From: an uncultured Clostridia bacterium
GTDB lineage: Bacteria > Bacillota > Clostridia > Christensenellales > UBA1242
Reading direction: 5' to 3'
DNA length: 64,000 nucleotides
NCBI GenBank assembly: GCA_937925475.1
Contig: CALEWH010000022.1
Coordinates: 82,835-146,834 of the forward strand
Shown here: positions 1-64,000 of the stretch, one piece after another
Layout of the letters: the number at the start of each line of letters is the position of its first letter
How positions within the stretch are numbered: position 1 is the first letter of the stretch
The notes under the pieces: model-generated
Database searches by the model: none
Seen by the model: only the letters and a program-made list of their open reading frames with translations
What the model was told of the DNA's origin: nothing
Program-made: the position numbers and the translations under genes

Positions 1-116
1 AGGTCCATAAGTTCTTCAAAAACCTTGTCGTTTGAAGTCTTGCTGGCAAGCAATTTTTCTACCTTTACTCCACTCAACAATGCTTCGCGGACGCTATTTC
101 TTCCTTCAATTTTCAT
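1..116 (-). CDS. rlmB: TrmH/RlmB-family 23S rRNA 2'-O-methyltransferase, first ~38 codons only (gene runs off the left edge)
   Basis: A minus-strand ATG at 114-116 opens MKIEGRNSVREALLSGVKVEKLLASKTSNDKVFEELMD..., the EGRN-V-EAL type N-terminus I associate with RlmB/YacO. It lies directly 3' of mrnC (11-nt overlap with its stop), as in the Bacillus cysS-mrnC-rlmB order. It is truncated, so it is absent from the ORF track. Confidence 0.5.
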   Translation of the reverse strand, partial: MKIEGRNSVREALLSGVKVEKLLASKTSNDKVFEELMD

Positions 117-519
117 TTTCGTTCTCCACACAAAGACTTAATACTTTGTTTAGTTTTTCAGTTTTGCCGGTCAGATACAAGTATCCGATGACCGCTTCAA
201 ATCCAGTTGCACGCCTATAATCCACCACACTTGCGTTTTTCGCTACACTGTGTGTTTTGTAATTTCGTGCACGCCTAAAAATATCTTTTTCAGTTTCGTC
301 AAGGAGTGGCATAATTTTGTCTATGACATGACTTTGTTCGGTGGCTTTTACATATGACGCGGTTATTTTGTGGAGTTCGCCACTTTTGCCCTTGCTAGAT
401 AGAGCCAACATATTTCGCACATACAATGTATGCACGCCATCACCCACAAACGCTAGCACTTGGGGATTGACAAGTCGACACTCGTTTTCACTCATATTTT
501 CAAATCCAAAAATATTCAT
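106..519 (-). CDS. mrnC: Mini-ribonuclease III (Mini-III, 23S rRNA maturation)
   Basis: This is the last 137 aa of track ORF 106..768: MNIFGFENMSENECRLVNPQVLAFVGDGVHTLYVRNML...DYRRATGFEAVIGYLYL. The LAFVGDGV and RNase III-like EAVIGYLYL motifs and the ~135-aa size fit Mini-III. I moved the start to the ATG at 517-519. The 83 upstream codons of the track ORF cross an AT-rich promoter region and are not credible. Confidence 0.8.
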   Translation of the reverse strand: MNIFGFENMSENECRLVNPQVLAFVGDGVHTLYVRNMLALSSKGKSGELHKITASYVKATEQSHVIDKIMPLLDETEKDIFRRARNYKTHSVAKNASVVDYRRATGFEAVIGYLYLTGKTEKLNKVLSLCVENENEN

Positions 520-585
520 CGTTACTCCTATACATGATATTATATCACAAAATCTTGCGATGTAAAAAGATAAAATAGTTTGTTT

Positions 586-601
586 TGTCAATATATTGAC
601 A
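586..601. promoter_or_regulatory. Perfect 16-bp palindrome TGTCAATATATTGACA carrying back-to-back TTGACA -35-like hexamers
   Basis: Read directly at 586-601 in the intergenic region upstream of mrnC. Each half is TTGACA on one strand. It could be a divergent -35 pair or an operator. Confidence 0.3.
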
Positions 602-694
602 TTCAAACACACAAAAATTATCAATTCAATTATAAATCGCTGTGTTTGTAATAACTTGGAAAGTGTCTCCATACAATATAGATAGAGGTGAAAT

Positions 695-820
695 ATGTTT
701 TTGACCATTAAAAATGTGTCAATTATTATTAGTAGTTTTCTAATTTTAAAAAATAGCCATATATCCAAATTAGGACATATGGCTTATTTATTCAAAAATA
801 CTTGTTTGTTTTGGGGCTAA
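695..820 (+). pseudogene. Relic ORF: a duplicate of the first 7 codons of cwlD fused to 34 unrelated codons
   Basis: ATGTTTTTGACCATTAAAAA at 695-714 is identical to the cwlD start at 2187-2206 and is preceded by a GAGGTG SD. The frame then reads MFLTIKNVSIIISSFLILKNSHISKLGHMAYLFKNTCLFWG*, running through a minus-strand terminator hairpin. Confidence 0.4.
745..786 (-). terminator. Rho-independent terminator after the islet ORFs
   Basis: Arms AGCCATATATCC (755-766) and GGACATATGGCT (773-784) pair with one mismatch around a 6-nt loop. A T-run follows on the minus strand (plus-strand A-run 747-753). Confidence 0.5.
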
Positions 821-991
821 AACTCTTACAATATATGCATAAGGATTTTTCTCATTTTCAGTAAGTAGAATGTCTGGCGCCAATTTTCTTAAACAAAATT
901 TGTAGTAAACTTGTTTTCCCGTTGGACGAAGTAAATCTACACAATCTTGTAAATATTTAGGCATAGGGACTATATTCTCTCGCCATTCCAC
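788..991 (-). CDS. Hypothetical 67-aa protein (islet 1)
   Basis: Track ORF with a GTG start and no convincing SD. I recognise no motif. It is AT-rich. Confidence 0.25.
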   Translation of the reverse strand: MEWRENIVPMPKYLQDCVDLLRPTGKQVYYKFCLRKLAPDILLTENEKNPYAYIVRVLAPKQTSIFE

Positions 992-1064
992 AAGGTCTAT
1001 AAATTATACTCATAATCGCACTACATCTTAAAATTAATTTTATTTTAATTTTTTATTTTGTTTT

Positions 1065-1490
1065 TTAACAATTCAGTTCAAAGTGATTTACACTATCCCA
1101 CAAGTCCCTTAAGCGTATTCCATTTATATTTACATTTTTATCAAATTCCTCAATAGAAGAATATTTTTGATAGCACTTTTCGGAATTAAACTCAAAAAAT
1201 TCAAAACCGTTAAAATTTGTATTGCCATATTTTTTGTTTTTGTACTTAAAACTTGGTTCTAAATTATCTTTAACGATAGTTATAAACTCTTCGTATGTTG
1301 GTTTTAGTTTTTGTTTCTTATCACTTAATCTTTTTGCATTATTAAATGAAGTAATATTAGGATATTTAACTTCATTTGGTTTTTTCAAAGACTCTTCACT
1401 TTGAATCCATCCGCAATTTTTGCACTTACCATTACCCCAATTATCTATTTTAACATTCTTCCCACAAACATCACATTGTTTTATATTCAT
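1065..1490 (-). CDS. Hypothetical 141-aa protein with an N-terminal CxxC...CxxC zinc-ribbon; candidate immunity/partner protein of the upstream ORF
   Basis: MNIKQCDVCGKNVKIDNWGNGKCKNCGW... carries two CxxC pairs and resembles CPCC-type Cys-rich N-termini (from memory). A strong SD AAGGAGGG sits 6 nt upstream of the ATG. The start is 15 nt after the stop of ORF 1506..1805. Confidence 0.5.
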   Translation of the reverse strand: MNIKQCDVCGKNVKIDNWGNGKCKNCGWIQSEESLKKPNEVKYPNITSFNNAKRLSDKKQKLKPTYEEFITIVKDNLEPSFKYKNKKYGNTNFNGFEFFEFNSEKCYQKYSSIEEFDKNVNINGIRLRDLWDSVNHFELNC

Positions 1491-1505
1491 GTTTTTCCCT
1501 CCTTA

Positions 1506-1805
1506 TTAAAAATAATGTTTACTTCCACTTGATTCTTTCCAATAGCCTCTGCCTCTTTGACCATTTTTCCAGTCGTGATAATGAGGTGTCTTAGGGTGAA
1601 CTTTACCATTTCCATGATCCGTAAAGTCTTTGTCTAACTTCGGTTTTCCATTTTTATCGTACCACCGTTTTTGATATGGATTTCCATTTTTATACTGTGT
1701 ATATGTAGAATTAGGAGTGCTATTGAATGGAGTTTTAGAGTTACCACGAAAATTTCCGCCACTACTAGCTCCTCTTCCACCAAAAAGTTGTATATTAATT
1801 CCCAT
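1506..1805 (-). CDS. Small basic 99-aa protein with a phage-type INIQLFGGRG N-terminus and a His-rich C-terminal half (toxin-like, speculative)
   Basis: I moved the start to the ATG at 1803-1805 (MGINIQLFGGRGASSGG...), which has a GAGG SD 6-7 nt upstream. The N(L/I)Q(L/F)F(A/G) N-terminal motif is one I recall from Firmicute phage head/scaffold proteins and polymorphic-toxin-like proteins. The C-terminal half contains DHGNGKVHPKTPHYHDWKNGQRGRGYW. Confidence 0.45.
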   Translation of the reverse strand: MGINIQLFGGRGASSGGNFRGNSKTPFNSTPNSTYTQYKNGNPYQKRWYDKNGKPKLDKDFTDHGNGKVHPKTPHYHDWKNGQRGRGYWKESSGSKHYF

Positions 1806-2037
1806 ATTTAGCCTCACTATGTTCGTAGCGATTATACGGAAACACTTTTAAGTTACCTTTCATTTCTGGAAAAGGCTTTCCATAGCATATTATAGCATCA
1901 GGATTAATAATTCCCAACATCTTTTCATAGCCAATCATAAATTCCTCTTTACATTTATGATTACCGTGAGTTGAAACCGCGACAATACTTCCCTTTTCAA
2001 CACCATCAAAACAAAAGGTTGAAGAGTGCAAAAGCAT
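1795..2037 (-). pseudogene. 80-aa ORF, probably the 3' remnant of a larger gene (islet 1)
   Basis: MLLHSSTFCFDGVEKGSIVAVSTHGNHKCKEEFMIGYEKMLGIINPDAIICYGKPFPEMKGNLKVFPYNRY... The SD is weak. It abuts the right islet boundary and overlaps the next ORF by 11 nt. The remnant status is inferred only from its size and position. Confidence 0.3.
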
Positions 2038-2186
2038 ATATTCTTCAACCTTTTAAAATTTGATTTTTTGACAATAATATATTAACACACTAAAACTAAC
2101 AATTGGAAGAAAGGGTGTCAAAATTTATATTTTTTAGCATAAACAACTTGCATTTTCTAATATACATACATTAAAAAGGATATATT

Positions 2187-2897
2187 ATGTTTTTGACCAT
2201 TAAAAAAAGGCACATTGCCATAGCAATTTGCATGATAGTTTTTTGCAGTATGATGATGGGTGTGTATTTTTCGCTTAGGCACACTTTTAGTCCCAGAACC
2301 ACTCAAACCATTGTTATTGACGCTGGACACGGCGGAAGAGATGCAGGTTGTAGTGGAATAAACACAGGCGTGAGCGAAAGCGAACTAACTCTCAGCATCG
2401 CCAAAAAACTCAAAAACCAACTTGAAAATATGGGATACAAAGTTGTTATGACACGCACAAATAGTGACGGATTGTATGCGCAAAACGCCAAAAATTACAA
2501 AAAAAGTGATATGGAAAAAAGGCGCGAAATCATACAAAAAGCCAATCCCGATATGGCCATTTCCATACATCTAAATTCTTTTCCAGTCATAACCGAAAAG
2601 GGTGCACAAGTATTTTATCAAAAGGAAAGCCAAGAAGGTTTGGCTCTTGCAACAAGTATGACCAACCAACTATCCAATCTGCTTGAAAACGCACGCAAAG
2701 AAGCGATAGGTGGCGACTATTATATACTGAAAAGTGCCGAAGTTCCTTCATGCATTGTGGAAGGCGGATTTCTCACAAACCCCGACGAAGAAGCCTTGCT
2801 TGTCACCGACGAATATCAAAATAAAATCGCTTATGCAATTATGTGCGGAGTTGTGTCCTACTTTGGACTAAACACTACAAGTGCAAAAGGTGTATAA
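2187..2897 (+). CDS. cwlD: N-acetylmuramoyl-L-alanine amidase, CwlD-like (spore cortex muramic-lactam formation)
   Basis: An N-terminal TM helix is followed by Amidase_3 motifs: VIDAGHGGRDAGCSG, SIHLNSF, EGGFLTNPDEE. The 236-aa size matches CwlD, and the organism carries ger genes. Confidence 0.8.
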   Translation: MFLTIKKRHIAIAICMIVFCSMMMGVYFSLRHTFSPRTTQTIVIDAGHGGRDAGCSGINTGVSESELTLSIAKKLKNQLENMGYKVVMTRTNSDGLYAQNAKNYKKSDMEKRREIIQKANPDMAISIHLNSFPVITEKGAQVFYQKESQEGLALATSMTNQLSNLLENARKEAIGGDYYILKSAEVPSCIVEGGFLTNPDEEALLVTDEYQNKIAYAIMCGVVSYFGLNTTSAKGV

Positions 2898-2928
2898 AAA
2901 AAGACAACATATGTTGTCTTTATTTTTT
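2896..2928. terminator. Bidirectional hairpin between convergent cwlD and tsaD
   Basis: AAGACAACAT/ATGTTGTCTT (2901-2920) is a perfect inverted repeat, flanked by an A-run on the left and a T-run on the right. Confidence 0.6.
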
Positions 2929-3990
2929 CGAATACTTTAGATTAATGCTAGGCATCGGAGTAAGAGACAAGTCTGCAAGGCCTTCGCCACTGCGAATGTT
3001 GAAATATGCTTCACAACCTATCATAGCGGCATTGTCAGTGCAAAGTCGCATAGGTGGAAAACATACTCTTACACCTTCTTTTTCGCCCCTACTAAGCAGG
3101 CTATCTCTCAAATACGAATTGGCAGCGACACCACCCGCAACAGCAAGGGTTTTTGTCTTATATTTTTTGCAAGCCATAAATGCCTTATCGACTAGCGGAT
3201 CAACAGCGTTGCATTGAAATGACGCGCAAACATCTTGGATATTAACCTCTTCATTGTGTTGTTTTTTATTGTGAAGATAGTTGATGACTGCGGTTTTTAG
3301 TCCGCTATAACTAATATTGAAATCCTTTGAAGGCTTATGTCTAACAAACTCAATATTGTTTTGACCTTGTTTTGCCATTTTATCAATAACTGGACCACCC
3401 GGATATCCAAGCCCCAAAACTTTTGCGACCTTGTCATATGCTTCGCCAATCGCATCGTCAGTGGTTGTGCCGATAAGCATATTTTTTGTGTAGTCCTTAA
3501 CATTAACAATTGCTGTGTGTCCGCCACTCACGATTAGACCTATAAATGGCGGTTTTAGGTCAGGGAAAGTGATATAATTTGCACTCATATGACCTTTGAT
3601 ATGATTTACTTTGATAAGCGGAACTTCTAGCGCATATGCAAGCGCCTTTGCATAAGTCACGCCCACCATAAGTGCGCCCACAAGTCCTGCCCCATATGTG
3701 ACAGCAACAGCATCTATTTTGTCAAGGCCTATCCCGCTTTCTCTAACAGCTTCATCCACAACATTGTTTATCGCCATGATATGATTTCGGCTTGCGACTT
3801 CGGGCACAACTCCGCCAAAGCGTTTGTGTATCTCGATTTGTGACGAGATAATATTTGACAAAACTTCTCTGCCGTTTTTGACTATCGCAACGCTTGTTTC
3901 GTCACAACTGCTCTCTATGGCAAGAATGTATATATCTTTGTCTGTTTCTATTAAGTTTTCAAATTTTTCTTTCGCTACTACTTCGTACAT
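2920..3990 (-). CDS. tsaD: tRNA N6-adenosine threonylcarbamoyltransferase TsaD (Kae1/Gcp)
   Basis: Motifs seen: [24 protein letters not shown] (His pair), GGVAANS. I prefer the start at the ATG ending at 3990 (GAGGA SD 6 nt upstream). The track start at 4017 would overlap prfB by 16 nt. Confidence 0.9.
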
Positions 3991-4001
3991 TTTTTCCTCG
4001 T

Positions 4002-5100
4002 TTATTTTACAAGACATTTTAGATAACTATATATAAAGTCGTCCAAATTGCCATTCATTACTCCGTCAAGGTCGCTTGTCTCATACAGAGTGCGCATATC
4101 TTTGACGAGTTTGTATGGACAAAAAACATAACTCCTTATTTGACTGCCCCATTCAATTTTCTTGACTTCGCCTTTTATATCTTTGATGTTTTGTTTTTTC
4201 TCTTCAAGCGCAAGTGTCACTAATTTACTCTTCAACATACTCAATGCTGTTTCTTTGTTTTGTGTTTGACTGCGCTCGTTTTGGCATGTCACAACAATGC
4301 CAGTCGGCAAGTGAGTTATCCTTATAGCACTGTCGGTCGTGTTGACATGTTGGCCACCGGCACCACTACTACGATAGGTGTCTATCTTTATGTCTTTGTC
4401 ATTGATGACTATCTCATCGTCATTTTCTATTATTGGCATAACTTCGACCGATGCAAATGATGTGTGTCTGCGTTTGTTGGCGTCAAAAGGCGATATTCGC
4501 ACAAGTCTATGCACGCCCATTTCACCTTTGAGATATCCATATGCGTTTTCGCCCGAAACTTTGAAAGTGATACTTTTATATCCCGCACCATCTCCGTCAA
4601 TATAGTCTAGCACATCGAGCCCAAATTCGTGTTTTTCAGCGTACATTTTGTACATTCTAAACAGCATACTCACCCAGTCACACGCTTCTGTTCCACCTGC
4701 ACCCGAGTGTATTTTTAATATTGCATCGCCATCGTCGTACTTTTCATTAAGCAAAACCTTTACATAAAAAGCATCAATATCTTTTGTAAGCGATGTTAGT
4801 TCGGCATTAATTTCACTTGTGTAGTCAGAATCCTCAGCACTACACATCTCTATAAAATCTTGCAAATCATTTAGTCTTCGACCATAATCCTTGACACTAT
4901 CAAGCAGTCCTTGATTGTGGCGGATTTTGCGTGAATATAAGGTGCAGAGTTCGACATTTGTATACACGCTACTATCTGCCATCTTGTTTTGCAAGTCGTC
5001 TATTTCACTTTGAAGTCGGTCACAGTCAAAGACAGGAGATAACTACATCGTAGTTATCGCGAACAGCCGAAAGTTTTTCTTTCTCGACATTGTATATCAT
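4002..5100 (-). CDS. prfB: Peptide chain release factor 2, two frames joined by a programmed +1 frameshift
   Basis: Track ORF 4002..4994 carries SPF ([15 protein letters not shown]) and GGQ ([22 protein letters not shown]). Upstream, the short frame [24 protein letters not shown] ends at CTT TGA C. A +1 shift continues [20 protein letters not shown]... into the main ORF. The ATG shares a base with the secA stop (TAATG). Coordinates I read from the printed sequence within 4981-5220 may be off by 1 (see the rejected notes). Confidence 0.9.
5025..5031 (-). other. prfB +1 frameshift heptamer CTT TGA C
   Basis: Read directly on the minus strand. It falls at codons 24-25 of the short frame, the same position class as the E. 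coli and B. subtilis prfB sites. I see no obvious internal SD upstream here. Position is +/-1 nt. Confidence 0.8.
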
Positions 5101-7787
5101 TATTTGCCCACCATACAGCAGTTTTTGTATTTTTTGCCACTTCCACATGGACATGGGTCATTTCTGCCTACAATCTTTTTGGATTTTGCAGTTTTTTCCA
5201 CACCTGTCATATTTGTAATAAGGTCAGGTTTTTTAGTGTCTTTTTGTTGTTGTTTGATTTCGATATTTAATCGATAGTTGATAAGGAACAACGCTGTTTC
5301 GCGTCTTATATCCTTACTCATACGCTCAAATGCGTCATAACTCTCTTGTTTGTATGCAATGATAGGGTCGTGGTTTCCGATAGCACGAAGACCTATCTCG
5401 CTTCTAAGCATTTCCAAAAAGTCGATGTGATCCATCCAGAATGTATCAACAACTCTCAAAAGTATATCGCGTTCTATCGCCAAATAATCAATGCCAAACT
5501 TGCTTATCTCAGCACATTTTGCTTCGTAGTTTCGCACTGCTTCGTCCGCAACAATCACCGCAAGTTCTTCAACATCAAGTCCTTCGACAATCTCTTCGGT
5601 GACATAGTTTGCGTTTTCTTTTAGTACTCGATTGTTTAGTGCATTGTTTATTGCTTCCAAATCCCACTCGTCATATGACTTGTTGGCGTCCACTGTGTCA
5701 TATATTGTGTTCATGGCAAACTCGCGGATCATATCCACTACTTCATCATGAATATTGTCGCCATCTATTACACGATTACGCTCGCCATATATAAGTTCTC
5801 TTTGTTTGTTGTTGACATCGTCAAATAATAGGACATTGTGACGGGCACTAAAATTGAAGCCCTCAATGCGTTTTTGTGCGTTTTCGATTTGTCGCGACAA
5901 CATTTTGATTTGGAAAGGAGTGTCTTCGTCGATTTTGAAGAACCTAACAATGCCTTGCATACGCTCGCCACCAAAACGGCGGATAAGTTCGTCTTCCATA
6001 GAAACAAAGAACACACTGCTACCTGGGTCACCTTGACGACCAGCACGACCACGCAACTGATTGTCTATGCGTCGTGATTCGTGACGCTCTGTGCCTAGAA
6101 TGTGTAGACCACCAAGAGTTATTACTTTTGCTTTCTCTTCGTCAGTCACCTTTTTGAAGTCTGCATAAAGTGACTTGTATTGGTCACGAATTTTTTCTAA
6201 TTCAGGATTGTCAGTAGGAAGAAGCGATGTACAAAACTCTATTTGTGCTTCGTTGTAGCCTTTATTTCTAAGTTCTTGTTTTGCAAGATACTCAGGATTG
6301 CCACCTAGCAAAATATCTGTACCACGACCAGCCATGTTTGTTGCGATAGTGACCGCGTTTAGTCTGCCGGCTTGGGCTACTATCTCACTTTCTTTCATAT
6401 GGTTTTTCGCGTTCAAAACATTGTGTTTGATTTTAGCGCGTCTTAGTGCGGTGCTTATCTCTTCACTCTTTTCTATTGTCACAGTACCTACTAGTATTGG
6501 TCTACCTGTTTCGTGAACACGCTTTACTTCTTCGACAATGGCGTCCATTTTAGCACGCTCTGTGATGTAGATTACATCAGGCGCGTCTTTTCTACGGATT
6601 GGCAAGTTTGTAGGGATAGTAACAACATCCAGATTGTATATCTTATTAAACTCACGCTCTTCGGTCTTGGCTGTACCTGTCATACCACTAAGTTTGTCAT
6701 AAAGACGGAAGAAGTTTTGGAATGTGATTGTTGCAAGGGTTTTGTTTTCGTCCCTTATCTCAACGCCTTCTTTTGCTTCGATTGCTTGGTGTAGTCCGTT
6801 GCTGTACTTTCGGCCTTCCATCAATCGACCTGTAAACTCATCGACAATTATGATTTCGCCATCTTTAACAATGTAGTTTTGGTCCTTTTTCATAATGTAT
6901 TGGGCTTTAAGTGCATTGTTGATGTGGTGGTTTAGTTCGATATTGTTGATGTCGCTTAGATTGTCAACATTGAAAAATCTCTCAGCCTTGCCAACACCAT
7001 GTTCAGTAAGTCTTATCGCCTTTTCTTTTTCGTCTATCTCATAGTCTTCTTTTCTTAGGTTTTTGGCAAAACGACTAGCGCTTTTGTAGGTTTCGCTACT
7101 CTTCATACCCCTTCCGCTGATGATAAGTGGAGTACGCGCTTCATCGATCAAAATCGAGTCGACCTCATCGACAATGGCAAAGTGATAACCACGACCTACT
7201 CTATCTTCGGCACGAGTCACCATATTGTCACGAAGATAGTCAAAACCAAGTTCGTTGTTGGTCGAATATGTGATATCGCAATTATATGCTTTTCGTTTCT
7301 CCTCAGGATCCATATCGTGTGTCGAAACACCTACTGTAAGACCCAAAAACTTGAATACTTTTCCCATCCACTCAGCGTCACGACCGGACAAGTATTCGTT
7401 GACAGTAACGATATGAACACCCTTGCCTTCAAGTGCAACAAGATATGCTGGCAAAGTTTCAGTTAGGGTTTTACCTTCACCAGTACGCATCTCAGCAATA
7501 CGGCCTTGAAACAATGCGATACCGCCAAGGATTTGCACATGAAAGTGGCGCATACCCATAACACGCGCACTTGCTTCACGCACAACAGCATATGCTTCTG
7601 GCAAAATGTCGATTAGTTTTTCACCATTTGCGATTCGTGCTTTAAAATCATCAGTACAAGCACGAAGTTGGTCATCGCTGTACGCTTTGTACTTGTCTTC
7701 AAGTGCTTCTACTTTGTGAGCAATTTTGTCTAGTTTTGCTATATTTCGAGAGTTGTCGCTCCCAAAAATCTTTGTAAATAGTCCCAT
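5100..7787 (-). CDS. secA: Preprotein translocase ATPase SecA
   Basis: 895 aa. Motifs seen: MRTGEGKTLT Walker A, VDEVDSILIDEARTPLIISG, and the C-terminal zinc motif CPCGSGKKYKNCC. Confidence 0.97.
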   Translation of the reverse strand: MGLFTKIFGSDNSRNIAKLDKIAHKVEALEDKYKAYSDDQLRACTDDFKARIANGEKLIDILPEAYAVVREASARVMGMRHFHVQILGGIALFQGRIAEMRTGEGKTLTETLPAYLVALEGKGVHIVTVNEYLSGRDAEWMGKVFKFLGLTVGVSTHDMDPEEKRKAYNCDITYSTNNELGFDYLRDNMVTRAEDRVGRGYHFAIVDEVDSILIDEARTPLIISGRGMKSSETYKSASRFAKNLRKEDYEIDEKEKAIRLTEHGVGKAERFFNVDNLSDINNIELNHHINNALKAQYIMKKDQNYIVKDGEIIIVDEFTGRLMEGRKYSNGLHQAIEAKEGVEIRDENKTLATITFQNFFRLYDKLSGMTGTAKTEEREFNKIYNLDVVTIPTNLPIRRKDAPDVIYITERAKMDAIVEEVKRVHETGRPILVGTVTIEKSEEISTALRRAKIKHNVLNAKNHMKESEIVAQAGRLNAVTIATNMAGRGTDILLGGNPEYLAKQELRNKGYNEAQIEFCTSLLPTDNPELEKIRDQYKSLYADFKKVTDEEKAKVITLGGLHILGTERHESRRIDNQLRGRAGRQGDPGSSVFFVSMEDELIRRFGGERMQGIVRFFKIDEDTPFQIKMLSRQIENAQKRIEGFNFSARHNVLLFDDVNNKQRELIYGERNRVIDGDNIHDEVVDMIREFAMNTIYDTVDANKSYDEWDLEAINNALNNRVLKENANYVTEEIVEGLDVEELAVIVADEAVRNYEAKCAEISKFGIDYLAIERDILLRVVDTFWMDHIDFLEMLRSEIGLRAIGNHDPIIAYKQESYDAFERMSKDIRRETALFLINYRLNIEIKQQQKDTKKPDLITNMTGVEKTAKSKKIVGRNDPCPCGSGKKYKNCCMVGK

Positions 7788-7899
7788 TTATACCTCGTAA
7801 TATATATTATTAACTGTATTATGATACTACAAACAGCGTTTTTTCACAATAATATTTTGTCAAAATAACCGCTAAAAATCGTTTTTTATATCGCAAAAA

Positions 7900-7933
7900 C
7901 AAAAAAAGACGAAGTGACTAGCACTTTGTCTTT
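7900..7933 (-). terminator. Rho-independent terminator after gene 7949..8992
   Basis: On the minus strand, AAAGACAAAGTG-CTAG-CACTTCGTCTTT (one G-U pair) is followed by TTTTTGTTTTT. Confidence 0.55.
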
Positions 7934-7948
7934 ATATTGTTGTATTTT

Positions 7949-8992
7949 TTAAAAATGAAGTTTGTGTCTAAGCTCGCCCATTTTTTCAGTTGTGCAGTAG
8001 CCTGCTGGGGCTTTTAGTACATCTGGAAGTCTATTGACGATACTTGCGCAAGTCATTTCTACTGTCGATGGTCTATTGATTACAACAGTTGTGTTTGGCT
8101 CGCCTTCTACTGTCCACTCGTTTTGGTCAAACTCGTCTGGTCCATACACCTTACCTATGCACTCACTTTCAATAATGATGCCTTCTTTGGTTTCGGTAGT
8201 AACAACAGCACTCATTCCAGTAGCATATCCTTTTGGAATAACCATATTTAGAGTGTCAGATTTAAGGTCTTTTTTGTAAGTTTGTGGAATACATTTTTGA
8301 GTTTGGCGTTTGACAGTAAGTCCTAGTGCTGAGCATAGCCAGCCATTAACATTCCACATATATGAAGGCAAAAACTCGCCTTTTTCTATCATTTTCTTTC
8401 TTACAGCATCGGTCACATTATCTGCTGACGCAATGTCTTTTTCAAAGTCTTTAAGGCTTAGGCCTGCGCCATGAACTTGGGCAAGTGCAATGCCATAGTC
8501 TTCGACATTATAACTGCTTTTGCCATGGATTTTCTTAATAGATTGAGTAGTTCCACACAAAGATGTGATTAGGCTACCCCACGAAACATCTTGATAACCC
8601 GAACCGCATAGTGTGCATTTGTGTTTTTTTGCAAGCTCGTCAAGTTCTTTTGTAGGAAGATACGAGTTCCAAGGATAAAATGCTTCTTCGCAAGTCGAGA
8701 TAGCATTTACGCCGTTTTTTGCACAAATAGTAAATGCATCGTGCAACTCCTTCATAAGACTGCGTGTAGTGATAATAGCAATGTCAGGTTTGATGCGTTT
8801 TAGTGATGCGTCAAGGTCGTTTACATTTTCGATTATGACCCCGCGTTTTTTACCGCCCATAACAACGCTAATGTCCTTTCCTACCAACTTTGGATTGACA
8901 TCATATGCACCTACAATTTCGCCACCTTTTTCGAAAACATAGCGCATTGTGTACACTGCCATCTTTCCACAACCAATTTGTACAACTTTCAT
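7949..8992 (-). CDS. DapB-N-like NAD(P)-dependent dehydrogenase (amine dehydrogenase / 2,4-diaminopentanoate dehydrogenase-like family)
   Basis: The N-terminal Rossmann motif is MKVVQIGCGKMAVYT. The C-terminal TCASIVNRLPDVLKAPAGYCTTEKMG resembles the NxIPxVxxAxPG tail of that family. This is from memory; the substrate is unknown. Confidence 0.5.
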   Translation of the reverse strand: MKVVQIGCGKMAVYTMRYVFEKGGEIVGAYDVNPKLVGKDISVVMGGKKRGVIIENVNDLDASLKRIKPDIAIITTRSLMKELHDAFTICAKNGVNAISTCEEAFYPWNSYLPTKELDELAKKHKCTLCGSGYQDVSWGSLITSLCGTTQSIKKIHGKSSYNVEDYGIALAQVHGAGLSLKDFEKDIASADNVTDAVRKKMIEKGEFLPSYMWNVNGWLCSALGLTVKRQTQKCIPQTYKKDLKSDTLNMVIPKGYATGMSAVVTTETKEGIIIESECIGKVYGPDEFDQNEWTVEGEPNTTVVINRPSTVEMTCASIVNRLPDVLKAPAGYCTTEKMGELRHKLHF

Positions 8993-9069
8993 ATTTTTTT
9001 CTCCTTTTCATTTTTTTATTACAAACTGTCTTTGACAGATTATAACCAATATAACAATTTTGATTACAA

Positions 9070-9414
9070 CTAATATTCGACTTTATAACTTGTAACCACA
9101 ACATCAGCCGGTGTCCCTAAGACATTTTTTATTAGAACATCGCCAATGTTTGCCGACTCGACACGCAAGTCGTTTATCTCTTTCATCACATGAAAAATCA
9201 TTTCTTTTGGGACAGGAAGAGTGGTTTTGACCGACAAAACTCCGCTGTTTTTGGTCTTCAAGATTGCGGTCACAACTCGCTCTGGATGGTCGATTTCTTG
9301 AATGGCGTAGGTTTCTCCACGCTTGCAGTTGTTTCCGCCAACAAGATATTTGTCGCCATCTTTTGTTATCTCTATCTCACAACCCATTGGACACATAATG
9401 CATGTTAGTTTCAT
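9070..9414 (-). CDS. DUF1667-domain protein (small Cys-rich subunit of the clostridial three-gene glycerol-3-phosphate oxidoreductase set)
   Basis: MKLTCIMCPMGCEIEI...GGNNCKRGETYA is typical of DUF1667. Its start overlaps the upstream gene by 4 nt. Confidence 0.7.
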   Translation of the reverse strand: MKLTCIMCPMGCEIEITKDGDKYLVGGNNCKRGETYAIQEIDHPERVVTAILKTKNSGVLSVKTTLPVPKEMIFHVMKEINDLRVESANIGDVLIKNVLGTPADVVVTSYKVEY

Positions 9415-10643
9415 ATGCTCTCCACCTCCAATACACAGTCACCTTTCACTAGGTTTTTGTCAATTTCCCACATCTGCATTTCTCCTGGAAAACCCGCCAA
9501 AACAAACTTTCTTGCGATTATTTCGTCACCCATTTTTAGTATCAAATTTCGCCTTACAATTTTGCTTTTCAATCTAAATTTGAGTGTGGCTTTGCCTTTG
9601 CCCGATGTTATAGTGTTGGGCAAAACATATCCTATTTGGTCGCCAGCACAAAGATTGTATTTAGTGCGTGAGCGCAGTTTTTCTTTTACATAGTCAGATG
9701 CATTTTTACCTGTGTCATATGCTTCCAGAGTTACATTGTCGACAAGGTCATGTACATGTAAAAAGTTTCCGCAAGCAAACACGCCATCTTCATTGGTTTG
9801 CATATGGTCGTCTACAAAAGTGCTTTTTGTCGCACGATTAAAAGGCAAATATTCGACCAAATCACGCTCAGGAACAAGCCCGACAGATAGTATCAATGCG
9901 TCACATGGCAAAAATTTTCGTGTACTTTCTATCTTGTTGTACTTTTCATCAACTTGACCATAAAACACGCCTTCGACCCTATCGCGTCCCACAACATCAA
10001 ATATTGTTGTGTGAAGCATAAGCGGAATGTTGTAGTCGTCAAGGCACTGAGTAATGTTTCGCCTTAGCCCGCTAGGAGTCGGATTTATTTCCATAACCGC
10101 ATGCACTTTTGCACCTTGCAAAGTAAGTCTTCGTGCCATTATCAGTCCGATATCGCCACTACCCAAAATGACCACATTTTTGCCCGGCAACTTGCCATAT
10201 ATGTTTACAAGTTTTTGGGCGCAACCTGCTGTAAGGACACCTACTGGGCGCGAACCTGTAAGCATAATGTTGGCAGGAGTACGCTCTCTACAACCCATTG
10301 CAAGAACAAGCGCTTTGCATTCTATTTTTTGTATTCCGTTTTCGTTTGTAATAGTTACTGTTTTGCCTTCAATTTTTGTAACAAAAGTGTTTAGCAAAAC
10401 CTTTATCTTTTTATTTGATTCGACCTTTTGTCTAAACTTATATGCGTACTCTGGACCTGTATATTCTTCGCCAAAATAATGCAGTCCAAATCCATTGTGG
10501 ATACATTGTCTAAGTATCCCACCTAAAAAAGGGTTGCGCTCGACGATTATGCACTTTGTTCCGTTTTCAGCACATCCAAGTGCCGCGCCCATTCCGGCTG
10601 GGCCACCGCCGATAATCAAAACATCAGTTTTCACTATCCACAC
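9411..10643 (-). CDS. NAD(P)/FAD-dependent pyridine-nucleotide-disulfide-type oxidoreductase (middle subunit of the trio)
   Basis: Two Rossmann motifs are present: VLIIGGGPAGMGAALGCAENG and VVILGSGDIGLIMARRL. It overlaps both neighbours. Confidence 0.8.
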   Translation of the reverse strand: MWIVKTDVLIIGGGPAGMGAALGCAENGTKCIIVERNPFLGGILRQCIHNGFGLHYFGEEYTGPEYAYKFRQKVESNKKIKVLLNTFVTKIEGKTVTITNENGIQKIECKALVLAMGCRERTPANIMLTGSRPVGVLTAGCAQKLVNIYGKLPGKNVVILGSGDIGLIMARRLTLQGAKVHAVMEINPTPSGLRRNITQCLDDYNIPLMLHTTIFDVVGRDRVEGVFYGQVDEKYNKIESTRKFLPCDALILSVGLVPERDLVEYLPFNRATKSTFVDDHMQTNEDGVFACGNFLHVHDLVDNVTLEAYDTGKNASDYVKEKLRSRTKYNLCAGDQIGYVLPNTITSGKGKATLKFRLKSKIVRRNLILKMGDEIIARKFVLAGFPGEMQMWEIDKNLVKGDCVLEVESI

Positions 10644-12060
10644 CCCCTTTCACATCTTCAACAACCCACCTGCTGTCGCCGTTTTCTTTGCGAATGTCGT
10701 CAAAGTCACAGTGGTTTTCGCGGGCAAGGATTTTGATAACTCTATCTAGGCAAAAACTGCCTTGACATCTTCCCATTCCTGCCCTTATTCGACGCTTTAT
10801 ACCGTCAGTTGTTGTAGGTCTTATTGGTCGGTCGATAGCATCCACTATCTCACCTTCGCTAATGCTCTCGCACTTACAAACTATCTTGCCATAACTTGGA
10901 TTTTGTTTGATTAGTGCCTTGACCTTACTTTCGGGCAAGTCCTTCAACATTTGATATGGTCGGATTTTCACATTGTGCAAGTCGGGATTGTATTTTAGTT
11001 TTAACAAATCCCCAACAACATATTTTGCAATCGCTGGTGCTGAGCTTAGCCCTGGCGAACATATCCCAGCAAGATTAACAATGTTTGGATTTTTTTTGCT
11101 GACTTCTATCACAAAATCATCTCCCACTACACTTCGCACTCCGGCAAATGTACGGATTGTTTTTGATAAGTCAACATTTTTTAGTAGAGTTTTGCTTTTC
11201 TCTTTAATCGAACTTAGTCCCGCATCAGTCGTGATTGTTGTGTCGTCACTTAGATACGAAGTTGGCCCTACAAGAATGTTTCCGTCCACAGTAGGAGTGA
11301 CTAGTATGCCTTTTGAGTGTTTGTCTGGCAGTGGAAATATTGTGCTATTTACTATTCCCGCTTCACTATGGTCAAGTACATAGTATTCGCCACGCTTGTA
11401 TTCGATTTTGTATTTTTCAGTGCCTAGGATTTTTGCCATTTCATTGTAGGCATATCCGCACGCATTTACAAGTTTTTTCGCCATAATAACTTTTCGGCCA
11501 TTTGAGATTATGAAATATCCGCTTGCCTTAGTTACTTTTTTAGTGTCCCAATTAAGCACAACTTCGCCACCATTGACCACACCTTCTTCTGCAAGTGCGA
11601 TAGTAAGCAGATATGGATTGACGATATATGAGTCGGGTGCAAATAGTCCACACATAACATCATCTGCTATATTTGGGATACGCTTTTTAAGGTCGTTTAC
11701 ACCTAAAAACTCCAAGTTTGAAATGCCATTTGCTCTGCCCCTTAAAAGCAAAGTTTTTACAGACTCAATGTCGCTTCCCACAACATATGCGCCTATTTTT
11801 TTAAGCGGAACTCCAACTCGCTCGCAAATTGACGGAAACATTTTGTTTCCTTCTATATTAAAACGCGCTTTCTTTGTGCCAGTGACCGCATCAAAACCCG
11901 CATGCACTATGCCCGAGTTTGCCTTGCTTGTGCCAGTGGCAACATCGCTGTTTTTCTCAATAAGTATCGGTTTGTAGCCACTTTTAGCAAGTGCGTTGAA
12001 AATGCTAGATCCCACAACACCACCGCCAAAAACGGCAACATCATATATTTTTTCCTTCAT
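10624..12060 (-). CDS. FAD-dependent oxidoreductase, GlpA/GlpD-like (glycerol-3-phosphate dehydrogenase type) with a BFD-like [2Fe-2S] C-terminus
   Basis: Motifs seen: DVAVFGGGVVGSSIFNAL...TSKANSGIVHAG, and the C-terminal CKCESISEGEIVDAI...GMGRCQGSFC. It is divergent from glpK. Confidence 0.8.
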   Translation of the reverse strand: MKEKIYDVAVFGGGVVGSSIFNALAKSGYKPILIEKNSDVATGTSKANSGIVHAGFDAVTGTKKARFNIEGNKMFPSICERVGVPLKKIGAYVVGSDIESVKTLLLRGRANGISNLEFLGVNDLKKRIPNIADDVMCGLFAPDSYIVNPYLLTIALAEEGVVNGGEVVLNWDTKKVTKASGYFIISNGRKVIMAKKLVNACGYAYNEMAKILGTEKYKIEYKRGEYYVLDHSEAGIVNSTIFPLPDKHSKGILVTPTVDGNILVGPTSYLSDDTTITTDAGLSSIKEKSKTLLKNVDLSKTIRTFAGVRSVVGDDFVIEVSKKNPNIVNLAGICSPGLSSAPAIAKYVVGDLLKLKYNPDLHNVKIRPYQMLKDLPESKVKALIKQNPSYGKIVCKCESISEGEIVDAIDRPIRPTTTDGIKRRIRAGMGRCQGSFCLDRVIKILARENHCDFDDIRKENGDSRWVVEDVKGGVDSEN

Positions 12061-12187
12061 TCATTCCTTCCCTTTTCTAAAATTATATTTATAATTTTAA
12101 TAAGTGTCAAATGTAAAATTATTATGTGCAATAAAAAGTTGTTTAGAAGCAAAATTTTGTGATATCATATAAAAAATGGAGGAACAT

Positions 12188-13645
12188 ATGTCACGATATA
12201 TCATAGGCCTTGACGAAGGCACAACTAGCGCAAGAAGTGTTGTGTATGACACAAAAACCAACAGCATTGTACTCACTGAGAAAAAGACATTTCCACAATA
12301 TTTTCCGCATCCAGGTTGGGTCGAGCAAAACGCCCAAGAACTTGTCAATGCCCAACTTTACACACTGAAAGCCGTACTCAAAAATATTGATCCGCGTGAT
12401 GTTGTGGGAATCGGGATCACCAATCAACGCGAAACAGTTATCGCTTGGGATAGTGCGACCGGCAAACCTATATACAATGCCATTGTTTGGCAATGTCGTC
12501 GCACCGCCGATTATATCGATAGCCTTAGCAAAGCCAAAAAGGCTCTAATTAAAGAAAAAACAGGGCTTATCCCTGACGCATATTTTAGTGCAAGTAAAAT
12601 GAAATGGATACTTGACAATGTCCCCGTCTCACGCCAACTTTTAAAAGAAGGTCGTCTAAGATTTGGAAATGTAAACACATATCTTGCATATGTTCTTACA
12701 GGCGAATTTGTGACCGACCCTACAAACGCATCACGCACAATGCTATATAATATCAAGACTCTCGACTGGGACGACCAACTACTCAAACTTTTCGGGATTG
12801 ACCGAAGCACCCTTCCAAAAATAGTAAACTGCGACGCCATTATCGGAAAGTGCAAAGACTTTGGCGACATATTGTTGTGTGGAATGATCGGCGACCAACA
12901 AAGCAGTCTTTTCGGACAAAGTTGTGTAAACGCAGGAATGGCAAAATCCACTTATGGCACAGGCAGTTTTTTACTGATCAACACTGGTACAAAACTCTAT
13001 GACAGTGACAAACTCCTAAACACTGTCGCATACAAAATAAAAGGACACATGTGCTATGCCATTGAAGGTAGCATTTACAGCGCATGCAATGTTATTGAGT
13101 GGTTGAAAAACAATTTGGGACTAATAGACTCACCAAAAGATATGGACAAGCTCTGCTACTCCATTCCAGACAACGAAGGAGTGTATCTAGTCCCAGCGTT
13201 CACTGGACTCGGTGCTCCATACTGGAACAGCAACGCCAAGTGTATGCTCACAGGAATGACCCTTGGCTCAACAAAAGCACATGTCGCACGAAGTGTTTTG
13301 GAAAGCATAGCCTACAACACTCGCTCGATTATTGAAGTTTTGCCAGAGAGCGTGCGCGTAAAAGAACTCAGAGTAGACGGTGGCGGAAGCAAAAACACAT
13401 TTTTATTACAATATCAATCTGACATAATAAGAAAAAAGGTTGTGAAAGGACTTAGCAGTGAAGCGACTGCTATGGGCGCAATATATATGGTTGGACTTGC
13501 AAGTGGTCTATACACACTAGACGACATAAAAAATATGTATAAAGTAGATGCAATATATGAGCCAAAACTAAAACCTACGCTAACCGACAAATACTACAAT
13601 GAGTGGCAAAACAATGTCAAAAATAGTTTGAGATTTGATAAATAG
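12188..13645 (+). CDS. glpK: Glycerol kinase
   Basis: Motifs seen: MSRYIIGLDEGTTSARSVVYD, NQRETVIAWD, GDQQSSLFGQ. I moved the start to the ATG at 12188, which has a GGAGG SD 5 nt upstream. Confidence 0.95.
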   Translation: MSRYIIGLDEGTTSARSVVYDTKTNSIVLTEKKTFPQYFPHPGWVEQNAQELVNAQLYTLKAVLKNIDPRDVVGIGITNQRETVIAWDSATGKPIYNAIVWQCRRTADYIDSLSKAKKALIKEKTGLIPDAYFSASKMKWILDNVPVSRQLLKEGRLRFGNVNTYLAYVLTGEFVTDPTNASRTMLYNIKTLDWDDQLLKLFGIDRSTLPKIVNCDAIIGKCKDFGDILLCGMIGDQQSSLFGQSCVNAGMAKSTYGTGSFLLINTGTKLYDSDKLLNTVAYKIKGHMCYAIEGSIYSACNVIEWLKNNLGLIDSPKDMDKLCYSIPDNEGVYLVPAFTGLGAPYWNSNAKCMLTGMTLGSTKAHVARSVLESIAYNTRSIIEVLPESVRVKELRVDGGGSKNTFLLQYQSDIIRKKVVKGLSSEATAMGAIYMVGLASGLYTLDDIKNMYKVDAIYEPKLKPTLTDKYYNEWQNNVKNSLRFDK

Positions 13646-13654
13646 GAGAGAAAA

Positions 13655-14539
13655 ATGGAAACAGTAGAAATTAAAATGCCAGACGAAACTCTGCGCGAAC
13701 TTTATGTATCAGATAAAATTTCCGACCCCAAAGGTGTCATTTTAATAATACATGGAATGCAAGAACACGCTATGCGTTATACACATGTCATAAAGGCATT
13801 TAATGACAATAACTATATAGTTTTTGCCTACAACCAACGGGGTCATGGACAAAAAGCCTTAGAAAGTCACACAATGGGACAAGGAAATAAAGACATTTTT
13901 GAAGAATGTGTACTTGATGCTCAATGTATTTGTAAATACATCAAATCAGTATATCCCGATCTTCCTTTGTATGTTTATGGACACTCCTTTGGTAGTTTTG
14001 TTACACAAAGGCTTATGCAAATTTGCGATATTCCTGCAAAGTGGGTTTTGTCCGGCACAACCTGTGGTGATGCAATGTTGTACAAACTTGCGTATGTAGT
14101 AGCAAAACTATCTGCCATAAAAGGAAAACAAAAGCCCGCGACTCTAATTGAAAAGATGTCATTTGACTCGTATAAAAAACATTTTCCAGATAAAAGTTGG
14201 TTGTCACGCGACCCTAATGTGCAAAAAAGATTTGACGAAGACGAGTTGTGTGGAGTGCCATTTCCAGTTAGTTTTTATATTAGCCTTTTCTCACATCTTA
14301 AAAAACTTAACAAGGGCATAAAAAATATAAAGAAAAACACAAAAGTTTTGCTTATAGCGGGCACTGATGACCCAGTAGGAAATTATGCAAAAGGACCAAG
14401 CAAACTTCATTCATTGTATTTGAAAGCAGGATTGGATTCGCACTTAAAACTATATGATAAAGGTCGACACGAACTTCACAACGAACTAAATCGCCAAGAA
14501 GTCCTAAACGATGTAATCGACTTTTACAATTTGAAATAA
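13655..14539 (+). CDS. Alpha/beta hydrolase, lysophospholipase / monoacylglycerol-lipase-like
   Basis: Motifs seen: IIHGMQEHAMRY and the nucleophile elbow GHSFGS. It starts 9 nt after glpK. Confidence 0.7.
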   Translation: METVEIKMPDETLRELYVSDKISDPKGVILIIHGMQEHAMRYTHVIKAFNDNNYIVFAYNQRGHGQKALESHTMGQGNKDIFEECVLDAQCICKYIKSVYPDLPLYVYGHSFGSFVTQRLMQICDIPAKWVLSGTTCGDAMLYKLAYVVAKLSAIKGKQKPATLIEKMSFDSYKKHFPDKSWLSRDPNVQKRFDEDELCGVPFPVSFYISLFSHLKKLNKGIKNIKKNTKVLLIAGTDDPVGNYAKGPSKLHSLYLKAGLDSHLKLYDKGRHELHNELNRQEVLNDVIDFYNLK

Positions 14540-14590
14540 ATATTCAAATAAAAAATTTCAAATATAAACATAAATGAAAATATTGATAAT

Positions 14591-14672
14591 AAAAAAAGGG
14601 CTAAGCCCTTTTTTATTTTTCCATATCGTTTTGCATATTTCCTTTGATCGAACGACTTATTTTTTTCCAAAT
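14591..14672. repeat. Direct repeat copy A: duplicated comFC 3' end (last ~18 codons) plus terminator hairpin
   Basis: AAAAAAAGGGCTAAGCCCTTTTTTATTTTTCCATATCGTTTTGCATATTTCCTTTGATCGAACGACTTATTTTTTTCCAAAT matches 15553-15634 with about 3 mismatches. On the minus strand it would read ...IWKKISRSIKGNMQNDMEK*, against the real ComFC end ...VWQKISRSIKGNMQNDMEK*. It includes the AAAAGGGCT/AGCCCTTTT hairpin, which serves as the terminator for glpK-lipase. Confidence 0.85.
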
Positions 14673-14691
14673 ATAAAAGTATAAGCATCAA

Positions 14692-14988
14692 ATTATTTTA
14701 TGTGAAAGAGACATAAGATCGTTTGACAATACAACCAGAAATGTACTAGACTTACAATGAGTAGTGGTGGCAAAAAGTTTATGTGGATTGCCAGTTATTG
14801 TTGACCCTTCCCATTCTGGAGAAATGAGAGAACTGGTAAAACCTATGAGTTTAGCATCAATAACTTGTGGAGCTGATAGCTTAATTATTGAAGCTTACTT
14901 AGCTCCAGAAAATAGTTTATCTGATTCTAAACAAACAATTAATATATCTAAATTACAACAAATATTAAATAGTATAAAGGAATACAAA
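14692..14988 (+). pseudogene. 5'-truncated class I-beta DAHP synthase (aroF/aroG-type) remnant with an in-frame TGA
   Basis: The frame reads [80 protein letters not shown]. The LCERGIRTF...LPVIVDPSH...EVH-P...ALSD pattern marks DAHP/KDO8P synthase C-termini. The TGA is at 14758-14760. No N-terminal two thirds of the gene is present. Confidence 0.7.
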
Positions 14989-15492
14989 ATGTCAATACGT
15001 GAAAAAAGAGACTTGTATGACAAAAACAGCAATTTGACTGGTACAACATACTTCAAAGGAGATCCTATACCCGAAGGATACTATCCCATGGTTGTGATGA
15101 TTGCAATTCAGAATTCCGAAGGTAAATTTTTAATGCAAAAAAGAGTTCCTAGAAAAGGTGGCGACTGGGGCGTAACAGGTGGGCACCCTAAATCTGGAGA
15201 AACAACTGACCAAGGAATAATAACAGAAGTAATGGAAGAACTTGGAGTGGATATATCAAATCAAAAACTAGAAACTTTTTGCTCTGGTTGTGATGGAAAA
15301 GACTGTTATAAAATGTATTACACTAAGTTAGATTTAGATATTGAACAACTTCATATTCAAGAAGATGAATTGACAGAAGTAAAATGGTTTTCCATGGATG
15401 AATTGCAAGAAATGGTAAATAATAATGAGTTAAATCAAGATCAAGTTGACTTTTTTGTAAAATGCACAAATTATTTAAATAACAAAAAATAA
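14989..15492 (+). CDS. NUDIX hydrolase (167 aa)
   Basis: The Nudix box is GGHPKSGETTDQGIITEVMEELGV (G-x5-E-x7-[R->T]E-V-x-EE-x-G-V). I placed the start at the ATG at 14989, with an AAGGA SD 8 nt upstream. The track ORF 14764..15492 is an in-frame read-through from the aroF remnant. Confidence 0.7.
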   Translation: MSIREKRDLYDKNSNLTGTTYFKGDPIPEGYYPMVVMIAIQNSEGKFLMQKRVPRKGGDWGVTGGHPKSGETTDQGIITEVMEELGVDISNQKLETFCSGCDGKDCYKMYYTKLDLDIEQLHIQEDELTEVKWFSMDELQEMVNNNELNQDQVDFFVKCTNYLNNKK

Positions 15493-15552
15493 AACTTATT
15501 ATAATTTGAAGTGAACCCCAAATTTTGTGCAAACTTCATTTTGGCATTATTA

Positions 15553-15634
15553 AAAAAAAGGGCTAAGCCCTTTTTTATTTTTCCATATCGTTTTGCATAT
15601 TTCCTTTAATCGAACGACTTATTTTTTGCCAAAC
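15553..15634. repeat. Direct repeat copy B: the authentic comFC 3' end plus a bidirectional terminator
   Basis: See copy A. The hairpin AAAAGGGCT/AGCCCTTTT lies at about 15556-15574. Confidence 0.85.
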
Positions 15635-16387
15635 ATTAAGTCGTTTTTTCACATTGTCATCATCGCCACGATTTTTATCGGCTCGTGCCAGCGTGATACA
15701 ATACACTTCTTTTGCACCCGCTTTGAGCAGAGTCTCAGTGCACTCGTTTAGAGTTGTGCCCGTTGTGTACACATCGTCGACGATAAGCACTGTTTTGCCT
15801 TTCACTTCGGCTTTATCACTTACTGCAAATGCACCATCCAAGTTCTTTTCTCTTTCGTCTTTGCTAAGATATGCTTGTGAAGATGTTTCTTTTACTTTTA
15901 CAAGCAAATCACTTTTCACATTAAGGTGTAATTTGTCTTTCAAGACGACGCATAATAGTTCGGCTTGATTGTATCCCCTGATCTTGCGCCTATGTTCGCT
16001 AATAGGAACTGGCACAACAAGGTCAACATCAATCGCCATATTCACAAATTCGGACGCAACAAAACTACTCAGTGTATCGGACAGATACTTTTTGTTGTCG
16101 TATTTTAAACTTCTAATAAGATTTCGGATAGGGTCACGATAGATAAAAACACTTCGACACATCTTAAAGCGTGGCATTTCATTTTTGCAGTGCACGCAAT
16201 AACTGCCATCGCTCACTATCGGCTCACCACATTTGACACAAACCTTTCCACTTATGAAAGGCAAAGATTTCATACACTTATCACATATCGAATAGTGAGT
16301 ATTTGTCGACAGTTCGGAGTTGCAGATTATACACTTTATGTTTTTAGGGTACAAAACATTAATAAACTCTTTAATATCCATAATCAC
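15575..16387 (-). CDS. comFC: ComF family protein (ComFC-like phosphoribosyltransferase-domain competence protein)
   Basis: N-terminal CxxC zinc-finger pairs (CIICNS, CDKC, CVKCGE, CVHC) and the PRTase motif VLIVDDVYTTGTTL. Confidence 0.8.
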   Translation of the reverse strand: MIMDIKEFINVLYPKNIKCIICNSELSTNTHYSICDKCMKSLPFISGKVCVKCGEPIVSDGSYCVHCKNEMPRFKMCRSVFIYRDPIRNLIRSLKYDNKKYLSDTLSSFVASEFVNMAIDVDLVVPVPISEHRRKIRGYNQAELLCVVLKDKLHLNVKSDLLVKVKETSSQAYLSKDEREKNLDGAFAVSDKAEVKGKTVLIVDDVYTTGTTLNECTETLLKAGAKEVYCITLARADKNRGDDDNVKKRLNVWQKISRSIKGNMQNDMEK

Positions 16388-16389
16388 CC

Positions 16390-18585
16390 CTAAAACATCT
16401 CATCATTTGTCAAAAAGTCATATAGCAGAGTAAAGCGTTTTTGCGTGTGATTGTTTTTCACCATAATGCGAAGAGCGGTCGTGTTTCCCACCAAAACCAC
16501 CATTTTCTTGGCACGCGTAACGCCTGTATATAGTAAATTTCGAGTAAGCAACATCGGTGGCCCACCAATCACTGGCATAATCACAACATCAAATTCACTT
16601 CCTTGGCTCTTATGGATAGTGATTGCATAACTAAGAGTAATTTCATTAAGGTCGCCTTTATTATATCTAGCCACTCTTCCGTCTTCAAAATCAACAGTAA
16701 GTTCGAGATCAGATAGATTTACATCACTAATTACGCCAATATCACCATTAAAGACTCCCGTGCCTTCGACGCCATCACGAATATACACGCGCTCGTAGTC
16801 ATTTGTGGTTTGCATAACACGATCACCTACTCTAAACACACATCTGTCAGTCACTATCTCGTGTTTTTGTATGTCAGGTGGATTAAGTCTCTCTTGAAGA
16901 CACTTATTTAGATTGTCAATTCCACATAAGCCCGCCTTCATAGGTGCAAGCACTTGCACGCGCGACGGATCAATCCCAAGATACTTAGGAATACGCTCAG
17001 TACACATACTAATAATAGTGTCCATAACATCGCTTGTTTCGTCTTTCTCCGCAAAGAAAAAGTCTTTGCTTGTGTTGTCAATAACAGGCATTTTGCCTTC
17101 GTTTATAAGGTGGGCATTATTGATAATAAGCCCTTCGTTTTGTCTATATATGTGTGTAAGTGCAACAAATGGAATAACCCCGCTCATAAGTATATCTTTT
17201 AGCACATTTCCCGCACCAACACTTGGCAACTGGTCTTTATCCCCGACTAGTACAATTTGCGTTCCGCGTTTTAAGGCACGAATAAGATAATACATAAGTT
17301 GGATGTCCACCATACTTACTTCGTCTACAATTATTACATCATAAGGAAGTTTGTTAAGATTATTGTAGAAAAACAAATTTGGATTGTTGTAATCTACTTC
17401 GAGCGCCCTATGTATTGTGCTTGCATCCGAATCACAAGTCTCATTAAGTCGCTTGGCAGCACGACCAGTAGGCGCCATAAGTTTAACTTTTTTGTGCATA
17501 GACTTAAACAACTGCAACATACATTTTACAATAGTGGTTTTTCCAGTACCCGGCCCACCAGTAATAACACAAACTCCACTGTTGACCGCCATTTTTACAG
17601 CGTCTTTTTGTTTTTCGTGCATTTGGATTTTATTAAACTTTTCATAAAGTCCGATTTCTTCGTCAATATCTATAGGCACACTAAACTCGTTTAGCGAATA
17701 CAATTTGAGTGTTGCTCCAACCACTTTTTCAAGGTTGTAGTATTTAGTGAGCGCAATGCCAGTATCATTATCTTTTTGAAAAACGACTATATAATTATCA
17801 CTCGCTAGATCGGCTATCACTTTATCTAGCACATTGTTATATTTGTCACCATCAAGTCTCAATAACTCATAGATATTGTCAGAAAGGTTGGCTTTTGTGA
17901 CATAAGTATTGCCATTCTTGTCACAAAACTCCTTTAATGCGTGTAATAGCCCTGCGCGAAAACGAAATTCGCTATCAGACTTAATTCCCATATTTTGCGC
18001 AATTTTATCCGCAGTAAAAAATCCTATCCCGTCTACATCTTCCACAAGTTTGTAGGGATTTGACTTTAAAATCTGCTCTGTTTTCGCGCCATAATAGTTG
18101 TAAATCTTGATTGCTAGATTGGTCGAGATATTGTAGTTTTGCATAAGCATAACAGCATTTTGCATCTTTTTCACATCAGCAAACGCTTCGCCTATTTCCA
18201 TAGCTTTTTTTTCAGATATGCCCCTTATTTCAGCAAGCCTTGACGGATTAAATTCGAGAATATCAAGAGTAGACGAACCAAATTTTTTTACAATATTTGT
18301 AGCGGTAATAACCCCCACGCCTTTTATAAGACCACTTGACAGGTATCTCACTATACCTTCGTCCGTTGTGGGTGGTTTGAGTTTGACACTGCTTACAGCA
18401 AACTGCTCACCATATCGTGAGTGTGCAGTAAAAACACCGGTAAGTTCTACACACTCGCCTTCGCTAATAGTAGGAAACTTTCCCACAGCGGTGATTATCT
18501 CATTGTTTGAGTTTATCGCAAGAACAGTGTAGTTGTTATCGGGATTGTGATATATTATCTCTTGTACAGTGCCTTTTACTACCAT
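16390..18585 (-). CDS. recD2: ATP-dependent RecD-like DNA helicase (RecD2)
   Basis: Motifs seen: Walker A ITGGPGTGKTT, Walker B IIVDEVSMVD, SIHKSQGSEF, and an HhH region. The start is likely MVVKGTVQEIIYHNPDNNYTVL (ATG ending at 18585). The Cys-rich extension in the track is doubtful. Confidence 0.9.
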   Translation of the reverse strand: MVVKGTVQEIIYHNPDNNYTVLAINSNNEIITAVGKFPTISEGECVELTGVFTAHSRYGEQFAVSSVKLKPPTTDEGIVRYLSSGLIKGVGVITATNIVKKFGSSTLDILEFNPSRLAEIRGISEKKAMEIGEAFADVKKMQNAVMLMQNYNISTNLAIKIYNYYGAKTEQILKSNPYKLVEDVDGIGFFTADKIAQNMGIKSDSEFRFRAGLLHALKEFCDKNGNTYVTKANLSDNIYELLRLDGDKYNNVLDKVIADLASDNYIVVFQKDNDTGIALTKYYNLEKVVGATLKLYSLNEFSVPIDIDEEIGLYEKFNKIQMHEKQKDAVKMAVNSGVCVITGGPGTGKTTIVKCMLQLFKSMHKKVKLMAPTGRAAKRLNETCDSDASTIHRALEVDYNNPNLFFYNNLNKLPYDVIIVDEVSMVDIQLMYYLIRALKRGTQIVLVGDKDQLPSVGAGNVLKDILMSGVIPFVALTHIYRQNEGLIINNAHLINEGKMPVIDNTSKDFFFAEKDETSDVMDTIISMCTERIPKYLGIDPSRVQVLAPMKAGLCGIDNLNKCLQERLNPPDIQKHEIVTDRCVFRVGDRVMQTTNDYERVYIRDGVEGTGVFNGDIGVISDVNLSDLELTVDFEDGRVARYNKGDLNEITLSYAITIHKSQGSEFDVVIMPVIGGPPMLLTRNLLYTGVTRAKKMVVLVGNTTALRIMVKNNHTQKRFTLLYDFLTNDEMF

Positions 18586-18683
18586 ACAACAATTATAGCA
18601 CTTTATGTGATTTTTACAAAACAAATGCTTATCAATTTGTGACTGCTCACACATCGTGACAGCACTTTCGCGTTATATTTTCG

Positions 18684-18714
18684 ACAAAAAAAGAATAGGT
18701 CAAAGCCTATTCTT
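18684..18714 (-). terminator. Terminator of the rpsF-ssb-rpsR operon
   Basis: Arms AAGAATAGG and CCTATTCTT enclose a 6-nt loop. A T-run follows on the minus strand. Confidence 0.6.
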
Positions 18715-18726
18715 TAATACTTTATA

Positions 18727-19005
18727 TTATTCACCAACATATGGGATAAGTGCCATAAAACGAGCGCGTTTTAGAGCAACAGTCAATTCTCTTTGGTGAG
18801 CGGCGCAAGTGCCGGTTTGTCTTCTAGGAAGGATTTTGCCCTTTTCTGTGATATATTTTTTAAGTTTGTTTACATCTTTATAATCGATGTGACTTGCTTT
18901 ATCTACACAAAATGAGCAAACTTTTTTTCTAGAAGATTTTTTAAAGCGTTTTGGCGCAACTTTTTCTTCAACAGCTGCTACGCTTTCGATTGTCATTTCT
19001 TCCAT
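18727..19005 (-). CDS. rpsR: 30S ribosomal protein S18
   Basis: [60 protein letters not shown]. Confidence 0.95.
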
Positions 19006-19026
19006 TATATACTCCTTACAATTTTA

Positions 19027-19419
19027 TTAGAAAGGAAGCCCGTCGTCCTCGATAGGTTGAAGTTTGGATACTTCTTCTTCCTTCTTGACTTCGCCATCAG
19101 CATTGCGAGTATTTAAAAACTCTACTTCTTCTGCGACGATCTCAGTAACATAACGCTTGCTTCCGTCAGCAGCGTCATAACTACGACTTTGGATATTTCC
19201 TACCACTGCCACTTTACTACCTTTTTTGATAAACTTATGGCAATTATCCGCTAGCGCACGCCAAGCAACGATGTTGATAAAGTCTGTATCTCTTTCGCCA
19301 TCGCTATTTGCAAATCTACGAGTTACTGCAAGAGTAAAACGACATACAGATACACCATTTGTAGTAGTGCTAATTTCTGGATCTTTGGTAAGATTTCCGA
19401 TTAAAATACATTTATTCAT
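19027..19419 (-). CDS. ssb: Single-stranded DNA-binding protein
   Basis: OB-fold N-terminus MNKCILIGNLTKDPE and the acidic tail ending DDGLPF. Confidence 0.95.
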   Translation of the reverse strand: MNKCILIGNLTKDPEISTTTNGVSVCRFTLAVTRRFANSDGERDTDFINIVAWRALADNCHKFIKKGSKVAVVGNIQSRSYDAADGSKRYVTEIVAEEVEFLNTRNADGEVKKEEEVSKLQPIEDDGLPF

Positions 19420-19435
19420 TTTTTCTCCTCCGTTA

Positions 19436-19723
19436 TTAGTCTTCTACTTTTAGGCATAGACTACGCATAACGCTTTCATCAATATTCATAAGTTTACTGA
19501 TTTTTTCAGGAACATAAGGTTGTGCTTCAAAGTTGAATAGCACATAATAACCTTCTTTTTTGTAATTAATAGGGTAAGCAAATTTTTTAACGCCCCATTT
19601 GTTTACATTGGTTACTTTACCACCGTCTGTTTCCATAAGTTTAGTGTACTTTTCGACCATTTTTTCTTTGTCTTCATCAGTCAAAGCAGCACTAAAAATT
19701 GTAAGCATTTCGTATTTATTCAT
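19436..19723 (-). CDS. rpsF: 30S ribosomal protein S6
   Basis: MNKYEMLTIFSAALTDEDKEKMVEKY...KKFAYPINYKKEGYYVLFNFEA, at the head of the conserved rpsF-ssb-rpsR order. Confidence 0.95.
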   Translation of the reverse strand: MNKYEMLTIFSAALTDEDKEKMVEKYTKLMETDGGKVTNVNKWGVKKFAYPINYKKEGYYVLFNFEAQPYVPEKISKLMNIDESVMRSLCLKVED

Positions 19724-19793
19724 ATTTTACCTCCTTGTGGTCTATCGGCTTTAACTTTGTTAAAGCAAGGTGATAATATTTATCATCACGCTT

Positions 19794-19822
19794 ATTATAT
19801 CAAATCCATTGCCGTTTTGCAA
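19794..19822 (-). promoter_or_regulatory. Near-consensus sigma-A promoter of the rpsF operon
   Basis: On the minus strand: TTGCAA (19822-19817), a 17-nt spacer, then TATAAT (19799-19794). An imperfect hairpin GTGATGATAAATATTATCAC follows in the leader. Confidence 0.5.
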
Positions 19823-19900
19823 CAACTTTTTTTCTACAATAAGCGCGAGTAAATATTTTCAATTTTTTATTTAAAAATTAATTTAGTGTTTTAGTCAGTA

Positions 19901-22900
19901 TTACAACTGAGCACTCAAACACATTCCATAGTCAGGAGTGATACTAGCGCCAGTGTGGTCAGTATACAACATACAATTTCGGCAGTATCCATTCCATTCG
20001 TAGTAACCACTTCTTATAATAAATAAGTAAAGAGGATCGTCAGTCACATTTTCATCTACTGCATAATACCTTTCACAGCCTGTACATTGTATTTCATATC
20101 TTCCGTCTCCAATGTCGATTGTACCGTACGAACGATTTTTGTTCAGCCAGCCGAATAACATTTTATCGTTGAATGTCTCCCATAACTTAACATTATCTGG
20201 AGTGTCCTTATAATAGAACTTTAACATATTATAATTTGCAGTATTTCCACTACCAGCACCGCTTAGATTTAGTGATGTATTTTCCATCAAATTAATGTAG
20301 TTGGAATTTGTCCAATGACCTACAATGCTGTAATATTTATAATTAAGCAAACAAATATATGTAGTCGAATTTCTTGAACCAAATAGGCCATTGCTTATTG
20401 CATCACTGCTAAATACATTTATAGCATTAATACTACTTGTATAGATGCGTTTTAGATAAGATGATGCATTGTAGAATGCGTTCCTTTCTATTCCACCTTC
20501 GATTAATGTTCGTGGCAATCTTACTTCGCTTAGATGAGTGTTTTTGAATGCATTTTCTTTAATAGTAGTAATCAAATATCTATCATTATAGTATACAAGA
20601 TCGTCTCTATCTAGATTTAATACACTCAAATCGCTTTCAATAGTTTCGTCATTAAGCACACCATTTTCTTTAAACTCTCTAATCACACCACGATATTGAG
20701 GAACATAAATCAAACTATATGTTCCATCAGCATAGTATGATTGGGCAGTACTAACCGAACTATTGTATTTAACATAGGCGTATTCACTAGAAGCATAATC
20801 AATTACGCTCCATTTAGGACATTGAGAACATGTGTATTGCTTTCCACTTATATATGTGTAAGGAAATAATGAGCCTTCAGTACTATTTTCCACATAAATA
20901 CTTTTATTTTTAATAATGGATTTTAGACTAGTGCCATCTTCCACACTAGGATTAGCACTCATGGATACTTCTCTAATATCATTTGTTTGTACCACATGCC
21001 CATCAGGACATAGAATATCATAATAGTGATAATAAGCATAAGTACCAACAGAAGTAGAAGTAGTAGTTAATCTTTGCAATAATACACCGTCATACGAAGC
21101 ATAAGATTGATTCTTGTCAACATTTATTGATTTAATTGCTCGCATATTTTGGAATGCTGCTGGATCAATACTAGTCAAAACGTCATATCCACTGGACATC
21201 GTACCAGTTATATTAATTGTAGTAATAGATCTGTTATAATCAAAACTACCAGCGTGTATTTTTGTTACACCACAATTATAACAGTTAAGTTCGAAAGTAA
21301 CACCGCTAGTTCCGCCCCAATTTTCAGGAACGTAGTACAAGCGTCCAGAGTCGTCACCATTAGCAACTCTTAACCATCCATCTTTAGAAGAATATATGCT
21401 TGTTCCGCCTCCGCCACCACCTGTTATGGTGATAGATTGTAAATATGTTGCACCTGTGAATGCACCATCTAGACTATTTGAATTAAGACCCACATAGCAA
21501 TCAAATGTAAGGTATTTAATACTACTTCCAGCAAATGCACTTTCATTAATTTGTTTTATTTGATATGCTCTCATATACAAAGTAACATCTGTACTAACAT
21601 TGTTTGCCATTGCTCCTTCTGCTATTTTATTTGCTCCAAGTAACATGTCACCAGTCAAATCAGTATACATATTGATCTTTGTAACAGATTTTGCTTCTGG
21701 CACTTTTAGTAGATAATAATCATAATCCAAGCCACCGGTATTGTTTCCATAAAGTATACCATCACGAGTCCAGTAATTAGGTTTTGATGTCACACCATCA
21801 GAATACAAGTATTTTGCATAATCCTCAAGACCGTAAATTTTTATCTTTTCAAGTTTACTCATTCCACATAGATAAGTATCTATCTTATCAGCAGAAATAT
21901 CTTCGTCATGACCACCAACACTTCTTAAATCAGGACTAAATGAGATCTCTGTAAGTCCACTGCCATCTGCGAAGTGCATACCTATAAGCATCAATCCCTT
22001 TTCATTTTCATCATAGCCGCTCAAAGTTTTCAAATTTGTACAACCACTAATTCCGTAGTCACCAATAGTTTTCATTTGTCCACTAAGCGTACTCAAAGCA
22101 GTCATATCTCTAAGGGCATTATTTCCAATAGAAACGGATGATGTCGAAGAAAGTTTAAGTGTAACGATTGTATCATTTGGTAGATATGTTGTGCAATTTT
22201 TAATTTCATTTACTCTTTCAAGATAAACAAATTTCACATTAAATGCACCATTGTCACCAAATGGAGAATGTACACCATCTCCCATTTTAATAGTCTTAGT
22301 CATATCAAGTCCATTGGCAAATCTAATAGTATTATAGGTTACGCCCGGCGAATAACTACCACCTGTTGATGTATTGTAGGTACTAAGTATACTACCTAGA
22401 TACGAATAGTCATTTAGGATAAGTGTATTAAAGTTTTTAAGTGTTGTAGTTTGATTGATTTTATTTCCGCTACTACCCACTAGTCCGATATAATCAACAC
22501 CAGTGATTTTGTTTCCATTTACATCATGCAACGGCATCATAATTGAAGAACGCAAACTACTTAGTTGAGCCAATTTAATACCCTTAACAATTCCGCCAGA
22601 AATATAGAAAGCAGAAGCTGGGGCTTCAATTATAACAAACTTGATATGCTCGTTTTCATCAGACGAAGAGTAGCTAAACAACAACGTTTTGCTATTGTAA
22701 GTACGCATTGCATATTCTCTAGAGATATTTGTATATTGCCAACAATCAACATCATAGTCTGCTTGATAATATACAGTTACGAATACGCCAGAGTTTTGTG
22801 GGTTTGAGCGAAGTATTGCTTCGCTAGAACGCGGAATAGTCTTTCTCTCATTATTAATATAATAATAATGATAAAATCCTTCTTCGCTAGCCAAGAAAGG

Positions 22901-25900
22901 AACATTGCCCATAAACCACACATTAGTGCTGTCTTCTTTGTTAGTGCTACCTTCTTTGTTTTCTATTAGTGACCAACCAGTTTTCTCTATTTTCGAGCCG
23001 AACTCGATTGTTCTTGCAAAATCACCTGAAGAACCATAGAATGCACCGGTACCTACCATTTCAATGTTTGTTAAATCTAAAGTTGTGCAGACACCATAAA
23101 GACCATCGTACCACATCCTTTGCTTATATGCAAAAGCAAAAGGATCAATGGTTTTTATAGTTTCAAATGGTTGAATATCATCCCATCTATCATCACCAGC
23201 AAGTTGTTCATATGTGCTACCATCGCCATTAAGATAAGAAACCCAAGACCCACCTGATGCAAAATAAGCAGGACAATGTAGTAAAGTATCTTTTGTTTTA
23301 TCAAATAGCATTCCGTGTGACAACAACGCAGGTGATGATGATCGATAACAACCCCATGAGCAATAGTTTGTATTATATGGATCAACAACATATCCTACAA
23401 GTTTACTAGATCCATCAAGTGACCAGGACAGACGAGCAATAGATGGATATTTATTGTTTGTATTATTTAAAATATCAGAACTAGAATCATATTTGTCCGT
23501 CATTGTATTTATTTTTGTAATGTTTTTACCAATATAAATAAATTTGATATCACTCGGTTTGTATGTATAATTATTAATTGCACTATTTGCATGTCCACTA
23601 TCATTAAAGTCTATTGTGTTTATCTTATAAGCATTATTACCTCTAAAGTTCCATTCTGGAATGGTAAGTTTTTCTGGCTTATTTGTAAAGAACTTTTGAC
23701 TAGCTGCATTATCAGTGTTGTTCCAACCTGTAATACTATAACCATCCTCAGAATAGGTAAATATACTATTGTCATAATTATCTTGTTCTGGGCCATAAAC
23801 TGGATAGATTGCTATAAATCCTTTATCTTTGTTTTGAGGATCATTATCATGATCTTTAAGTGTCGAATATTTTGTACTTTTAATCTTTGAAAAGTCAGTA
23901 ATTATTGTAATATAAGTAGTAGTATTAAAATTTGCACTATTGGTAGTAAAATTAGCCACCTTATACCATTCTCTCTTATAATTATTATTTTTATTAACTT
24001 TTACTGTTACATATTCAATTGTTTGATTGTCTTTATGAGCATCATATTCTTTAGATGTACTATAGTAAATTTTTTGAGAGTAATACCCGTCTTTATTATT
24101 ATTATCATAGAATCTTTTATATCCATCTTTATCAATTTCTTTATTGAATACTACAATGGTGTACGCTGTGCGTTCAGTATTAAAAATAACTGACGAAGCA
24201 TCAATAGTATAATACTTATTATTCTTAGCCACCAACTTAACACTTGCATACTTGTTACTAATCTCAAAATTTTTATTATTAGTAAATCCAATATCTTGTG
24301 TTTGTCCAGGCAAGTATCTATAAACTATTCTATTGAAGCCTTTCCCATTTTTTACCAAGTCTTCATAATCGCTGGCCCAAGAGAAAGTACGATCATAATA
24401 ATGTCTAGTTTTAACTTTAAATGAAGTACCCTCAACCACTTTTGTATTGCCATAAGAGTCCACATAAGAGTCCATACCATCATCATCAAATCGTAGCTCT
24501 CTTAATGTGTCAAGTTTTTCAAAAGATATAGTTAATGTACAGTTAACAATATTAAGAGTATTGTCTTCATATGGTATAAATTCACAACTTGATTCATTCC
24601 AAGAATAGCGGAACAAATCAGCATTGTTTGTGCCCACCAACCCATACAACCTATCAAATTTCATGTTATCCATGTTATCTTTATTAAGGACTAAAAACAA
24701 ATTATTAGCGGTAAGATAATCACCATAACATGCTATTTTATTATTGTTGTTATCCTTTATACTACTCCACATTGAATCAGCGTCTAATTCGCTACTTATT
24801 TTCTCACGATCAAGATAATCTACTCCTTCAACATAATTTTCTCTCACGACAGCTTCACTTATATAATAAGGTCTTTTTAATACTGTATCATAGGTATATT
24901 GATTTATCGAAGCCGAAGTAAATACATCTTCCTTCATCCAATTTATCAATAATGTTCTAATTTTATTTATTTGATCATCACCGATATCATTACGATAGTA
25001 TACACTATATAACAATTTTGAATCACACTCTATTTTTGTGTAAGAAACACCTATATATGCTGTATTGTTATTAGTAGTGGTTGAAGAAGTTAATAAATTA
25101 TACGTAATGTTTATTTCTCTGAAGTTAACAATACTTGAATAATCAGTTTCAGAAATATCTTCACCACCGCCAGGAACAGGTGTAATATCTCCACCAGAAT
25201 CTTTGTTGAGAGATCCAGATGATTGTAGGCTGTTACCTTCTGGTCCAATTCTAATATATATGGTTTTTGATGGAATAGAAGCTGAAGCAGATTCATAAAA
25301 ATTGATAACCAATTTTGAATCTTCATATGTTAGTTTAACTATACCACCATCGTACCCATAACCACTTATTATAATACTATCTGACGAAATTTGTATTGAA
25401 TCAACAAATCTATTGGTACCATAAACTTTGCCATTACCTTCAAGTTCTCCAACATCATGTTGGAGATCAACATCTATAAAACCAATATTGTTTCTAAATT
25501 TGTCAAATTCTTTTTCATCTTTTTTATCTTTTAAATTGAATTCCTTATTGATTGCAAACGTATATTGTTGCGCTGTTTTTGTTATGAACTCAAAAACGAT
25601 TGTTTGATCTTTATTAGTTAAATCTATATTAAAATCACCAACATTACTATTAGAAGTTATTGTTTTAGTTTTTCCATTATAATTTACGGTCGAATTACTA
25701 CCACTAAATAACCCCGACTCTTCTTCAATAATATTGTCGCGATAGCTTTCAATAATACTATTAATAGTAATATATCTAAACGTTGTTCCAAACGTATCAT
25801 TATTAACTCCTAGATAATAACTATTTCCATATACAATACCATAAATTTTTTGATTATTTACAATCAAAGCATAAGTTTTAAGGCTTTCAATAGACATATT

Positions 25901-28900
25901 TACATTATTTACTTTAACTTGAGCACTCAATGTTTTGTATTCGAAAGATTCAATTCCTACTATATTTGTATTGATTAATTCTCCAGAATCCAATTCACCA
26001 CTAATAATAGAACTACCATTAATATAACTATTTTTTGGATTTTTCATAACTAATATTTTTGAGGAGTTGGATTTCTTTGTGATAGTAAAGCCATCTTTAG
26101 GACCCGGCGTATTAGCAGGATCATCAACTGATTGAGTATACTTCAATTCAAATATGCCATAATTGTTCCATTGAGGCTCGATAGAATACTTCAAGCCTTT
26201 TGGAAAACACCAATTATCTAGATTAAGCAATAGATGATTTCCATTATTTCTATTTACATCATAATCACTATTTGAAGAAGGTACATTATATTGAGTATAA
26301 TAGCTATTCATTGGAATATAAACTTCGTTTGAATCCAATGCCAACGTGTTAATTGTCAAGTTTTTAGTAGTATAACTTACACCATTAATACTAGTTGAAC
26401 TAGCATTTTCTATTTCCACCATACCTTCAGAACTATTATCCATGGAATACCAAGTAGAGTAACAAATTGTTAGATATATGGTAGAATTTAACATGACATC
26501 TAGCGCAATTGGGTTAGATATATTCACATTTGTATTTATTTGTTTTTGTCCGTAGTGATTATAATAAGTTATGTTGGTTATTTTAAATCCATAAGCATCA
26601 TAAGCATACTTATATGATGGATTATCACCAAACAAATAACTTATTGTCCCTTTAGATGTTTCTACTTGATTATTAGTTTTCATATCTTTAGATAAAAGTA
26701 TGTCAGAAACACTTCTTCCTAATTTAACTTCGTAGTTTTCTTGTACGTATACAGTTCTTAATTCAGTATACGAACAACAAGAAACGATAGTATGTTTCAT
26801 GTCACCATAACTGAATAATACACTATCACCACTAAATTCTTCAACCATACCATTATTGTTATAATAATATGTCGATCCTGATTCTTTTGAGATTAGTTTT
26901 CCATTGTCATAATCCATATAACCCCAAAACAAATATCCACTTGGAGTCCAAATATTAGATGATTCGTACAAATCATTAAGTGTCCAGTTTTGTGCACTGA
27001 CATCCCATAAATATGGTGCATTGTTTGATTTAACTTTAATTCCATCTACTTTATCAAATAAGCGTATACCATTTTGTTCATATTGTAGATATGTAATCGA
27101 ATAATTAATGGTAGCTTGTGTTTGAGCTGACAAACAAGGGTCTGTAACTATAGAAAACTCTTGAGTTTTCCAAATAATGTTAACCAATACTGCAAGACTA
27201 ACATCATTATAATTAGCATTATTGCCATCGACTATAAATCCATTATTGTCATCAACTGGCGACTTTGTTAAATTTTTACTTTTATCTATATAATACATAT
27301 CATTACTTTGAGCAAAAGTATAAATCTTGTCTACATGGGCAGAATCAACATCCTTTAATTGTTGAATGATGGTATTTTTATCTATCTTTTTACCTTCCCA
27401 ACATTTACCAAAAGGATACATTACCCTGTCATCATACCAATTATCGACACCATATTTACTTAGTACTTCTTTATCATCCTCAATAGTATAAATATAAACA
27501 TTTACATTATACGAATCTATAAATACTTCTTCCAAAACTTGATTTGTACTATCGATAATTATAGAAGTATTTGTTGGAGTTCCATTTTGATTAATAATCG
27601 ATCTTATTTTAGTCTCAGTATCAAAATCAAACAAAGTAAGATAATTATTATTGTTTGATTTAAAATGTGAATACTGACTATTTTCGCCTATGCTCGAACA
27701 TCCCATATTATTTGAATATTTAGCACAATCAATAAGACTGATAATGTTGTTATTGCATTTTACAAATATTTTTCCTAGATCAAATTCTCCTTCAGGTAAA
27801 TAAATTTCAGTTTGTTTTTCTATATCTTCTGCAAAGCGTGTCATTTGTCCAATATATAGATAAACATAATTATTACTATCTTTATCTAAGTTTGAATAAG
27901 TAGAATGCAATTTAATACTAGACTTAGCATAACTTGTACAATCAATGCTCAATTCTTTTGATTCATTAGGTCCAAAGCAGTCACATAAAAATTCATCATA
28001 TTCTTTAACATAATTACTTGCATCCAATTTTAATTTAGTATCTATAATGTAATATATTTTTTCATCTACACAATCTTTTAGTAGTGTGAAGACTTGGTTT
28101 GTTTCATCGTAAACATAGCCGTCACCATTTACTCCACCATAATTGCTAGACAATGCACTTTTCAAATATTCGATCAACTTAGCTCGGATTGTATTAAAGT
28201 TTTCTTTTGCTTTGTATGTGTCTGTAAATGGATCACAGATTTTGTTTCCATTGTTATCCACAACGCTAATTGTGACTGAGTATGATTTTTCTACAAACAA
28301 AACTTCTACATTTGCTTCATTTGTAGCGTCTACCCCACTAAGCGACTCAACTTGTTGGGTTGTGCCATTTGTGGTTATCGAATAACCATTGTGTTTGTAT
28401 CCACCATTTGGTTTTGGTGTGATGCTAGGAATATTTGAATAACTTGTGTTTTTAACAACTTTAAATGTAACCCTCTCATACACCGATTCGCCTTGTACTT
28501 GGGTCGATGTAGATGAGTATTGAACATATAATTTGTTTCTATTTGCACTTATATCGGTATATGTAAAATATCCTTGCTCAGTACTATTTGTGCTGATAGC
28601 GACAAGAACTGCTGATTCAGTAACCGCAAGCACAGGAGTCGATGCGTCCAAAACACCATTTATAATGTGGTTGGAGATGTCCCAATAATAATCCACACTA
28701 TCATAAGTGATTGTGCCAATCATTATATTAGCAAATTTGGTCTTCAAACTTTCATCTATATGCCCACTCACAAGATATTCGTTGAATGACAATCCATTAT
28801 ATGTTGTAAGACCTTTTGCGTATTCTTTAAAACCATCTATATCTGTCGCTTTAAAACTTTTTTCTGCTACTTTTATTTTTGGGTCAATATCTGAGGATGT

Positions 28901-31900
28901 AGCGATTGCAAATGTAAAGCTTAGTGTTTGTTCTTGGAATATTACATAAACATATTCGTCTTTATTATCTTTGTTTACGACATATCTATTTGTCGCACTT
29001 TCTTTACTTGCAATCTTATTGCTTGTAGTAGGATTTGTGCCATCGTATATGCCTAGCAATTCATAACCATTTGCTACATCTACTAGTGTAAGATATATTT
29101 GATCGCCTTCATACCAGCTAAAATTGCTTGCTGTCGAATCAACAGTAGTAGGAGTATATCCAGTAATATAGTTGTTTGCATCTTTGACTGCATTTTTATA
29201 ATGCACTAGTGCATGACCATAATCACTATTTTCTTCTGATGTACTGCCATTATAGAAATATGTATAGTAGTTGGTCTCGTACCACGATACACTTGCAGTA
29301 ACATTAATCATCTCACTACCATCATTGATGATTGTATAAGTTTTGCTTATATTGCTATTTTTATAATAAGTACTATTATATTCTATCGAATATGTGAAGG
29401 ATTTTGTGCGTTCCATTATCACGCGCAAAACTTTTAAGTCGCTGTATTTTAATTGTTTTCTATTGAAAGTTGTATAACTTGTATTCCTTTCTACAAAGTT
29501 TCCACTTTCGTCATATAAGCCCATTACGTATTCAATATTGTTTCCGCCATTGTTTATTGTAAGGGCAAGTATCCACGCGTCCGGGATATTGGCATCCACT
29601 TTAAACACAAAGTCCACATGACCATTTGAGTTGTTGAATATACATTTAAAATTCATTGTATTTTCAACAGCAAGTGTAGTGTCAGAATTTATTTCACTCC
29701 AATTCCCATTATTTTTATTGTATTGCAATTTACCACAAACGCATGCGCTTGCAGGGACATATCTTACTGTATATTGTACAACACTGCTTGCATTAAGCAC
29801 TTTAATGGTTTTTACACCAGCTACCACGCTATATTGAAGTTTGTAGAAGTGTGGGATTTTATAGATTGCAGTTTGATTTTTGTTGTAAGTTTCCTTTGAG
29901 CCATCACTGCCGACAACTTCGATTGTGCCATCACCAGCACTTGTGCTTTCGATCTCAAACTTTATTTCATATTCTTTGACTTTTTCAATGGCTTCTAGAT
30001 AGATACTAAAATCGTTTTTATCCCTAGAAGAAGCAAAACTTGCGTGTCCGTCTGCAAACATTGAAATGTCGCATGTGTTTACAATTTCGTTGTTGTAGAT
30101 AAAGTTTGTGCCATTGTAAGTGATAGTAATGCCTTCGACTGATTTGTTTAGTCCAAGATATACTTTATAGCCAGCAAGTTCATAACCAGTGCTTAGGCTT
30201 AGTTTTTTCAAATTGACAGTGTTGCTTGCAGAGAAACTATCTGTCAAAGCAGATGCATGCACACCTTCGTATGTCAAGAAATAGTGTTTTTCACTTATAG
30301 GATAAATCTCAACATCTGAGTTAAGTGTATATCCACTATTTCCTATCTCAACTATCATTCCACTTGCATCTTTGTATCCCCAAATGTATTTAAAGTTTAG
30401 ACCACCGACCACACTTGTAGGAACTGTAGTAGAATTGCCGTCTTTATCAAATCTATATTCGACAAGAGTTTTTGGTGAATTAGCCGATATTTTATCGTTT
30501 GTAAGGGTTATGCCATAGTCAAAATACCTGGTGCCCATTACTTTGTTTCCAGACAAATCCATATCATAATATGTGACTTCTACTTGTTTTGCCTTGATGT
30601 AAACAATAATCTCAATACTTTCTGATTGATACATAAACGACAATTTATATCCAGTAGAAACTTCTTCAATTCTTAGTTTAGAGAATGCTGTTTCTGCCCC
30701 GCCATTTATCTTATATGTAAATTTGTCGATACTATAATAATCTGGATTTGCATTAACAATGACTGTTCCTTCTTTTAGATAATAATCAGTGCTTATCTCT
30801 TGCGCACTTAAAGATTCAAATGTTTTATCTATCTTTGTAGCGTCTGTTTCGCTCGAATATATGTAAGCATATGGAGTATTGGTCAATGTTGTTGTGTTGT
30901 TTACGCTCATTTGTAGACTTGTTTGAAGAGCGTCAAATAGCACATCAATGGCACAATCACCAGTAAGCAAAATCGAATATTTGCCACTTGCGTCCGGACT
31001 AAGTGTAGCAGCACTTGCTCCACCCATAGTGTATGTCACACTAGTAAGCTTAAATCCTTTTTCAGGGGTCAACACAAACTCGAATGTGTCGCTCGATGAA
31101 TAAGTAGTAAAGTTGTTGACACCATTTACTGCCTCACCATTGCCTACTTTGATACTTCCACCGATAAGTTCGGTCGAATACTCATCGCTTCCCGATTTAC
31201 TCATCAATGTTGCAGTTACTGTTACTGGATTTAGTTTGAATACGCCATAAATCACAACATCATTTTCATATTTAAACACAATCGAACTACCAAGTTTTAC
31301 AGCCGATGAAAGCGAATCATAAAAACCTGTAAATGTGTTTCCGTTTAGAGAAGTATATGTGATTTCGACTTGTCTACCATTTGCGTCAACAAATTTTGCT
31401 GTTCCGCCATTAGAATCAAATGTAAATGTGATTGTTGTGTCATAGTTTATTGAGTACACAGCAGGACTACTGACCGAACCCATAGATTCATTATTTGTAG
31501 CAAAAGAGATATTGTAAGAGTTTACCACAAATTCAGGTGTAAAGTATATTTCAAATTGATTATTTGCACTCAGGATAATGTCATTTTCAGGACTTATGCC
31601 ACAGTTTGACAAACTTGTACTGTCGAATTTGGATATCTTATATGTCTTATCGTTTCCACTTGTTTTGTACGAAACCGACCAACCTGCAAAAGAATATCCG
31701 GCTTTTGTAGGGTTTGCCACTGTGAATATATCGTTTACTCTGTATTTGTCTTTAAGAGTTTCGCTAATACTGCCATCTTCGTTTTTCACGATGATAGTAT
31801 ACATTTTTTCATAAGTAGGACTAATCTTTATATAGTCCACCTTATCAAAATCACTTTGAATAAAGTCATTTTTCAAATACGATGTGTATAATTTTGTTTT

Positions 31901-34900
31901 AGTAGTGTTGCTTTTAATTACACTTCCGCCTTTGTAGGCTTCTATTAAATAGCCAGTATGCGAATAATTGTTTTTAACGACCGCAGTAAGGCTTACAAAG
32001 TTGGAATAAACACCATTTGCGCTAGATAGATTTGAAGTGCCATCTCTATAAATCAACCAATGTTCTTGATCGCTAGAACCATTATTTACTACTACTTTGT
32101 ATAGTCTTTCCCACTTGCTATTTATAGTAATGTCACTAGTAAGCACCATATTTAGGTTTACATCACTGCCATCATATTGCCACGAAACAAATGTATTTTT
32201 TACTCCATTTGATGTTTGGTCTTGTGGCATTGTGACATCACTTAATGTGTTTATGCGGGCATTGTATTCATAATTTTTAGTATCAATTTGTGATCCGTCA
32301 TAACCTGTAAAACTTACAGTAATTGTCTTAGGCACAACAACAAACTTGAAAGTAAGTGGAGTTGTGCTTGTCAATGTATACCCTATTCTAAATTCATCAT
32401 AGTTTTCCGAAGCAGTAACCCATGTCCCTTCTATAAGTTGACCGGATTCTACGATATAGATGCCATATAGTTGCCAGTTTTGATCTGTTTCTAGGAAGTA
32501 AGTAATGTTAAGACTTGCCTTAGGATTGACTGACAATATCGAAGAACCTGAAATTGGATAATACTCTTCAATATTACAATTTTCTTTGTCTACTATTTGT
32601 ACACCATATATGTACTTAGCAGTAAGTCCACCATCCAGAGAAACTTCTTGACTCACATCTCTTCCGTCTACAAACTCGGATTTTTGAGTGATTTTTACAT
32701 AGCCATCGATAAAGTTTACATAAAGTGTAGCGCTGTCTTTAAGTGCTGTAATAGTAAGAGTCCAGCCACCGTTACTTACTTTAATGTCATCTCTTGATAC
32801 AGTACTAAGTGAAACAAAATTTCCACTAGAACCTTGAATGTACCAGCCGTCAAGCATATATACTTTATTTTGGTTTGAAGGGTCTTTAACTGTGATAGTG
32901 TACACCATAGCTCCAGATTCTGCACTATCAGAAACTGATGAAGTCGCTTGTCCACCAACAGTCAAAATTTCCCAATTGACAACTTGGTCATTGTGTCTAA
33001 CAGTAACATTTAGACTTACCACATCCTTATCGTAATTAAAGCCAATAAGGATATTGCTTACATATTTAAACTCACCATTATTTTTGATTGTTTCGTCAGA
33101 CCAACCATTGCTGTATTGGAATAGCCAGTTTGTAATTGAGTAATTTATATTTACACGATTAGCCTTTATGCTTACAGTAACTTCTTCGGTTGTGCGTGTG
33201 GTCAAATCTGTAATATGTTTGAAAGTGATAGACCAAGTGTTATCGCTTGCACTTACTGTGTAAGTAGAACCCGCTTCAACAGTATACTGTTTGCTGTCTG
33301 CATAATTTTTAGAGTTTGAATAAGTAAACTCAGTCGAATCTGGATTTGACGCAAACGAAATGGTCATAGTTGCTTTTTCCCACGCTGGGAATACAAAAAT
33401 GTCTTTTTGATTAGGTTTGTTTTGGGCAAGGAAGTCACTAACATTAAATTTGTGTGCAAAGTTTACTATTGTGCCATAATGGTCGCCCGCAACTCCGTCT
33501 TCTGAGTAGCAAAGATAGAAGCCTTTAAGAGTGTGTCCGTCTTTTTGATAAATGGCGGTAGCTTCGCTCTCGCTCATCAAAGTAAACTCTTCATTTAGTT
33601 TTATCTTTTTATTGTCATGACCTGCTGCTTGTGATTGATTTGATTCAGCACCTTTATATTGCACCGAATAAAAGTCTTTATAAACCGCTCTAATTGTAGT
33701 GTCTTGATAGTATTTGTTTTGAACACCAAAATCAACAGCAGTGCCATCTTCAAGTTCCCACGAGTCAAAATATGCATTTGCAGTGTCACTTGTTGTAGCA
33801 TCTGCTGGAAGTGAAATCACTTTGCCCGCTTTATATTTTTCTTGTTTACTATATCCAGTCGCTTCAATAACAAAAGTAACTTTTATTGTTTTGATTGGAT
33901 ACAAGTGGATTTCTTTTGTAGTCAAATATTGACTTGCAAGATCACTTGTAAGAACAAATGTAAATTTGGCGTCGTATGAAGTAGTTGCGCTAGGATTGTA
34001 GACATAGTCTGCTCCCGACATTACAAAACCTACATATTCGTCGCCATACACAAATTCGTTTGTATCTTCTTCTACAAGTGTGTATTCGTCTTTATCCTTA
34101 AACTCGCCAGCATTTGTTAGGTTTTCCCACACGACAATTTTGTACTCGTCAAGTAGGATTGGCGAAAGTGTAACATTTGTAGTAATTGTGAAGTGGTCAG
34201 CCATATTTTTAATATAGTTGTAACCGCTTCCACTTGTAATTGCTTTGTACTTGTTTCCATCTTGGTCAGCCCAACCTACAAACACCTTGCCCGCTACTTT
34301 GTCACTTACTTCCAAGAAAGGTGTGTTGTTTAGACCAGCACCTATGACTTTGCCGTCTTCTGCATCAATGGTTTGATTTGCTTTGCCAAAAGCACTTAGG
34401 TCATAAGTAAGTTTTAGCACTTTTTTGTAGACAGTAGTAAGAGTAAGTGTTTGTGTAACTACTCCCACTTCGATCTTTCCATCTACTACATTGTATGTCT
34501 TATTGTTTGCATCTTTAAATTGTACAAAACTATATTGGATTCCATTTGCATCATATATTGTTTGACGAGTAGTATCAAAATCAATATCTGGTGTATTGCC
34601 ATACTCGATTGATATACTATTTCGGCTATACTCTGACTCATTTACGTCAGTATACACAATAGTAATTGTAAGTGTATCAGCACCCCATTCGACTTCAAAC
34701 ACGATATCTTTTGTGTCTGGGTTTCCAAGACCATTTATATCTGTAGTAGCACCCGGATCAAATGTTTTGTTGCCATATTTCCAAGCATTTATATAGTGTC
34801 CAACTTTTATAAATGCAGTAGCATATTCATCAGCCGAAGGAAGTGTAAACACGCCACCTTCATACAATAATTCGGAGTCTGCAATAGTGTTTTTGCCATC

Positions 34901-37900
34901 TGTGTATTTTATCTCGTAAACTCTTGTCCATTGTGCATACAAATTGTACTTGCCGTTTTGTTTTAATGTGATAGTAGCACCTAGTGCGAAAGTTGTACCA
35001 TTATCGTCTTTCCAACTAGTGATCCTATACATCTCTTTTACAAAGCCTGTATCGGCTACTGCAATTAAACTATTTGCCACGCCATAACTTATTTCTTGTT
35101 CTTTCACTGTGTTAGTGCCATTATTTGCGTGATAAACAATGGTGATTTTTTTGGTTTCCCAGACAGCAACAAACACATCTGGCGTGCTATCTGTTATTTC
35201 GTACTCATCGCCAATATTGTAGACAGTGTCACCTATTTTCCAGCCTGTCAATACGTCTGAATATGCGTCTTTGTTAAGATCAAAAGCCTTGCCTTCGCTG
35301 TCCAATCCAACTTTAATTACATCACCTGTTGCGCCTGTAATTGTAGGATCAGTCACGCCATTTTTGCTTACATAGTAAGTAAACGAACGAAGTTTTGCCA
35401 TTTGCAAACGCACGACAATATATGTCGAGCCACCTTCGATAATGCTCTCGTCGATAGTGATCGACGCACCCATTTCGTAAGCGTTGTTGTTTAGATACCA
35501 CTTCAACGCACGATAACTTACACCATTATGAACCAAAATATTTTGGATATCGTCCGAACTTGGGATATTGAAAGAGTCCCCAAGAGTTTTATTGGAAAGT
35601 GTCGAGTTTTCGATCACTGGGGCATCATTGTCGCCATAAACTGCAACAAATTGGATTGTATATTTTTCTTTTTCAATTACTGGAATAATCTCAATATCTT
35701 TTGTAATGGTGTAGCCATATTTGACTTCTGTAATATCAAACTTGCTATCATCGTCACCCACTACTTTCCAGTATCTGTCATAGACATAACCAGTAGATGC
35801 AACAACACTACTGATATTATCGCGGACAAAACTAATAAGGTCGATTTCGTCACCGCTTACATATTGTACTTTTTTGCTCGAACTTCCTTCATATCTAAAT
35901 GTGCCGTCACTTGTAGCAAACGACAAATAATATAGTTGGGCATAACTTGCATACAAATCAAGTGTAAGAGTGCCATCGACATCGCTAAACAATAGAGTCA
36001 CATCTTCTTCACTTATTCCTAGTTTTTCTGCTAGGTATTTTAGTGAAAGTTCGACATCTTCAAATGTTTTGCCAAAATCTTTTCCGTCGATCAAAGTCCA
36101 TTTGTTTAGAGCCATATTTTCCACTTTAAAACCATCGTCAAGGCTTTGATCTGGAAGATTAAAGTTTTGTGCAAAAGGCACTGTCACAGTCTTTGCGACA
36201 GTTTCACTGCTGTCAGTGGATTTGTGATAGATTATGTTTATCTCTTTTGCGTCATAGCCACTTACAAGAGTAACATCAGATTCTACAACAAACTCATCAG
36301 TATTAATCACTTCGCCATTTCTGTACCATTTTCCGCTTTCATATCCAAAGTAGTTTTCAAGCGAAATATCAATTCCGCTCACATCATTAAGTGAAGTGCC
36401 ATATGCGATATTTTCATATACTACTGGGTCGCTCAACTTGTTTGTAACAGGATTTCTTCTGCTTAGAGTAAGTGTAAATGTTTCGATTTTTGTATACAAT
36501 GTGATTGTCATATCGCTATCAATCTCGACATAACACTTGTCAATGTCATCGATGTTTTCATCAATTCCACTGATTTTCCAGTAGTCATATACTATGCCGT
36601 CTGGAAGCGAAATTTTTGTCTTGATTTTGTTTGTGCTTATAAAGTCATTTACTGCCACACCGTGTCTTACTTTTTCAATTACTATTGTTTCAAAACCTTC
36701 TAGCGGATTTCCGTCAGGGTCTTTTACTTCGACACTAAGTGTGTATTCTTTGATGCTGTATTTTACATAAATGTTGACAGTGCTTGATTTTAGTGGATCA
36801 AACAAAGCCACTTTGTTTCCGTCAGCATCGTCATATTTTGTGGAAATAGTAATGTCAGTGCCATTTGCAAACACCACATCGCCACCAGCACTCAAAGTAA
36901 ATCCATCAAGTGCATAACCGCTTGGATTTGTGATAGTTTTGCTATCAGTGCCATAACCGATTATTTGACCAAGTGTAACTTTTGAAATGTTTACACCAAA
37001 GTCTTTGTATGTCATTCCGACTTGCAAGATTCTTGACGAACGCGAGCCGTCTACATTTGTGTTGTAGATATTAAGGGTGTATCTGATAGGTTCCCAAGAA
37101 GCATAAAGTGTAGTGTCAGTCGCAAACGCAACACTATTTCTGCTTACATAACGAGTGGCTGGCGAGTAGTTTTCAGTAACACCATCACTTGTAAATCTGT
37201 CTTTTGCTAGCACCCAACCTTTGAAAGTGTGATAAGGTCGAGTAGGATTTGGGCCTGTTGGGATAGAGATATTTTTGCCAGTCATAGTTTTGATTGACTC
37301 AGGGACATCTCCTTCGACATCTTCAAAGCCCTTGTCAAAACTTACTACTACTTGAGTTGTCCAAATAGCCTTTATTGTAAAGGTGTATTCGCCATCGTCA
37401 CGAGCTTGCGAAACCTTTGTACTATATTTGTACAAATCCGCTTGTTTTGATGAAGCGGTCAACATCTCTCCGTCATTGTATGTAGCCAAAACTTTGTTGT
37501 CGCTATCCACCAAAGCCCAACCACATAGCAAATATACGACGCTTCCCACAACATATGTTGCGTTGGACTCGCCTTGTGTGTTGATTGCATTGTAGACAAT
37601 GTGGTTTTCCCATTGTCCGTCTACTTTGGTGTTGTATTTCACAACTGGATTTTCTAGTAATTTAGCTTGAAGATACTCACTAAAAACAATGTTTTGTGGG
37701 TCTTTTTCTATGCAAGTAACTTTTCCGTCAGCAAGTGTATTGATAGAAAAATCATACTTGATATGATATTCGTTTGGCTTCCAATATGGATACAACGAAA
37801 CTGACCTTACGCCATTTGCAAAAAGGAAAGTGTCTTTTTCGCCCATTTGAGCCGCGTTTGTAATAAACTTGTAGTTTGTTTTTGTGTCGTATACTTCTGG

Positions 37901-39385
37901 ACTCGAATTGCTAGATGTGCGCGACCAACCACCAAAATAGTATCCGTCTCTAACAATTTGAGGCATGCTTGCAATGTCTCTCAATTTGTCAAATCCATTT
38001 TCACTTACTGGTTGGTTGTCATATGTCTTGTTGTTGTATTTGTACGAGATGTGAAGATATTCTTCCCAGTTGGCATACAAAATATATGTCCTGACCCCAG
38101 GCTCCAAAAATGAAAAACCAGGGTCACGATTTGTGTAATAGTCATCAAAGTCTTCGGGATCAAATTGGGTTTGAGAATTGTATTCTACTCCACCGTTCTT
38201 CTCAGTAAACCAGCCCAAAAACTTGTGCGATACTATCGAAGTGTTTGTGCTATAATACACTCTGCCTTCAAGTAACTCGTTGCTATACACTCCACCGTCG
38301 ATAGTGCCCATTTTGGCTTTATAATAAAAACCTTTTTTGGCTTTGAAATAATCTGAGTTTAGCACACTGCCATTTGAATCTGGCACCATTATTGACGAAT
38401 TGGCAATCGAATATATACTGCCAGGGCGCGCATCTTTGTTTAGACTAAATAGCACATTAAACTTTACTACTTGCCATTTTGCAAATAGCACAATAGGTTT
38501 TGAATTATCAACATCATGAATAGGAGAAAGGTTTGAATTTGAAAGTTGGTTTAGACCCATATACACTTGGTCAAAATTAACCGCTTTTTCAAAGTTTTCA
38601 TCTAAGTACCAACCTACAAATTGATAATAACCTTTTTCGTTTGAAGGTACTTCTGGTACTTCCATTTTGTATGAGTATTTGTACGAAAGATATTTGTACA
38701 AAAGTTGGTTTTGCGAACTATATCTTACAAAACCATCATTATCTACGACCACATTTGCGTCTTTGCTAAGGTCTTGTATGTAAAAACTTACATCATAAGT
38801 ATTTGGTTCCCACACTGCAAACAAGTTTACATTTGACGCAGGCATCAAAAAGTCGCCACCTGCACCACACGCTGCGCTGTTTGCGTTTTGAGTAGTGGAC
38901 CAGCCCGCAAATGTATAACCTAGTTTTGCCGAGTTTAGAGTTATTTTATTGCCATTAAGGACAATCTCTTCACTGCCATCAGGAGTCTTTACATAATCGT
39001 TGATGTGTTTTGTCACAGCGTCATAAATGTCTGTGTACACCACGCCGTCTAAGACACAATTGTATGTAAGCGAATAGTCGATAGCTTCAAACTTTGCATA
39101 AAGTTCGATATCATTACTCAACGCTTCATTATATTGGAATGGGTCGGTACATTCTTGGTCCCTAAACCATCCTACAAATCTATAACCTTCTTTTTCAGGT
39201 TTTTTAAGCGCCGGTATGCTCGAATTTTTCTTTATTTGGAGCGTATCGTATAGCTCGTTGTCGCTAATAAGGTGAATAGAAACCCTAGGATAATAATTGA
39301 TGTACAACAAAGTAGATACTAGGACTAGTAGCACCAATATTGTGATTAAGATAATATTTATCAACAATTTTTTTCGTTTACTCAT
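19901..39385 (-). CDS. Giant membrane-anchored surface protein, 6,494 aa: N-terminal TM anchor, InlB-B-repeat (Listeria-Bacteroides repeat) array, unassigned N/Y/S-rich region, BspA-type leucine-rich repeats
   Basis: The frame is open for 19,485 nt, while every competing ORF across the span is <=135 aa. The N-terminus is MSKRKKLLINIILITILVLLVLVSTLLYI. Repeats end in signatures such as EGYRFVGWF, LGYTFAGWS, YYQFVGWY, HKFLGWF, GYYFGGWS, HTFKGWV, KVFVGWA and GYSFAGWS. LRR-type segments include IGDYGISGCTNLKTLSG, INESAFAGSSIKYLTF and IKENAFKNTHLSEVRLPRTL. A GGGAGAA SD lies 4-5 nt upstream of the ATG. Confidence 0.9.
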   Translation of the reverse strand: MSKRKKLLINIILITILVLLVLVSTLLYINYYPRVSIHLISDNELYDTLQIKKNSSIPALKKPEKEGYRFVGWFRDQECTDPFQYNEALSNDIELYAKFEAIDYSLTYNCVLDGVVYTDIYDAVTKHINDYVKTPDGSEEIVLNGNKITLNSAKLGYTFAGWSTTQNANSAACGAGGDFLMPASNVNLFAVWEPNTYDVSFYIQDLSKDANVVVDNDGFVRYSSQNQLLYKYLSYKYSYKMEVPEVPSNEKGYYQFVGWYLDENFEKAVNFDQVYMGLNQLSNSNLSPIHDVDNSKPIVLFAKWQVVKFNVLFSLNKDARPGSIYSIANSSIMVPDSNGSVLNSDYFKAKKGFYYKAKMGTIDGGVYSNELLEGRVYYSTNTSIVSHKFLGWFTEKNGGVEYNSQTQFDPEDFDDYYTNRDPGFSFLEPGVRTYILYANWEEYLHISYKYNNKTYDNQPVSENGFDKLRDIASMPQIVRDGYYFGGWSRTSSNSSPEVYDTKTNYKFITNAAQMGEKDTFLFANGVRSVSLYPYWKPNEYHIKYDFSINTLADGKVTCIEKDPQNIVFSEYLQAKLLENPVVKYNTKVDGQWENHIVYNAINTQGESNATYVVGSVVYLLCGWALVDSDNKVLATYNDGEMLTASSKQADLYKYSTKVSQARDDGEYTFTIKAIWTTQVVVSFDKGFEDVEGDVPESIKTMTGKNISIPTGPNPTRPYHTFKGWVLAKDRFTSDGVTENYSPATRYVSRNSVAFATDTTLYASWEPIRYTLNIYNTNVDGSRSSRILQVGMTYKDFGVNISKVTLGQIIGYGTDSKTITNPSGYALDGFTLSAGGDVVFANGTDITISTKYDDADGNKVALFDPLKSSTVNIYVKYSIKEYTLSVEVKDPDGNPLEGFETIVIEKVRHGVAVNDFISTNKIKTKISLPDGIVYDYWKISGIDENIDDIDKCYVEIDSDMTITLYTKIETFTLTLSRRNPVTNKLSDPVVYENIAYGTSLNDVSGIDISLENYFGYESGKWYRNGEVINTDEFVVESDVTLVSGYDAKEINIIYHKSTDSSETVAKTVTVPFAQNFNLPDQSLDDGFKVENMALNKWTLIDGKDFGKTFEDVELSLKYLAEKLGISEEDVTLLFSDVDGTLTLDLYASYAQLYYLSFATSDGTFRYEGSSSKKVQYVSGDEIDLISFVRDNISSVVASTGYVYDRYWKVVGDDDSKFDITEVKYGYTITKDIEIIPVIEKEKYTIQFVAVYGDNDAPVIENSTLSNKTLGDSFNIPSSDDIQNILVHNGVSYRALKWYLNNNAYEMGASITIDESIIEGGSTYIVVRLQMAKLRSFTYYVSKNGVTDPTITGATGDVIKVGLDSEGKAFDLNKDAYSDVLTGWKIGDTVYNIGDEYEITDSTPDVFVAVWETKKITIVYHANNGTNTVKEQEISYGVANSLIAVADTGFVKEMYRITSWKDDNGTTFALGATITLKQNGKYNLYAQWTRVYEIKYTDGKNTIADSELLYEGGVFTLPSADEYATAFIKVGHYINAWKYGNKTFDPGATTDINGLGNPDTKDIVFEVEWGADTLTITIVYTDVNESEYSRNSISIEYGNTPDIDFDTTRQTIYDANGIQYSFVQFKDANNKTYNVVDGKIEVGVVTQTLTLTTVYKKVLKLTYDLSAFGKANQTIDAEDGKVIGAGLNNTPFLEVSDKVAGKVFVGWADQDGNKYKAITSGSGYNYIKNMADHFTITTNVTLSPILLDEYKIVVWENLTNAGEFKDKDEYTLVEEDTNEFVYGDEYVGFVMSGADYVYNPSATTSYDAKFTFVLTSDLASQYLTTKEIHLYPIKTIKVTFVIEATGYSKQEKYKAGKVISLPADATTSDTANAYFDSWELEDGTAVDFGVQNKYYQDTTIRAVYKDFYSVQYKGAESNQSQAAGHDNKKIKLNEEFTLMSESEATAIYQKDGHTLKGFYLCYSEDGVAGDHYGTIVNFAHKFNVSDFLAQNKPNQKDIFVFPAWEKATMTISFASNPDSTEFTYSNSKNYADSKQYTVEAGSTYTVSASDNTWSITFKHITDLTTRTTEEVTVSIKANRVNINYSITNWLFQYSNGWSDETIKNNGEFKYVSNILIGFNYDKDVVSLNVTVRHNDQVVNWEILTVGGQATSSVSDSAESGAMVYTITVKDPSNQNKVYMLDGWYIQGSSGNFVSLSTVSRDDIKVSNGGWTLTITALKDSATLYVNFIDGYVKITQKSEFVDGRDVSQEVSLDGGLTAKYIYGVQIVDKENCNIEEYYPISGSSILSVNPKASLNITYFLETDQNWQLYGIYIVESGQLIEGTWVTASENYDEFRIGYTLTSTTPLTFKFVVVPKTITVSFTGYDGSQIDTKNYEYNARINTLSDVTMPQDQTSNGVKNTFVSWQYDGSDVNLNMVLTSDITINSKWERLYKVVVNNGSSDQEHWLIYRDGTSNLSSANGVYSNFVSLTAVVKNNYSHTGYLIEAYKGGSVIKSNTTKTKLYTSYLKNDFIQSDFDKVDYIKISPTYEKMYTIIVKNEDGSISETLKDKYRVNDIFTVANPTKAGYSFAGWSVSYKTSGNDKTYKISKFDSTSLSNCGISPENDIILSANNQFEIYFTPEFVVNSYNISFATNNESMGSVSSPAVYSINYDTTITFTFDSNGGTAKFVDANGRQVEITYTSLNGNTFTGFYDSLSSAVKLGSSIVFKYENDVVIYGVFKLNPVTVTATLMSKSGSDEYSTELIGGSIKVGNGEAVNGVNNFTTYSSSDTFEFVLTPEKGFKLTSVTYTMGGASAATLSPDASGKYSILLTGDCAIDVLFDALQTSLQMSVNNTTTLTNTPYAYIYSSETDATKIDKTFESLSAQEISTDYYLKEGTVIVNANPDYYSIDKFTYKINGGAETAFSKLRIEEVSTGYKLSFMYQSESIEIIVYIKAKQVEVTYYDMDLSGNKVMGTRYFDYGITLTNDKISANSPKTLVEYRFDKDGNSTTVPTSVVGGLNFKYIWGYKDASGMIVEIGNSGYTLNSDVEIYPISEKHYFLTYEGVHASALTDSFSASNTVNLKKLSLSTGYELAGYKVYLGLNKSVEGITITYNGTNFIYNNEIVNTCDISMFADGHASFASSRDKNDFSIYLEAIEKVKEYEIKFEIESTSAGDGTIEVVGSDGSKETYNKNQTAIYKIPHFYKLQYSVVAGVKTIKVLNASSVVQYTVRYVPASACVCGKLQYNKNNGNWSEINSDTTLAVENTMNFKCIFNNSNGHVDFVFKVDANIPDAWILALTINNGGNNIEYVMGLYDESGNFVERNTSYTTFNRKQLKYSDLKVLRVIMERTKSFTYSIEYNSTYYKNSNISKTYTIINDGSEMINVTASVSWYETNYYTYFYNGSTSEENSDYGHALVHYKNAVKDANNYITGYTPTTVDSTASNFSWYEGDQIYLTLVDVANGYELLGIYDGTNPTTSNKIASKESATNRYVVNKDNKDEYVYVIFQEQTLSFTFAIATSSDIDPKIKVAEKSFKATDIDGFKEYAKGLTTYNGLSFNEYLVSGHIDESLKTKFANIMIGTITYDSVDYYWDISNHIINGVLDASTPVLAVTESAVLVAISTNSTEQGYFTYTDISANRNKLYVQYSSTSTQVQGESVYERVTFKVVKNTSYSNIPSITPKPNGGYKHNGYSITTNGTTQQVESLSGVDATNEANVEVLFVEKSYSVTISVVDNNGNKICDPFTDTYKAKENFNTIRAKLIEYLKSALSSNYGGVNGDGYVYDETNQVFTLLKDCVDEKIYYIIDTKLKLDASNYVKEYDEFLCDCFGPNESKELSIDCTSYAKSSIKLHSTYSNLDKDSNNYVYLYIGQMTRFAEDIEKQTEIYLPEGEFDLGKIFVKCNNNIISLIDCAKYSNNMGCSSIGENSQYSHFKSNNNNYLTLFDFDTETKIRSIINQNGTPTNTSIIIDSTNQVLEEVFIDSYNVNVYIYTIEDDKEVLSKYGVDNWYDDRVMYPFGKCWEGKKIDKNTIIQQLKDVDSAHVDKIYTFAQSNDMYYIDKSKNLTKSPVDDNNGFIVDGNNANYNDVSLAVLVNIIWKTQEFSIVTDPCLSAQTQATINYSITYLQYEQNGIRLFDKVDGIKVKSNNAPYLWDVSAQNWTLNDLYESSNIWTPSGYLFWGYMDYDNGKLISKESGSTYYYNNNGMVEEFSGDSVLFSYGDMKHTIVSCCSYTELRTVYVQENYEVKLGRSVSDILLSKDMKTNNQVETSKGTISYLFGDNPSYKYAYDAYGFKITNITYYNHYGQKQINTNVNISNPIALDVMLNSTIYLTICYSTWYSMDNSSEGMVEIENASSTSINGVSYTTKNLTINTLALDSNEVYIPMNSYYTQYNVPSSNSDYDVNRNNGNHLLLNLDNWCFPKGLKYSIEPQWNNYGIFELKYTQSVDDPANTPGPKDGFTITKKSNSSKILVMKNPKNSYINGSSIISGELDSGELINTNIVGIESFEYKTLSAQVKVNNVNMSIESLKTYALIVNNQKIYGIVYGNSYYLGVNNDTFGTTFRYITINSIIESYRDNIIEEESGLFSGSNSTVNYNGKTKTITSNSNVGDFNIDLTNKDQTIVFEFITKTAQQYTFAINKEFNLKDKKDEKEFDKFRNNIGFIDVDLQHDVGELEGNGKVYGTNRFVDSIQISSDSIIISGYGYDGGIVKLTYEDSKLVINFYESASASIPSKTIYIRIGPEGNSLQSSGSLNKDSGGDITPVPGGGEDISETDYSSIVNFREINITYNLLTSSTTTNNNTAYIGVSYTKIECDSKLLYSVYYRNDIGDDQINKIRTLLINWMKEDVFTSASINQYTYDTVLKRPYYISEAVVRENYVEGVDYLDREKISSELDADSMWSSIKDNNNNKIACYGDYLTANNLFLVLNKDNMDNMKFDRLYGLVGTNNADLFRYSWNESSCEFIPYEDNTLNIVNCTLTISFEKLDTLRELRFDDDGMDSYVDSYGNTKVVEGTSFKVKTRHYYDRTFSWASDYEDLVKNGKGFNRIVYRYLPGQTQDIGFTNNKNFEISNKYASVKLVAKNNKYYTIDASSVIFNTERTAYTIVVFNKEIDKDGYKRFYDNNNKDGYYSQKIYYSTSKEYDAHKDNQTIEYVTVKVNKNNNYKREWYKVANFTTNSANFNTTTYITIITDFSKIKSTKYSTLKDHDNDPQNKDKGFIAIYPVYGPEQDNYDNSIFTYSEDGYSITGWNNTDNAASQKFFTNKPEKLTIPEWNFRGNNAYKINTIDFNDSGHANSAINNYTYKPSDIKFIYIGKNITKINTMTDKYDSSSDILNNTNNKYPSIARLSWSLDGSSKLVGYVVDPYNTNYCSWGCYRSSSPALLSHGMLFDKTKDTLLHCPAYFASGGSWVSYLNGDGSTYEQLAGDDRWDDIQPFETIKTIDPFAFAYKQRMWYDGLYGVCTTLDLTNIEMVGTGAFYGSSGDFARTIEFGSKIEKTGWSLIENKEGSTNKEDSTNVWFMGNVPFLASEEGFYHYYYINNERKTIPRSSEAILRSNPQNSGVFVTVYYQADYDVDCWQYTNISREYAMRTYNSKTLLFSYSSSDENEHIKFVIIEAPASAFYISGGIVKGIKLAQLSSLRSSIMMPLHDVNGNKITGVDYIGLVGSSGNKINQTTTLKNFNTLILNDYSYLGSILSTYNTSTGGSYSPGVTYNTIRFANGLDMTKTIKMGDGVHSPFGDNGAFNVKFVYLERVNEIKNCTTYLPNDTIVTLKLSSTSSVSIGNNALRDMTALSTLSGQMKTIGDYGISGCTNLKTLSGYDENEKGLMLIGMHFADGSGLTEISFSPDLRSVGGHDEDISADKIDTYLCGMSKLEKIKIYGLEDYAKYLYSDGVTSKPNYWTRDGILYGNNTGGLDYDYYLLKVPEAKSVTKINMYTDLTGDMLLGANKIAEGAMANNVSTDVTLYMRAYQIKQINESAFAGSSIKYLTFDCYVGLNSNSLDGAFTGATYLQSITITGGGGGGTSIYSSKDGWLRVANGDDSGRLYYVPENWGGTSGVTFELNCYNCGVTKIHAGSFDYNRSITTINITGTMSSGYDVLTSIDPAAFQNMRAIKSINVDKNQSYASYDGVLLQRLTTTSTSVGTYAYYHYYDILCPDGHVVQTNDIREVSMSANPSVEDGTSLKSIIKNKSIYVENSTEGSLFPYTYISGKQYTCSQCPKWSVIDYASSEYAYVKYNSSVSTAQSYYADGTYSLIYVPQYRGVIREFKENGVLNDETIESDLSVLNLDRDDLVYYNDRYLITTIKENAFKNTHLSEVRLPRTLIEGGIERNAFYNASSYLKRIYTSSINAINVFSSDAISNGLFGSRNSTTYICLLNYKYYSIVGHWTNSNYINLMENTSLNLSGAGSGNTANYNMLKFYYKDTPDNVKLWETFNDKMLFGWLNKNRSYGTIDIGDGRYEIQCTGCERYYAVDENVTDDPLYLFIIRSGYYEWNGYCRNCMLYTDHTGASITPDYGMCLSAQL

Positions 39386-39409
39386 GATGTTCTCCCATTT
39401 ATATATATA

Positions 39410-39438
39410 AATATATATAAAAGTACAATAATTGTCAA
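39410..39438 (-). promoter_or_regulatory. Candidate sigma-A promoter of the giant gene
   Basis: On the minus strand: TTGACA (39438-39433), a 17-nt spacer, then TATATT (39415-39410), about 25 nt upstream of the ATG. Confidence 0.4.
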
Positions 39439-39493
39439 ACTAAAATCCTAGTATATTTTAAGTTTTTGCTGGGCAGTCTAAAAACGCCAATTT

Positions 39494-40765
39494 CTAAAAC
39501 TTGTCTTTAATTTTTATATCCAAAACAATTTGACAGTCCTGCAAATAATCTTCTTCCGAATGGGTCGACATATATTTTTCCCATTGTTTTGTTTTGCGCT
39601 TTGAAAATACATCGACAAACTCCATAATGTCAATATTGTTTTGGCGCGATTTTTCCATAACTCCGTCTGCACCTTTCTTGATTTTTTCTTTGATTGCGTC
39701 CTTAATATTTTCGCCAATGTGAGTTTTTGCATTGTCCATTTGCTCGACACTTGTTTTTGTGTCGCATATCTCATAAAGCGCTACAATAAGCGTCATTTCG
39801 CATTTTATTGTTGGCTTTCCATCATCAAAATAAAACGAATTTTTATTGATTATCTGGATTATGTCAAGCCCCACATTTGCATTTGATTTGTCGCTGTCAC
39901 TAATGTTTTCTAATAACATAAAAGTCGACCTTAATGACTTATTGTATATCTCGTAAAAAAGTGTTTCTTCTTTATCTATTTCACACACTCTTTTGCCCTT
40001 TTTCAAAAACAACAATTTCTCTGTGCCCTTGATTTTTTCTGTCTCTTCGTTTTCGCTTCCGCCACCCGAATCACTTCCGCCACTTTGTCCGCTTTGTTCG
40101 CTCGAATTGCCACTCTCACCACTGCTCTCTTGTCCGCCACCTTGACTCTTATCGTCTTCGGGTTTTTCTATGTCGTACACATTAAGATATGTGATTCCAC
40201 TTTTGCCAAAATACATCCGATATATTGTGTCAATATTACTGCCCGCTCCCATTGTAGACTTGTTGTCTTTTTGCACTAGATTTGTAAGTAAAACTGTCGA
40301 CAACGATTTTGTGTTTAGCGCAGTCTCCAACATCTTTTTTGCCCCGCCAGCACAGTTTACTATATAGGCTCTTTTTGTGATGTTGTACTGTCTTACAAAA
40401 TAGTCAATTGTTTTTGTGATGTCGTCTTCAAGCACTTCATCATTTACTACTATAAAGTCACAGTGTGCAAGCCCTATGCTCTTGCCGATATTGTGCGACA
40501 TTTGATTAAAGGCTTCGCCTACCGTTTTGCCCTTGGTCGAAACCAAATACAAATTGCTACTTGGGTCACTTGTATTGGACGGAACAACCATAAGGCTACT
40601 AATTTCGTACTCGTCATCTTTCTTGTCTATCCCGACCGCTGTTATTATCGCCCGTGTATCCGACTCGGCTTCACGATAAAAGGCTTTTGGGAAAAACACA
40701 AGCGCCAAAAGTAAAAACACAATCCACGTTTTGTTTTTGGCAAGTTTTTTGAAAAAATGTTTCAT
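39494..40765 (-). CDS. Spore germination protein, Ger(x)C family (C subunit of a GerA-type receptor)
   Basis: It is third in a gerAA-AB-AC-like order, with a 4-nt overlap with the B subunit. AIITAVGIDKKDDEYEIS matches the Ger(x)C N-domain start. It has an unusual G/S/E-rich insert and no lipobox Cys (see findings). Confidence 0.7.
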   Translation of the reverse strand: MKHFFKKLAKNKTWIVFLLLALVFFPKAFYREAESDTRAIITAVGIDKKDDEYEISSLMVVPSNTSDPSSNLYLVSTKGKTVGEAFNQMSHNIGKSIGLAHCDFIVVNDEVLEDDITKTIDYFVRQYNITKRAYIVNCAGGAKKMLETALNTKSLSTVLLTNLVQKDNKSTMGAGSNIDTIYRMYFGKSGITYLNVYDIEKPEDDKSQGGGQESSGESGNSSEQSGQSGGSDSGGGSENEETEKIKGTEKLLFLKKGKRVCEIDKEETLFYEIYNKSLRSTFMLLENISDSDKSNANVGLDIIQIINKNSFYFDDGKPTIKCEMTLIVALYEICDTKTSVEQMDNAKTHIGENIKDAIKEKIKKGADGVMEKSRQNNIDIMEFVDVFSKRKTKQWEKYMSTHSEEDYLQDCQIVLDIKIKDKF

Positions 40766-41883
40766 GCCTTCACCTTCTTTTGCCTAGTTTTTGGATAGAC
40801 TGATTTTTGTTTGTTTTTGAAAATTGTAGATGCAATCCAGTACAACGACGGAACAAGCACTTGTATAATTACAGACGATATGAAAAAGTAAGGTGATATG
40901 ATTATTTTAACACCTTGTGCTAGCGAAAAGTACAATCCATACATACAAGCGATAATGATAGCAATTATTATTGCATTGTATATATTTTCGTGCTTTACTG
41001 TGAAAATGTTTTTTAACATACATTTTGAGCAAAGCAACATAAGTAAGATTTGAAGTATAAGAGTCACTGTCCACACGATTATATTTAGCCATTCGAGTCT
41101 TCCGTCATCAAGCGGAACTTGCGACTGCAATGGCAAGTCACTAACAGCAAGCGATTGCATGACTGACACGTCTCCAAATATGCCCACAAAAACAGTATGG
41201 AAAAATATAACGACCAAATCTGCAATAATTATGTACTTATAAATTTTGCGTGCAGACTTGTTTTCGTACTTTATGTTTCCCGCAAACAAAACAAGTATCA
41301 AATAGTCACCAAATCCAAAGTTTGTAGTTATTGTTGCATTTGCGACTGGCGCAAACCCATTTTGCAAAAATGGTAGGAAATTGTCAATTTCTACCTTAGT
41401 TATTGACATAAAGATAGATGTTATTGTCCCAAGCACTATAATTACCCAACAAAGTTCGATCGAACGCGAATATGATTTTACGCCCTTATTTAGCACAAAC
41501 CAAGCAAGTGTAAGAATAGGAATAATAAAATAATACCAGTCGAGTTGGTCGTACAAAAGCACAAAAAAGAAGTTGTGACATTCTTTCATTGCAAGAACTG
41601 CTTTTGCTATAAAATACAAAAATAGTAGTAGAAAAATAAATCTACTAAATATCTTTCCAAACACTGATTCCATTATGTCTTTAATAGTTTTGTCAGGGTT
41701 TTTCTTCATTGCCGAAATCATAACAATAGTAAAAAACATCTCTATCATAAAAGACAATACAACGCTTAAATATGCATTGTTTTGAGCATATCTAGCGACA
41801 AGTGCTGGATATATCAACAATTTTAATGACAATATAGAAACAAACATACATATGCCAACTTGGCGTTCGGTCGCTTTATACAT
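40762..41883 (-). CDS. Spore germination protein, GerAB/GerKB-type permease-like subunit
   Basis: 373 aa with about 10 predicted hydrophobic helices. It sits between the A and C subunits with 1-nt and 4-nt overlaps. Confidence 0.75.
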   Translation of the reverse strand: MYKATERQVGICMFVSILSLKLLIYPALVARYAQNNAYLSVVLSFMIEMFFTIVMISAMKKNPDKTIKDIMESVFGKIFSRFIFLLLFLYFIAKAVLAMKECHNFFFVLLYDQLDWYYFIIPILTLAWFVLNKGVKSYSRSIELCWVIIVLGTITSIFMSITKVEIDNFLPFLQNGFAPVANATITTNFGFGDYLILVLFAGNIKYENKSARKIYKYIIIADLVVIFFHTVFVGIFGDVSVMQSLAVSDLPLQSQVPLDDGRLEWLNIIVWTVTLILQILLMLLCSKCMLKNIFTVKHENIYNAIIIAIIIACMYGLYFSLAQGVKIIISPYFFISSVIIQVLVPSLYWIASTIFKNKQKSVYPKTRQKKVKA

Positions 41884-43352
41884 TATTTTTGTCTCCTTTT
41901 GTTTTTATTGTGCAAACTCACTGGTCGATATTTCATATGCACGATGCTCTTTTTGAAAAAACCATCTTTTAAATCGGGTGAAACTCGTGGTGTAAATGGA
42001 GCAAAATATGGCACACCATAATTATCAAAATTATTAAGGAAAAAGTACAGATAAAGCGTAAACAATATCATTCCATAAAAACCTAACACCCCACCAGCAA
42101 GTGTATACATAATTCGCAATATGCTAAGCACACCAATTTGCTCAGGGATTGTATATAGCGTAATTCCGCTTAGTGCCACAATCATAACAGCTGGTGGTGA
42201 AATAAGCCCCGCCTTGACCGCAGTATCGCCCAAAATCAACGCTCCCACTATCGACATAGCCATTCCTAAGTACTTTGGCATACGAAGACTGGCTTCATAA
42301 AGTATCTCAAAGAGCACGAGGACAAACAAAATTTCGGCAAAAGGCGACAAAGGGATGCCTTGTGTCGAATTAACAACAGTAATCAAAAATGTCAGTGGAA
42401 TAACCTTATAATGATATAGTTGGACAGAAATATATAGTCCCGGAAGCATAAGTGTAGTGAAAATACTAAAAAGTCTTAACCACCTTAAAAGAGTGGCTCT
42501 AAGACTCGAATTATAATAATCTTCACTTTTTTGTATGTCTTCAAACAACATATATGGAAGTGTAAGCACCATTGGTGAGCCGTCCACTATTACACAAAGT
42601 CTTCCTTCAAGCATTTTCCCGCATACAATATCAGGTTTTTCAGCATTTCCTATTTGCTTAAAAAACGATGCTGGATGTTCTTCCAAATAGGCCGAAACAT
42701 AATACGAGTCAAGCACACCGTCAATATCTATGCGTTTTATGCGATCTTTGACCTTTTTAACCATGCTCAAATCACATACATCATCAAGATACATAATAAC
42801 CACATTTGTTTTTGTATATCTCCCGACCACAATTTTTTCAGATTTTAAGTGTGGAGTCGAAAGTATTTTATTTATAAGAGAAATATTTGTTTTATAGTTT
42901 TCTACAAAACCTTCACGCGGTCCTTGCAAAACCGAACTAGTAGGTGGCTCTTCCACACTTCTTTCTGGAAAACTATCAGTAGATACAATCAAAAACTCTT
43001 TACTATTTGGAAAAAGTAAAAGGCACTTGCCTTGCACCAATTCGTCAATACCTTTATCCAAATCCCACTCAGCCGATATCTCCCCCACGCACAAAACTTT
43101 TTCATTAATTATCTCAGGAGATATTGTTTCACCTTTATACTCATTGAGTGGCTTTACTATACTGTCAGCGATATATTTTGAATCACTCGATCCTTGAATA
43201 TAATACAAATAGATTTGAGCTTTGCCTTTTTTAATAATACGCTCAACAAATCCACCAACATTTTCAAATTTGTTTTTTATGTATTTTATATTAAGTTTTA
43301 TATCCTTATTTAAACTTTTCATACTGCACCATTTTTTGTTTATTTTGTGCAA
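41883..43352 (-). CDS. Spore germination protein, GerAA/GerKA-type subunit
   Basis: VEEPPTSSVLQGPREGFVENYKTNISLINKIL matches the GPREGF-E...N motif of the GerA family. The C-terminus is a membrane domain. The start may be the internal MKSLNKDIK. Confidence 0.8.
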   Translation of the reverse strand: MHKINKKWCSMKSLNKDIKLNIKYIKNKFENVGGFVERIIKKGKAQIYLYYIQGSSDSKYIADSIVKPLNEYKGETISPEIINEKVLCVGEISAEWDLDKGIDELVQGKCLLLFPNSKEFLIVSTDSFPERSVEEPPTSSVLQGPREGFVENYKTNISLINKILSTPHLKSEKIVVGRYTKTNVVIMYLDDVCDLSMVKKVKDRIKRIDIDGVLDSYYVSAYLEEHPASFFKQIGNAEKPDIVCGKMLEGRLCVIVDGSPMVLTLPYMLFEDIQKSEDYYNSSLRATLLRWLRLFSIFTTLMLPGLYISVQLYHYKVIPLTFLITVVNSTQGIPLSPFAEILFVLVLFEILYEASLRMPKYLGMAMSIVGALILGDTAVKAGLISPPAVMIVALSGITLYTIPEQIGVLSILRIMYTLAGGVLGFYGMILFTLYLYFFLNNFDNYGVPYFAPFTPRVSPDLKDGFFKKSIVHMKYRPVSLHNKNKRRQK

Positions 43353-43383
43353 TATTATTTACATAATACTTTGTGTGATAAAT

Positions 43384-43424
43384 AAAAAAACAGAAAAGTT
43401 GAAATAGACTTTTCTGTCAAAAAA
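43384..43424 (-). terminator. Terminator after the transglutaminase-like gene
   Basis: Arms ACAGAAAAGT (43390-43399) and ACTTTTCTGT (43408-43417) form a perfect 10-bp stem. A T-run follows on the minus strand. Confidence 0.65.
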
Positions 43425-43472
43425 CCATATGTTTGTGTCAATATTGTATTTTTAGTTGTCAAAAAATTATTT

Positions 43473-52539: not shown

Positions 52540-52568
52540 ATAATAACTCCAAAATAGTTATTTGTCAA
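52540..52568 (-). promoter_or_regulatory. Candidate sigma-A promoter firing into the 52433-52466 terminator
   Basis: On the minus strand: TTGACA (52568-52563), a 17-nt spacer, then TATTAT (52545-52540). Confidence 0.35.
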
Positions 52569-52598
52569 TACCTAATTTGCAAATATTTTGTCGAAAAA

Positions 52599-53615
52599 TT
52601 AAATATTTTTTAATAACTTTTTAACAGCAACATAATCATTAATTGTCACCTTTATTCCACGCGACATTATTACAATTATTGATCTGTTGTCATTTTTTGA
52701 GCGAACTATACTTTCTTGCATTTTTTCTTTTTTATTAATCTGCTCATTTTCTGTAAGTTTTTCGTCAGATCTGTCAAGCAAATATCCTTTTATTTTTACA
52801 ATGATTTTGTTTTTGTCCCAGTACTCGATTTGACTACTCACCTTTTTATCATTATCCCTAATTATCACATTTGGATTGTATATCCCTTCACCAAATATAG
52901 TGAGTGTGTTTTTGTATTTGGGCACAAGTCCATACACACTAAGCGTCTGTGACGGAATGTATGATTTTGGCGTGTTCACAATTTGCAACTGATTGACGAT
53001 ATCTACGACACTATCATTTACTATGTTTTCACGCACTACACAATTTTCATTTACTTTCACATTTTGTCCAAGACTACAAAACTTGATTGTTACATTATTT
53101 TCTAATATGCACTTTTTGTCAATAACATACGACTTTGTGTCATTAAGTAATATATTATTGTCATTATCCACAACATTCAAAACATTTTCATCATAGTGGC
53201 GATCACCTATATTTACATTTGAAAATATCCTACATTCTTCACAAATTTTATAATCACCATATATATTTATATTTGTCCCTACAAGTTTTACATCTTTTGA
53301 AATACTAGCAAAAGGCGATAAATAAATAGATGTAAGCCTTTCTAGAAAGCCCACATAATCGCTTAGACCTTGCGAATTTATAGGGGCTAATCTATTATCA
53401 ATAATGTGCCTTACAATCAAATAATAATAAAGTGCAACACTTCCATATATGTTTTCATTGTTGTTGGATTTTACAAAGTTTTTATTTATGTCATCAATCC
53501 ACTTTAAATCCATTATTCCAAAAAAGTATTTTATTACACTTTTGGTTTTTTCAAGGTTCAAATATTCAATTATATCAAAGATATTGTTTTCAAATTTTAT
53601 ATTTTCCATATTCAT
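52599..53615 (-). CDS. AT-rich orphan protein (338 aa) with a possible left-handed beta-helix (hexapeptide-like) middle and a beta-rich C-terminus
   Basis: The segment ...CRIFSNVNIGDRHYDENVLNVVDNDNNILLNDTKSYVIDKKCILENNVTIKFCSLGQNVKVNENCVVRENIVNDSVVDI... shows a roughly 6-residue periodicity of I/V/L. I cannot assign a family. G+C is about 25% in the sampled line at 53101. Confidence 0.45.
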   Translation of the reverse strand: MNMENIKFENNIFDIIEYLNLEKTKSVIKYFFGIMDLKWIDDINKNFVKSNNNENIYGSVALYYYLIVRHIIDNRLAPINSQGLSDYVGFLERLTSIYLSPFASISKDVKLVGTNINIYGDYKICEECRIFSNVNIGDRHYDENVLNVVDNDNNILLNDTKSYVIDKKCILENNVTIKFCSLGQNVKVNENCVVRENIVNDSVVDIVNQLQIVNTPKSYIPSQTLSVYGLVPKYKNTLTIFGEGIYNPNVIIRDNDKKVSSQIEYWDKNKIIVKIKGYLLDRSDEKLTENEQINKKEKMQESIVRSKNDNRSIIVIMSRGIKVTINDYVAVKKLLKNI

Positions 53616-53645
53616 TATTTATGATTATGAGATATAAAAAGTGTA

Positions 53646-53669
53646 TAAAAAAAGGAGCATACGCTCCTT
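53646..53669 (-). terminator. Hairpin directly after pheT
   Basis: Arms AAGGAGC and GCTCCTT enclose a 4-nt loop. A T-run follows on the minus strand. Confidence 0.5.
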
Positions 53670-53671
53670 AA

Positions 53672-56017
53672 TTACAATTTTAAATTTATATTGTTTTCTT
53701 TAAATGCATTGATTACATTTTTGTGGAATGCATCAATTTCATCATTTACAAGTGTACGAGTAAGCGAATACAACTCATAGTGCAAAGTATAACTCTTCGT
53801 GTTTTCCATTTCGTACACATCAAGTAGTGAAACTTTGTATACAAAATCAGCTTTCACGCTATAAGCTATTTTTTCAATATCCGCATAGTTTTTATCCTTT
53901 GGAAGCAAGAAATTGAAGTCAAGTTCGCTTTTTGGATACTTTGAAACTTGTTCGAAATGAGTAGGTTGTTCGTCCATTGTCATAAGCTTGTCCCAATCAA
54001 GTTCGACAAGCGTAATGTCGGCTTTCTTGTCTGGTTTGTTGGCTGGATGCAAAGACGATATAAGTCCTACTACTTGGCCATTTACTACTACATCATAATA
54101 GTTGGCTGGTGACAAGTACTCGTATTTTGGCTTAGAAGGCACATATTTTGGCTCAACTTTAATCACATAACGAAGTATATAGTCCACCATCTCTTTCGCT
54201 TTAAACAAGCCATTTACGCCTTCTTTGTTGTATAGCCCCATAGCCAAACTCTTTTCTTCGATTACAAGGTTTTGTTTGTCCATGGCAGTCGCAATTCGAC
54301 CTATCTCAAATGCACCAAAGTTTGTGTAAGTAGACTTATTGTCAGCGATTACTTTAAGCATACTTGGAAGTATGCTATTTCTTATAGCGTCGTTTTCTTT
54401 GTTTATAGCATTGACAATTCTAACAACACTCTTTGGATTAATGTTGTATTTTGCGTTACTCTCGCTATCATACCATACATAACTATGTGTTTCGTGCATA
54501 TTATAGCGGGTTGCAAGCGCATATTTGACATCGTATTCTAGCGCAATTTGTTTGTCAAGTGGTTGTGGCGATATCTCTTGATAAGTAGGAAGTGGAAGTA
54601 TATTGTCGTATCCATATATACGAGTTATTTCCTCGACTATATCTTGTTTGCCATTTATATCTTTTGTGTTTCTAAATGTCGGAACATCAATAGTAAACAC
54701 ACCATTTTTCTCAGTAATTCCAAATTGTAGACTTTTTAATATTCTCACAATTTGTTTTGTAGGAATATCAATACCTACAAAATTGTCGATATATTGTTTT
54801 GTAATAGTAATAGTTTTTGGAGCGTAGTGGAAATTGTACACATCAGTGATTGCACTATTTACTTTTGCGCCCTTATCATACTTTTTAGCAATATATACAA
54901 ATCTGCTAAGTGCAGTCATTGTAAGTTCGGGGTCAAGCATTTTCTCATACCTTGCGCTCGCTTCTGTGCGAAGTCCAAGCGACAAAGCAGTTTTTCTTAC
55001 TTTGCTTCCGTCAAAACAAGCACTTTCAATAAGTACATTTGTTGTGTCTGGGTTTATCTCGCTATCAAGTCCGCCCATAACACCTGCTATCGCTACTGGC
55101 TTTTTGCCATCAGTGATGACCATTGTGTTTTTAGCAAGCATACGCTCTTCTTTATCAAGTGTCACAAATTTTGTGTCTTCTTTCAAGTCAACAACACCAA
55201 CACTCGCTACAATGTCATTATCAAAACTGTGCATTGGTTGGCCAACTTCAAGCATAATGTAGTTTGTGATATCGGCTATAAAATTGATAGGACGCATTCC
55301 GGCATAATATAGTCGGATTTGCATTTCAAGTGGCGAAACCTTGCGAGTGATGTTGCTCATTGTTGCACTTGTATAACGATAACAACTTGGCGATTTGACA
55401 TCAACTTTTACTTTCTCAGTTCCCCACTCACCGCTGTATGTTTTTAGTGGTTTTAGTGGTCTACCAGTAAGTGCAGAAATCTCGCGTGCAATACCATAGT
55501 GTCCCCACATATCCGGTCTATTTGTAAGGCTCTTATTATCAATCTCAAACACAACATCTTCAACTGGCAAAACTTCTTTCAAGTCTTTGCCGATAGGTGT
55601 GTCATTTGGTAAAATAAGCAGTCCCGAGTTGTCGTCAGTGATATCAAGTTCTTTTGCGCTACAACACATACCAAAACTATTGTATCCACCCACAACCGCA
55701 GGTCTTATTGTCATATCGCCCACACGAGCGCCTTCGACAGCAACTGGCACAACAGCGCCTTCAAAAACATTTGGGGCACCACAAACAATGTCAAGTATCT
55801 TATCACCAACATTTACTTTAAGCAAGTGCAATTTTTTGCTGTTTGGGTGATTGGTTATTGATTCGATTCTGCCCACAACAACTCCGTCAAAGCCGTTGCC
55901 TTTTCTCTCACACCCCTCAACTTCAGCACACGACAAAGTAAATTGGTCAAGAAGTTTGTCAATATTAATGCCCTTCAAATCTACAAAATCATTTATCCAA
56001 TTAAGTGAAATATACAT
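53672..56017 (-). CDS. pheT: Phenylalanine--tRNA ligase beta subunit
   Basis: MYISLNWINDFVDL starts the protein, followed by a tRNA-binding OB domain and B3/4 and B5 regions. It is 781 aa and lies 9 nt after pheS. Confidence 0.95.
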   Translation of the reverse strand: MYISLNWINDFVDLKGINIDKLLDQFTLSCAEVEGCERKGNGFDGVVVGRIESITNHPNSKKLHLLKVNVGDKILDIVCGAPNVFEGAVVPVAVEGARVGDMTIRPAVVGGYNSFGMCCSAKELDITDDNSGLLILPNDTPIGKDLKEVLPVEDVVFEIDNKSLTNRPDMWGHYGIAREISALTGRPLKPLKTYSGEWGTEKVKVDVKSPSCYRYTSATMSNITRKVSPLEMQIRLYYAGMRPINFIADITNYIMLEVGQPMHSFDNDIVASVGVVDLKEDTKFVTLDKEERMLAKNTMVITDGKKPVAIAGVMGGLDSEINPDTTNVLIESACFDGSKVRKTALSLGLRTEASARYEKMLDPELTMTALSRFVYIAKKYDKGAKVNSAITDVYNFHYAPKTITITKQYIDNFVGIDIPTKQIVRILKSLQFGITEKNGVFTIDVPTFRNTKDINGKQDIVEEITRIYGYDNILPLPTYQEISPQPLDKQIALEYDVKYALATRYNMHETHSYVWYDSESNAKYNINPKSVVRIVNAINKENDAIRNSILPSMLKVIADNKSTYTNFGAFEIGRIATAMDKQNLVIEEKSLAMGLYNKEGVNGLFKAKEMVDYILRYVIKVEPKYVPSKPKYEYLSPANYYDVVVNGQVVGLISSLHPANKPDKKADITLVELDWDKLMTMDEQPTHFEQVSKYPKSELDFNFLLPKDKNYADIEKIAYSVKADFVYKVSLLDVYEMENTKSYTLHYELYSLTRTLVNDEIDAFHKNVINAFKENNINLKL

Positions 56018-56026
56018 AATGTTCTC

Positions 56027-57055
56027 CTATTTCAATTTGGCTTGACTTAGTTTGTCAAGTTTTCCCGAATTCATAATGCGAATGTCGTTTATATCAAAAG
56101 TCATCATCGCAAGGCGAGTAAAGCCCATTCCAAAAGCAAATCCTTGATACTCTTCGGGGTCAATTCCGCCCATTCGAAGCACTTCTGGGTGTATCATTCC
56201 GCAAGGGCACAATTCTATCCAACCGCCTTGTTTGCAAGTACGACAGCCTTTTCCGTCACAGAAAGGACAACTGCAATCAAGTTCGAATCCTGGCTCAACG
56301 AATGGGAAAAATCCCGGACGAAGCCTTACTTTCATTTCTTTTCCAAAAACTTGTGAAAGAGTGGTCTTCATAAAGTAAATAAGATTGCTGATATTGATGT
56401 TTTTATCAATAACCATTCCTTCAAGTTGGAAGAAAGTGTTGTCGTGCGACGCATCAAGTTCTTCATTTCTAAAACAGCGTCCTGGGAATATGACTCTAAG
56501 TGGCGCGCCATATTTGCGCATAATGCGGTTTTGTCCAGCAGATGTTTGGGTTTTCAAAACCTCACCATTCTCCAAATAGAATGTGTCTTGCATATCGCGT
56601 GCAGGGTGATTTTTTGGCACATTAACCGACTCAAAGTTGTTGTACTCAGTCTCTATTTCGTGACCGTCCTCAACCGCAAAACCCATACTTGTAAATATGT
56701 CAATTACTTTCTTTTGCACGATTGTGATTGGATGAAGACTGCCCACACACTCACTCGATGGACGAGTAAGGTCAACATGTTCAGTCAAATACAACGCCTT
56801 CTCAATTTCTTTCTTAGCCAAAACTTCTTTAATGTCATCTAGTTTTGCTTCGATTTCTTTTTTGACATTGTTTACTTCTTCGCCATAAGCGCGTTTTTGG
56901 TCAGACGGAATATCTTTTATCTTTTTCAAAGCATCAGTAACAATGCCGTTTTTGCCAAGATATTTGACCCTTATATCATTAAGGGCCTTGTCATCGTCTA
57001 CCGACTCACACTCTTTTGCAAATGCAAGTAAAATGTTTTGTAAATCTTTATTCAT
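56027..57055 (-). CDS. pheS: Phenylalanine--tRNA ligase alpha subunit
   Basis: Class II core motifs: HPARDMQDTFY, FPGRCFRNE, GFAFGMGFTRLAMM. The start is the ATG ending at 57055 (MNKDLQNIL), with an AGGAGG SD directly after the T-box terminator. Confidence 0.95.
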   Translation of the reverse strand: MNKDLQNILLAFAKECESVDDDKALNDIRVKYLGKNGIVTDALKKIKDIPSDQKRAYGEEVNNVKKEIEAKLDDIKEVLAKKEIEKALYLTEHVDLTRPSSECVGSLHPITIVQKKVIDIFTSMGFAVEDGHEIETEYNNFESVNVPKNHPARDMQDTFYLENGEVLKTQTSAGQNRIMRKYGAPLRVIFPGRCFRNEELDASHDNTFFQLEGMVIDKNINISNLIYFMKTTLSQVFGKEMKVRLRPGFFPFVEPGFELDCSCPFCDGKGCRTCKQGGWIELCPCGMIHPEVLRMGGIDPEEYQGFAFGMGFTRLAMMTFDINDIRIMNSGKLDKLSQAKLK

Positions 57056-57071
57056 AAATCCTCCTAAATAA

Positions 57072-57286
57072 AAAAATCCCATGCTTTCGCAAGGGACGAA
57101 TATATCGTGGTACCACCCTATTTACTTCTCGTTAAGACTGTTACGGAGTCACCGTCCCTACTTTTCACAGGGCAACTCGAATGCCGAAATTCGTGCGACA
57201 AACCTTCCTATCTTCTTCACACCACCGAAAACTCTCTGTAAGGGTATCTGTCCACTACTTATACATTGTCATAGTTTTTTATACTG
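57072..57286 (-). promoter_or_regulatory. T-box riboswitch leader (Phe-specific) of pheST
   Basis: The minus strand carries AGAGAG and GGTGGTG stem-I elements. Phe codons sit in the expected specifier region (GAATTTCGGCATTCGAG). The conserved T-box AAATAGGGTGGTACCACGA is at about 57105-57123. A terminator TCCCTTGCGAAAGCATGGGA plus TTTTTTT follows. Confidence 0.85.
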
Positions 57287-57291
57287 AGTTT

Positions 57292-57320
57292 AGTCTAACA
57301 TTAAAAAATCACGATGTCAA
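57292..57320 (-). promoter_or_regulatory. Candidate promoter of the pheST leader
   Basis: On the minus strand: TTGACA (57320-57315), a 17-nt spacer, then TAGACT (57297-57292). Confidence 0.4.
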
Positions 57321-57395
57321 CACCATTTGCCACTTTCACAAAAAAACATAGACCTACATACAATGCAATAGGCACATATGCCAAAGGAGAGAGAT

Positions 57396-57527
57396 ATGTG
57401 TTGTAGAAATCGTTGTTATAGTTGTTGTGGCGCAAGGTACAACTGCTGTGTTTGCCTAAACGCCTTTAATCGTTGTGGCAGACTTGATAGTTTTAATTAT
57501 TTTTCATATATTACTAGCACACGCTAA
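57396..57527 (+). CDS. Unannotated 43-codon cysteine-rich small ORF (9 Cys)
   Basis: An AAAGGAGAGAG SD lies about 5 nt upstream of the ATG. The translation is MCCRNRCYSCCGARYNCCVCLNAFNRCGRLDSFNYFSYITSTR*. CATACAAT sits at 57357-57364, and a bidirectional terminator begins at the stop. It is below the 60-aa cutoff of the track. Confidence 0.5.
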   Translation: MCCRNRCYSCCGARYNCCVCLNAFNRCGRLDSFNYFSYITSTR

Positions 57528-57560
57528 AAAAAGAGAACACGCAATGTGTTCTCTTTTTTA
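57526..57560. terminator. Bidirectional terminator between the Cys-rich sORF and nrdG
   Basis: Arms AGAGAACAC (57532-57540) and GTGTTCTCT (57546-57554) are flanked by an A-run and a T-run. Confidence 0.65.
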
Positions 57561-57566
57561 CATAAA

Positions 57567-58109
57567 CTAACATACTTTTCCAACAATAGTTTCGAGATTG
57601 TTCCATTTTTCGCTTAAATCAAGCACTGGTCTGCATTCAAGCATCGACTTGTGAAGATCGATAATGCGTTGGTTGCTACTTCCGCAAAACTTCAAACGAT
57701 AGTCGCGTTTTGCTTGCTCAAATCTGCCATCTACTAAGATGTCGGCAATGCTCAAAAGTTGTTTTTGAGCATCACTGCCATGCTCCATAATGTACTCAAA
57801 TTTAAAACCTGTGTATATCGCAAGGTTTAGTCCCATCTCCTTAACTTTAATCGCAAGGTCCAATAGTTCTTGCGCTTGGCAAAGTGGTTCACCACCGGAA
57901 AAAGTAACCCCACTTAGTAGCGGATTTTCTTTTATCTCGTCCAACAACTCTTCAGTTGTTCCCACAGTGCCACCGGCAAAATCCCATGTTTGAGGATTGT
58001 GACAGCCTTCGCAATGATGCGGACAACCTTGCACAAAAACTGTGTATCTAAGTCCTGGTCCGTCAGTAATCGAATCGTTTACTCTTCCAGCAAGTTTGAT
58101 ATTACACAT
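57567..58109 (-). CDS. nrdG: Anaerobic ribonucleoside-triphosphate reductase activating protein (radical SAM)
   Basis: GCPHHCEGCHNPQTW is the CxxxCxxC cluster. It is 180 aa and overlaps the nrdD stop by 8 nt. Confidence 0.9.
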   Translation of the reverse strand: MCNIKLAGRVNDSITDGPGLRYTVFVQGCPHHCEGCHNPQTWDFAGGTVGTTEELLDEIKENPLLSGVTFSGGEPLCQAQELLDLAIKVKEMGLNLAIYTGFKFEYIMEHGSDAQKQLLSIADILVDGRFEQAKRDYRLKFCGSSNQRIIDLHKSMLECRPVLDLSEKWNNLETIVGKVC

Positions 58110-60417
58110 TGTGTTTTACTCTATCCCTCTCTTCTGCTCTTTTTGCATTGTTAAACCTATCAAGTGTACCTACTAGATACCCTGTTATACGCCTAATACG
58201 CTCAACATGATAACCATTTTCGCCCTCTACGCTTCCGCATTTTGGACAACTCTTTCCAATTATGCCATTGTAGCCACAAACTGGACAACGGTCAACTGGG
58301 TGGTTGATGCTTCCATAACCTATGCCCGCTTCTTTCATGTGTCTTACTATTTTTTCAAATGCCTCAACATTGTTTGTTGTGTCACCATCAAGTTCGACAT
58401 ATGTGATGTGACCAGCGTTTGTCATAGCGTGATATGGTGCTTCAATATCAATTTTCTTAATAGCCGAAATTTTGTAATATACTGGCACATGGAAACTATT
58501 AGTATAGTATTCTTTATCTGTTACGCCTTTAATTACGCCAAATTTCTTTTTGTCTATGCGGACAAATCTTCCACTAAGCCCTTCGGCTGGAGTCGCTAGC
58601 AATGTGAAGTTTAGTTTCATTTGCTCGCTCTTTTTGTCTAAGAAGTCACGCATATATTGTATTATTTCAAGTCCCAATTTTTGCGCTTCTTCACTCTCAC
58701 CATGGTGATGTCCTGTAAGTGCAATTAGGGTTTCGGCAAGTCCTATAAATCCTATTGATAGACTGCCATGTTTTAGTATGTCACCTACTTCGTCATTCCA
58801 ACCAAGTTTGTCACTGTCAATCCATACACCTTGTCCCATTAGAAAAGGATAGTTTTTGACTTTCTTCTTCATTTGGATTGCAAGACGGTCAAGAAGTTGG
58901 TCACATACAAGTTCCATTCTATCAGTCAAATCTCTGTAAAATTTGTTTATATCACCTTTTGCAAGGATTCCTAGTCGTGGAAGGTTGATTGATGTAAAAC
59001 TCAAATTTCCTCTTCCAAAACTTATCTCTCTTGTAGGGTCATACACATTGCCCATAACGCGTGTACGACAACCCATATAGCATATTTCTGTTTCTGGGTG
59101 ACCTGGCTTGTAGTATTGCAAGTTGTAAGGTGCGTCCACAAACGAGAAATTTGGGAATAGTCTTTTAGCACTTACTTTGCAAGCAAGTTGGAACAAGTCA
59201 TAGTTTGGCTCACCTGGATTGAAGTTGATGCCGTCTTTTACACGGAAAATGTGGATTGGGAATATTGGTGTTTCGCCCGAACCTAGACCAGCGTCTGTCG
59301 CTAGCAAAACATTTTTTACAACCATTCGACCTTCTGTCGATGTGTCCATTCCATAGTTTATCGAAGAGAATGGCACTTGCGCACCAGCACGAGAGTGCAT
59401 AGTGTTTAGGTTGTGGATAAGCGCTTCCATCGCTTGATAGGTCGCCTTATCTGTTTCTTTGTATGCGTCCTTGCATGCAAAGTCTTTTATTTTCGAATAT
59501 GTATTGTCGTCAAGCTCGGCAAACTCTTTTCTTTCTGTCTTGTCGTACTTCTCGTTTTTGTCGATATGCGCAAATAGTCCGCACGCTTTCTCTACATTTG
59601 CCATACGCTCTTTCATTTCTTTGTCACTGACTTCTTTGCCTGTGATAAGATTGTATGCCTTTGTCCAGTTGGACAAGTACAACTTCTTGTATGTTTTCAC
59701 AACACCTGGTGCTAGACCATAGTCAAAGTTTGGAATACTTTGTCCGCCGTGTTGGTCGTTTTGATTGGCTTGGATTGCAATACAAGCAAGCGCTGCATAA
59801 CTTCTAATGTCGTTTGGTTCTCTTAGATATCCATGACCAGTAGAAAATCCGCCCTTAAACAATTTAACAATGTCTATTTGACAGCAAGTTTCGGTTAGGG
59901 TGTAAAAATCAAAATCGTGTATGTGTATGTCACCATCTCTAAATGCTCGACTTTGCTCAGGTTTTAAAATGTACTTGTCAAAATAATCCTTCGCACCTTC
60001 ACTACCAAATTTAAGCATAATCCCCATTGCAGTGTTTCCGTCGATATTGGCGTTTTCGCGTTTTACATCGCTATTTTTACTATCCGAGTTGTTGATTTCG
60101 TCGTATAGTTTCATTAGTCGAGTGTTTTTCTCACGCTCACGGTTGCGCTCGTCCCTATATATAATGTACGCACGCGCTACATCTTCAAAACCATTTTTCA
60201 TCAACACTTTTTCGACTACATCTTGGATTTGTTCCACAGATGGATTTTCGTCACCATAGATGTTGATAAGTTCGGCCTCAGTAAGTTTGGCTAGTCCCTC
60301 ACTCGCCGAATTTGACTCTTCGTCAGTGGCATTCATAGCCTTCAAAATTGCATTTTCGATTTTGCTGATGTCGTAATTTACTACACGCCCATCTCTCTTG
60401 ACTATCTTTTTAAACAT
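58102..60417 (-). CDS. nrdD: Anaerobic ribonucleoside-triphosphate reductase
   Basis: It has an ATP-cone N-terminus (MFKKIVKRDGRVVNYDISKIENAI), the C-terminal zinc site CPVCG...CPKCG, and the glycyl-radical motif RRITGYLVG. The start is the ATG ending at 60417, with an AAGGAG SD. The 38-codon upstream extension in the track is rejected. Confidence 0.95.
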   Translation of the reverse strand: MFKKIVKRDGRVVNYDISKIENAILKAMNATDEESNSASEGLAKLTEAELINIYGDENPSVEQIQDVVEKVLMKNGFEDVARAYIIYRDERNREREKNTRLMKLYDEINNSDSKNSDVKRENANIDGNTAMGIMLKFGSEGAKDYFDKYILKPEQSRAFRDGDIHIHDFDFYTLTETCCQIDIVKLFKGGFSTGHGYLREPNDIRSYAALACIAIQANQNDQHGGQSIPNFDYGLAPGVVKTYKKLYLSNWTKAYNLITGKEVSDKEMKERMANVEKACGLFAHIDKNEKYDKTERKEFAELDDNTYSKIKDFACKDAYKETDKATYQAMEALIHNLNTMHSRAGAQVPFSSINYGMDTSTEGRMVVKNVLLATDAGLGSGETPIFPIHIFRVKDGINFNPGEPNYDLFQLACKVSAKRLFPNFSFVDAPYNLQYYKPGHPETEICYMGCRTRVMGNVYDPTREISFGRGNLSFTSINLPRLGILAKGDINKFYRDLTDRMELVCDQLLDRLAIQMKKKVKNYPFLMGQGVWIDSDKLGWNDEVGDILKHGSLSIGFIGLAETLIALTGHHHGESEEAQKLGLEIIQYMRDFLDKKSEQMKLNFTLLATPAEGLSGRFVRIDKKKFGVIKGVTDKEYYTNSFHVPVYYKISAIKKIDIEAPYHAMTNAGHITYVELDGDTTNNVEAFEKIVRHMKEAGIGYGSINHPVDRCPVCGYNGIIGKSCPKCGSVEGENGYHVERIRRITGYLVGTLDRFNNAKRAEERDRVKHNV

Positions 60418-60440
60418 ATTGTACTCCTTAGATGTGATAG

Positions 60441-60487
60441 ACACAATATATTGTGGTAAATGTTTCACAAAACCACATATCTTGTGT
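60441..60487. promoter_or_regulatory. Two tandem NrdR-box-like palindromes upstream of nrdD
   Basis: ACACAATATATTGTGG (60441-60456) closely matches the acaCwAtATaTwGtgt consensus. ACCACATATCTTGTGT (60472-60487) is a weaker match (about 12/16). The 31-bp centre-to-centre spacing is typical of paired NrdR boxes. Confidence 0.45.
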
Positions 60488-60998
60488 TTGCTGATTTTAG
60501 AATATACCAACACAAAAGATAAGTCAAACAAATTTTTTACCCGTACAAAAACAAATATTTATGCAAAAACAACCACTTTTTATGTATTTTTATACATTTA
60601 TAAATCTCGTCACAAATCACAATCATCTGCTTTAGGTCCTACAAAACCTTGAAAAGTCGTCCGCTTTGGATATTGTCAAAATTAAGTAATTTTAAAAAGG
60701 TGTAATGTGTTTGGACACAACATGCCACTTTTTGTCACGAAGTCAAGTTTTGAATATTTTCACTCAATGGCAAATATGTCAAAGCACAAAAATATGCTGG
60801 CAAAAATATGTTTTGAATAAATATAATCACAAAACAGTTTTTTGTAAGTTTTTGTCGAAAAAAAAATTATATTTTTTTATAAATTTGTAGTTGTTTTTTA
60901 TCCATAAATGTTGTTGGGCTAGTGTCTATAAAACACAAAACATAAAAATGTTTCACAAAACTTATGCCCAAATCATATCAAAAACAAATGAGGTGTGT

Positions 60999-62051
60999 AT
61001 GAAAATTAGTGTTTGTATGATAGTCAAAAACGAAGAAGATGTGCTTGAAAGGATACTACAAAAGGCAGTCAAGTTTGCCGATGAAATAGTCGTCGTAGAC
61101 ACAGGGTCAAGTGACAACACAAAATCAATTGCACGAAAATACACCGAGCGTGTATATGATTATAAGTGGTGTGACGACTTTTCCAAGGCGCGAAACTACT
61201 CTTTTTCGCTTGCGACATATGAGTATATAATGTGGCTTGATGCAGACGACTATATTGAAGATGAAGAAATAAACAAAATACTTTTACTTAAAGATAGCAA
61301 AGGTGACTTTGACATATATATGTGCAAGTATCAGATAGCCTTTGACGAAAACAACAAGCCCACATTTGAGTACTATCGCGAGCGAATAGTCAAAAACTCA
61401 CCACGATTTAGGTGGCGGGGCTTTGTGCACGAGAGTATCGGATTAAGCGGGAAAATAACTTACACAGACATCGCCATAAAGCACAAAAAAATACACCCGA
61501 CCACTCCACGAAGAAACCTTGACCTATATGAAAAACATATTGCAAAAGGTCATCGTCTAAACGCGCGCGAAACATTTTATTATGCACGCGAACTATATTT
61601 TAACAATCTAATCGACAAGAGTATAACCCAGTTTAATAAGTTTTTAAAAAAGAAAAACACCTATCGTGTAAATGCGATAGATGCTCATCTAATGTTAAGT
61701 AAATGTTATATCTCAAAAGGCGACTACACACGCGCCAAAAACGTCTTGATTGACAGTATCAAACTAGACATCCCAAATAGTCAGATATCTTGTGCTCTTG
61801 GCAGTATAGCCGAACACGAAAACAAGATATCTGAGAGTATATTTTGGTTTAGTTGTGCCACTCTCACACCGCCAAACCTTAAAAGCGGAGCTTTTATCGA
61901 GCGCGACTATTTTGATTTTATCCCATATGTGTCGCTTAGCGTGTTGTATTACAAACTTGGCGACCACGAGAAGTTTTGCTATTATCACAATCTCGCAAAA
62001 CAAATCAAGCCAAATAGTCCTGTAATTATCCAAAACGACAAATTTATTTAG
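60999..62051 (+). CDS. Family 2 glycosyltransferase with a C-terminal TPR-like region
   Basis: MKISVCMIVKNEEDVLERIL...VVVDTGSSDNT...WLDADD carries the GT-A DxD. The C-terminus has helical repeats (YYARELYFNN, LSKCYISKGDY). I moved the start to the ATG at 60999, with a GAGGTG SD. Confidence 0.8.
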   Translation: MKISVCMIVKNEEDVLERILQKAVKFADEIVVVDTGSSDNTKSIARKYTERVYDYKWCDDFSKARNYSFSLATYEYIMWLDADDYIEDEEINKILLLKDSKGDFDIYMCKYQIAFDENNKPTFEYYRERIVKNSPRFRWRGFVHESIGLSGKITYTDIAIKHKKIHPTTPRRNLDLYEKHIAKGHRLNARETFYYARELYFNNLIDKSITQFNKFLKKKNTYRVNAIDAHLMLSKCYISKGDYTRAKNVLIDSIKLDIPNSQISCALGSIAEHENKISESIFWFSCATLTPPNLKSGAFIERDYFDFIPYVSLSVLYYKLGDHEKFCYYHNLAKQIKPNSPVIIQNDKFI

Positions 62052-62503
62052 TTTTTGTTTGTACTTCCAAATCCGCCCTTTCTTATAGTGGTGATTTTTG
62101 CTTCATTGTCGACAGTAAGGAAATTGAAGAAAAATCCTTGACCTATTTTGTCACCTGCTTTAATGACATATTGATTTGTAGAGATGTTGTGAAGCATAAA
62201 GCCTAGATTTCCGTCATTGCTTTCATTGTCACAATAGTCACACTCTATAATACCTATTCCATTTGCTAGTATTACACCACGCTTGCCCATTCCGCTAGTT
62301 ACAGCCAAAATAAGTCCTTCGTTTGGATTAAAACGCGCTTTTACATTTGTAAAAATTAGTTTTGTTTCTCCCGGCTCAATGACTGCGTCAATAGGACTAT
62401 AAAAGTCATATCCGACTGAGTTTTTTGTGGCTCTAATAGGAAGTTTAATAGTCTCAACTCCATATTGAATAGCATCCTTTCTTACTTTTTCAAAACATCT
62501 CAT
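62048..62503 (-). CDS. dut: dUTP diphosphatase (trimeric dUTPase)
   Basis: Motifs seen: SVGYDFYSP, GIGIIECDY, GDKIGQGFF, and the C-terminal RKGGFGST. Confidence 0.85.
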   Translation of the reverse strand: MRCFEKVRKDAIQYGVETIKLPIRATKNSVGYDFYSPIDAVIEPGETKLIFTNVKARFNPNEGLILAVTSGMGKRGVILANGIGIIECDYCDNESNDGNLGFMLHNISTNQYVIKAGDKIGQGFFFNFLTVDNEAKITTIRKGGFGSTNKN

Positions 62504-62556
62504 AATAGTACTCCTTTTTCTTTTTCTATATTTTTAGTTTGAAAATTGATAATGTG

Positions 62557-64000
62557 TTATTTTGTTTCGTCTTCTGGTGGACAGTCTTTGATTGTAAGCG
62601 AAATACGCTTTTTGTCCACATCTACATCTAGCACTTTTACACGCACATGGTCACCGACTTTAAGTACTTCGCTTGGGTGTTTGATGTACTCCTTGCAAAT
62701 TTGCGAAATATGTACAAGCCCGTCTTGGTGTACAGATATATCCACAAATACACCAAAGTCAACTACATTTCGAACAACGCCGTCTACTATCATTCCTGGT
62801 TTTAGGTTTTCAATGCCAAGAAGTTCGCTTTTCAAAACTGGCTTTGGCAAATCATCACGAATATCACGACCTGGTTTGACAAGTTCTTTTATAATGTCTT
62901 CTAGGGTCGGAACACCGATGTTAATCGAATTTGCAACCTTCTCTATTCCTGCTTGTTCGACCATTTTTGGAAGCAATGTCAAATTGCCTTTTTTAACATC
63001 TTCTTTTGTGACCCCAAAGTATTTTAGCAGTCTAGTTACTGCTGGATAACTCTCTGGGTGAACGCCTGTATTGTCAAGCACATTATCGCCACCTGGAATA
63101 CGAAGGAAGCCTGCACATTGTTCGTATGCTTTTGCGCCTAGTTTTGGCACTTTTTTAAGTTCTTCGCGGTCTTTTATAAAACCATTTTCTTGGCGATACT
63201 TTTCAATGTTTGTAGCCACACCTGCGTTTAGACCTGATACATATGTAAGAAGTGATGGACTAGCAGTGTTTACATCTACTCCGACGCTGTTTACACAGTC
63301 TTCAACCACGCCTTCAAGCACTTCGGTAAGGCGGTTTTGAGGCATATCGTGTTGGTATTGTCCAACTCCGATGGATTTGACATCAATTTTGATAAGCTCA
63401 GCAAGTGGGTCTTGTAGTCGGCGTGCAATCGACACTGCACTTCTTTGCGTAACATCAAAGTCTGGAAATTCTTTTTGACCCAATTTGCTAGCACTATATA
63501 CTGACGCACCGGCTTCGTTTACGACCGCATAACTCACTTTGCGTTTTAGTTTTGGAATAAGATTTGCAACAAAAATCTCGCTTTCTTTTGTTGCTGTTCC
63601 GTTTCCGATTGAGATAACATCGACTTTATCTTTGTCGATTAGGTGCATAAGTTTTAACTCGGCTTCTTCGACCTTGTTTTGTGGTGGTGTAGGATAAATA
63701 ACTGTCGTATCTAGCACATTACCACAATCGTCAACAACCGCTATCTTACAGCCTGTCCTATATGCTGGATCAAGTCCCAAAATAACTTTGCCTTTTAGTG
63801 GTGGTTGCATCAAAAGTGGTTTTAGATTTAGTTCGTATATCTTTATAGCTTGCTCGTTTGCCTTGTCTGTAAGGTCATTTCTAATCTCACGCTCTATGCT
63901 ACTAAAAATAAGTCTATCATATGCGTCTACACATACTTCTTTTAATAGTTCTTCAAAAGGCGAGTTTTTCTTTATAAACTTTTTGTAAATTGCATTAAGC
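62557..64000 (-). CDS. tex: Tex-like RNA-binding transcription accessory protein, C-terminal ~480 aa (the 5' end lies beyond the window)
   Basis: It has a YqgF/RuvX-like region (VILGLDPAYRTGCKIAVVD), HhH motifs, and a C-terminal S1 domain (GMIVDGVVRNVVDFGVFVDI...GDHVRVKVLDVD). The frame stays open upstream of the track start through position 64000 (LNAIYKKFIKKNSPFEELLKEVCVDAYDRLIFSSIEREIRNDL...). Confidence 0.85.
   Translation of the reverse strand, partial: LNAIYKKFIKKNSPFEELLKEVCVDAYDRLIFSSIEREIRNDLTDKANEQAIKIYELNLKPLLMQPPLKGKVILGLDPAYRTGCKIAVVDDCGNVLDTTVIYPTPPQNKVEEAELKLMHLIDKDKVDVISIGNGTATKESEIFVANLIPKLKRKVSYAVVNEAGASVYSASKLGQKEFPDFDVTQRSAVSIARRLQDPLAELIKIDVKSIGVGQYQHDMPQNRLTEVLEGVVEDCVNSVGVDVNTASPSLLTYVSGLNAGVATNIEKYRQENGFIKDREELKKVPKLGAKAYEQCAGFLRIPGGDNVLDNTGVHPESYPAVTRLLKYFGVTKEDVKKGNLTLLPKMVEQAGIEKVANSINIGVPTLEDIIKELVKPGRDIRDDLPKPVLKSELLGIENLKPGMIVDGVVRNVVDFGVFVDISVHQDGLVHISQICKEYIKHPSEVLKVGDHVRVKVLDVDVDKKRISLTIKDCPPEDETK

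Follow-up and report, generated by a model that had tools for sequence, protein, structure and literature searches.

The window, that is, the whole 64,000-nt stretch of DNA analysed here, carries near its left end the gene mrnC (106-522, minus strand), which encodes a Mini-III type RNase III (Ribonuclease_3 domain, E 8e-22) and has cwlD as its syntenic neighbour in both G021 and G008, two genomes of the same genus. A cwlD-like gene (2187-2897, plus strand) is also present and encodes an intact 236-aa N-acetylmuramoyl-L-alanine amidase (Amidase_3, E 5e-45), which scores 193.9 bits against the TIGR02883 spore_cwlD model, slightly below its cut-off of 221.55. The two genes are separated by a spacer (523-693, plus strand) and by an insert of 1,471 bp (715-2185), hereafter the islet, which lies between two copies of a direct repeat at the cwlD start.

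The direct repeat TATGTTTTTGACCATTAAAAA is 21 nt long and occurs at 694-714 and 2186-2206 (both plus strand) with a spacing of 1492, the two copies being identical as originally predicted; its 20-mer core, ATGTTTTTGACCATTAAAAA, occupies 695-714 and 2187-2206, and the preceding T makes up the 21 nt. The repeat covers the cwlD start and begins one base before the ATG. With up to two mismatches allowed, the 20-mer gave two matches in the window against 0.01 expected from shuffles, and a count over the whole 1.02-Mb assembly, which the original prediction had proposed, returned these two exact copies only, together with one unrelated 2-mismatch site on another contig. The 21-mer had three chance matches in 596 Gb of species genomes and no exact match in IMG/VR, and the shuffle, genome, IMG/VR and species-genome counts together rule it out as a frequent genomic word. 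The right copy, which is attR-like, is the functional start of the intact amidase gene, as had been proposed. The left copy, which is attL-like, represents the displaced original cwlD start; it was correctly described as standing behind its own GAGGTG ribosome-binding site (685-690) and running into unrelated codons, for it opens a relic 41-codon ORF (695-820, plus strand) that is CwlD-like through codon 6, is unlike CwlD thereafter and has no family match.

The islet is more AT-rich than its surroundings (G+C 0.24-0.35 inside vs 0.37-0.45 in the flanks), all of its sizeable ORFs lie on the minus strand, and its interior (715-2186) is single-copy in the genome, in line with the AT-rich, minus-strand segment that had been predicted. 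The junction DNA behind the left repeat (715-754) has no homolog found, and homology to the corresponding island of G021 stops at 792. It is followed by an intrinsic terminator on the minus strand (784-755), composed of a 12-bp stem and then a T run, so that the islet does end in a terminator of its own, behind a radical SAM pseudogene. This pseudogene (788-1015, minus strand; PA0069/Rv2578c-like) was recognised by tblastn to the radical SAM proteins of G018 and G021, and consists of the N-terminal 18 codons (1013-960) fused out of frame to the C-terminal 56 codons (958-791), the latter appearing as a 67-aa ORF at 788-991.

Two intact small genes occupy the middle of the islet, and both are under purifying selection. 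The first (1065-1490, minus strand) encodes a 141-aa zinc-ribbon protein of the phrog_3711 family (PHROG E 4.6e-8), which shares 91% amino acid identity with its G021 counterpart (dN/dS 0.12) and is possibly an immunity or partner protein. The second (1506-1817, minus strand) encodes a 103-aa protein with an N-terminal NIQLFGGRG motif (phrog_21033, E 2e-16), which is 87% identical to the G021 protein (dN/dS 0.11). The 103-aa protein also matches phrog_18811, annotated as toxin (E 4e-6), and "toxin-like" is in this case a PHROG-based label: searches for a toxin domain or fold gave no Pfam, NCBIfam or PDB sequence match and no significant PDB fold match, and the AlphaFold model is all-beta with beta-hairpins (pLDDT 76).

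The remaining part of the islet is made up of truncated genes. A ParB-N/DUF4417 gene (1795-2037, minus strand) has lost its 5' part and keeps the last ~76 codons, equivalent to residues 274-349 of the 349-aa G021 protein and to positions 117-181 of the 183 positions of Pfam DUF4417. Next to it is a terS promoter/leader remnant (2013-2135, minus strand) with a conserved hairpin (2013-2054), which is 71% identical to G021 L017 10177-10293 and aligns with the terS-upstream regions of G054 and G021. A deletion of 1,316 bp adjoins this leader remnant and has taken away terS and the N-terminal part of the ParB gene, with junction microhomology TTTTTG; a second deletion, of 584 bp, is internal to the radical SAM gene and corresponds to G021 L017 12682-13265, with junction microhomology AAAyATTTrC. 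Both deletion junctions thus show microhomology. The 50 nt upstream of the right repeat copy (2136-2185, plus strand), which form the present cwlD 5' region and are probably element-derived, contain an AAAGGA ribosome-binding site (2175-2180) and are homologous neither to the ancestral spacer nor to the end of the island in G021.

The empty site expected for such an insertion was found in G021 and G008, which are sister species of the window genome rather than members of the same species: mrnC is followed there by a 130-142-bp spacer, a strong ribosome-binding site and a cwlD gene with a single start. The empty sites identify the left copy as the ancestral start of cwlD, and all DNA from there to the right copy as the insertion. 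Spacer 523-693, with the original cwlD promoter region and the GAGGTG site, holds the same position and falls in the same length class as the empty-site spacers. As well, in a comparison with the sequence upstream of cwlD in G053, the nearest species, similarity was seen for the 60 nt before the left copy (z 4.1) but not for the DNA preceding the right copy (z 1.3). Conspecific genomes were not found by exact-protein look-ups of CwlD and MrnC, and a metagenome scan for a conspecific CwlD returned distant relatives only (at most 42% identity).

The islet is of recent horizontal origin and is a degraded copy of a mobile cassette. Its DNA is 89% identical to the island of G021, located at a different locus, over 1,072 bp, in contrast to 67-69% for the mrnC and cwlD flanks, and dN is 0.04-0.12 for the cassette vs 0.405 for cwlD. 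The mobile-cassette content and the empty sites together bear out the original view that foreign, phage-like DNA was inserted at the first cwlD codons. The window genome is a 35-contig metagenome-assembled genome, and the repeat length equals a common smallest k-mer size, which might indicate that the assembler joined different strains at a shared 21-mer (k = 21). Such an artefact is very improbable, since it needs two independent false joins at one 21-mer, and the left junction, in which the 20-mer runs into the cassette terminator, could not have been assembled unless reads contained it. In addition, a cassette between target repeats recurs in many independent assemblies, and the remnants in the window are collinear with G021 in order and orientation.

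The full cassette consists of terS, ParB-N/DUF4417, the 103-aa protein, the 141-aa protein and the radical SAM gene, in this order, and in a variant ParB-N plus a methyltransferase-like gene replaces ParB-N/DUF4417. It is present in 44 of 80 loci from other genomes, in unrelated host contexts (at least 44 Christensenellales genomes). The intact island of G021 is 3,556 bp long, lacks an integrase and lies between perfect 56-nt repeats that are the exact 3' end of tRNA-Leu(CAA). At least 15 cassettes are bracketed by exact repeats of 17-93 nt, many of which are tRNA 3' ends and others gene ends; the tRNA targets are the 3' ends of tRNA-Leu(CAA), tRNA-Lys(CTT), tRNA-Ile(GAT) and tRNA-Trp, with identity blocks of 29-93 nt, and the tRNA repeats end exactly at CCA. 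Exact repeats reported by the automated screen in several loci (e.g., L111, L077, L051, L062 and L069) were rejected as clean target duplications, as they belong to longer imperfect repeats, which are promoter-leader units or integrase arm-site clusters. A query with terS found nothing in IMG/VR. The radical SAM query detected one phage contig in IMG/VR and one GenBank phage, Dulem virus 36, both of which share the order ParB-MT-rSAM just upstream of the terminase genes; the terS-first order was absent in the phages seen. PADLOC gave only partial matches of the ParB-N/methyltransferase type, and the cassette was not retained as a defence system.

Neither the islet nor the intact cassettes carry a transposase according to Pfam and PHROG scans, and no terminal inverted repeats were found at the islet ends, so an insertion sequence or DNA transposon was rejected. 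Instead of a fixed short target duplication, the repeats range from 17 to 93 nt across the cassette family, and conservation of the ends among cassettes at different sites stops short of the repeats. ORF, Pfam and PHROG searches of 715-2186 likewise revealed no recombinase gene, integrase or integrase fragment in or beside the islet, which agrees with the first reading of the sequence on all three points. Motifs of arm type common to both inner islet ends (GTGTCAA, TTTTCTAAT) were considered and dismissed as not significant (p about 0.15).

The relatives, in contrast, possess a family integrase, a PF00589 tyrosine recombinase. Intact copies are found in L051 (together with an HTH_17 excisionase), L060 and L092; L062 has a frameshifted copy, L048 keeps a 74-aa fragment, and G021 and L064 have none. 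Locus L044 retains a 145-aa C-terminal fragment beside the tRNA-Leu site used in G021, with the same 56-nt repeat limits, and arm-type repeats adjoin the family integrases. Judged from their sequences, these copies form a decay series running from intact through frameshifted and fragmentary to absent, and the fragments persisting in relatives show that decay gave rise to at least some of the integrase-less copies. Integrase and terS occur together in compact islands in L060, L092 and L051, and both have been lost from the window copy. In the collections searched, including IMG/VR and the species genomes, neither an integrase-bearing relative integrated at cwlD nor an attP carrying the 21-mer was found, and the window genome contains elsewhere only a divergent integrase-like gene.

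It could alternatively be speculated that the cassette is mobile without an integrase of its own, the islet being a defunct copy. Integrases of helper phages or islands would then act on the cassette in trans, which would make it a cis-mobilizable, satellite-like element packaged via terS, or else a novel activity of the cassette proteins would insert it and duplicate 17-93 nt of the target. Most of the 44 full cassettes have no integrase within 8 kb, their genes are intact, and the radical SAM proteins of integrase-less cassettes are conserved (76-88% amino acid identity across genera). The minimal cassettes L049 and L053 have their repeats within 0-12 nt of the radical SAM stop codon, and at a distance of about 6-100 nt from the terS promoter; this leaves no room for a lost integrase. 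Furthermore, a repeat-bracketed cassette is nested in a larger tRNA-flanked integrase island in L062, and the phages mentioned above have the ParB-MT-rSAM module without the terS-first order. However, the repeats correspond to the ends of genes and the 3' ends of tRNAs, which is the pattern of integrase systems and not that of random staggered cuts, and some of them are the arm-site clusters or promoter-leader units already described. Integrase fragments also show that at least some integrase-less copies are products of decay, and no conserved terminal sequences were seen among cassettes. We therefore regard this explanation as quite unlikely for the islet. For the family, a related reading, that terS - ParB-N - (methyltransferase-like or DUF4417 + small proteins) - radical SAM cassettes are undescribed minimalist satellites or hitchhiking islands of Christensenellales, is tentative and rather doubtful; most copies would then sit integrase-less between att-type repeats at varied tRNA and gene ends, with the islet as one dead copy, and helper phages would move and package them in trans with their own integrases and a TerS-redirected terminase.

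We consider it fairly probable that the islet is an att-flanked, CIME-like relic, produced by site-specific integration into cwlD codons 1-7, loss of the integrase and later deletions. A tyrosine integrase, either the element's own or that of a co-resident relative, would have recombined attP with attB over the first seven cwlD codons. The attP is proposed to have borne a 21-nt copy of the cwlD start behind the element's own promoter and ribosome-binding site, for which reason integration would have rebuilt a complete cwlD at the right junction and stranded at the left junction the original start together with the promoter and strong ribosome-binding site that belonged to it. Under this attP/attB model the 21-nt repeat would be the att identity block, and it is most likely the integration scar of the islet. 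The integrase module would have been lost after insertion, and deletions between short repeats would then have eliminated terS along with the larger part of the ParB gene and, in the radical SAM gene, the middle portion, leaving two intact small genes between two att-like repeats, as in a cis-mobilizable element. Both the action of an integrase in making the insertion and the element-borne nature of the right copy are what we infer here. A repeat that starts one base before the ATG, together with a usable AAAGGA site, is what would be expected if selection had favoured an element that restores its target's coding sequence, comparable to the tRNA repeats with their exact end at CCA. The original prediction ascribed the regeneration of cwlD to duplication or microhomology repair; cwlD is indeed intact, but such a repair route is less likely than an att core with an element-borne 5' end, given relatives that are integrase islands with target-end repeats. 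Those intact relatives also make a tyrosine integrase the likely answer to the insertion mechanism, which had been left unexplained.

Some observations at cwlD in related species do not favour a single att site. In four species of the genus (G000, G018, G053 and G054) the cassette lies directly against the 5' end of cwlD, with differing breakpoints, including that of the nearest species, G053, and a repeat search gave no matching far-end repeat for the cwlD-adjacent cassettes of G018 and G054. In G054 one cassette is flanked by a direct repeat of 750 bp at 96% identity (187 bp of the cwlD 5' end, the intergenic region and terS), which is the expected product of single-crossover homologous integration. 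For the G054 duplication and the G053 breakpoint, recombination of the homologous or illegitimate kind is a better fit than a single fixed att site. Donor DNA with a cassette next to cwlD might accordingly have entered by transformation or transduction, without a site-specific recombinase: a linear fragment would recombine homologously in cwlD and beyond it on the right and join illegitimately at cwlD +20 on the left, or a circularised fragment would integrate in Campbell style via the short shared cwlD start, and in either form the overlap would yield the 21-nt duplication. A competence gene, comFC, is present, and the similar footprint predicted at 14.6-15.6 kb proved real, with an 87-nt repeat whose copies are 95% identical, as expected if one copy is donor-derived. 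Nevertheless, 21 bp does not exceed the minimum length that efficient homologous recombination usually requires, the donor must have carried the identical 21-mer, at which the nearest species differs in 2 of 20 positions, and a repeat starting exactly at the start codon with a ready ribosome-binding site would be a coincidence. With classic integrase signatures elsewhere in the cassette family, import of this kind is unlikely.

The site-specific relic favoured here can be compared with several known systems. According to a previous study, CIMEs are decayed integrative elements that keep attL and attR and have lost their integration and transfer genes (PMC5704250). Similarly, the islet has target-end direct repeats, an empty site in related genomes and no integration or transfer genes in 715-2186 (ORF list, Pfam and PHROG scans); its family has a tyrosine integrase with or without an excisionase, including the fragment at the tRNA-Leu site of G021, and tandem accretion is seen in the relatives G054 and G006. 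Unlike CIMEs, which are defined for streptococcal ICE/IME derivatives, the islet comes from a phage-module island (terS, ParB-N, radical SAM), its cargo is itself further decayed, and the att function of its repeats is putative.

The relatives also resemble PICI-like or tRNA islands in entering tRNA 3' ends and in having int, in some cases with xis, as well as a small terminase subunit of phage type. However, the cassette islands are very small (2.4-7.6 kb), no primase, replicase, repressor or capsid-remodelling genes were recognised in them, their core of ParB-N, methyltransferase-like or DUF4417 and radical SAM genes stands outside the described satellite families, and the islet targets the 5' end of a protein gene. 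Features shared with prophage remnants are Terminase_4 terS in relatives, ParB-N/DUF4417, reported as a phage-enriched fusion (bioRxiv 10.1101/2025.10.10.680097), and the ParB-MT-rSAM order of phages. Unlike prophage debris, the same 4-5-gene unit is intact in those 44 or more genomes without structural, lysis or replication genes, and this recurrence and the terS-first order look like a discrete island family. The islet is therefore best described, on sequence grounds, as a decayed and apparently immobile remnant of a small phage-derived integrative island family circulating among gut Christensenellales.

Intervening elements are present in sporulation genes, such as skin in sigK and SPbeta in spsM, where they split their gene and excision must restore it. 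The islet is likewise a mobile element within a sporulation-associated gene of a Firmicute, whereas cwlD is complete here, since its promoter, ribosome-binding site and first codons would all have been supplied anew by the element, and excision is neither needed nor possible. The gene is now predicted to run from element-supplied expression signals, and the ancestral promoter and ribosome-binding site would drive the junk ORF.

As a relic, the islet belongs to an ordinary kind of genome archaeology, and the unusual repeat at the start of the gene is accounted for by the scar that a mobile island left there. It also illustrates, in nature, how an integrative element can replace the 5' end of a target gene, where the 3' end is the usual one. 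Moreover, the comparison exposes a compact and highly conserved phage-module cassette that moves between uncultured, small-genome gut Christensenellales species. Occurring at numerous sites, with every stage of decay represented, the cassette could mark phage-host links, and it is a possible entry point to the mobile elements of a clade without genetic tools.

The 20-mer ATGTTTTTGACCATTAAAAA occurs at 695-714 and 2187-2206 of the window (two matches, against 0.01 expected by chance), and a genome-wide count found no further exact copy in the whole assembly (1.02 Mb, 35 contigs, 95%-complete), so it is not a frequent word. The repeat, which measures 21 nt when the preceding T is counted and has a spacing of 1,492 bp, has no match in IMG/VR and three matches, by chance, in 596 Gb of species genomes. 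That it stems from an assembly chimera (k = 21) is very unlikely. The left copy lies downstream of GAGGTG and opens a 41-codon ORF that departs from the CwlD sequence after six codons, while the right copy is the start of a 236-aa Amidase_3/CwlD-like gene. Between them lies an islet (715-2185) whose interior is single-copy in this genome and has a G+C content of 0.24-0.35, compared with 0.37-0.45 in the flanks, with a minus-strand terminator at 784-755. All factual statements of the original prediction about the repeat, the islet and its ORFs hold in repeat, G+C, ORF and terminator checks.

In two other species genomes of the genus, G021 and G008, mrnC and cwlD lie side by side in divergent orientation, with about 130-142 bp between them that end in a strong ribosome-binding site, and there is only one cwlD start (MFINIKLK and MFVNIKLK, respectively), which is the empty site that had been predicted. 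At the empty site, mrnC homology ends about 319 bp before cwlD homology begins; in the window this gap is 1,839 bp. The left copy therefore marks where cwlD originally began, and the added DNA comprises 715-2185 and one of the repeat copies. The sequence preceding the left copy is similar to what lies upstream of cwlD in G053, the nearest species (z 4.1), unlike the sequence preceding the right copy (z 1.3), and is presumably the ancestral cwlD promoter region. The empty sites, together with the cassette-derived content described below, support the proposal that a foreign segment was inserted and regenerated cwlD. In G013, an unrelated insert of about 1.4 kb (L024, C3:201500-206000) with a 260-aa ORF lacking a Pfam match lies between mrnC and cwlD; across the genus, the mrnC-cwlD spacer acts as a hotspot for recurrent insertion.

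The islet's four minus-strand ORFs correspond to portions of a cluster found intact in G021, where it lies 42 kb from the native mrnC-cwlD pair. This cassette encodes a P27-family terminase small subunit (terS, 143 aa), a ParB-N/DUF4417 protein (349 aa), a 103-aa protein, a zinc-ribbon protein (about 141-183 aa) and a radical SAM protein of the PA0069/Rv2578c type. Identity to G021 reaches 89% over 1,072 bp (window 948-2016) and 80% at 792-958, whereas mrnC and cwlD are only 67-69% identical; likewise, dN is 0.04-0.12 for the cassette and 0.405 for cwlD. The cassette is thus much closer than the core genes, indicating recent horizontal arrival in at least one of the two lineages. Compared with the G021 cluster, the window copy carries a 1,316-bp deletion (terS and the first 273 ParB codons; TTTTTG at the junction) and a 584-bp deletion within the radical SAM gene (AAAyATTTrC at the junction), leaving only the 103-aa and 141-aa genes intact. 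Since dN/dS against G021 is 0.11-0.17 for all islet segments, truncated ones included, the decay is recent relative to the window-G021 divergence.

The 'toxin' label of the 103-aa protein (gene at 1506-1817, minus strand) has one PHROG match (E 4e-6) as its sole basis, and its AlphaFold model (17 sequences, pLDDT 76), a set of beta-hairpins, gave no significant PDB match. The protein and its homologs share an N-terminal (N/F)(I/L)QLFGG(R/G)G, a glycine/serine stretch and invariant R47, G53, D58, H70, P74, H75 and H77 (...KRWYD..G....DKDYTDHGN..KHP.TPHYHDW). In several species, the cassette promoter is separated from the terS ribosome-binding site by a conserved hairpin (AAAGGTTGrAGA...TCTTCAACCTTTT; window 2013-2054; G021 locus L017 10253-10294; G054 locus L029 about 1780-1825), which may be an attenuator or protein-binding site.

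Within the genus, 7 of 41 species genomes have the radical SAM gene, with additional remnants, and the cassette site varies by species: tRNA-Leu in G021, between dnaN and recF in G006, between rsmF and a DUF4097 gene in G001, near glmM in G024, and adjoining the cwlD 5' end in G018, G054 and G053. When one genome per species was scanned, the radical SAM gene turned up at 80 loci (50-100% aa identity), most of them in MAGs named Christensenella, Christensenellaceae or Clostridia; the full cassette is present at 44, with ParB-N plus a 187-aa methyltransferase-like protein at 35 and ParB-N/DUF4417 at nine. Flanking genes are not conserved from locus to locus. Exact direct repeats of 17-93 nt surround at least 15 full cassettes, many being 3' ends of tRNA-Leu(CAA), tRNA-Lys(CTT), tRNA-Ile(GAT) or tRNA-Trp, sometimes reaching into the downstream terminator, and others the last codons of a protein gene plus its terminator. 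The G021 island (3,556 bp, no recombinase) lies between two perfect 56-nt repeats, the exact 3' end of tRNA-Leu(CAA) from anticodon loop to CCA. In two species (L049 6365-8850; L066 2430-2480), one and the same 873-aa host gene has the cassette at its 3' terminator, but in opposite orientations. The roughly 6-kb composite island of G006 (L021, G006:C3:20000-36000, 5300-11200) holds a full cassette, additional small genes and a second radical SAM N-terminal fragment; its 72-nt near-perfect direct repeat (5358-5429/8111-8182) takes in the start of a 251-aa gene, duplicating a gene start in the same style as at the window's islet.

The family has a tyrosine integrase (PF00589 with SAM-like N-domains), accompanied by repeated arm-type motifs. 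It is intact at L051 (with an HTH_17 excisionase, adjoining tRNA-Lys) and, directly upstream of terS, at L060 and L092; frameshifted and split at L062; a 145-aa C-terminal fragment at L044, immediately before an intact tRNA-Leu(CAA) and sharing the limits of its 56-nt repeat with G021; a 74-aa fragment at L048; and absent from G021 and L064. This series shows that integrase-less, repeat-flanked cassettes, which fit the definition of cis-mobilizable elements (PMC5704250), arise through loss of the integrase module. Complete tRNA-Lys(CTT) islands of about 7.6 kb (L062 300-8200; L051 6300-14022) comprise the cassette, three unknown genes, the excisionase and the integrase. They carry TTATTAGGCAA-type repeat clusters at both ends and directly 3' of the radical SAM gene, so that the cassette itself is bracketed by a 39-60-nt repeat within the island.

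An integrase-type insertion at the cwlD start is the mechanism we favour, as reasonably probable: a family island would have entered an attB within cwlD codons 1-7 by site-specific recombination, bringing no more target sequence than was needed to restore the gene, with decay following afterwards. The identity block begins one base before the ATG, and the element-derived DNA upstream supplies a properly spaced AAAGGA and AT-rich promoter-like sequence; this mirrors the tRNA-targeting relatives, in which the block stops exactly at the tRNA 3' end. The main rival, recombinational import from a donor already carrying the cassette beside cwlD, is rather unlikely. Consistent with import, the hotspot upstream of cwlD has differing breakpoints in the window's genome, G053, G018 and G054, besides the unrelated insert of G013, and a 750-bp repeat in G054 is 96% identical, as is typical of single-crossover homologous integration. 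This direct repeat (first 187 bp of cwlD, intergenic region and terS) flanks the first of two tandem cassettes beside cwlD (L029, G054:C14:7000-24000, 1500-5600), which encodes terS, a DUF488-like protein, a 404-aa phage DAM-like/GNAT-like protein and a 288-aa ParB-like protein; the second encodes terS, ParB-DUF4417, small proteins, radical SAM and DUF1848. The tandem arrangement looks like single-crossover homologous integration or accretion. Less likely still is a trans-mobilised or self-inserting cassette, for which minimal cassettes with repeats abutting the radical SAM stop codon (e.g., L049, L053) speak. The relic is now stranded, since the window's genome has no terS and its only recombinases are an Xer-like one and, on contig C8, a divergent integrase-like gene. 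The latter (C8:12165-13274; L197 6166-7275), the genome's only non-Xer tyrosine-recombinase-like gene, is a 369-aa ORF with Phage_int_SAM_3 and partial Phage_integrase domains, followed by a tandem duplication of about 350 bp (88-93% identical).

A second footprint of this style, noticed at 14.6-15.6 kb, proved real: islet 2 (14591-15639) has 87-nt direct repeats, 95% identical, in which the 3' end of comFC is duplicated together with its terminator. Its cargo is one 242-aa ORF, in which the last ~78 residues of a DAHP synthase are fused to a NUDIX hydrolase; the NUDIX part has relatives (71-75% nt) elsewhere in the genomes of G049, G013, G009 and G021. Window positions 2177-7907 (80% nt) and 15571-17008 (76%) are collinear with G053, which has only 0.6 kb in place of the 7.7 kb at 7908-15570; the glycerol-utilisation module and islet 2 thus form a lineage-specific block beside the comFC 3' end.

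ParB-fold fusions to DUF4417 or methyltransferases are reported to be phage-enriched (bioRxiv 10.1101/2025.10.10.680097). The ParB, methyltransferase-like and radical SAM genes (53-59% aa identity) occur in the same order, just upstream of the terminase genes, in one IMG/VR contig and in Dulem virus 36, whose 53.8-kb circular genome comes from lemur faeces. In contrast, the chromosomal cassettes have a P27-type terS first and otherwise nothing phage-like, and they have the look of a distinct island family, not of random prophage debris. As a relic the islet is ordinary; the cassette family is a by-product of modest interest.

Follow-up and report, generated by a model that had tools for sequence, protein, structure and literature searches.

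Fibrillar adhesins, a class defined by Monzon et al. 2021 (PMC8286594), are long multidomain proteins in which a stalk of tandem small beta domains places a putative binding region far from the anchor; they are fast-evolving and hard to annotate. In Firmicutes the adhesive domain is usually N-terminal and the LPxTG anchor C-terminal. Listeria InlB joins an internalin-type leucine-rich repeat (LRR) region to one B-repeat (Flg_new), a beta-grasp module, while BspA of Tannerella forsythia, a host-associated anaerobe, is an exposed surface protein with LRR_5 repeats. PMC12863079 describes Giant1-5 of Apilactobacillus kunkeei, extracellular proteins of 3,000-8,000 aa encoded by a small genome, whose positional homologues diversify mainly by short intragenic recombination, with intergeneric exchange. 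A preprint (bioRxiv 10.1101/2023.11.21.568195) connects giant genes of metagenome-derived bacteria with cell-wall degradation by predatory bacteria, and proteins of more than 5,000 aa have been surveyed (PMC11573180).

The window, by which the whole analysed stretch of 64,000 nucleotides is meant, lies on a contig from an uncultured Christensenellales gut bacterium. A giant gene within it encodes 6,494 aa, and the product is probably a very long surface protein, either a fibrillar adhesin or a recognition protein with a strain-specific tip; its membrane topology, surface display, a binding function and a selecting agent are what we infer for it. By analogy, its predicted anchor, stalk and distal putative binding domain match the fibrillar adhesin definition (PMC8286594), the tandem stalk domains being represented by about 32 B-repeat modules. 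The polarity is reversed relative to the Firmicutes order, with an N-terminal helix as anchor and a C-terminal putative binding end; it also differs in having no known wall-anchoring motif and in the ~1,650 aa of unrecognised type between stalk and LRR. Like InlB it combines an LRR region with B-repeat modules, here of a predicted beta-grasp fold, and the InlB B-repeat 2y5p is its best structural match. Unlike InlB it has some 32 such modules instead of one, an LRR of the BspA type (LRR_5), the reverse domain order, no GW modules and about ten times the size. The comparison with BspA is one of shared Pfam family only: LRR_5 makes up just ~10% of the giant protein, is interrupted by insertions and scores weakly (43.8 bits), and Pfam lists neither Big_2 domains nor a type IX secretion tail for it. 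Giant1-5, as presented there and likened here by description only, are giant extracellular proteins diversifying through intragenic recombination, but they form a cluster of five genes and have an N-terminal beta-solenoid like that of serine-rich-repeat proteins, whereas a single gene encoding a B-repeat stalk and C-terminal LRR_5 is present here. With the metagenomic giant genes it shares a very large bacterial ORF obscured by assembly fragmentation; unlike the products treated in the preprint, it yielded no detectable cell-wall-degradation domain.

The 19.5-kb giant gene is real. Its complete coding sequence (19901..39385, minus strand) is an intact ORF of 6,494 codons plus stop, starting with ATG and making up 30.4% of the window, close to the ~30% given in an earlier note on this DNA. 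Frame-0 codon-usage log-likelihood was +0.32 to +0.58 bits per codon in 13 of 13 500-codon windows of the ORF (0.37-0.57 for the housekeeping genes of the window), and the two other frames scored negative in every one. The overlapping alternative ORFs reach at most 135 aa (35528..35935), followed by 99 aa (23591..23890), exactly the ceiling noted before. Intact full-length versions at the same locus were found in two other assemblies, from a sister species: P0001 (6,323 aa, on a 99-kb contig) and P0002 (6,326 aa). Seven partial copies contain zero internal stop codons. Public gut metagenome samples with matches to the locus include ERZ28634211, ERR14033147, SRR8180450, ERZ27286994 and members of the ERZ272374xx and DRR1988xx series. 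These results bear out the earlier claim of one long coding ORF. The concern raised with it, repeat-driven misassembly, was also answered, since neither DNA tandem repeats nor DNA self-similarity were found inside the 19.5-kb gene and a repeat collapse would therefore have no substrate.

Based on Pfam, gerAA, gerAB and gerAC lie upstream and rpsF, ssb and rpsR downstream, which agrees with the reported position between rpsF-ssb-rpsR and a germinant-receptor operon. The gerAA-gerAB-gerAC operon is followed by a gap of 108 nt and then the giant gene; rpsF, the next downstream gene, has its own promoter. The ribosome-binding site and promoter previously ascribed to the giant gene were located in the sequence as a Shine-Dalgarno GGGAGA 5 nt before the ATG (39391..39396, minus strand) and, by consensus scan, a sigma-70-type promoter TTGACA-17-TATATT (39410..39438, minus strand) agreeing with 11 of 12 consensus positions. 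No inverted repeats of the kind expected for an invertible promoter were found at the promoter. The locus sits in core chromosomal surroundings, with no reverse transcriptase, integrase or transposase in the 64-kb window, and nowhere else in the window does a part of the gene recur, as DNA or as protein, that might act as a silent donor. A diversity-generating retroelement target or programmed gene conversion finds no support within the 64-kb window, which contains neither a reverse transcriptase nor silent donor copies.

An N-terminal signal-anchor is predicted at aa 1-33 (39287..39385, minus strand), where MSKRKK leads into a hydrophobic helix of ~22 residues (aa ~7-28). This helix is the sole Kyte-Doolittle window above 1.6 in the protein, so that the K-rich N-terminus and single hydrophobic helix described earlier were both recovered. 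The start codon and N-terminus are conserved, and the N-terminal segment is nearly identical in P0001. Judged from the hydropathy plot and the positive-inside rule, the Lys/Arg-rich N-terminus and the helix would keep the protein anchored in the cytoplasmic membrane with the N-terminus inside and the remainder displayed outside. No sortase motif was found in the giant protein, and Pfam, as a general scan, listed no SLH, LysM or choline-binding domains. Cleavage and release may be an alternative fate.

Approximately 32 divergent modules of the InlB B-repeat/Flg_new type were delimited at aa 34-3135 (29981..39286, minus strand) by profiles, alignment and a module model. Flg_new (PF09479) scored 106.3 bits (cut-off 27) over 5 stretches within aa 1-720, which settles in its favour a domain call first made by eye. 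TIGR02543 scored 45.5 in the same aa 1-720 (cut-off 20.95) and Flg_new_2 30.4 (cut-off 23.6). The sole PDB sequence match was the InlB B-repeat 2y5p, aligned with aa 50-101. The strict phi-x-G-W motif occurs 13 times versus 1.9 +/- 1.4 in shuffles, 11 of the 13 falling in aa 1-2,600. By hand segmentation the modules are very divergent and average ~95-99 aa, which replaces the 70-80 aa first estimated.

Just ~7 modules are detected by Pfam itself, and the remainder needed cross-validation. An iterated narrow HMM built from six strong modules returned no additional copies; hand segmentation was used instead, together with a profile trained only on the Pfam-silent modules 8-26 and scored against 200 shuffles per module. 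With this profile six of the seven Pfam-recognised modules outscored all 200 of their own shuffles, which places the Pfam-silent modules in the same family as the recognised ones. Among later modules 28, 32 and 37 were supported, 30 and 31 were borderline, and 29 and 33-36 were not supported. An AlphaFold2 model of module 32, for which the input alignment included genuine Flg_new modules, had a pLDDT of 65.9, and its top 4 Foldseek matches in the PDB were all the InlB B-repeat (probability 0.97, target TM-score 0.62, weak E-value of 0.07). The ~32 putative beta-grasp modules are proposed to form an extended stalk, perhaps on the order of 100 nm long as roughly gauged from the module count.

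The segments at aa 3136-3780 (28046..29980, minus strand) are module-like but of uncertain type, a B-repeat being supported only at aa 3599-3700 (module 37), where the score was reached by 0 of 200 shuffles. Their conservation is stalk-like, with 57-72% identity to P0001, a dN of 0.23 across aa 3164-3781 and a dS of ~0.85-1.07 in aa 3319-3781, and the copy number is the same as in P0001 across 3,780 aa. A B-repeat array had been recognised earlier and is present, but it does not end near position 31,300 as then proposed; it reaches at least aa 3,135 and runs ~440 to 1,000 aa into the stretch of ~2,700 aa in which no motif had been seen. Because of this continuation the unrecognised region, which does exist, is reduced to ~1,650 aa, and it is non-repetitive.

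This region is a hypervariable cassette at aa ~3781-5444 (23054..28045, minus strand), delimited by a drop in identity and GC3 and a rise in dN. Its third-position GC is 0.15-0.23, GC3 falling at the boundary at aa ~3780, and its dN is 0.58-1.05 against the sister species. No match to the cassette was obtained by sequence and profile searches of Pfam, NCBIfam, PHROGs and the PDB, and neither the distal 3,894 aa nor profile A2 matched any PDB sequence. An exhaustive HMMER scan of 1.84 billion protein representatives matched only the orthologue P0001. The suggestion that the middle of the protein could contain undescribed domain types gains support from these empty searches. Species-representative genomes scanned with the middle region gave no relative, nor did JGI metagenome contigs scanned with 1,200 aa from the N-terminus and 1,065 aa from the C-terminus. 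A word-indexed protein search with aa 2621-5700, aa 4794-6111 and a six-sequence pre-LRR profile found no match; these negatives say little, since the window protein and P0001 are present in that collection yet were not returned.

A phage origin of the cassette was rejected, a viral-contig scan with it and the PHROGs search both being empty. Further B-repeat modules were rejected with every hhalign probability below 10%, as were hidden internal repeats, for which the best probability was 3.7%. A single-sequence AlphaFold2 model of aa 3301-4400 had a pLDDT of 28.7, too low to interpret. The part of the cassette alignable in all relatives is the pre-LRR block at aa 4966-5430 (23096..24490, minus strand; alignments A1 and A2, BLAST E-values 1e-10 to 1e-49), with the motifs IPEWNF, TIDF, YIYIG-NI and LLHCP.

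BspA-type LRR_5 blocks were identified at aa 5744-6323 (20417..22156, minus strand). LRR_5 (PF13306) scored 43.8 bits, above its cut-off of 27.7, within the C-terminal 644 aa (aa 5851-6494), and the family is present in all relatives (L002 92 bits, L024 43, L023 38), in keeping with the earlier domain call. The LRR_5-like blocks lie at aa 5744-5824, 5942-5988, 6040-6092 and 6272-6323 and score 14-23 bits each, singly below the cut-off. Of the run of BspA-type repeats formerly drawn over ~23,200-20,200 the LRR_5 assignment stands and the continuity does not, as non-LRR insertions interrupt the region. As read from the sequence, LRR_5 is a plausible putative binding domain. Near the C-terminus a CxxC-x30-CxxC element (C-x-G-C-x-x-Y ... 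G-Y-C-R-N-C; aa 6434-6471; 19973..20086, minus strand) is strictly conserved in the window protein, P0001, P0002, L023 and L024, while the sequence around it is only 22-40% identical to P0001. The C-terminal tails vary among strains, and L001 has a wholly different tail.

P0001 was rejected as a conspecific allele and assigned to a sister species because the flanking DNA is 87% identical. Among conspecific strains the flanking DNA is 98-99% identical and the neighbouring proteins 98-100%, and the cassette and C-terminal tail are hypervariable: aa 4600-5400 are just 18-51% identical and the last 880 aa 64-83%. Cassette identity is thus 18-51% within the species and 24-27% between species. DNA similarity to two conspecific strains ends at one shared nucleotide, 23055. 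Against L023, the gene has a dS of 0.07-0.8 and a dN/dS of 0.4-1.1, the flanks a dS of 0.02-0.06 and a dN/dS of at most 0.14. Against the sister species the stalk dS equals the flank dS and dN/dS is 0.21-0.27 in the stalk versus 0.02-0.07 in the flanks; at aa ~3782 dN rises from 0.23 to 0.92. This sharp drop in identity at aa ~3780, the accompanying fall in GC3 and allele relationships that conflict from segment to segment make the gene a recombination mosaic. The window protein is a singleton cluster, its allele combination occurring in one assembly only, and six sister-species samples share a 99-100% identical allele. A chimeric join between co-occurring strains may be present in the window. 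A search for exact copies of the GerAC, GerAB and GerAA proteins and of a 142-aa deaminase, made to recover the 5' half elsewhere, gave no record.

These patterns suggest that the stalk is inherited vertically under weakened constraint and that the outer parts are deeply diverged alleles, which intragenic homologous recombination would shuffle between strains and probably between related species too. The pattern would fit selection, diversifying or frequency-dependent, acting on a surface that is exposed; with dN/dS mostly below 1, positive selection is only a candidate, and relaxed constraint with recombination fits too. The working end of the protein would be its outer third, made up of the ~1,650-aa non-repetitive region, the BspA-type LRR region and the conserved terminal Cys4 element, and its putative partner could be mucus or a glycan of the host, a second microbe or some particle. 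Only tentatively can the cassette be regarded as one or more undescribed folds that set partner specificity, its ancient alleles being kept under balancing selection and exchanged across species. If so, cassette alleles would form a recognition code at strain level, displayed by a gut lineage that is heritable and associated with health, and aggregation between cells (with methanogens, for example) or attachment to the host might be under its control. The cassette could also be an enzyme or another non-binding module.

An unlikely, though coherent, alternative is that the protein is mainly a target, an exposed fibre hit by phages or host immunoglobulin whose variability means escape, with adhesion secondary or absent. 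The hypervariability is greatest in the parts most distant from the membrane, dS is raised in the alleles, which are old and recombine, the locus is a core chromosomal one lacking mobile elements, and assemblies break in the gene in most samples, as expected of within-population polymorphism. All of this is compatible with an adhesin, however, since exposed adhesins are targets as well, and a 19.5-kb gene without a positive function would probably be lost. The nearly invariant allele of the six sister-species samples argues against a universal rapid arms-race turnover, and the cassette has no phage-related homology.

Compared with the adhesin or recognition protein, a fibre of the spore surface or exosporium is very improbable. 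It is suggested by the adjacency to gerAA-gerAB-gerAC, directly upstream, which is its sole evidence; the promoter is of the vegetative type with no recognisable sporulation-sigma promoter in a consensus scan, collagen-like/BclA-type repeats are absent, and anchoring by the N-terminus fits the membrane of a vegetative cell. We consider it exceedingly unlikely that the protein is a polymorphic toxin or contact-dependent effector, in which a conserved delivery stalk would present variable C-terminal toxin modules. The proximal part is indeed conserved and the distal part variable, with tails that differ and that of L001 entirely so, but it is the extreme C-terminus that is conserved; Pfam, NCBIfam and PHROGs yielded no toxin, pre-toxin or immunity domain, and the window has neither secretion genes of types V, VI or VII nor Esx or LXG features. 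A polymorphic toxin system has a toxin domain at the C-terminus and an immunity gene beside it, and neither was found, the next downstream gene being rpsF with its own promoter. An assembly artefact, chimera or decaying pseudogene is scarcely credible. In its favour, the contig probably derives from a metagenome, most of the other assemblies are interrupted inside the gene, the exact protein is a singleton and chimeric joins could in principle produce the sharp allele boundaries. Against it, 19,485 nt of AT-rich DNA are free of stops with a coding signal in all windows, the two other full-length versions and seven partial copies are intact, the start is conserved, dN/dS is below 1 in most windows, and no DNA repeats able to drive collapse exist.

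Christensenellales are among the gut taxa most consistently tied to host genetics and leanness, and to our knowledge almost nothing is known about how they contact their surroundings. The giant gene is a concrete candidate for the means by which the bacterium touches the mucus of its host, particles or microbial partners. Christensenella flocs harbour growing Methanobrevibacter (PMC7002349). The type of protein is familiar, and what is new is the strain-divergent outer third, which resembles nothing else in public databases. This outer third marks strains naturally, selection is likely to act on it, and the cassette, with no relative bar its own orthologue among the 1.84 billion protein representatives, is a target for structure determination. 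Giant surface genes are systematically under-reported, as this one lies in a core region, breaks most assemblies and was missed by word-indexed search: 3 of ~15 assemblies span it, and most of the others break inside. The giant gene is probably the largest of its genome.

A single ATG-initiated open reading frame of 6,494 aa occupies 19901..39385 on the minus strand, and no frame that overlaps it exceeds 135 aa. By a codon-usage log-likelihood ratio for which twelve of the window's housekeeping genes served as the training set, frame 0 was positive in all thirteen 500-codon windows scored (0.32-0.58 bits per codon; reference genes, 0.37-0.57), and the other two frames of the gene were negative. 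The claim of the earlier note that this 19.5-kb frame is coding was thus borne out. The ribosome binding site and promoter that it described were both located: a Shine-Dalgarno sequence, GGGAGA, 5 nt before the ATG and TTGACA-17-TATATT at 39410-39438, on the minus strand. Its observation and its interpretation are both supported, with details corrected. Neither tandem repeats nor self-similarity were found in the DNA of the gene, and repeat collapse is therefore no concern.

Pfam confirmed the position claimed for the gene on both sides: rpsF, ssb, rpsR, a RecD2-type helicase gene and comF lie downstream, and gerAC, gerAB and gerAA upstream. No terminator was found between the stop codon and rpsF; rpsF has its own promoter (TTGCAA-17-TATAAT) and a terminator is located after rpsR. 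Core chromosome (secA, prfB, tsaD, pheST, nrdDG, tex) makes up the remainder of the window, and no reverse transcriptase, integrase, transposase, sortase or dedicated secretion genes were identified in its 64 kb.

The protein contains one hydrophobic segment only, at aa ~7-28 following MSKRKK, from which its membrane topology is predicted by hydropathy alone; a sortase motif was not found. Two Pfam families matched within aa 1-720, Flg_new (106 bits against a cut-off of 27) and Flg_new_2 (30 bits). Weak Flg_new matches also lie near aa 690-745 and aa 2529-2572. TIGR02543 (NCBIfam) scored 45.5 bits, and among PDB sequences only the InlB B-repeat 2y5p matched, over aa 50-101. The protein has 13 copies of the strict phi-x-G-W motif, where 1.9 would be expected. 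Thirty-seven candidate modules (aa 34-3700, mean 99 aa) were delimited by eye, and their alignment gave the consensus Y-x-I-x-Y ... G-Y-x-F-x-G-W ... D-x-x-L-x-A.

Because the boundaries were drawn by eye, the modules were cross-validated. When a profile was built from the Pfam-silent modules 8-26 only, six of the seven recognised modules outscored every one of 200 shuffled versions of themselves. With another profile, from modules 1-27, modules 28, 32 and 37 were supported and 30 and 31 borderline, while modules 29 and 33-36 were unsupported. Module 32 (aa 3034-3135), modelled from an alignment of the protein's own modules, was predicted to be all-beta (pLDDT 66). InlB B-repeat entries took the top four places among PDB matches to the model, with ubiquitin-like beta-grasp folds next, which is supporting evidence for B-repeat identity rather than independent proof. 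From the profile support and this model, the array reaches at least aa 3135, and another supported copy lies at aa 3599-3700. The B-repeat assignment of the earlier note therefore stands, with Flg_new and TIGR02543 above their cut-offs, but its extent does not, since the array runs ~440 aa into the stretch in which the note recognised no motif. Average column identity among the modules is about 14%, and copy number does not differ from the sister species over 3,780 aa; both fit our inference that divergence shields the array from unequal recombination.

The BspA-type leucine-rich repeats proposed for the C-terminal part were recovered as LRR_5 in the last 644 aa (43.8 bits, cut-off 27.7). LRR_5-like blocks occur at aa 5744-5824, 5942-5988, 6040-6092 and 6272-6323 with insertions between them, and the fragments from relatives matched no Pfam family other than LRR_5. 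A terminal element, C-x-G-C-x-x-Y ... G-Y-C-R-N-C (aa 6434-6471), is invariant in five alleles, within sequence only 22-40% identical to that of P0001, a full-length sister-species orthologue. The protein is presumably extracellular and its organism a strict anaerobe, yet its last 460 aa contain four CxxC motifs (aa 6035, 6186, 6434 and 6468). Those at aa 6434 and 6468 are invariant across alleles; at aa 6186 most alleles have aligned motifs that contain Cys, and the other aligned alleles lack the motif at aa 6035.

On its sequence, the protein is of a known kind: giant, adhesin-like surface proteins that combine BspA-type LRRs with a stalk of B-repeats. With a putative membrane anchor, an extended array of small beta-domains and, distally, a unique part that carries LRRs, it fits the build of a fibrillar-adhesin-like surface protein, a class defined previously (PMC8286594), although its polarity is opposite to the arrangement usual in Firmicutes. 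Christensenella forms flocs with Methanobrevibacter (PMC7002349); any link of the giant protein to such flocs is speculation only.

Between stalk and LRRs, aa ~3780-5440 gave no match in Pfam, NCBIfam, PHROGs or the PDB by sequence or profile search. In this part of the middle, where the earlier note recognised no motif, no known family was found either; the part before it carries B-repeats to aa 3135. When aa 3500-4699 was searched exhaustively with phmmer against 1.84 billion cluster representatives, the one protein returned was P0001, at the collinear position. Further B-repeat modules were rejected here (all profile-profile probabilities <10%), as were internal repeats (best probability 3.7%). 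Single-sequence structure prediction of part of the region gave a pLDDT of 28.7. The block at aa 4966-5430 is alignable across all relatives at 25-41% identity, with the conserved motifs IPEWNF, TIDF, YIYIG-NI and LLHCP. Its invariant positions are mostly aromatic or hydrophobic, and its conservation looks structural rather than catalytic. A clade-restricted region of ~1,650 aa with no recognised fold lifts this protein above the routine.

The best match of the window's RecD2 helicase (88% identical) came from a MAG labelled uncultured Christensenella sp., which places the window in uncultured gut Christensenellales. About a dozen related contigs from other samples were retrieved by exact-sequence look-up of RpsF, RpsR and SSB, and every one carried a long gene directly upstream of rpsF. 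They were grouped by flanking DNA identity into conspecific (L023, L024 and L031; 98-99%) and sister-species contigs (L027, L028 and L029; about 87%). Intact sister-species versions are P0001 (6,323 aa; 99-kb contig) and P0002 (6,326 aa; 27-kb contig), and no internal stop codons were found in partial copies. A very long frame (>2,780 aa) also occupies this position in contigs L001 and L002, of more distant species, but is missing from genomes whose RecD2 identity is <=71%. In L001 (~6700-8779, plus strand) the syntenic protein ends in a different module of a dozen or more ~40-aa repeats (IWTDG-x-N-IYYS...QYVL...W-x-x-KTWTG, also read IWTDG-x-YYS). These look like propeller blades, have no Pfam match at E <= 0.01 and are absent from the window's protein.

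The whole gene is spanned by three of about 15 assemblies (the window, L027 and L030); the others break off within the gene or at its edge. Neither the window's protein nor P0001 came up in the word-indexed protein search, although its collection contains both, and the negatives of that search are unreliable for this protein. Giant genes of this type are likely under-reported by pipelines based on assembly or word-indexed search.

Compared with the sister species, neighbouring proteins are 89-100% identical. Identity to P0001 is 83-93% over aa 1-1000, 57-80% over aa 1000-3780, 18-40% over aa ~3790-5200, 54-85% over aa 5570-6070 and 22-41% over the last ~430 aa; divergence grows away from the anchor and peaks in the cassette (aa ~3781-5444) and tail. 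At aa ~3780, identity falls from about 65% to about 15% in 20 residues and GC3 from 0.25-0.32 to 0.15-0.23. Nei-Gojobori estimates for flanking genes were dS 0.75-1.4, dN 0.02-0.055 and dN/dS 0.02-0.07. The distal stalk had the same dS as the flanks (about 0.85-1.07) with dN 0.23 and dN/dS 0.21-0.27, and the LRR region dS 0.57-1.4, dN 0.14-0.33 and dN/dS 0.19-0.30. In the cassette dS was saturated (dN 0.58-1.05) and dN/dS not estimable. The cassette is 27% identical to P0001 over 874 aa (E 9e-39) and 24% to L001 over 905 aa (E 1e-22). Its alleles are homologous and collinear, and therefore represent a single architecture that has diverged rather than insertions of unrelated sequence.

Among conspecific strains, flanks are 98-99% and neighbouring proteins 98-100% identical, and DNA similarity to L023 and L024 ends at one nucleotide, 23055 (aa ~5444). 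Upstream of it in reading direction, the window allele is 18-51% identical to the allele common to L023, L024 and L031. The last 880 aa are 83% identical to L031, 78% to L023 and 64% to L024. In the alignable C-terminal part, dS to L023 was 0.07-0.8 against 0.02-0.06 in the flanks, and dN/dS 0.4-1.1 against at most 0.14. Simply fast protein evolution in place does not account for the raised dS, which indicates alleles older than the genomes carrying them.

Segments also give conflicting relationships: the window is the outlier in the pre-LRR block (aa 4966-5430) and P0001 in the LRR part, and for the tail the window and L023 form a group from which L024 and P0001 differ. The gene thus looks like a recombination mosaic; comparable recombination within genes is reported for the giant extracellular proteins of Apilactobacillus kunkeei (PMC12863079). 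The window's allele combination was found in one assembly only. No silent copies, promoter inverted repeats or retroelement that might serve programmed variation were found in the 64-kb window. The divergence pattern is as would be expected of an exposed end under diversifying or frequency-dependent selection, for which ligand diversity, phage or host immunity may be the agent. Hypervariability within one species, with sharp boundaries and at a core-genome locus, likewise sets the protein apart from the routine.

Unlike the window's variable species, the sister species showed a distal allele 99-100% identical in six contigs that come from different samples (L027, L028, L029, L030, L032 and L033; ERZ272374xx and DRR1988xx series), which may represent one cohort or one circulating strain.

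The gerAA-gerAB-gerAC germinant-receptor operon (39494-43352, minus strand; GerA 479 bits) is complete in this Christensenellales genome, although the group's cultured type species is described as non-spore-forming. Contigs L003 and L006 of relatives have no ger genes within 10 kb upstream of recD2. Directly upstream of the operon, an 897-aa protein (43473-46166, minus strand) has a transglutaminase-core domain (aa 450-554) as its sole Pfam match; this may be a further large protein associated with the envelope or with spores. No Pfam match at E <= 1e-5 was obtained for five ORFs of 281, 225, 213, 370 and 338 aa (46614-49936 and 52599-53615, minus strand), four of which lie in a row between a cytidine deaminase gene and a DegV gene. 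A mechanically called 242-aa ORF (14764-15492, plus strand) combines a DAHP synthase C-terminal fragment (aa 4-78) with a NUDIX domain (aa 109-217). At its position L023 has called genes for a 167-aa NUDIX protein and a 60-aa product, and the 242-aa frame may be a gene remnant joined by ORF calling.
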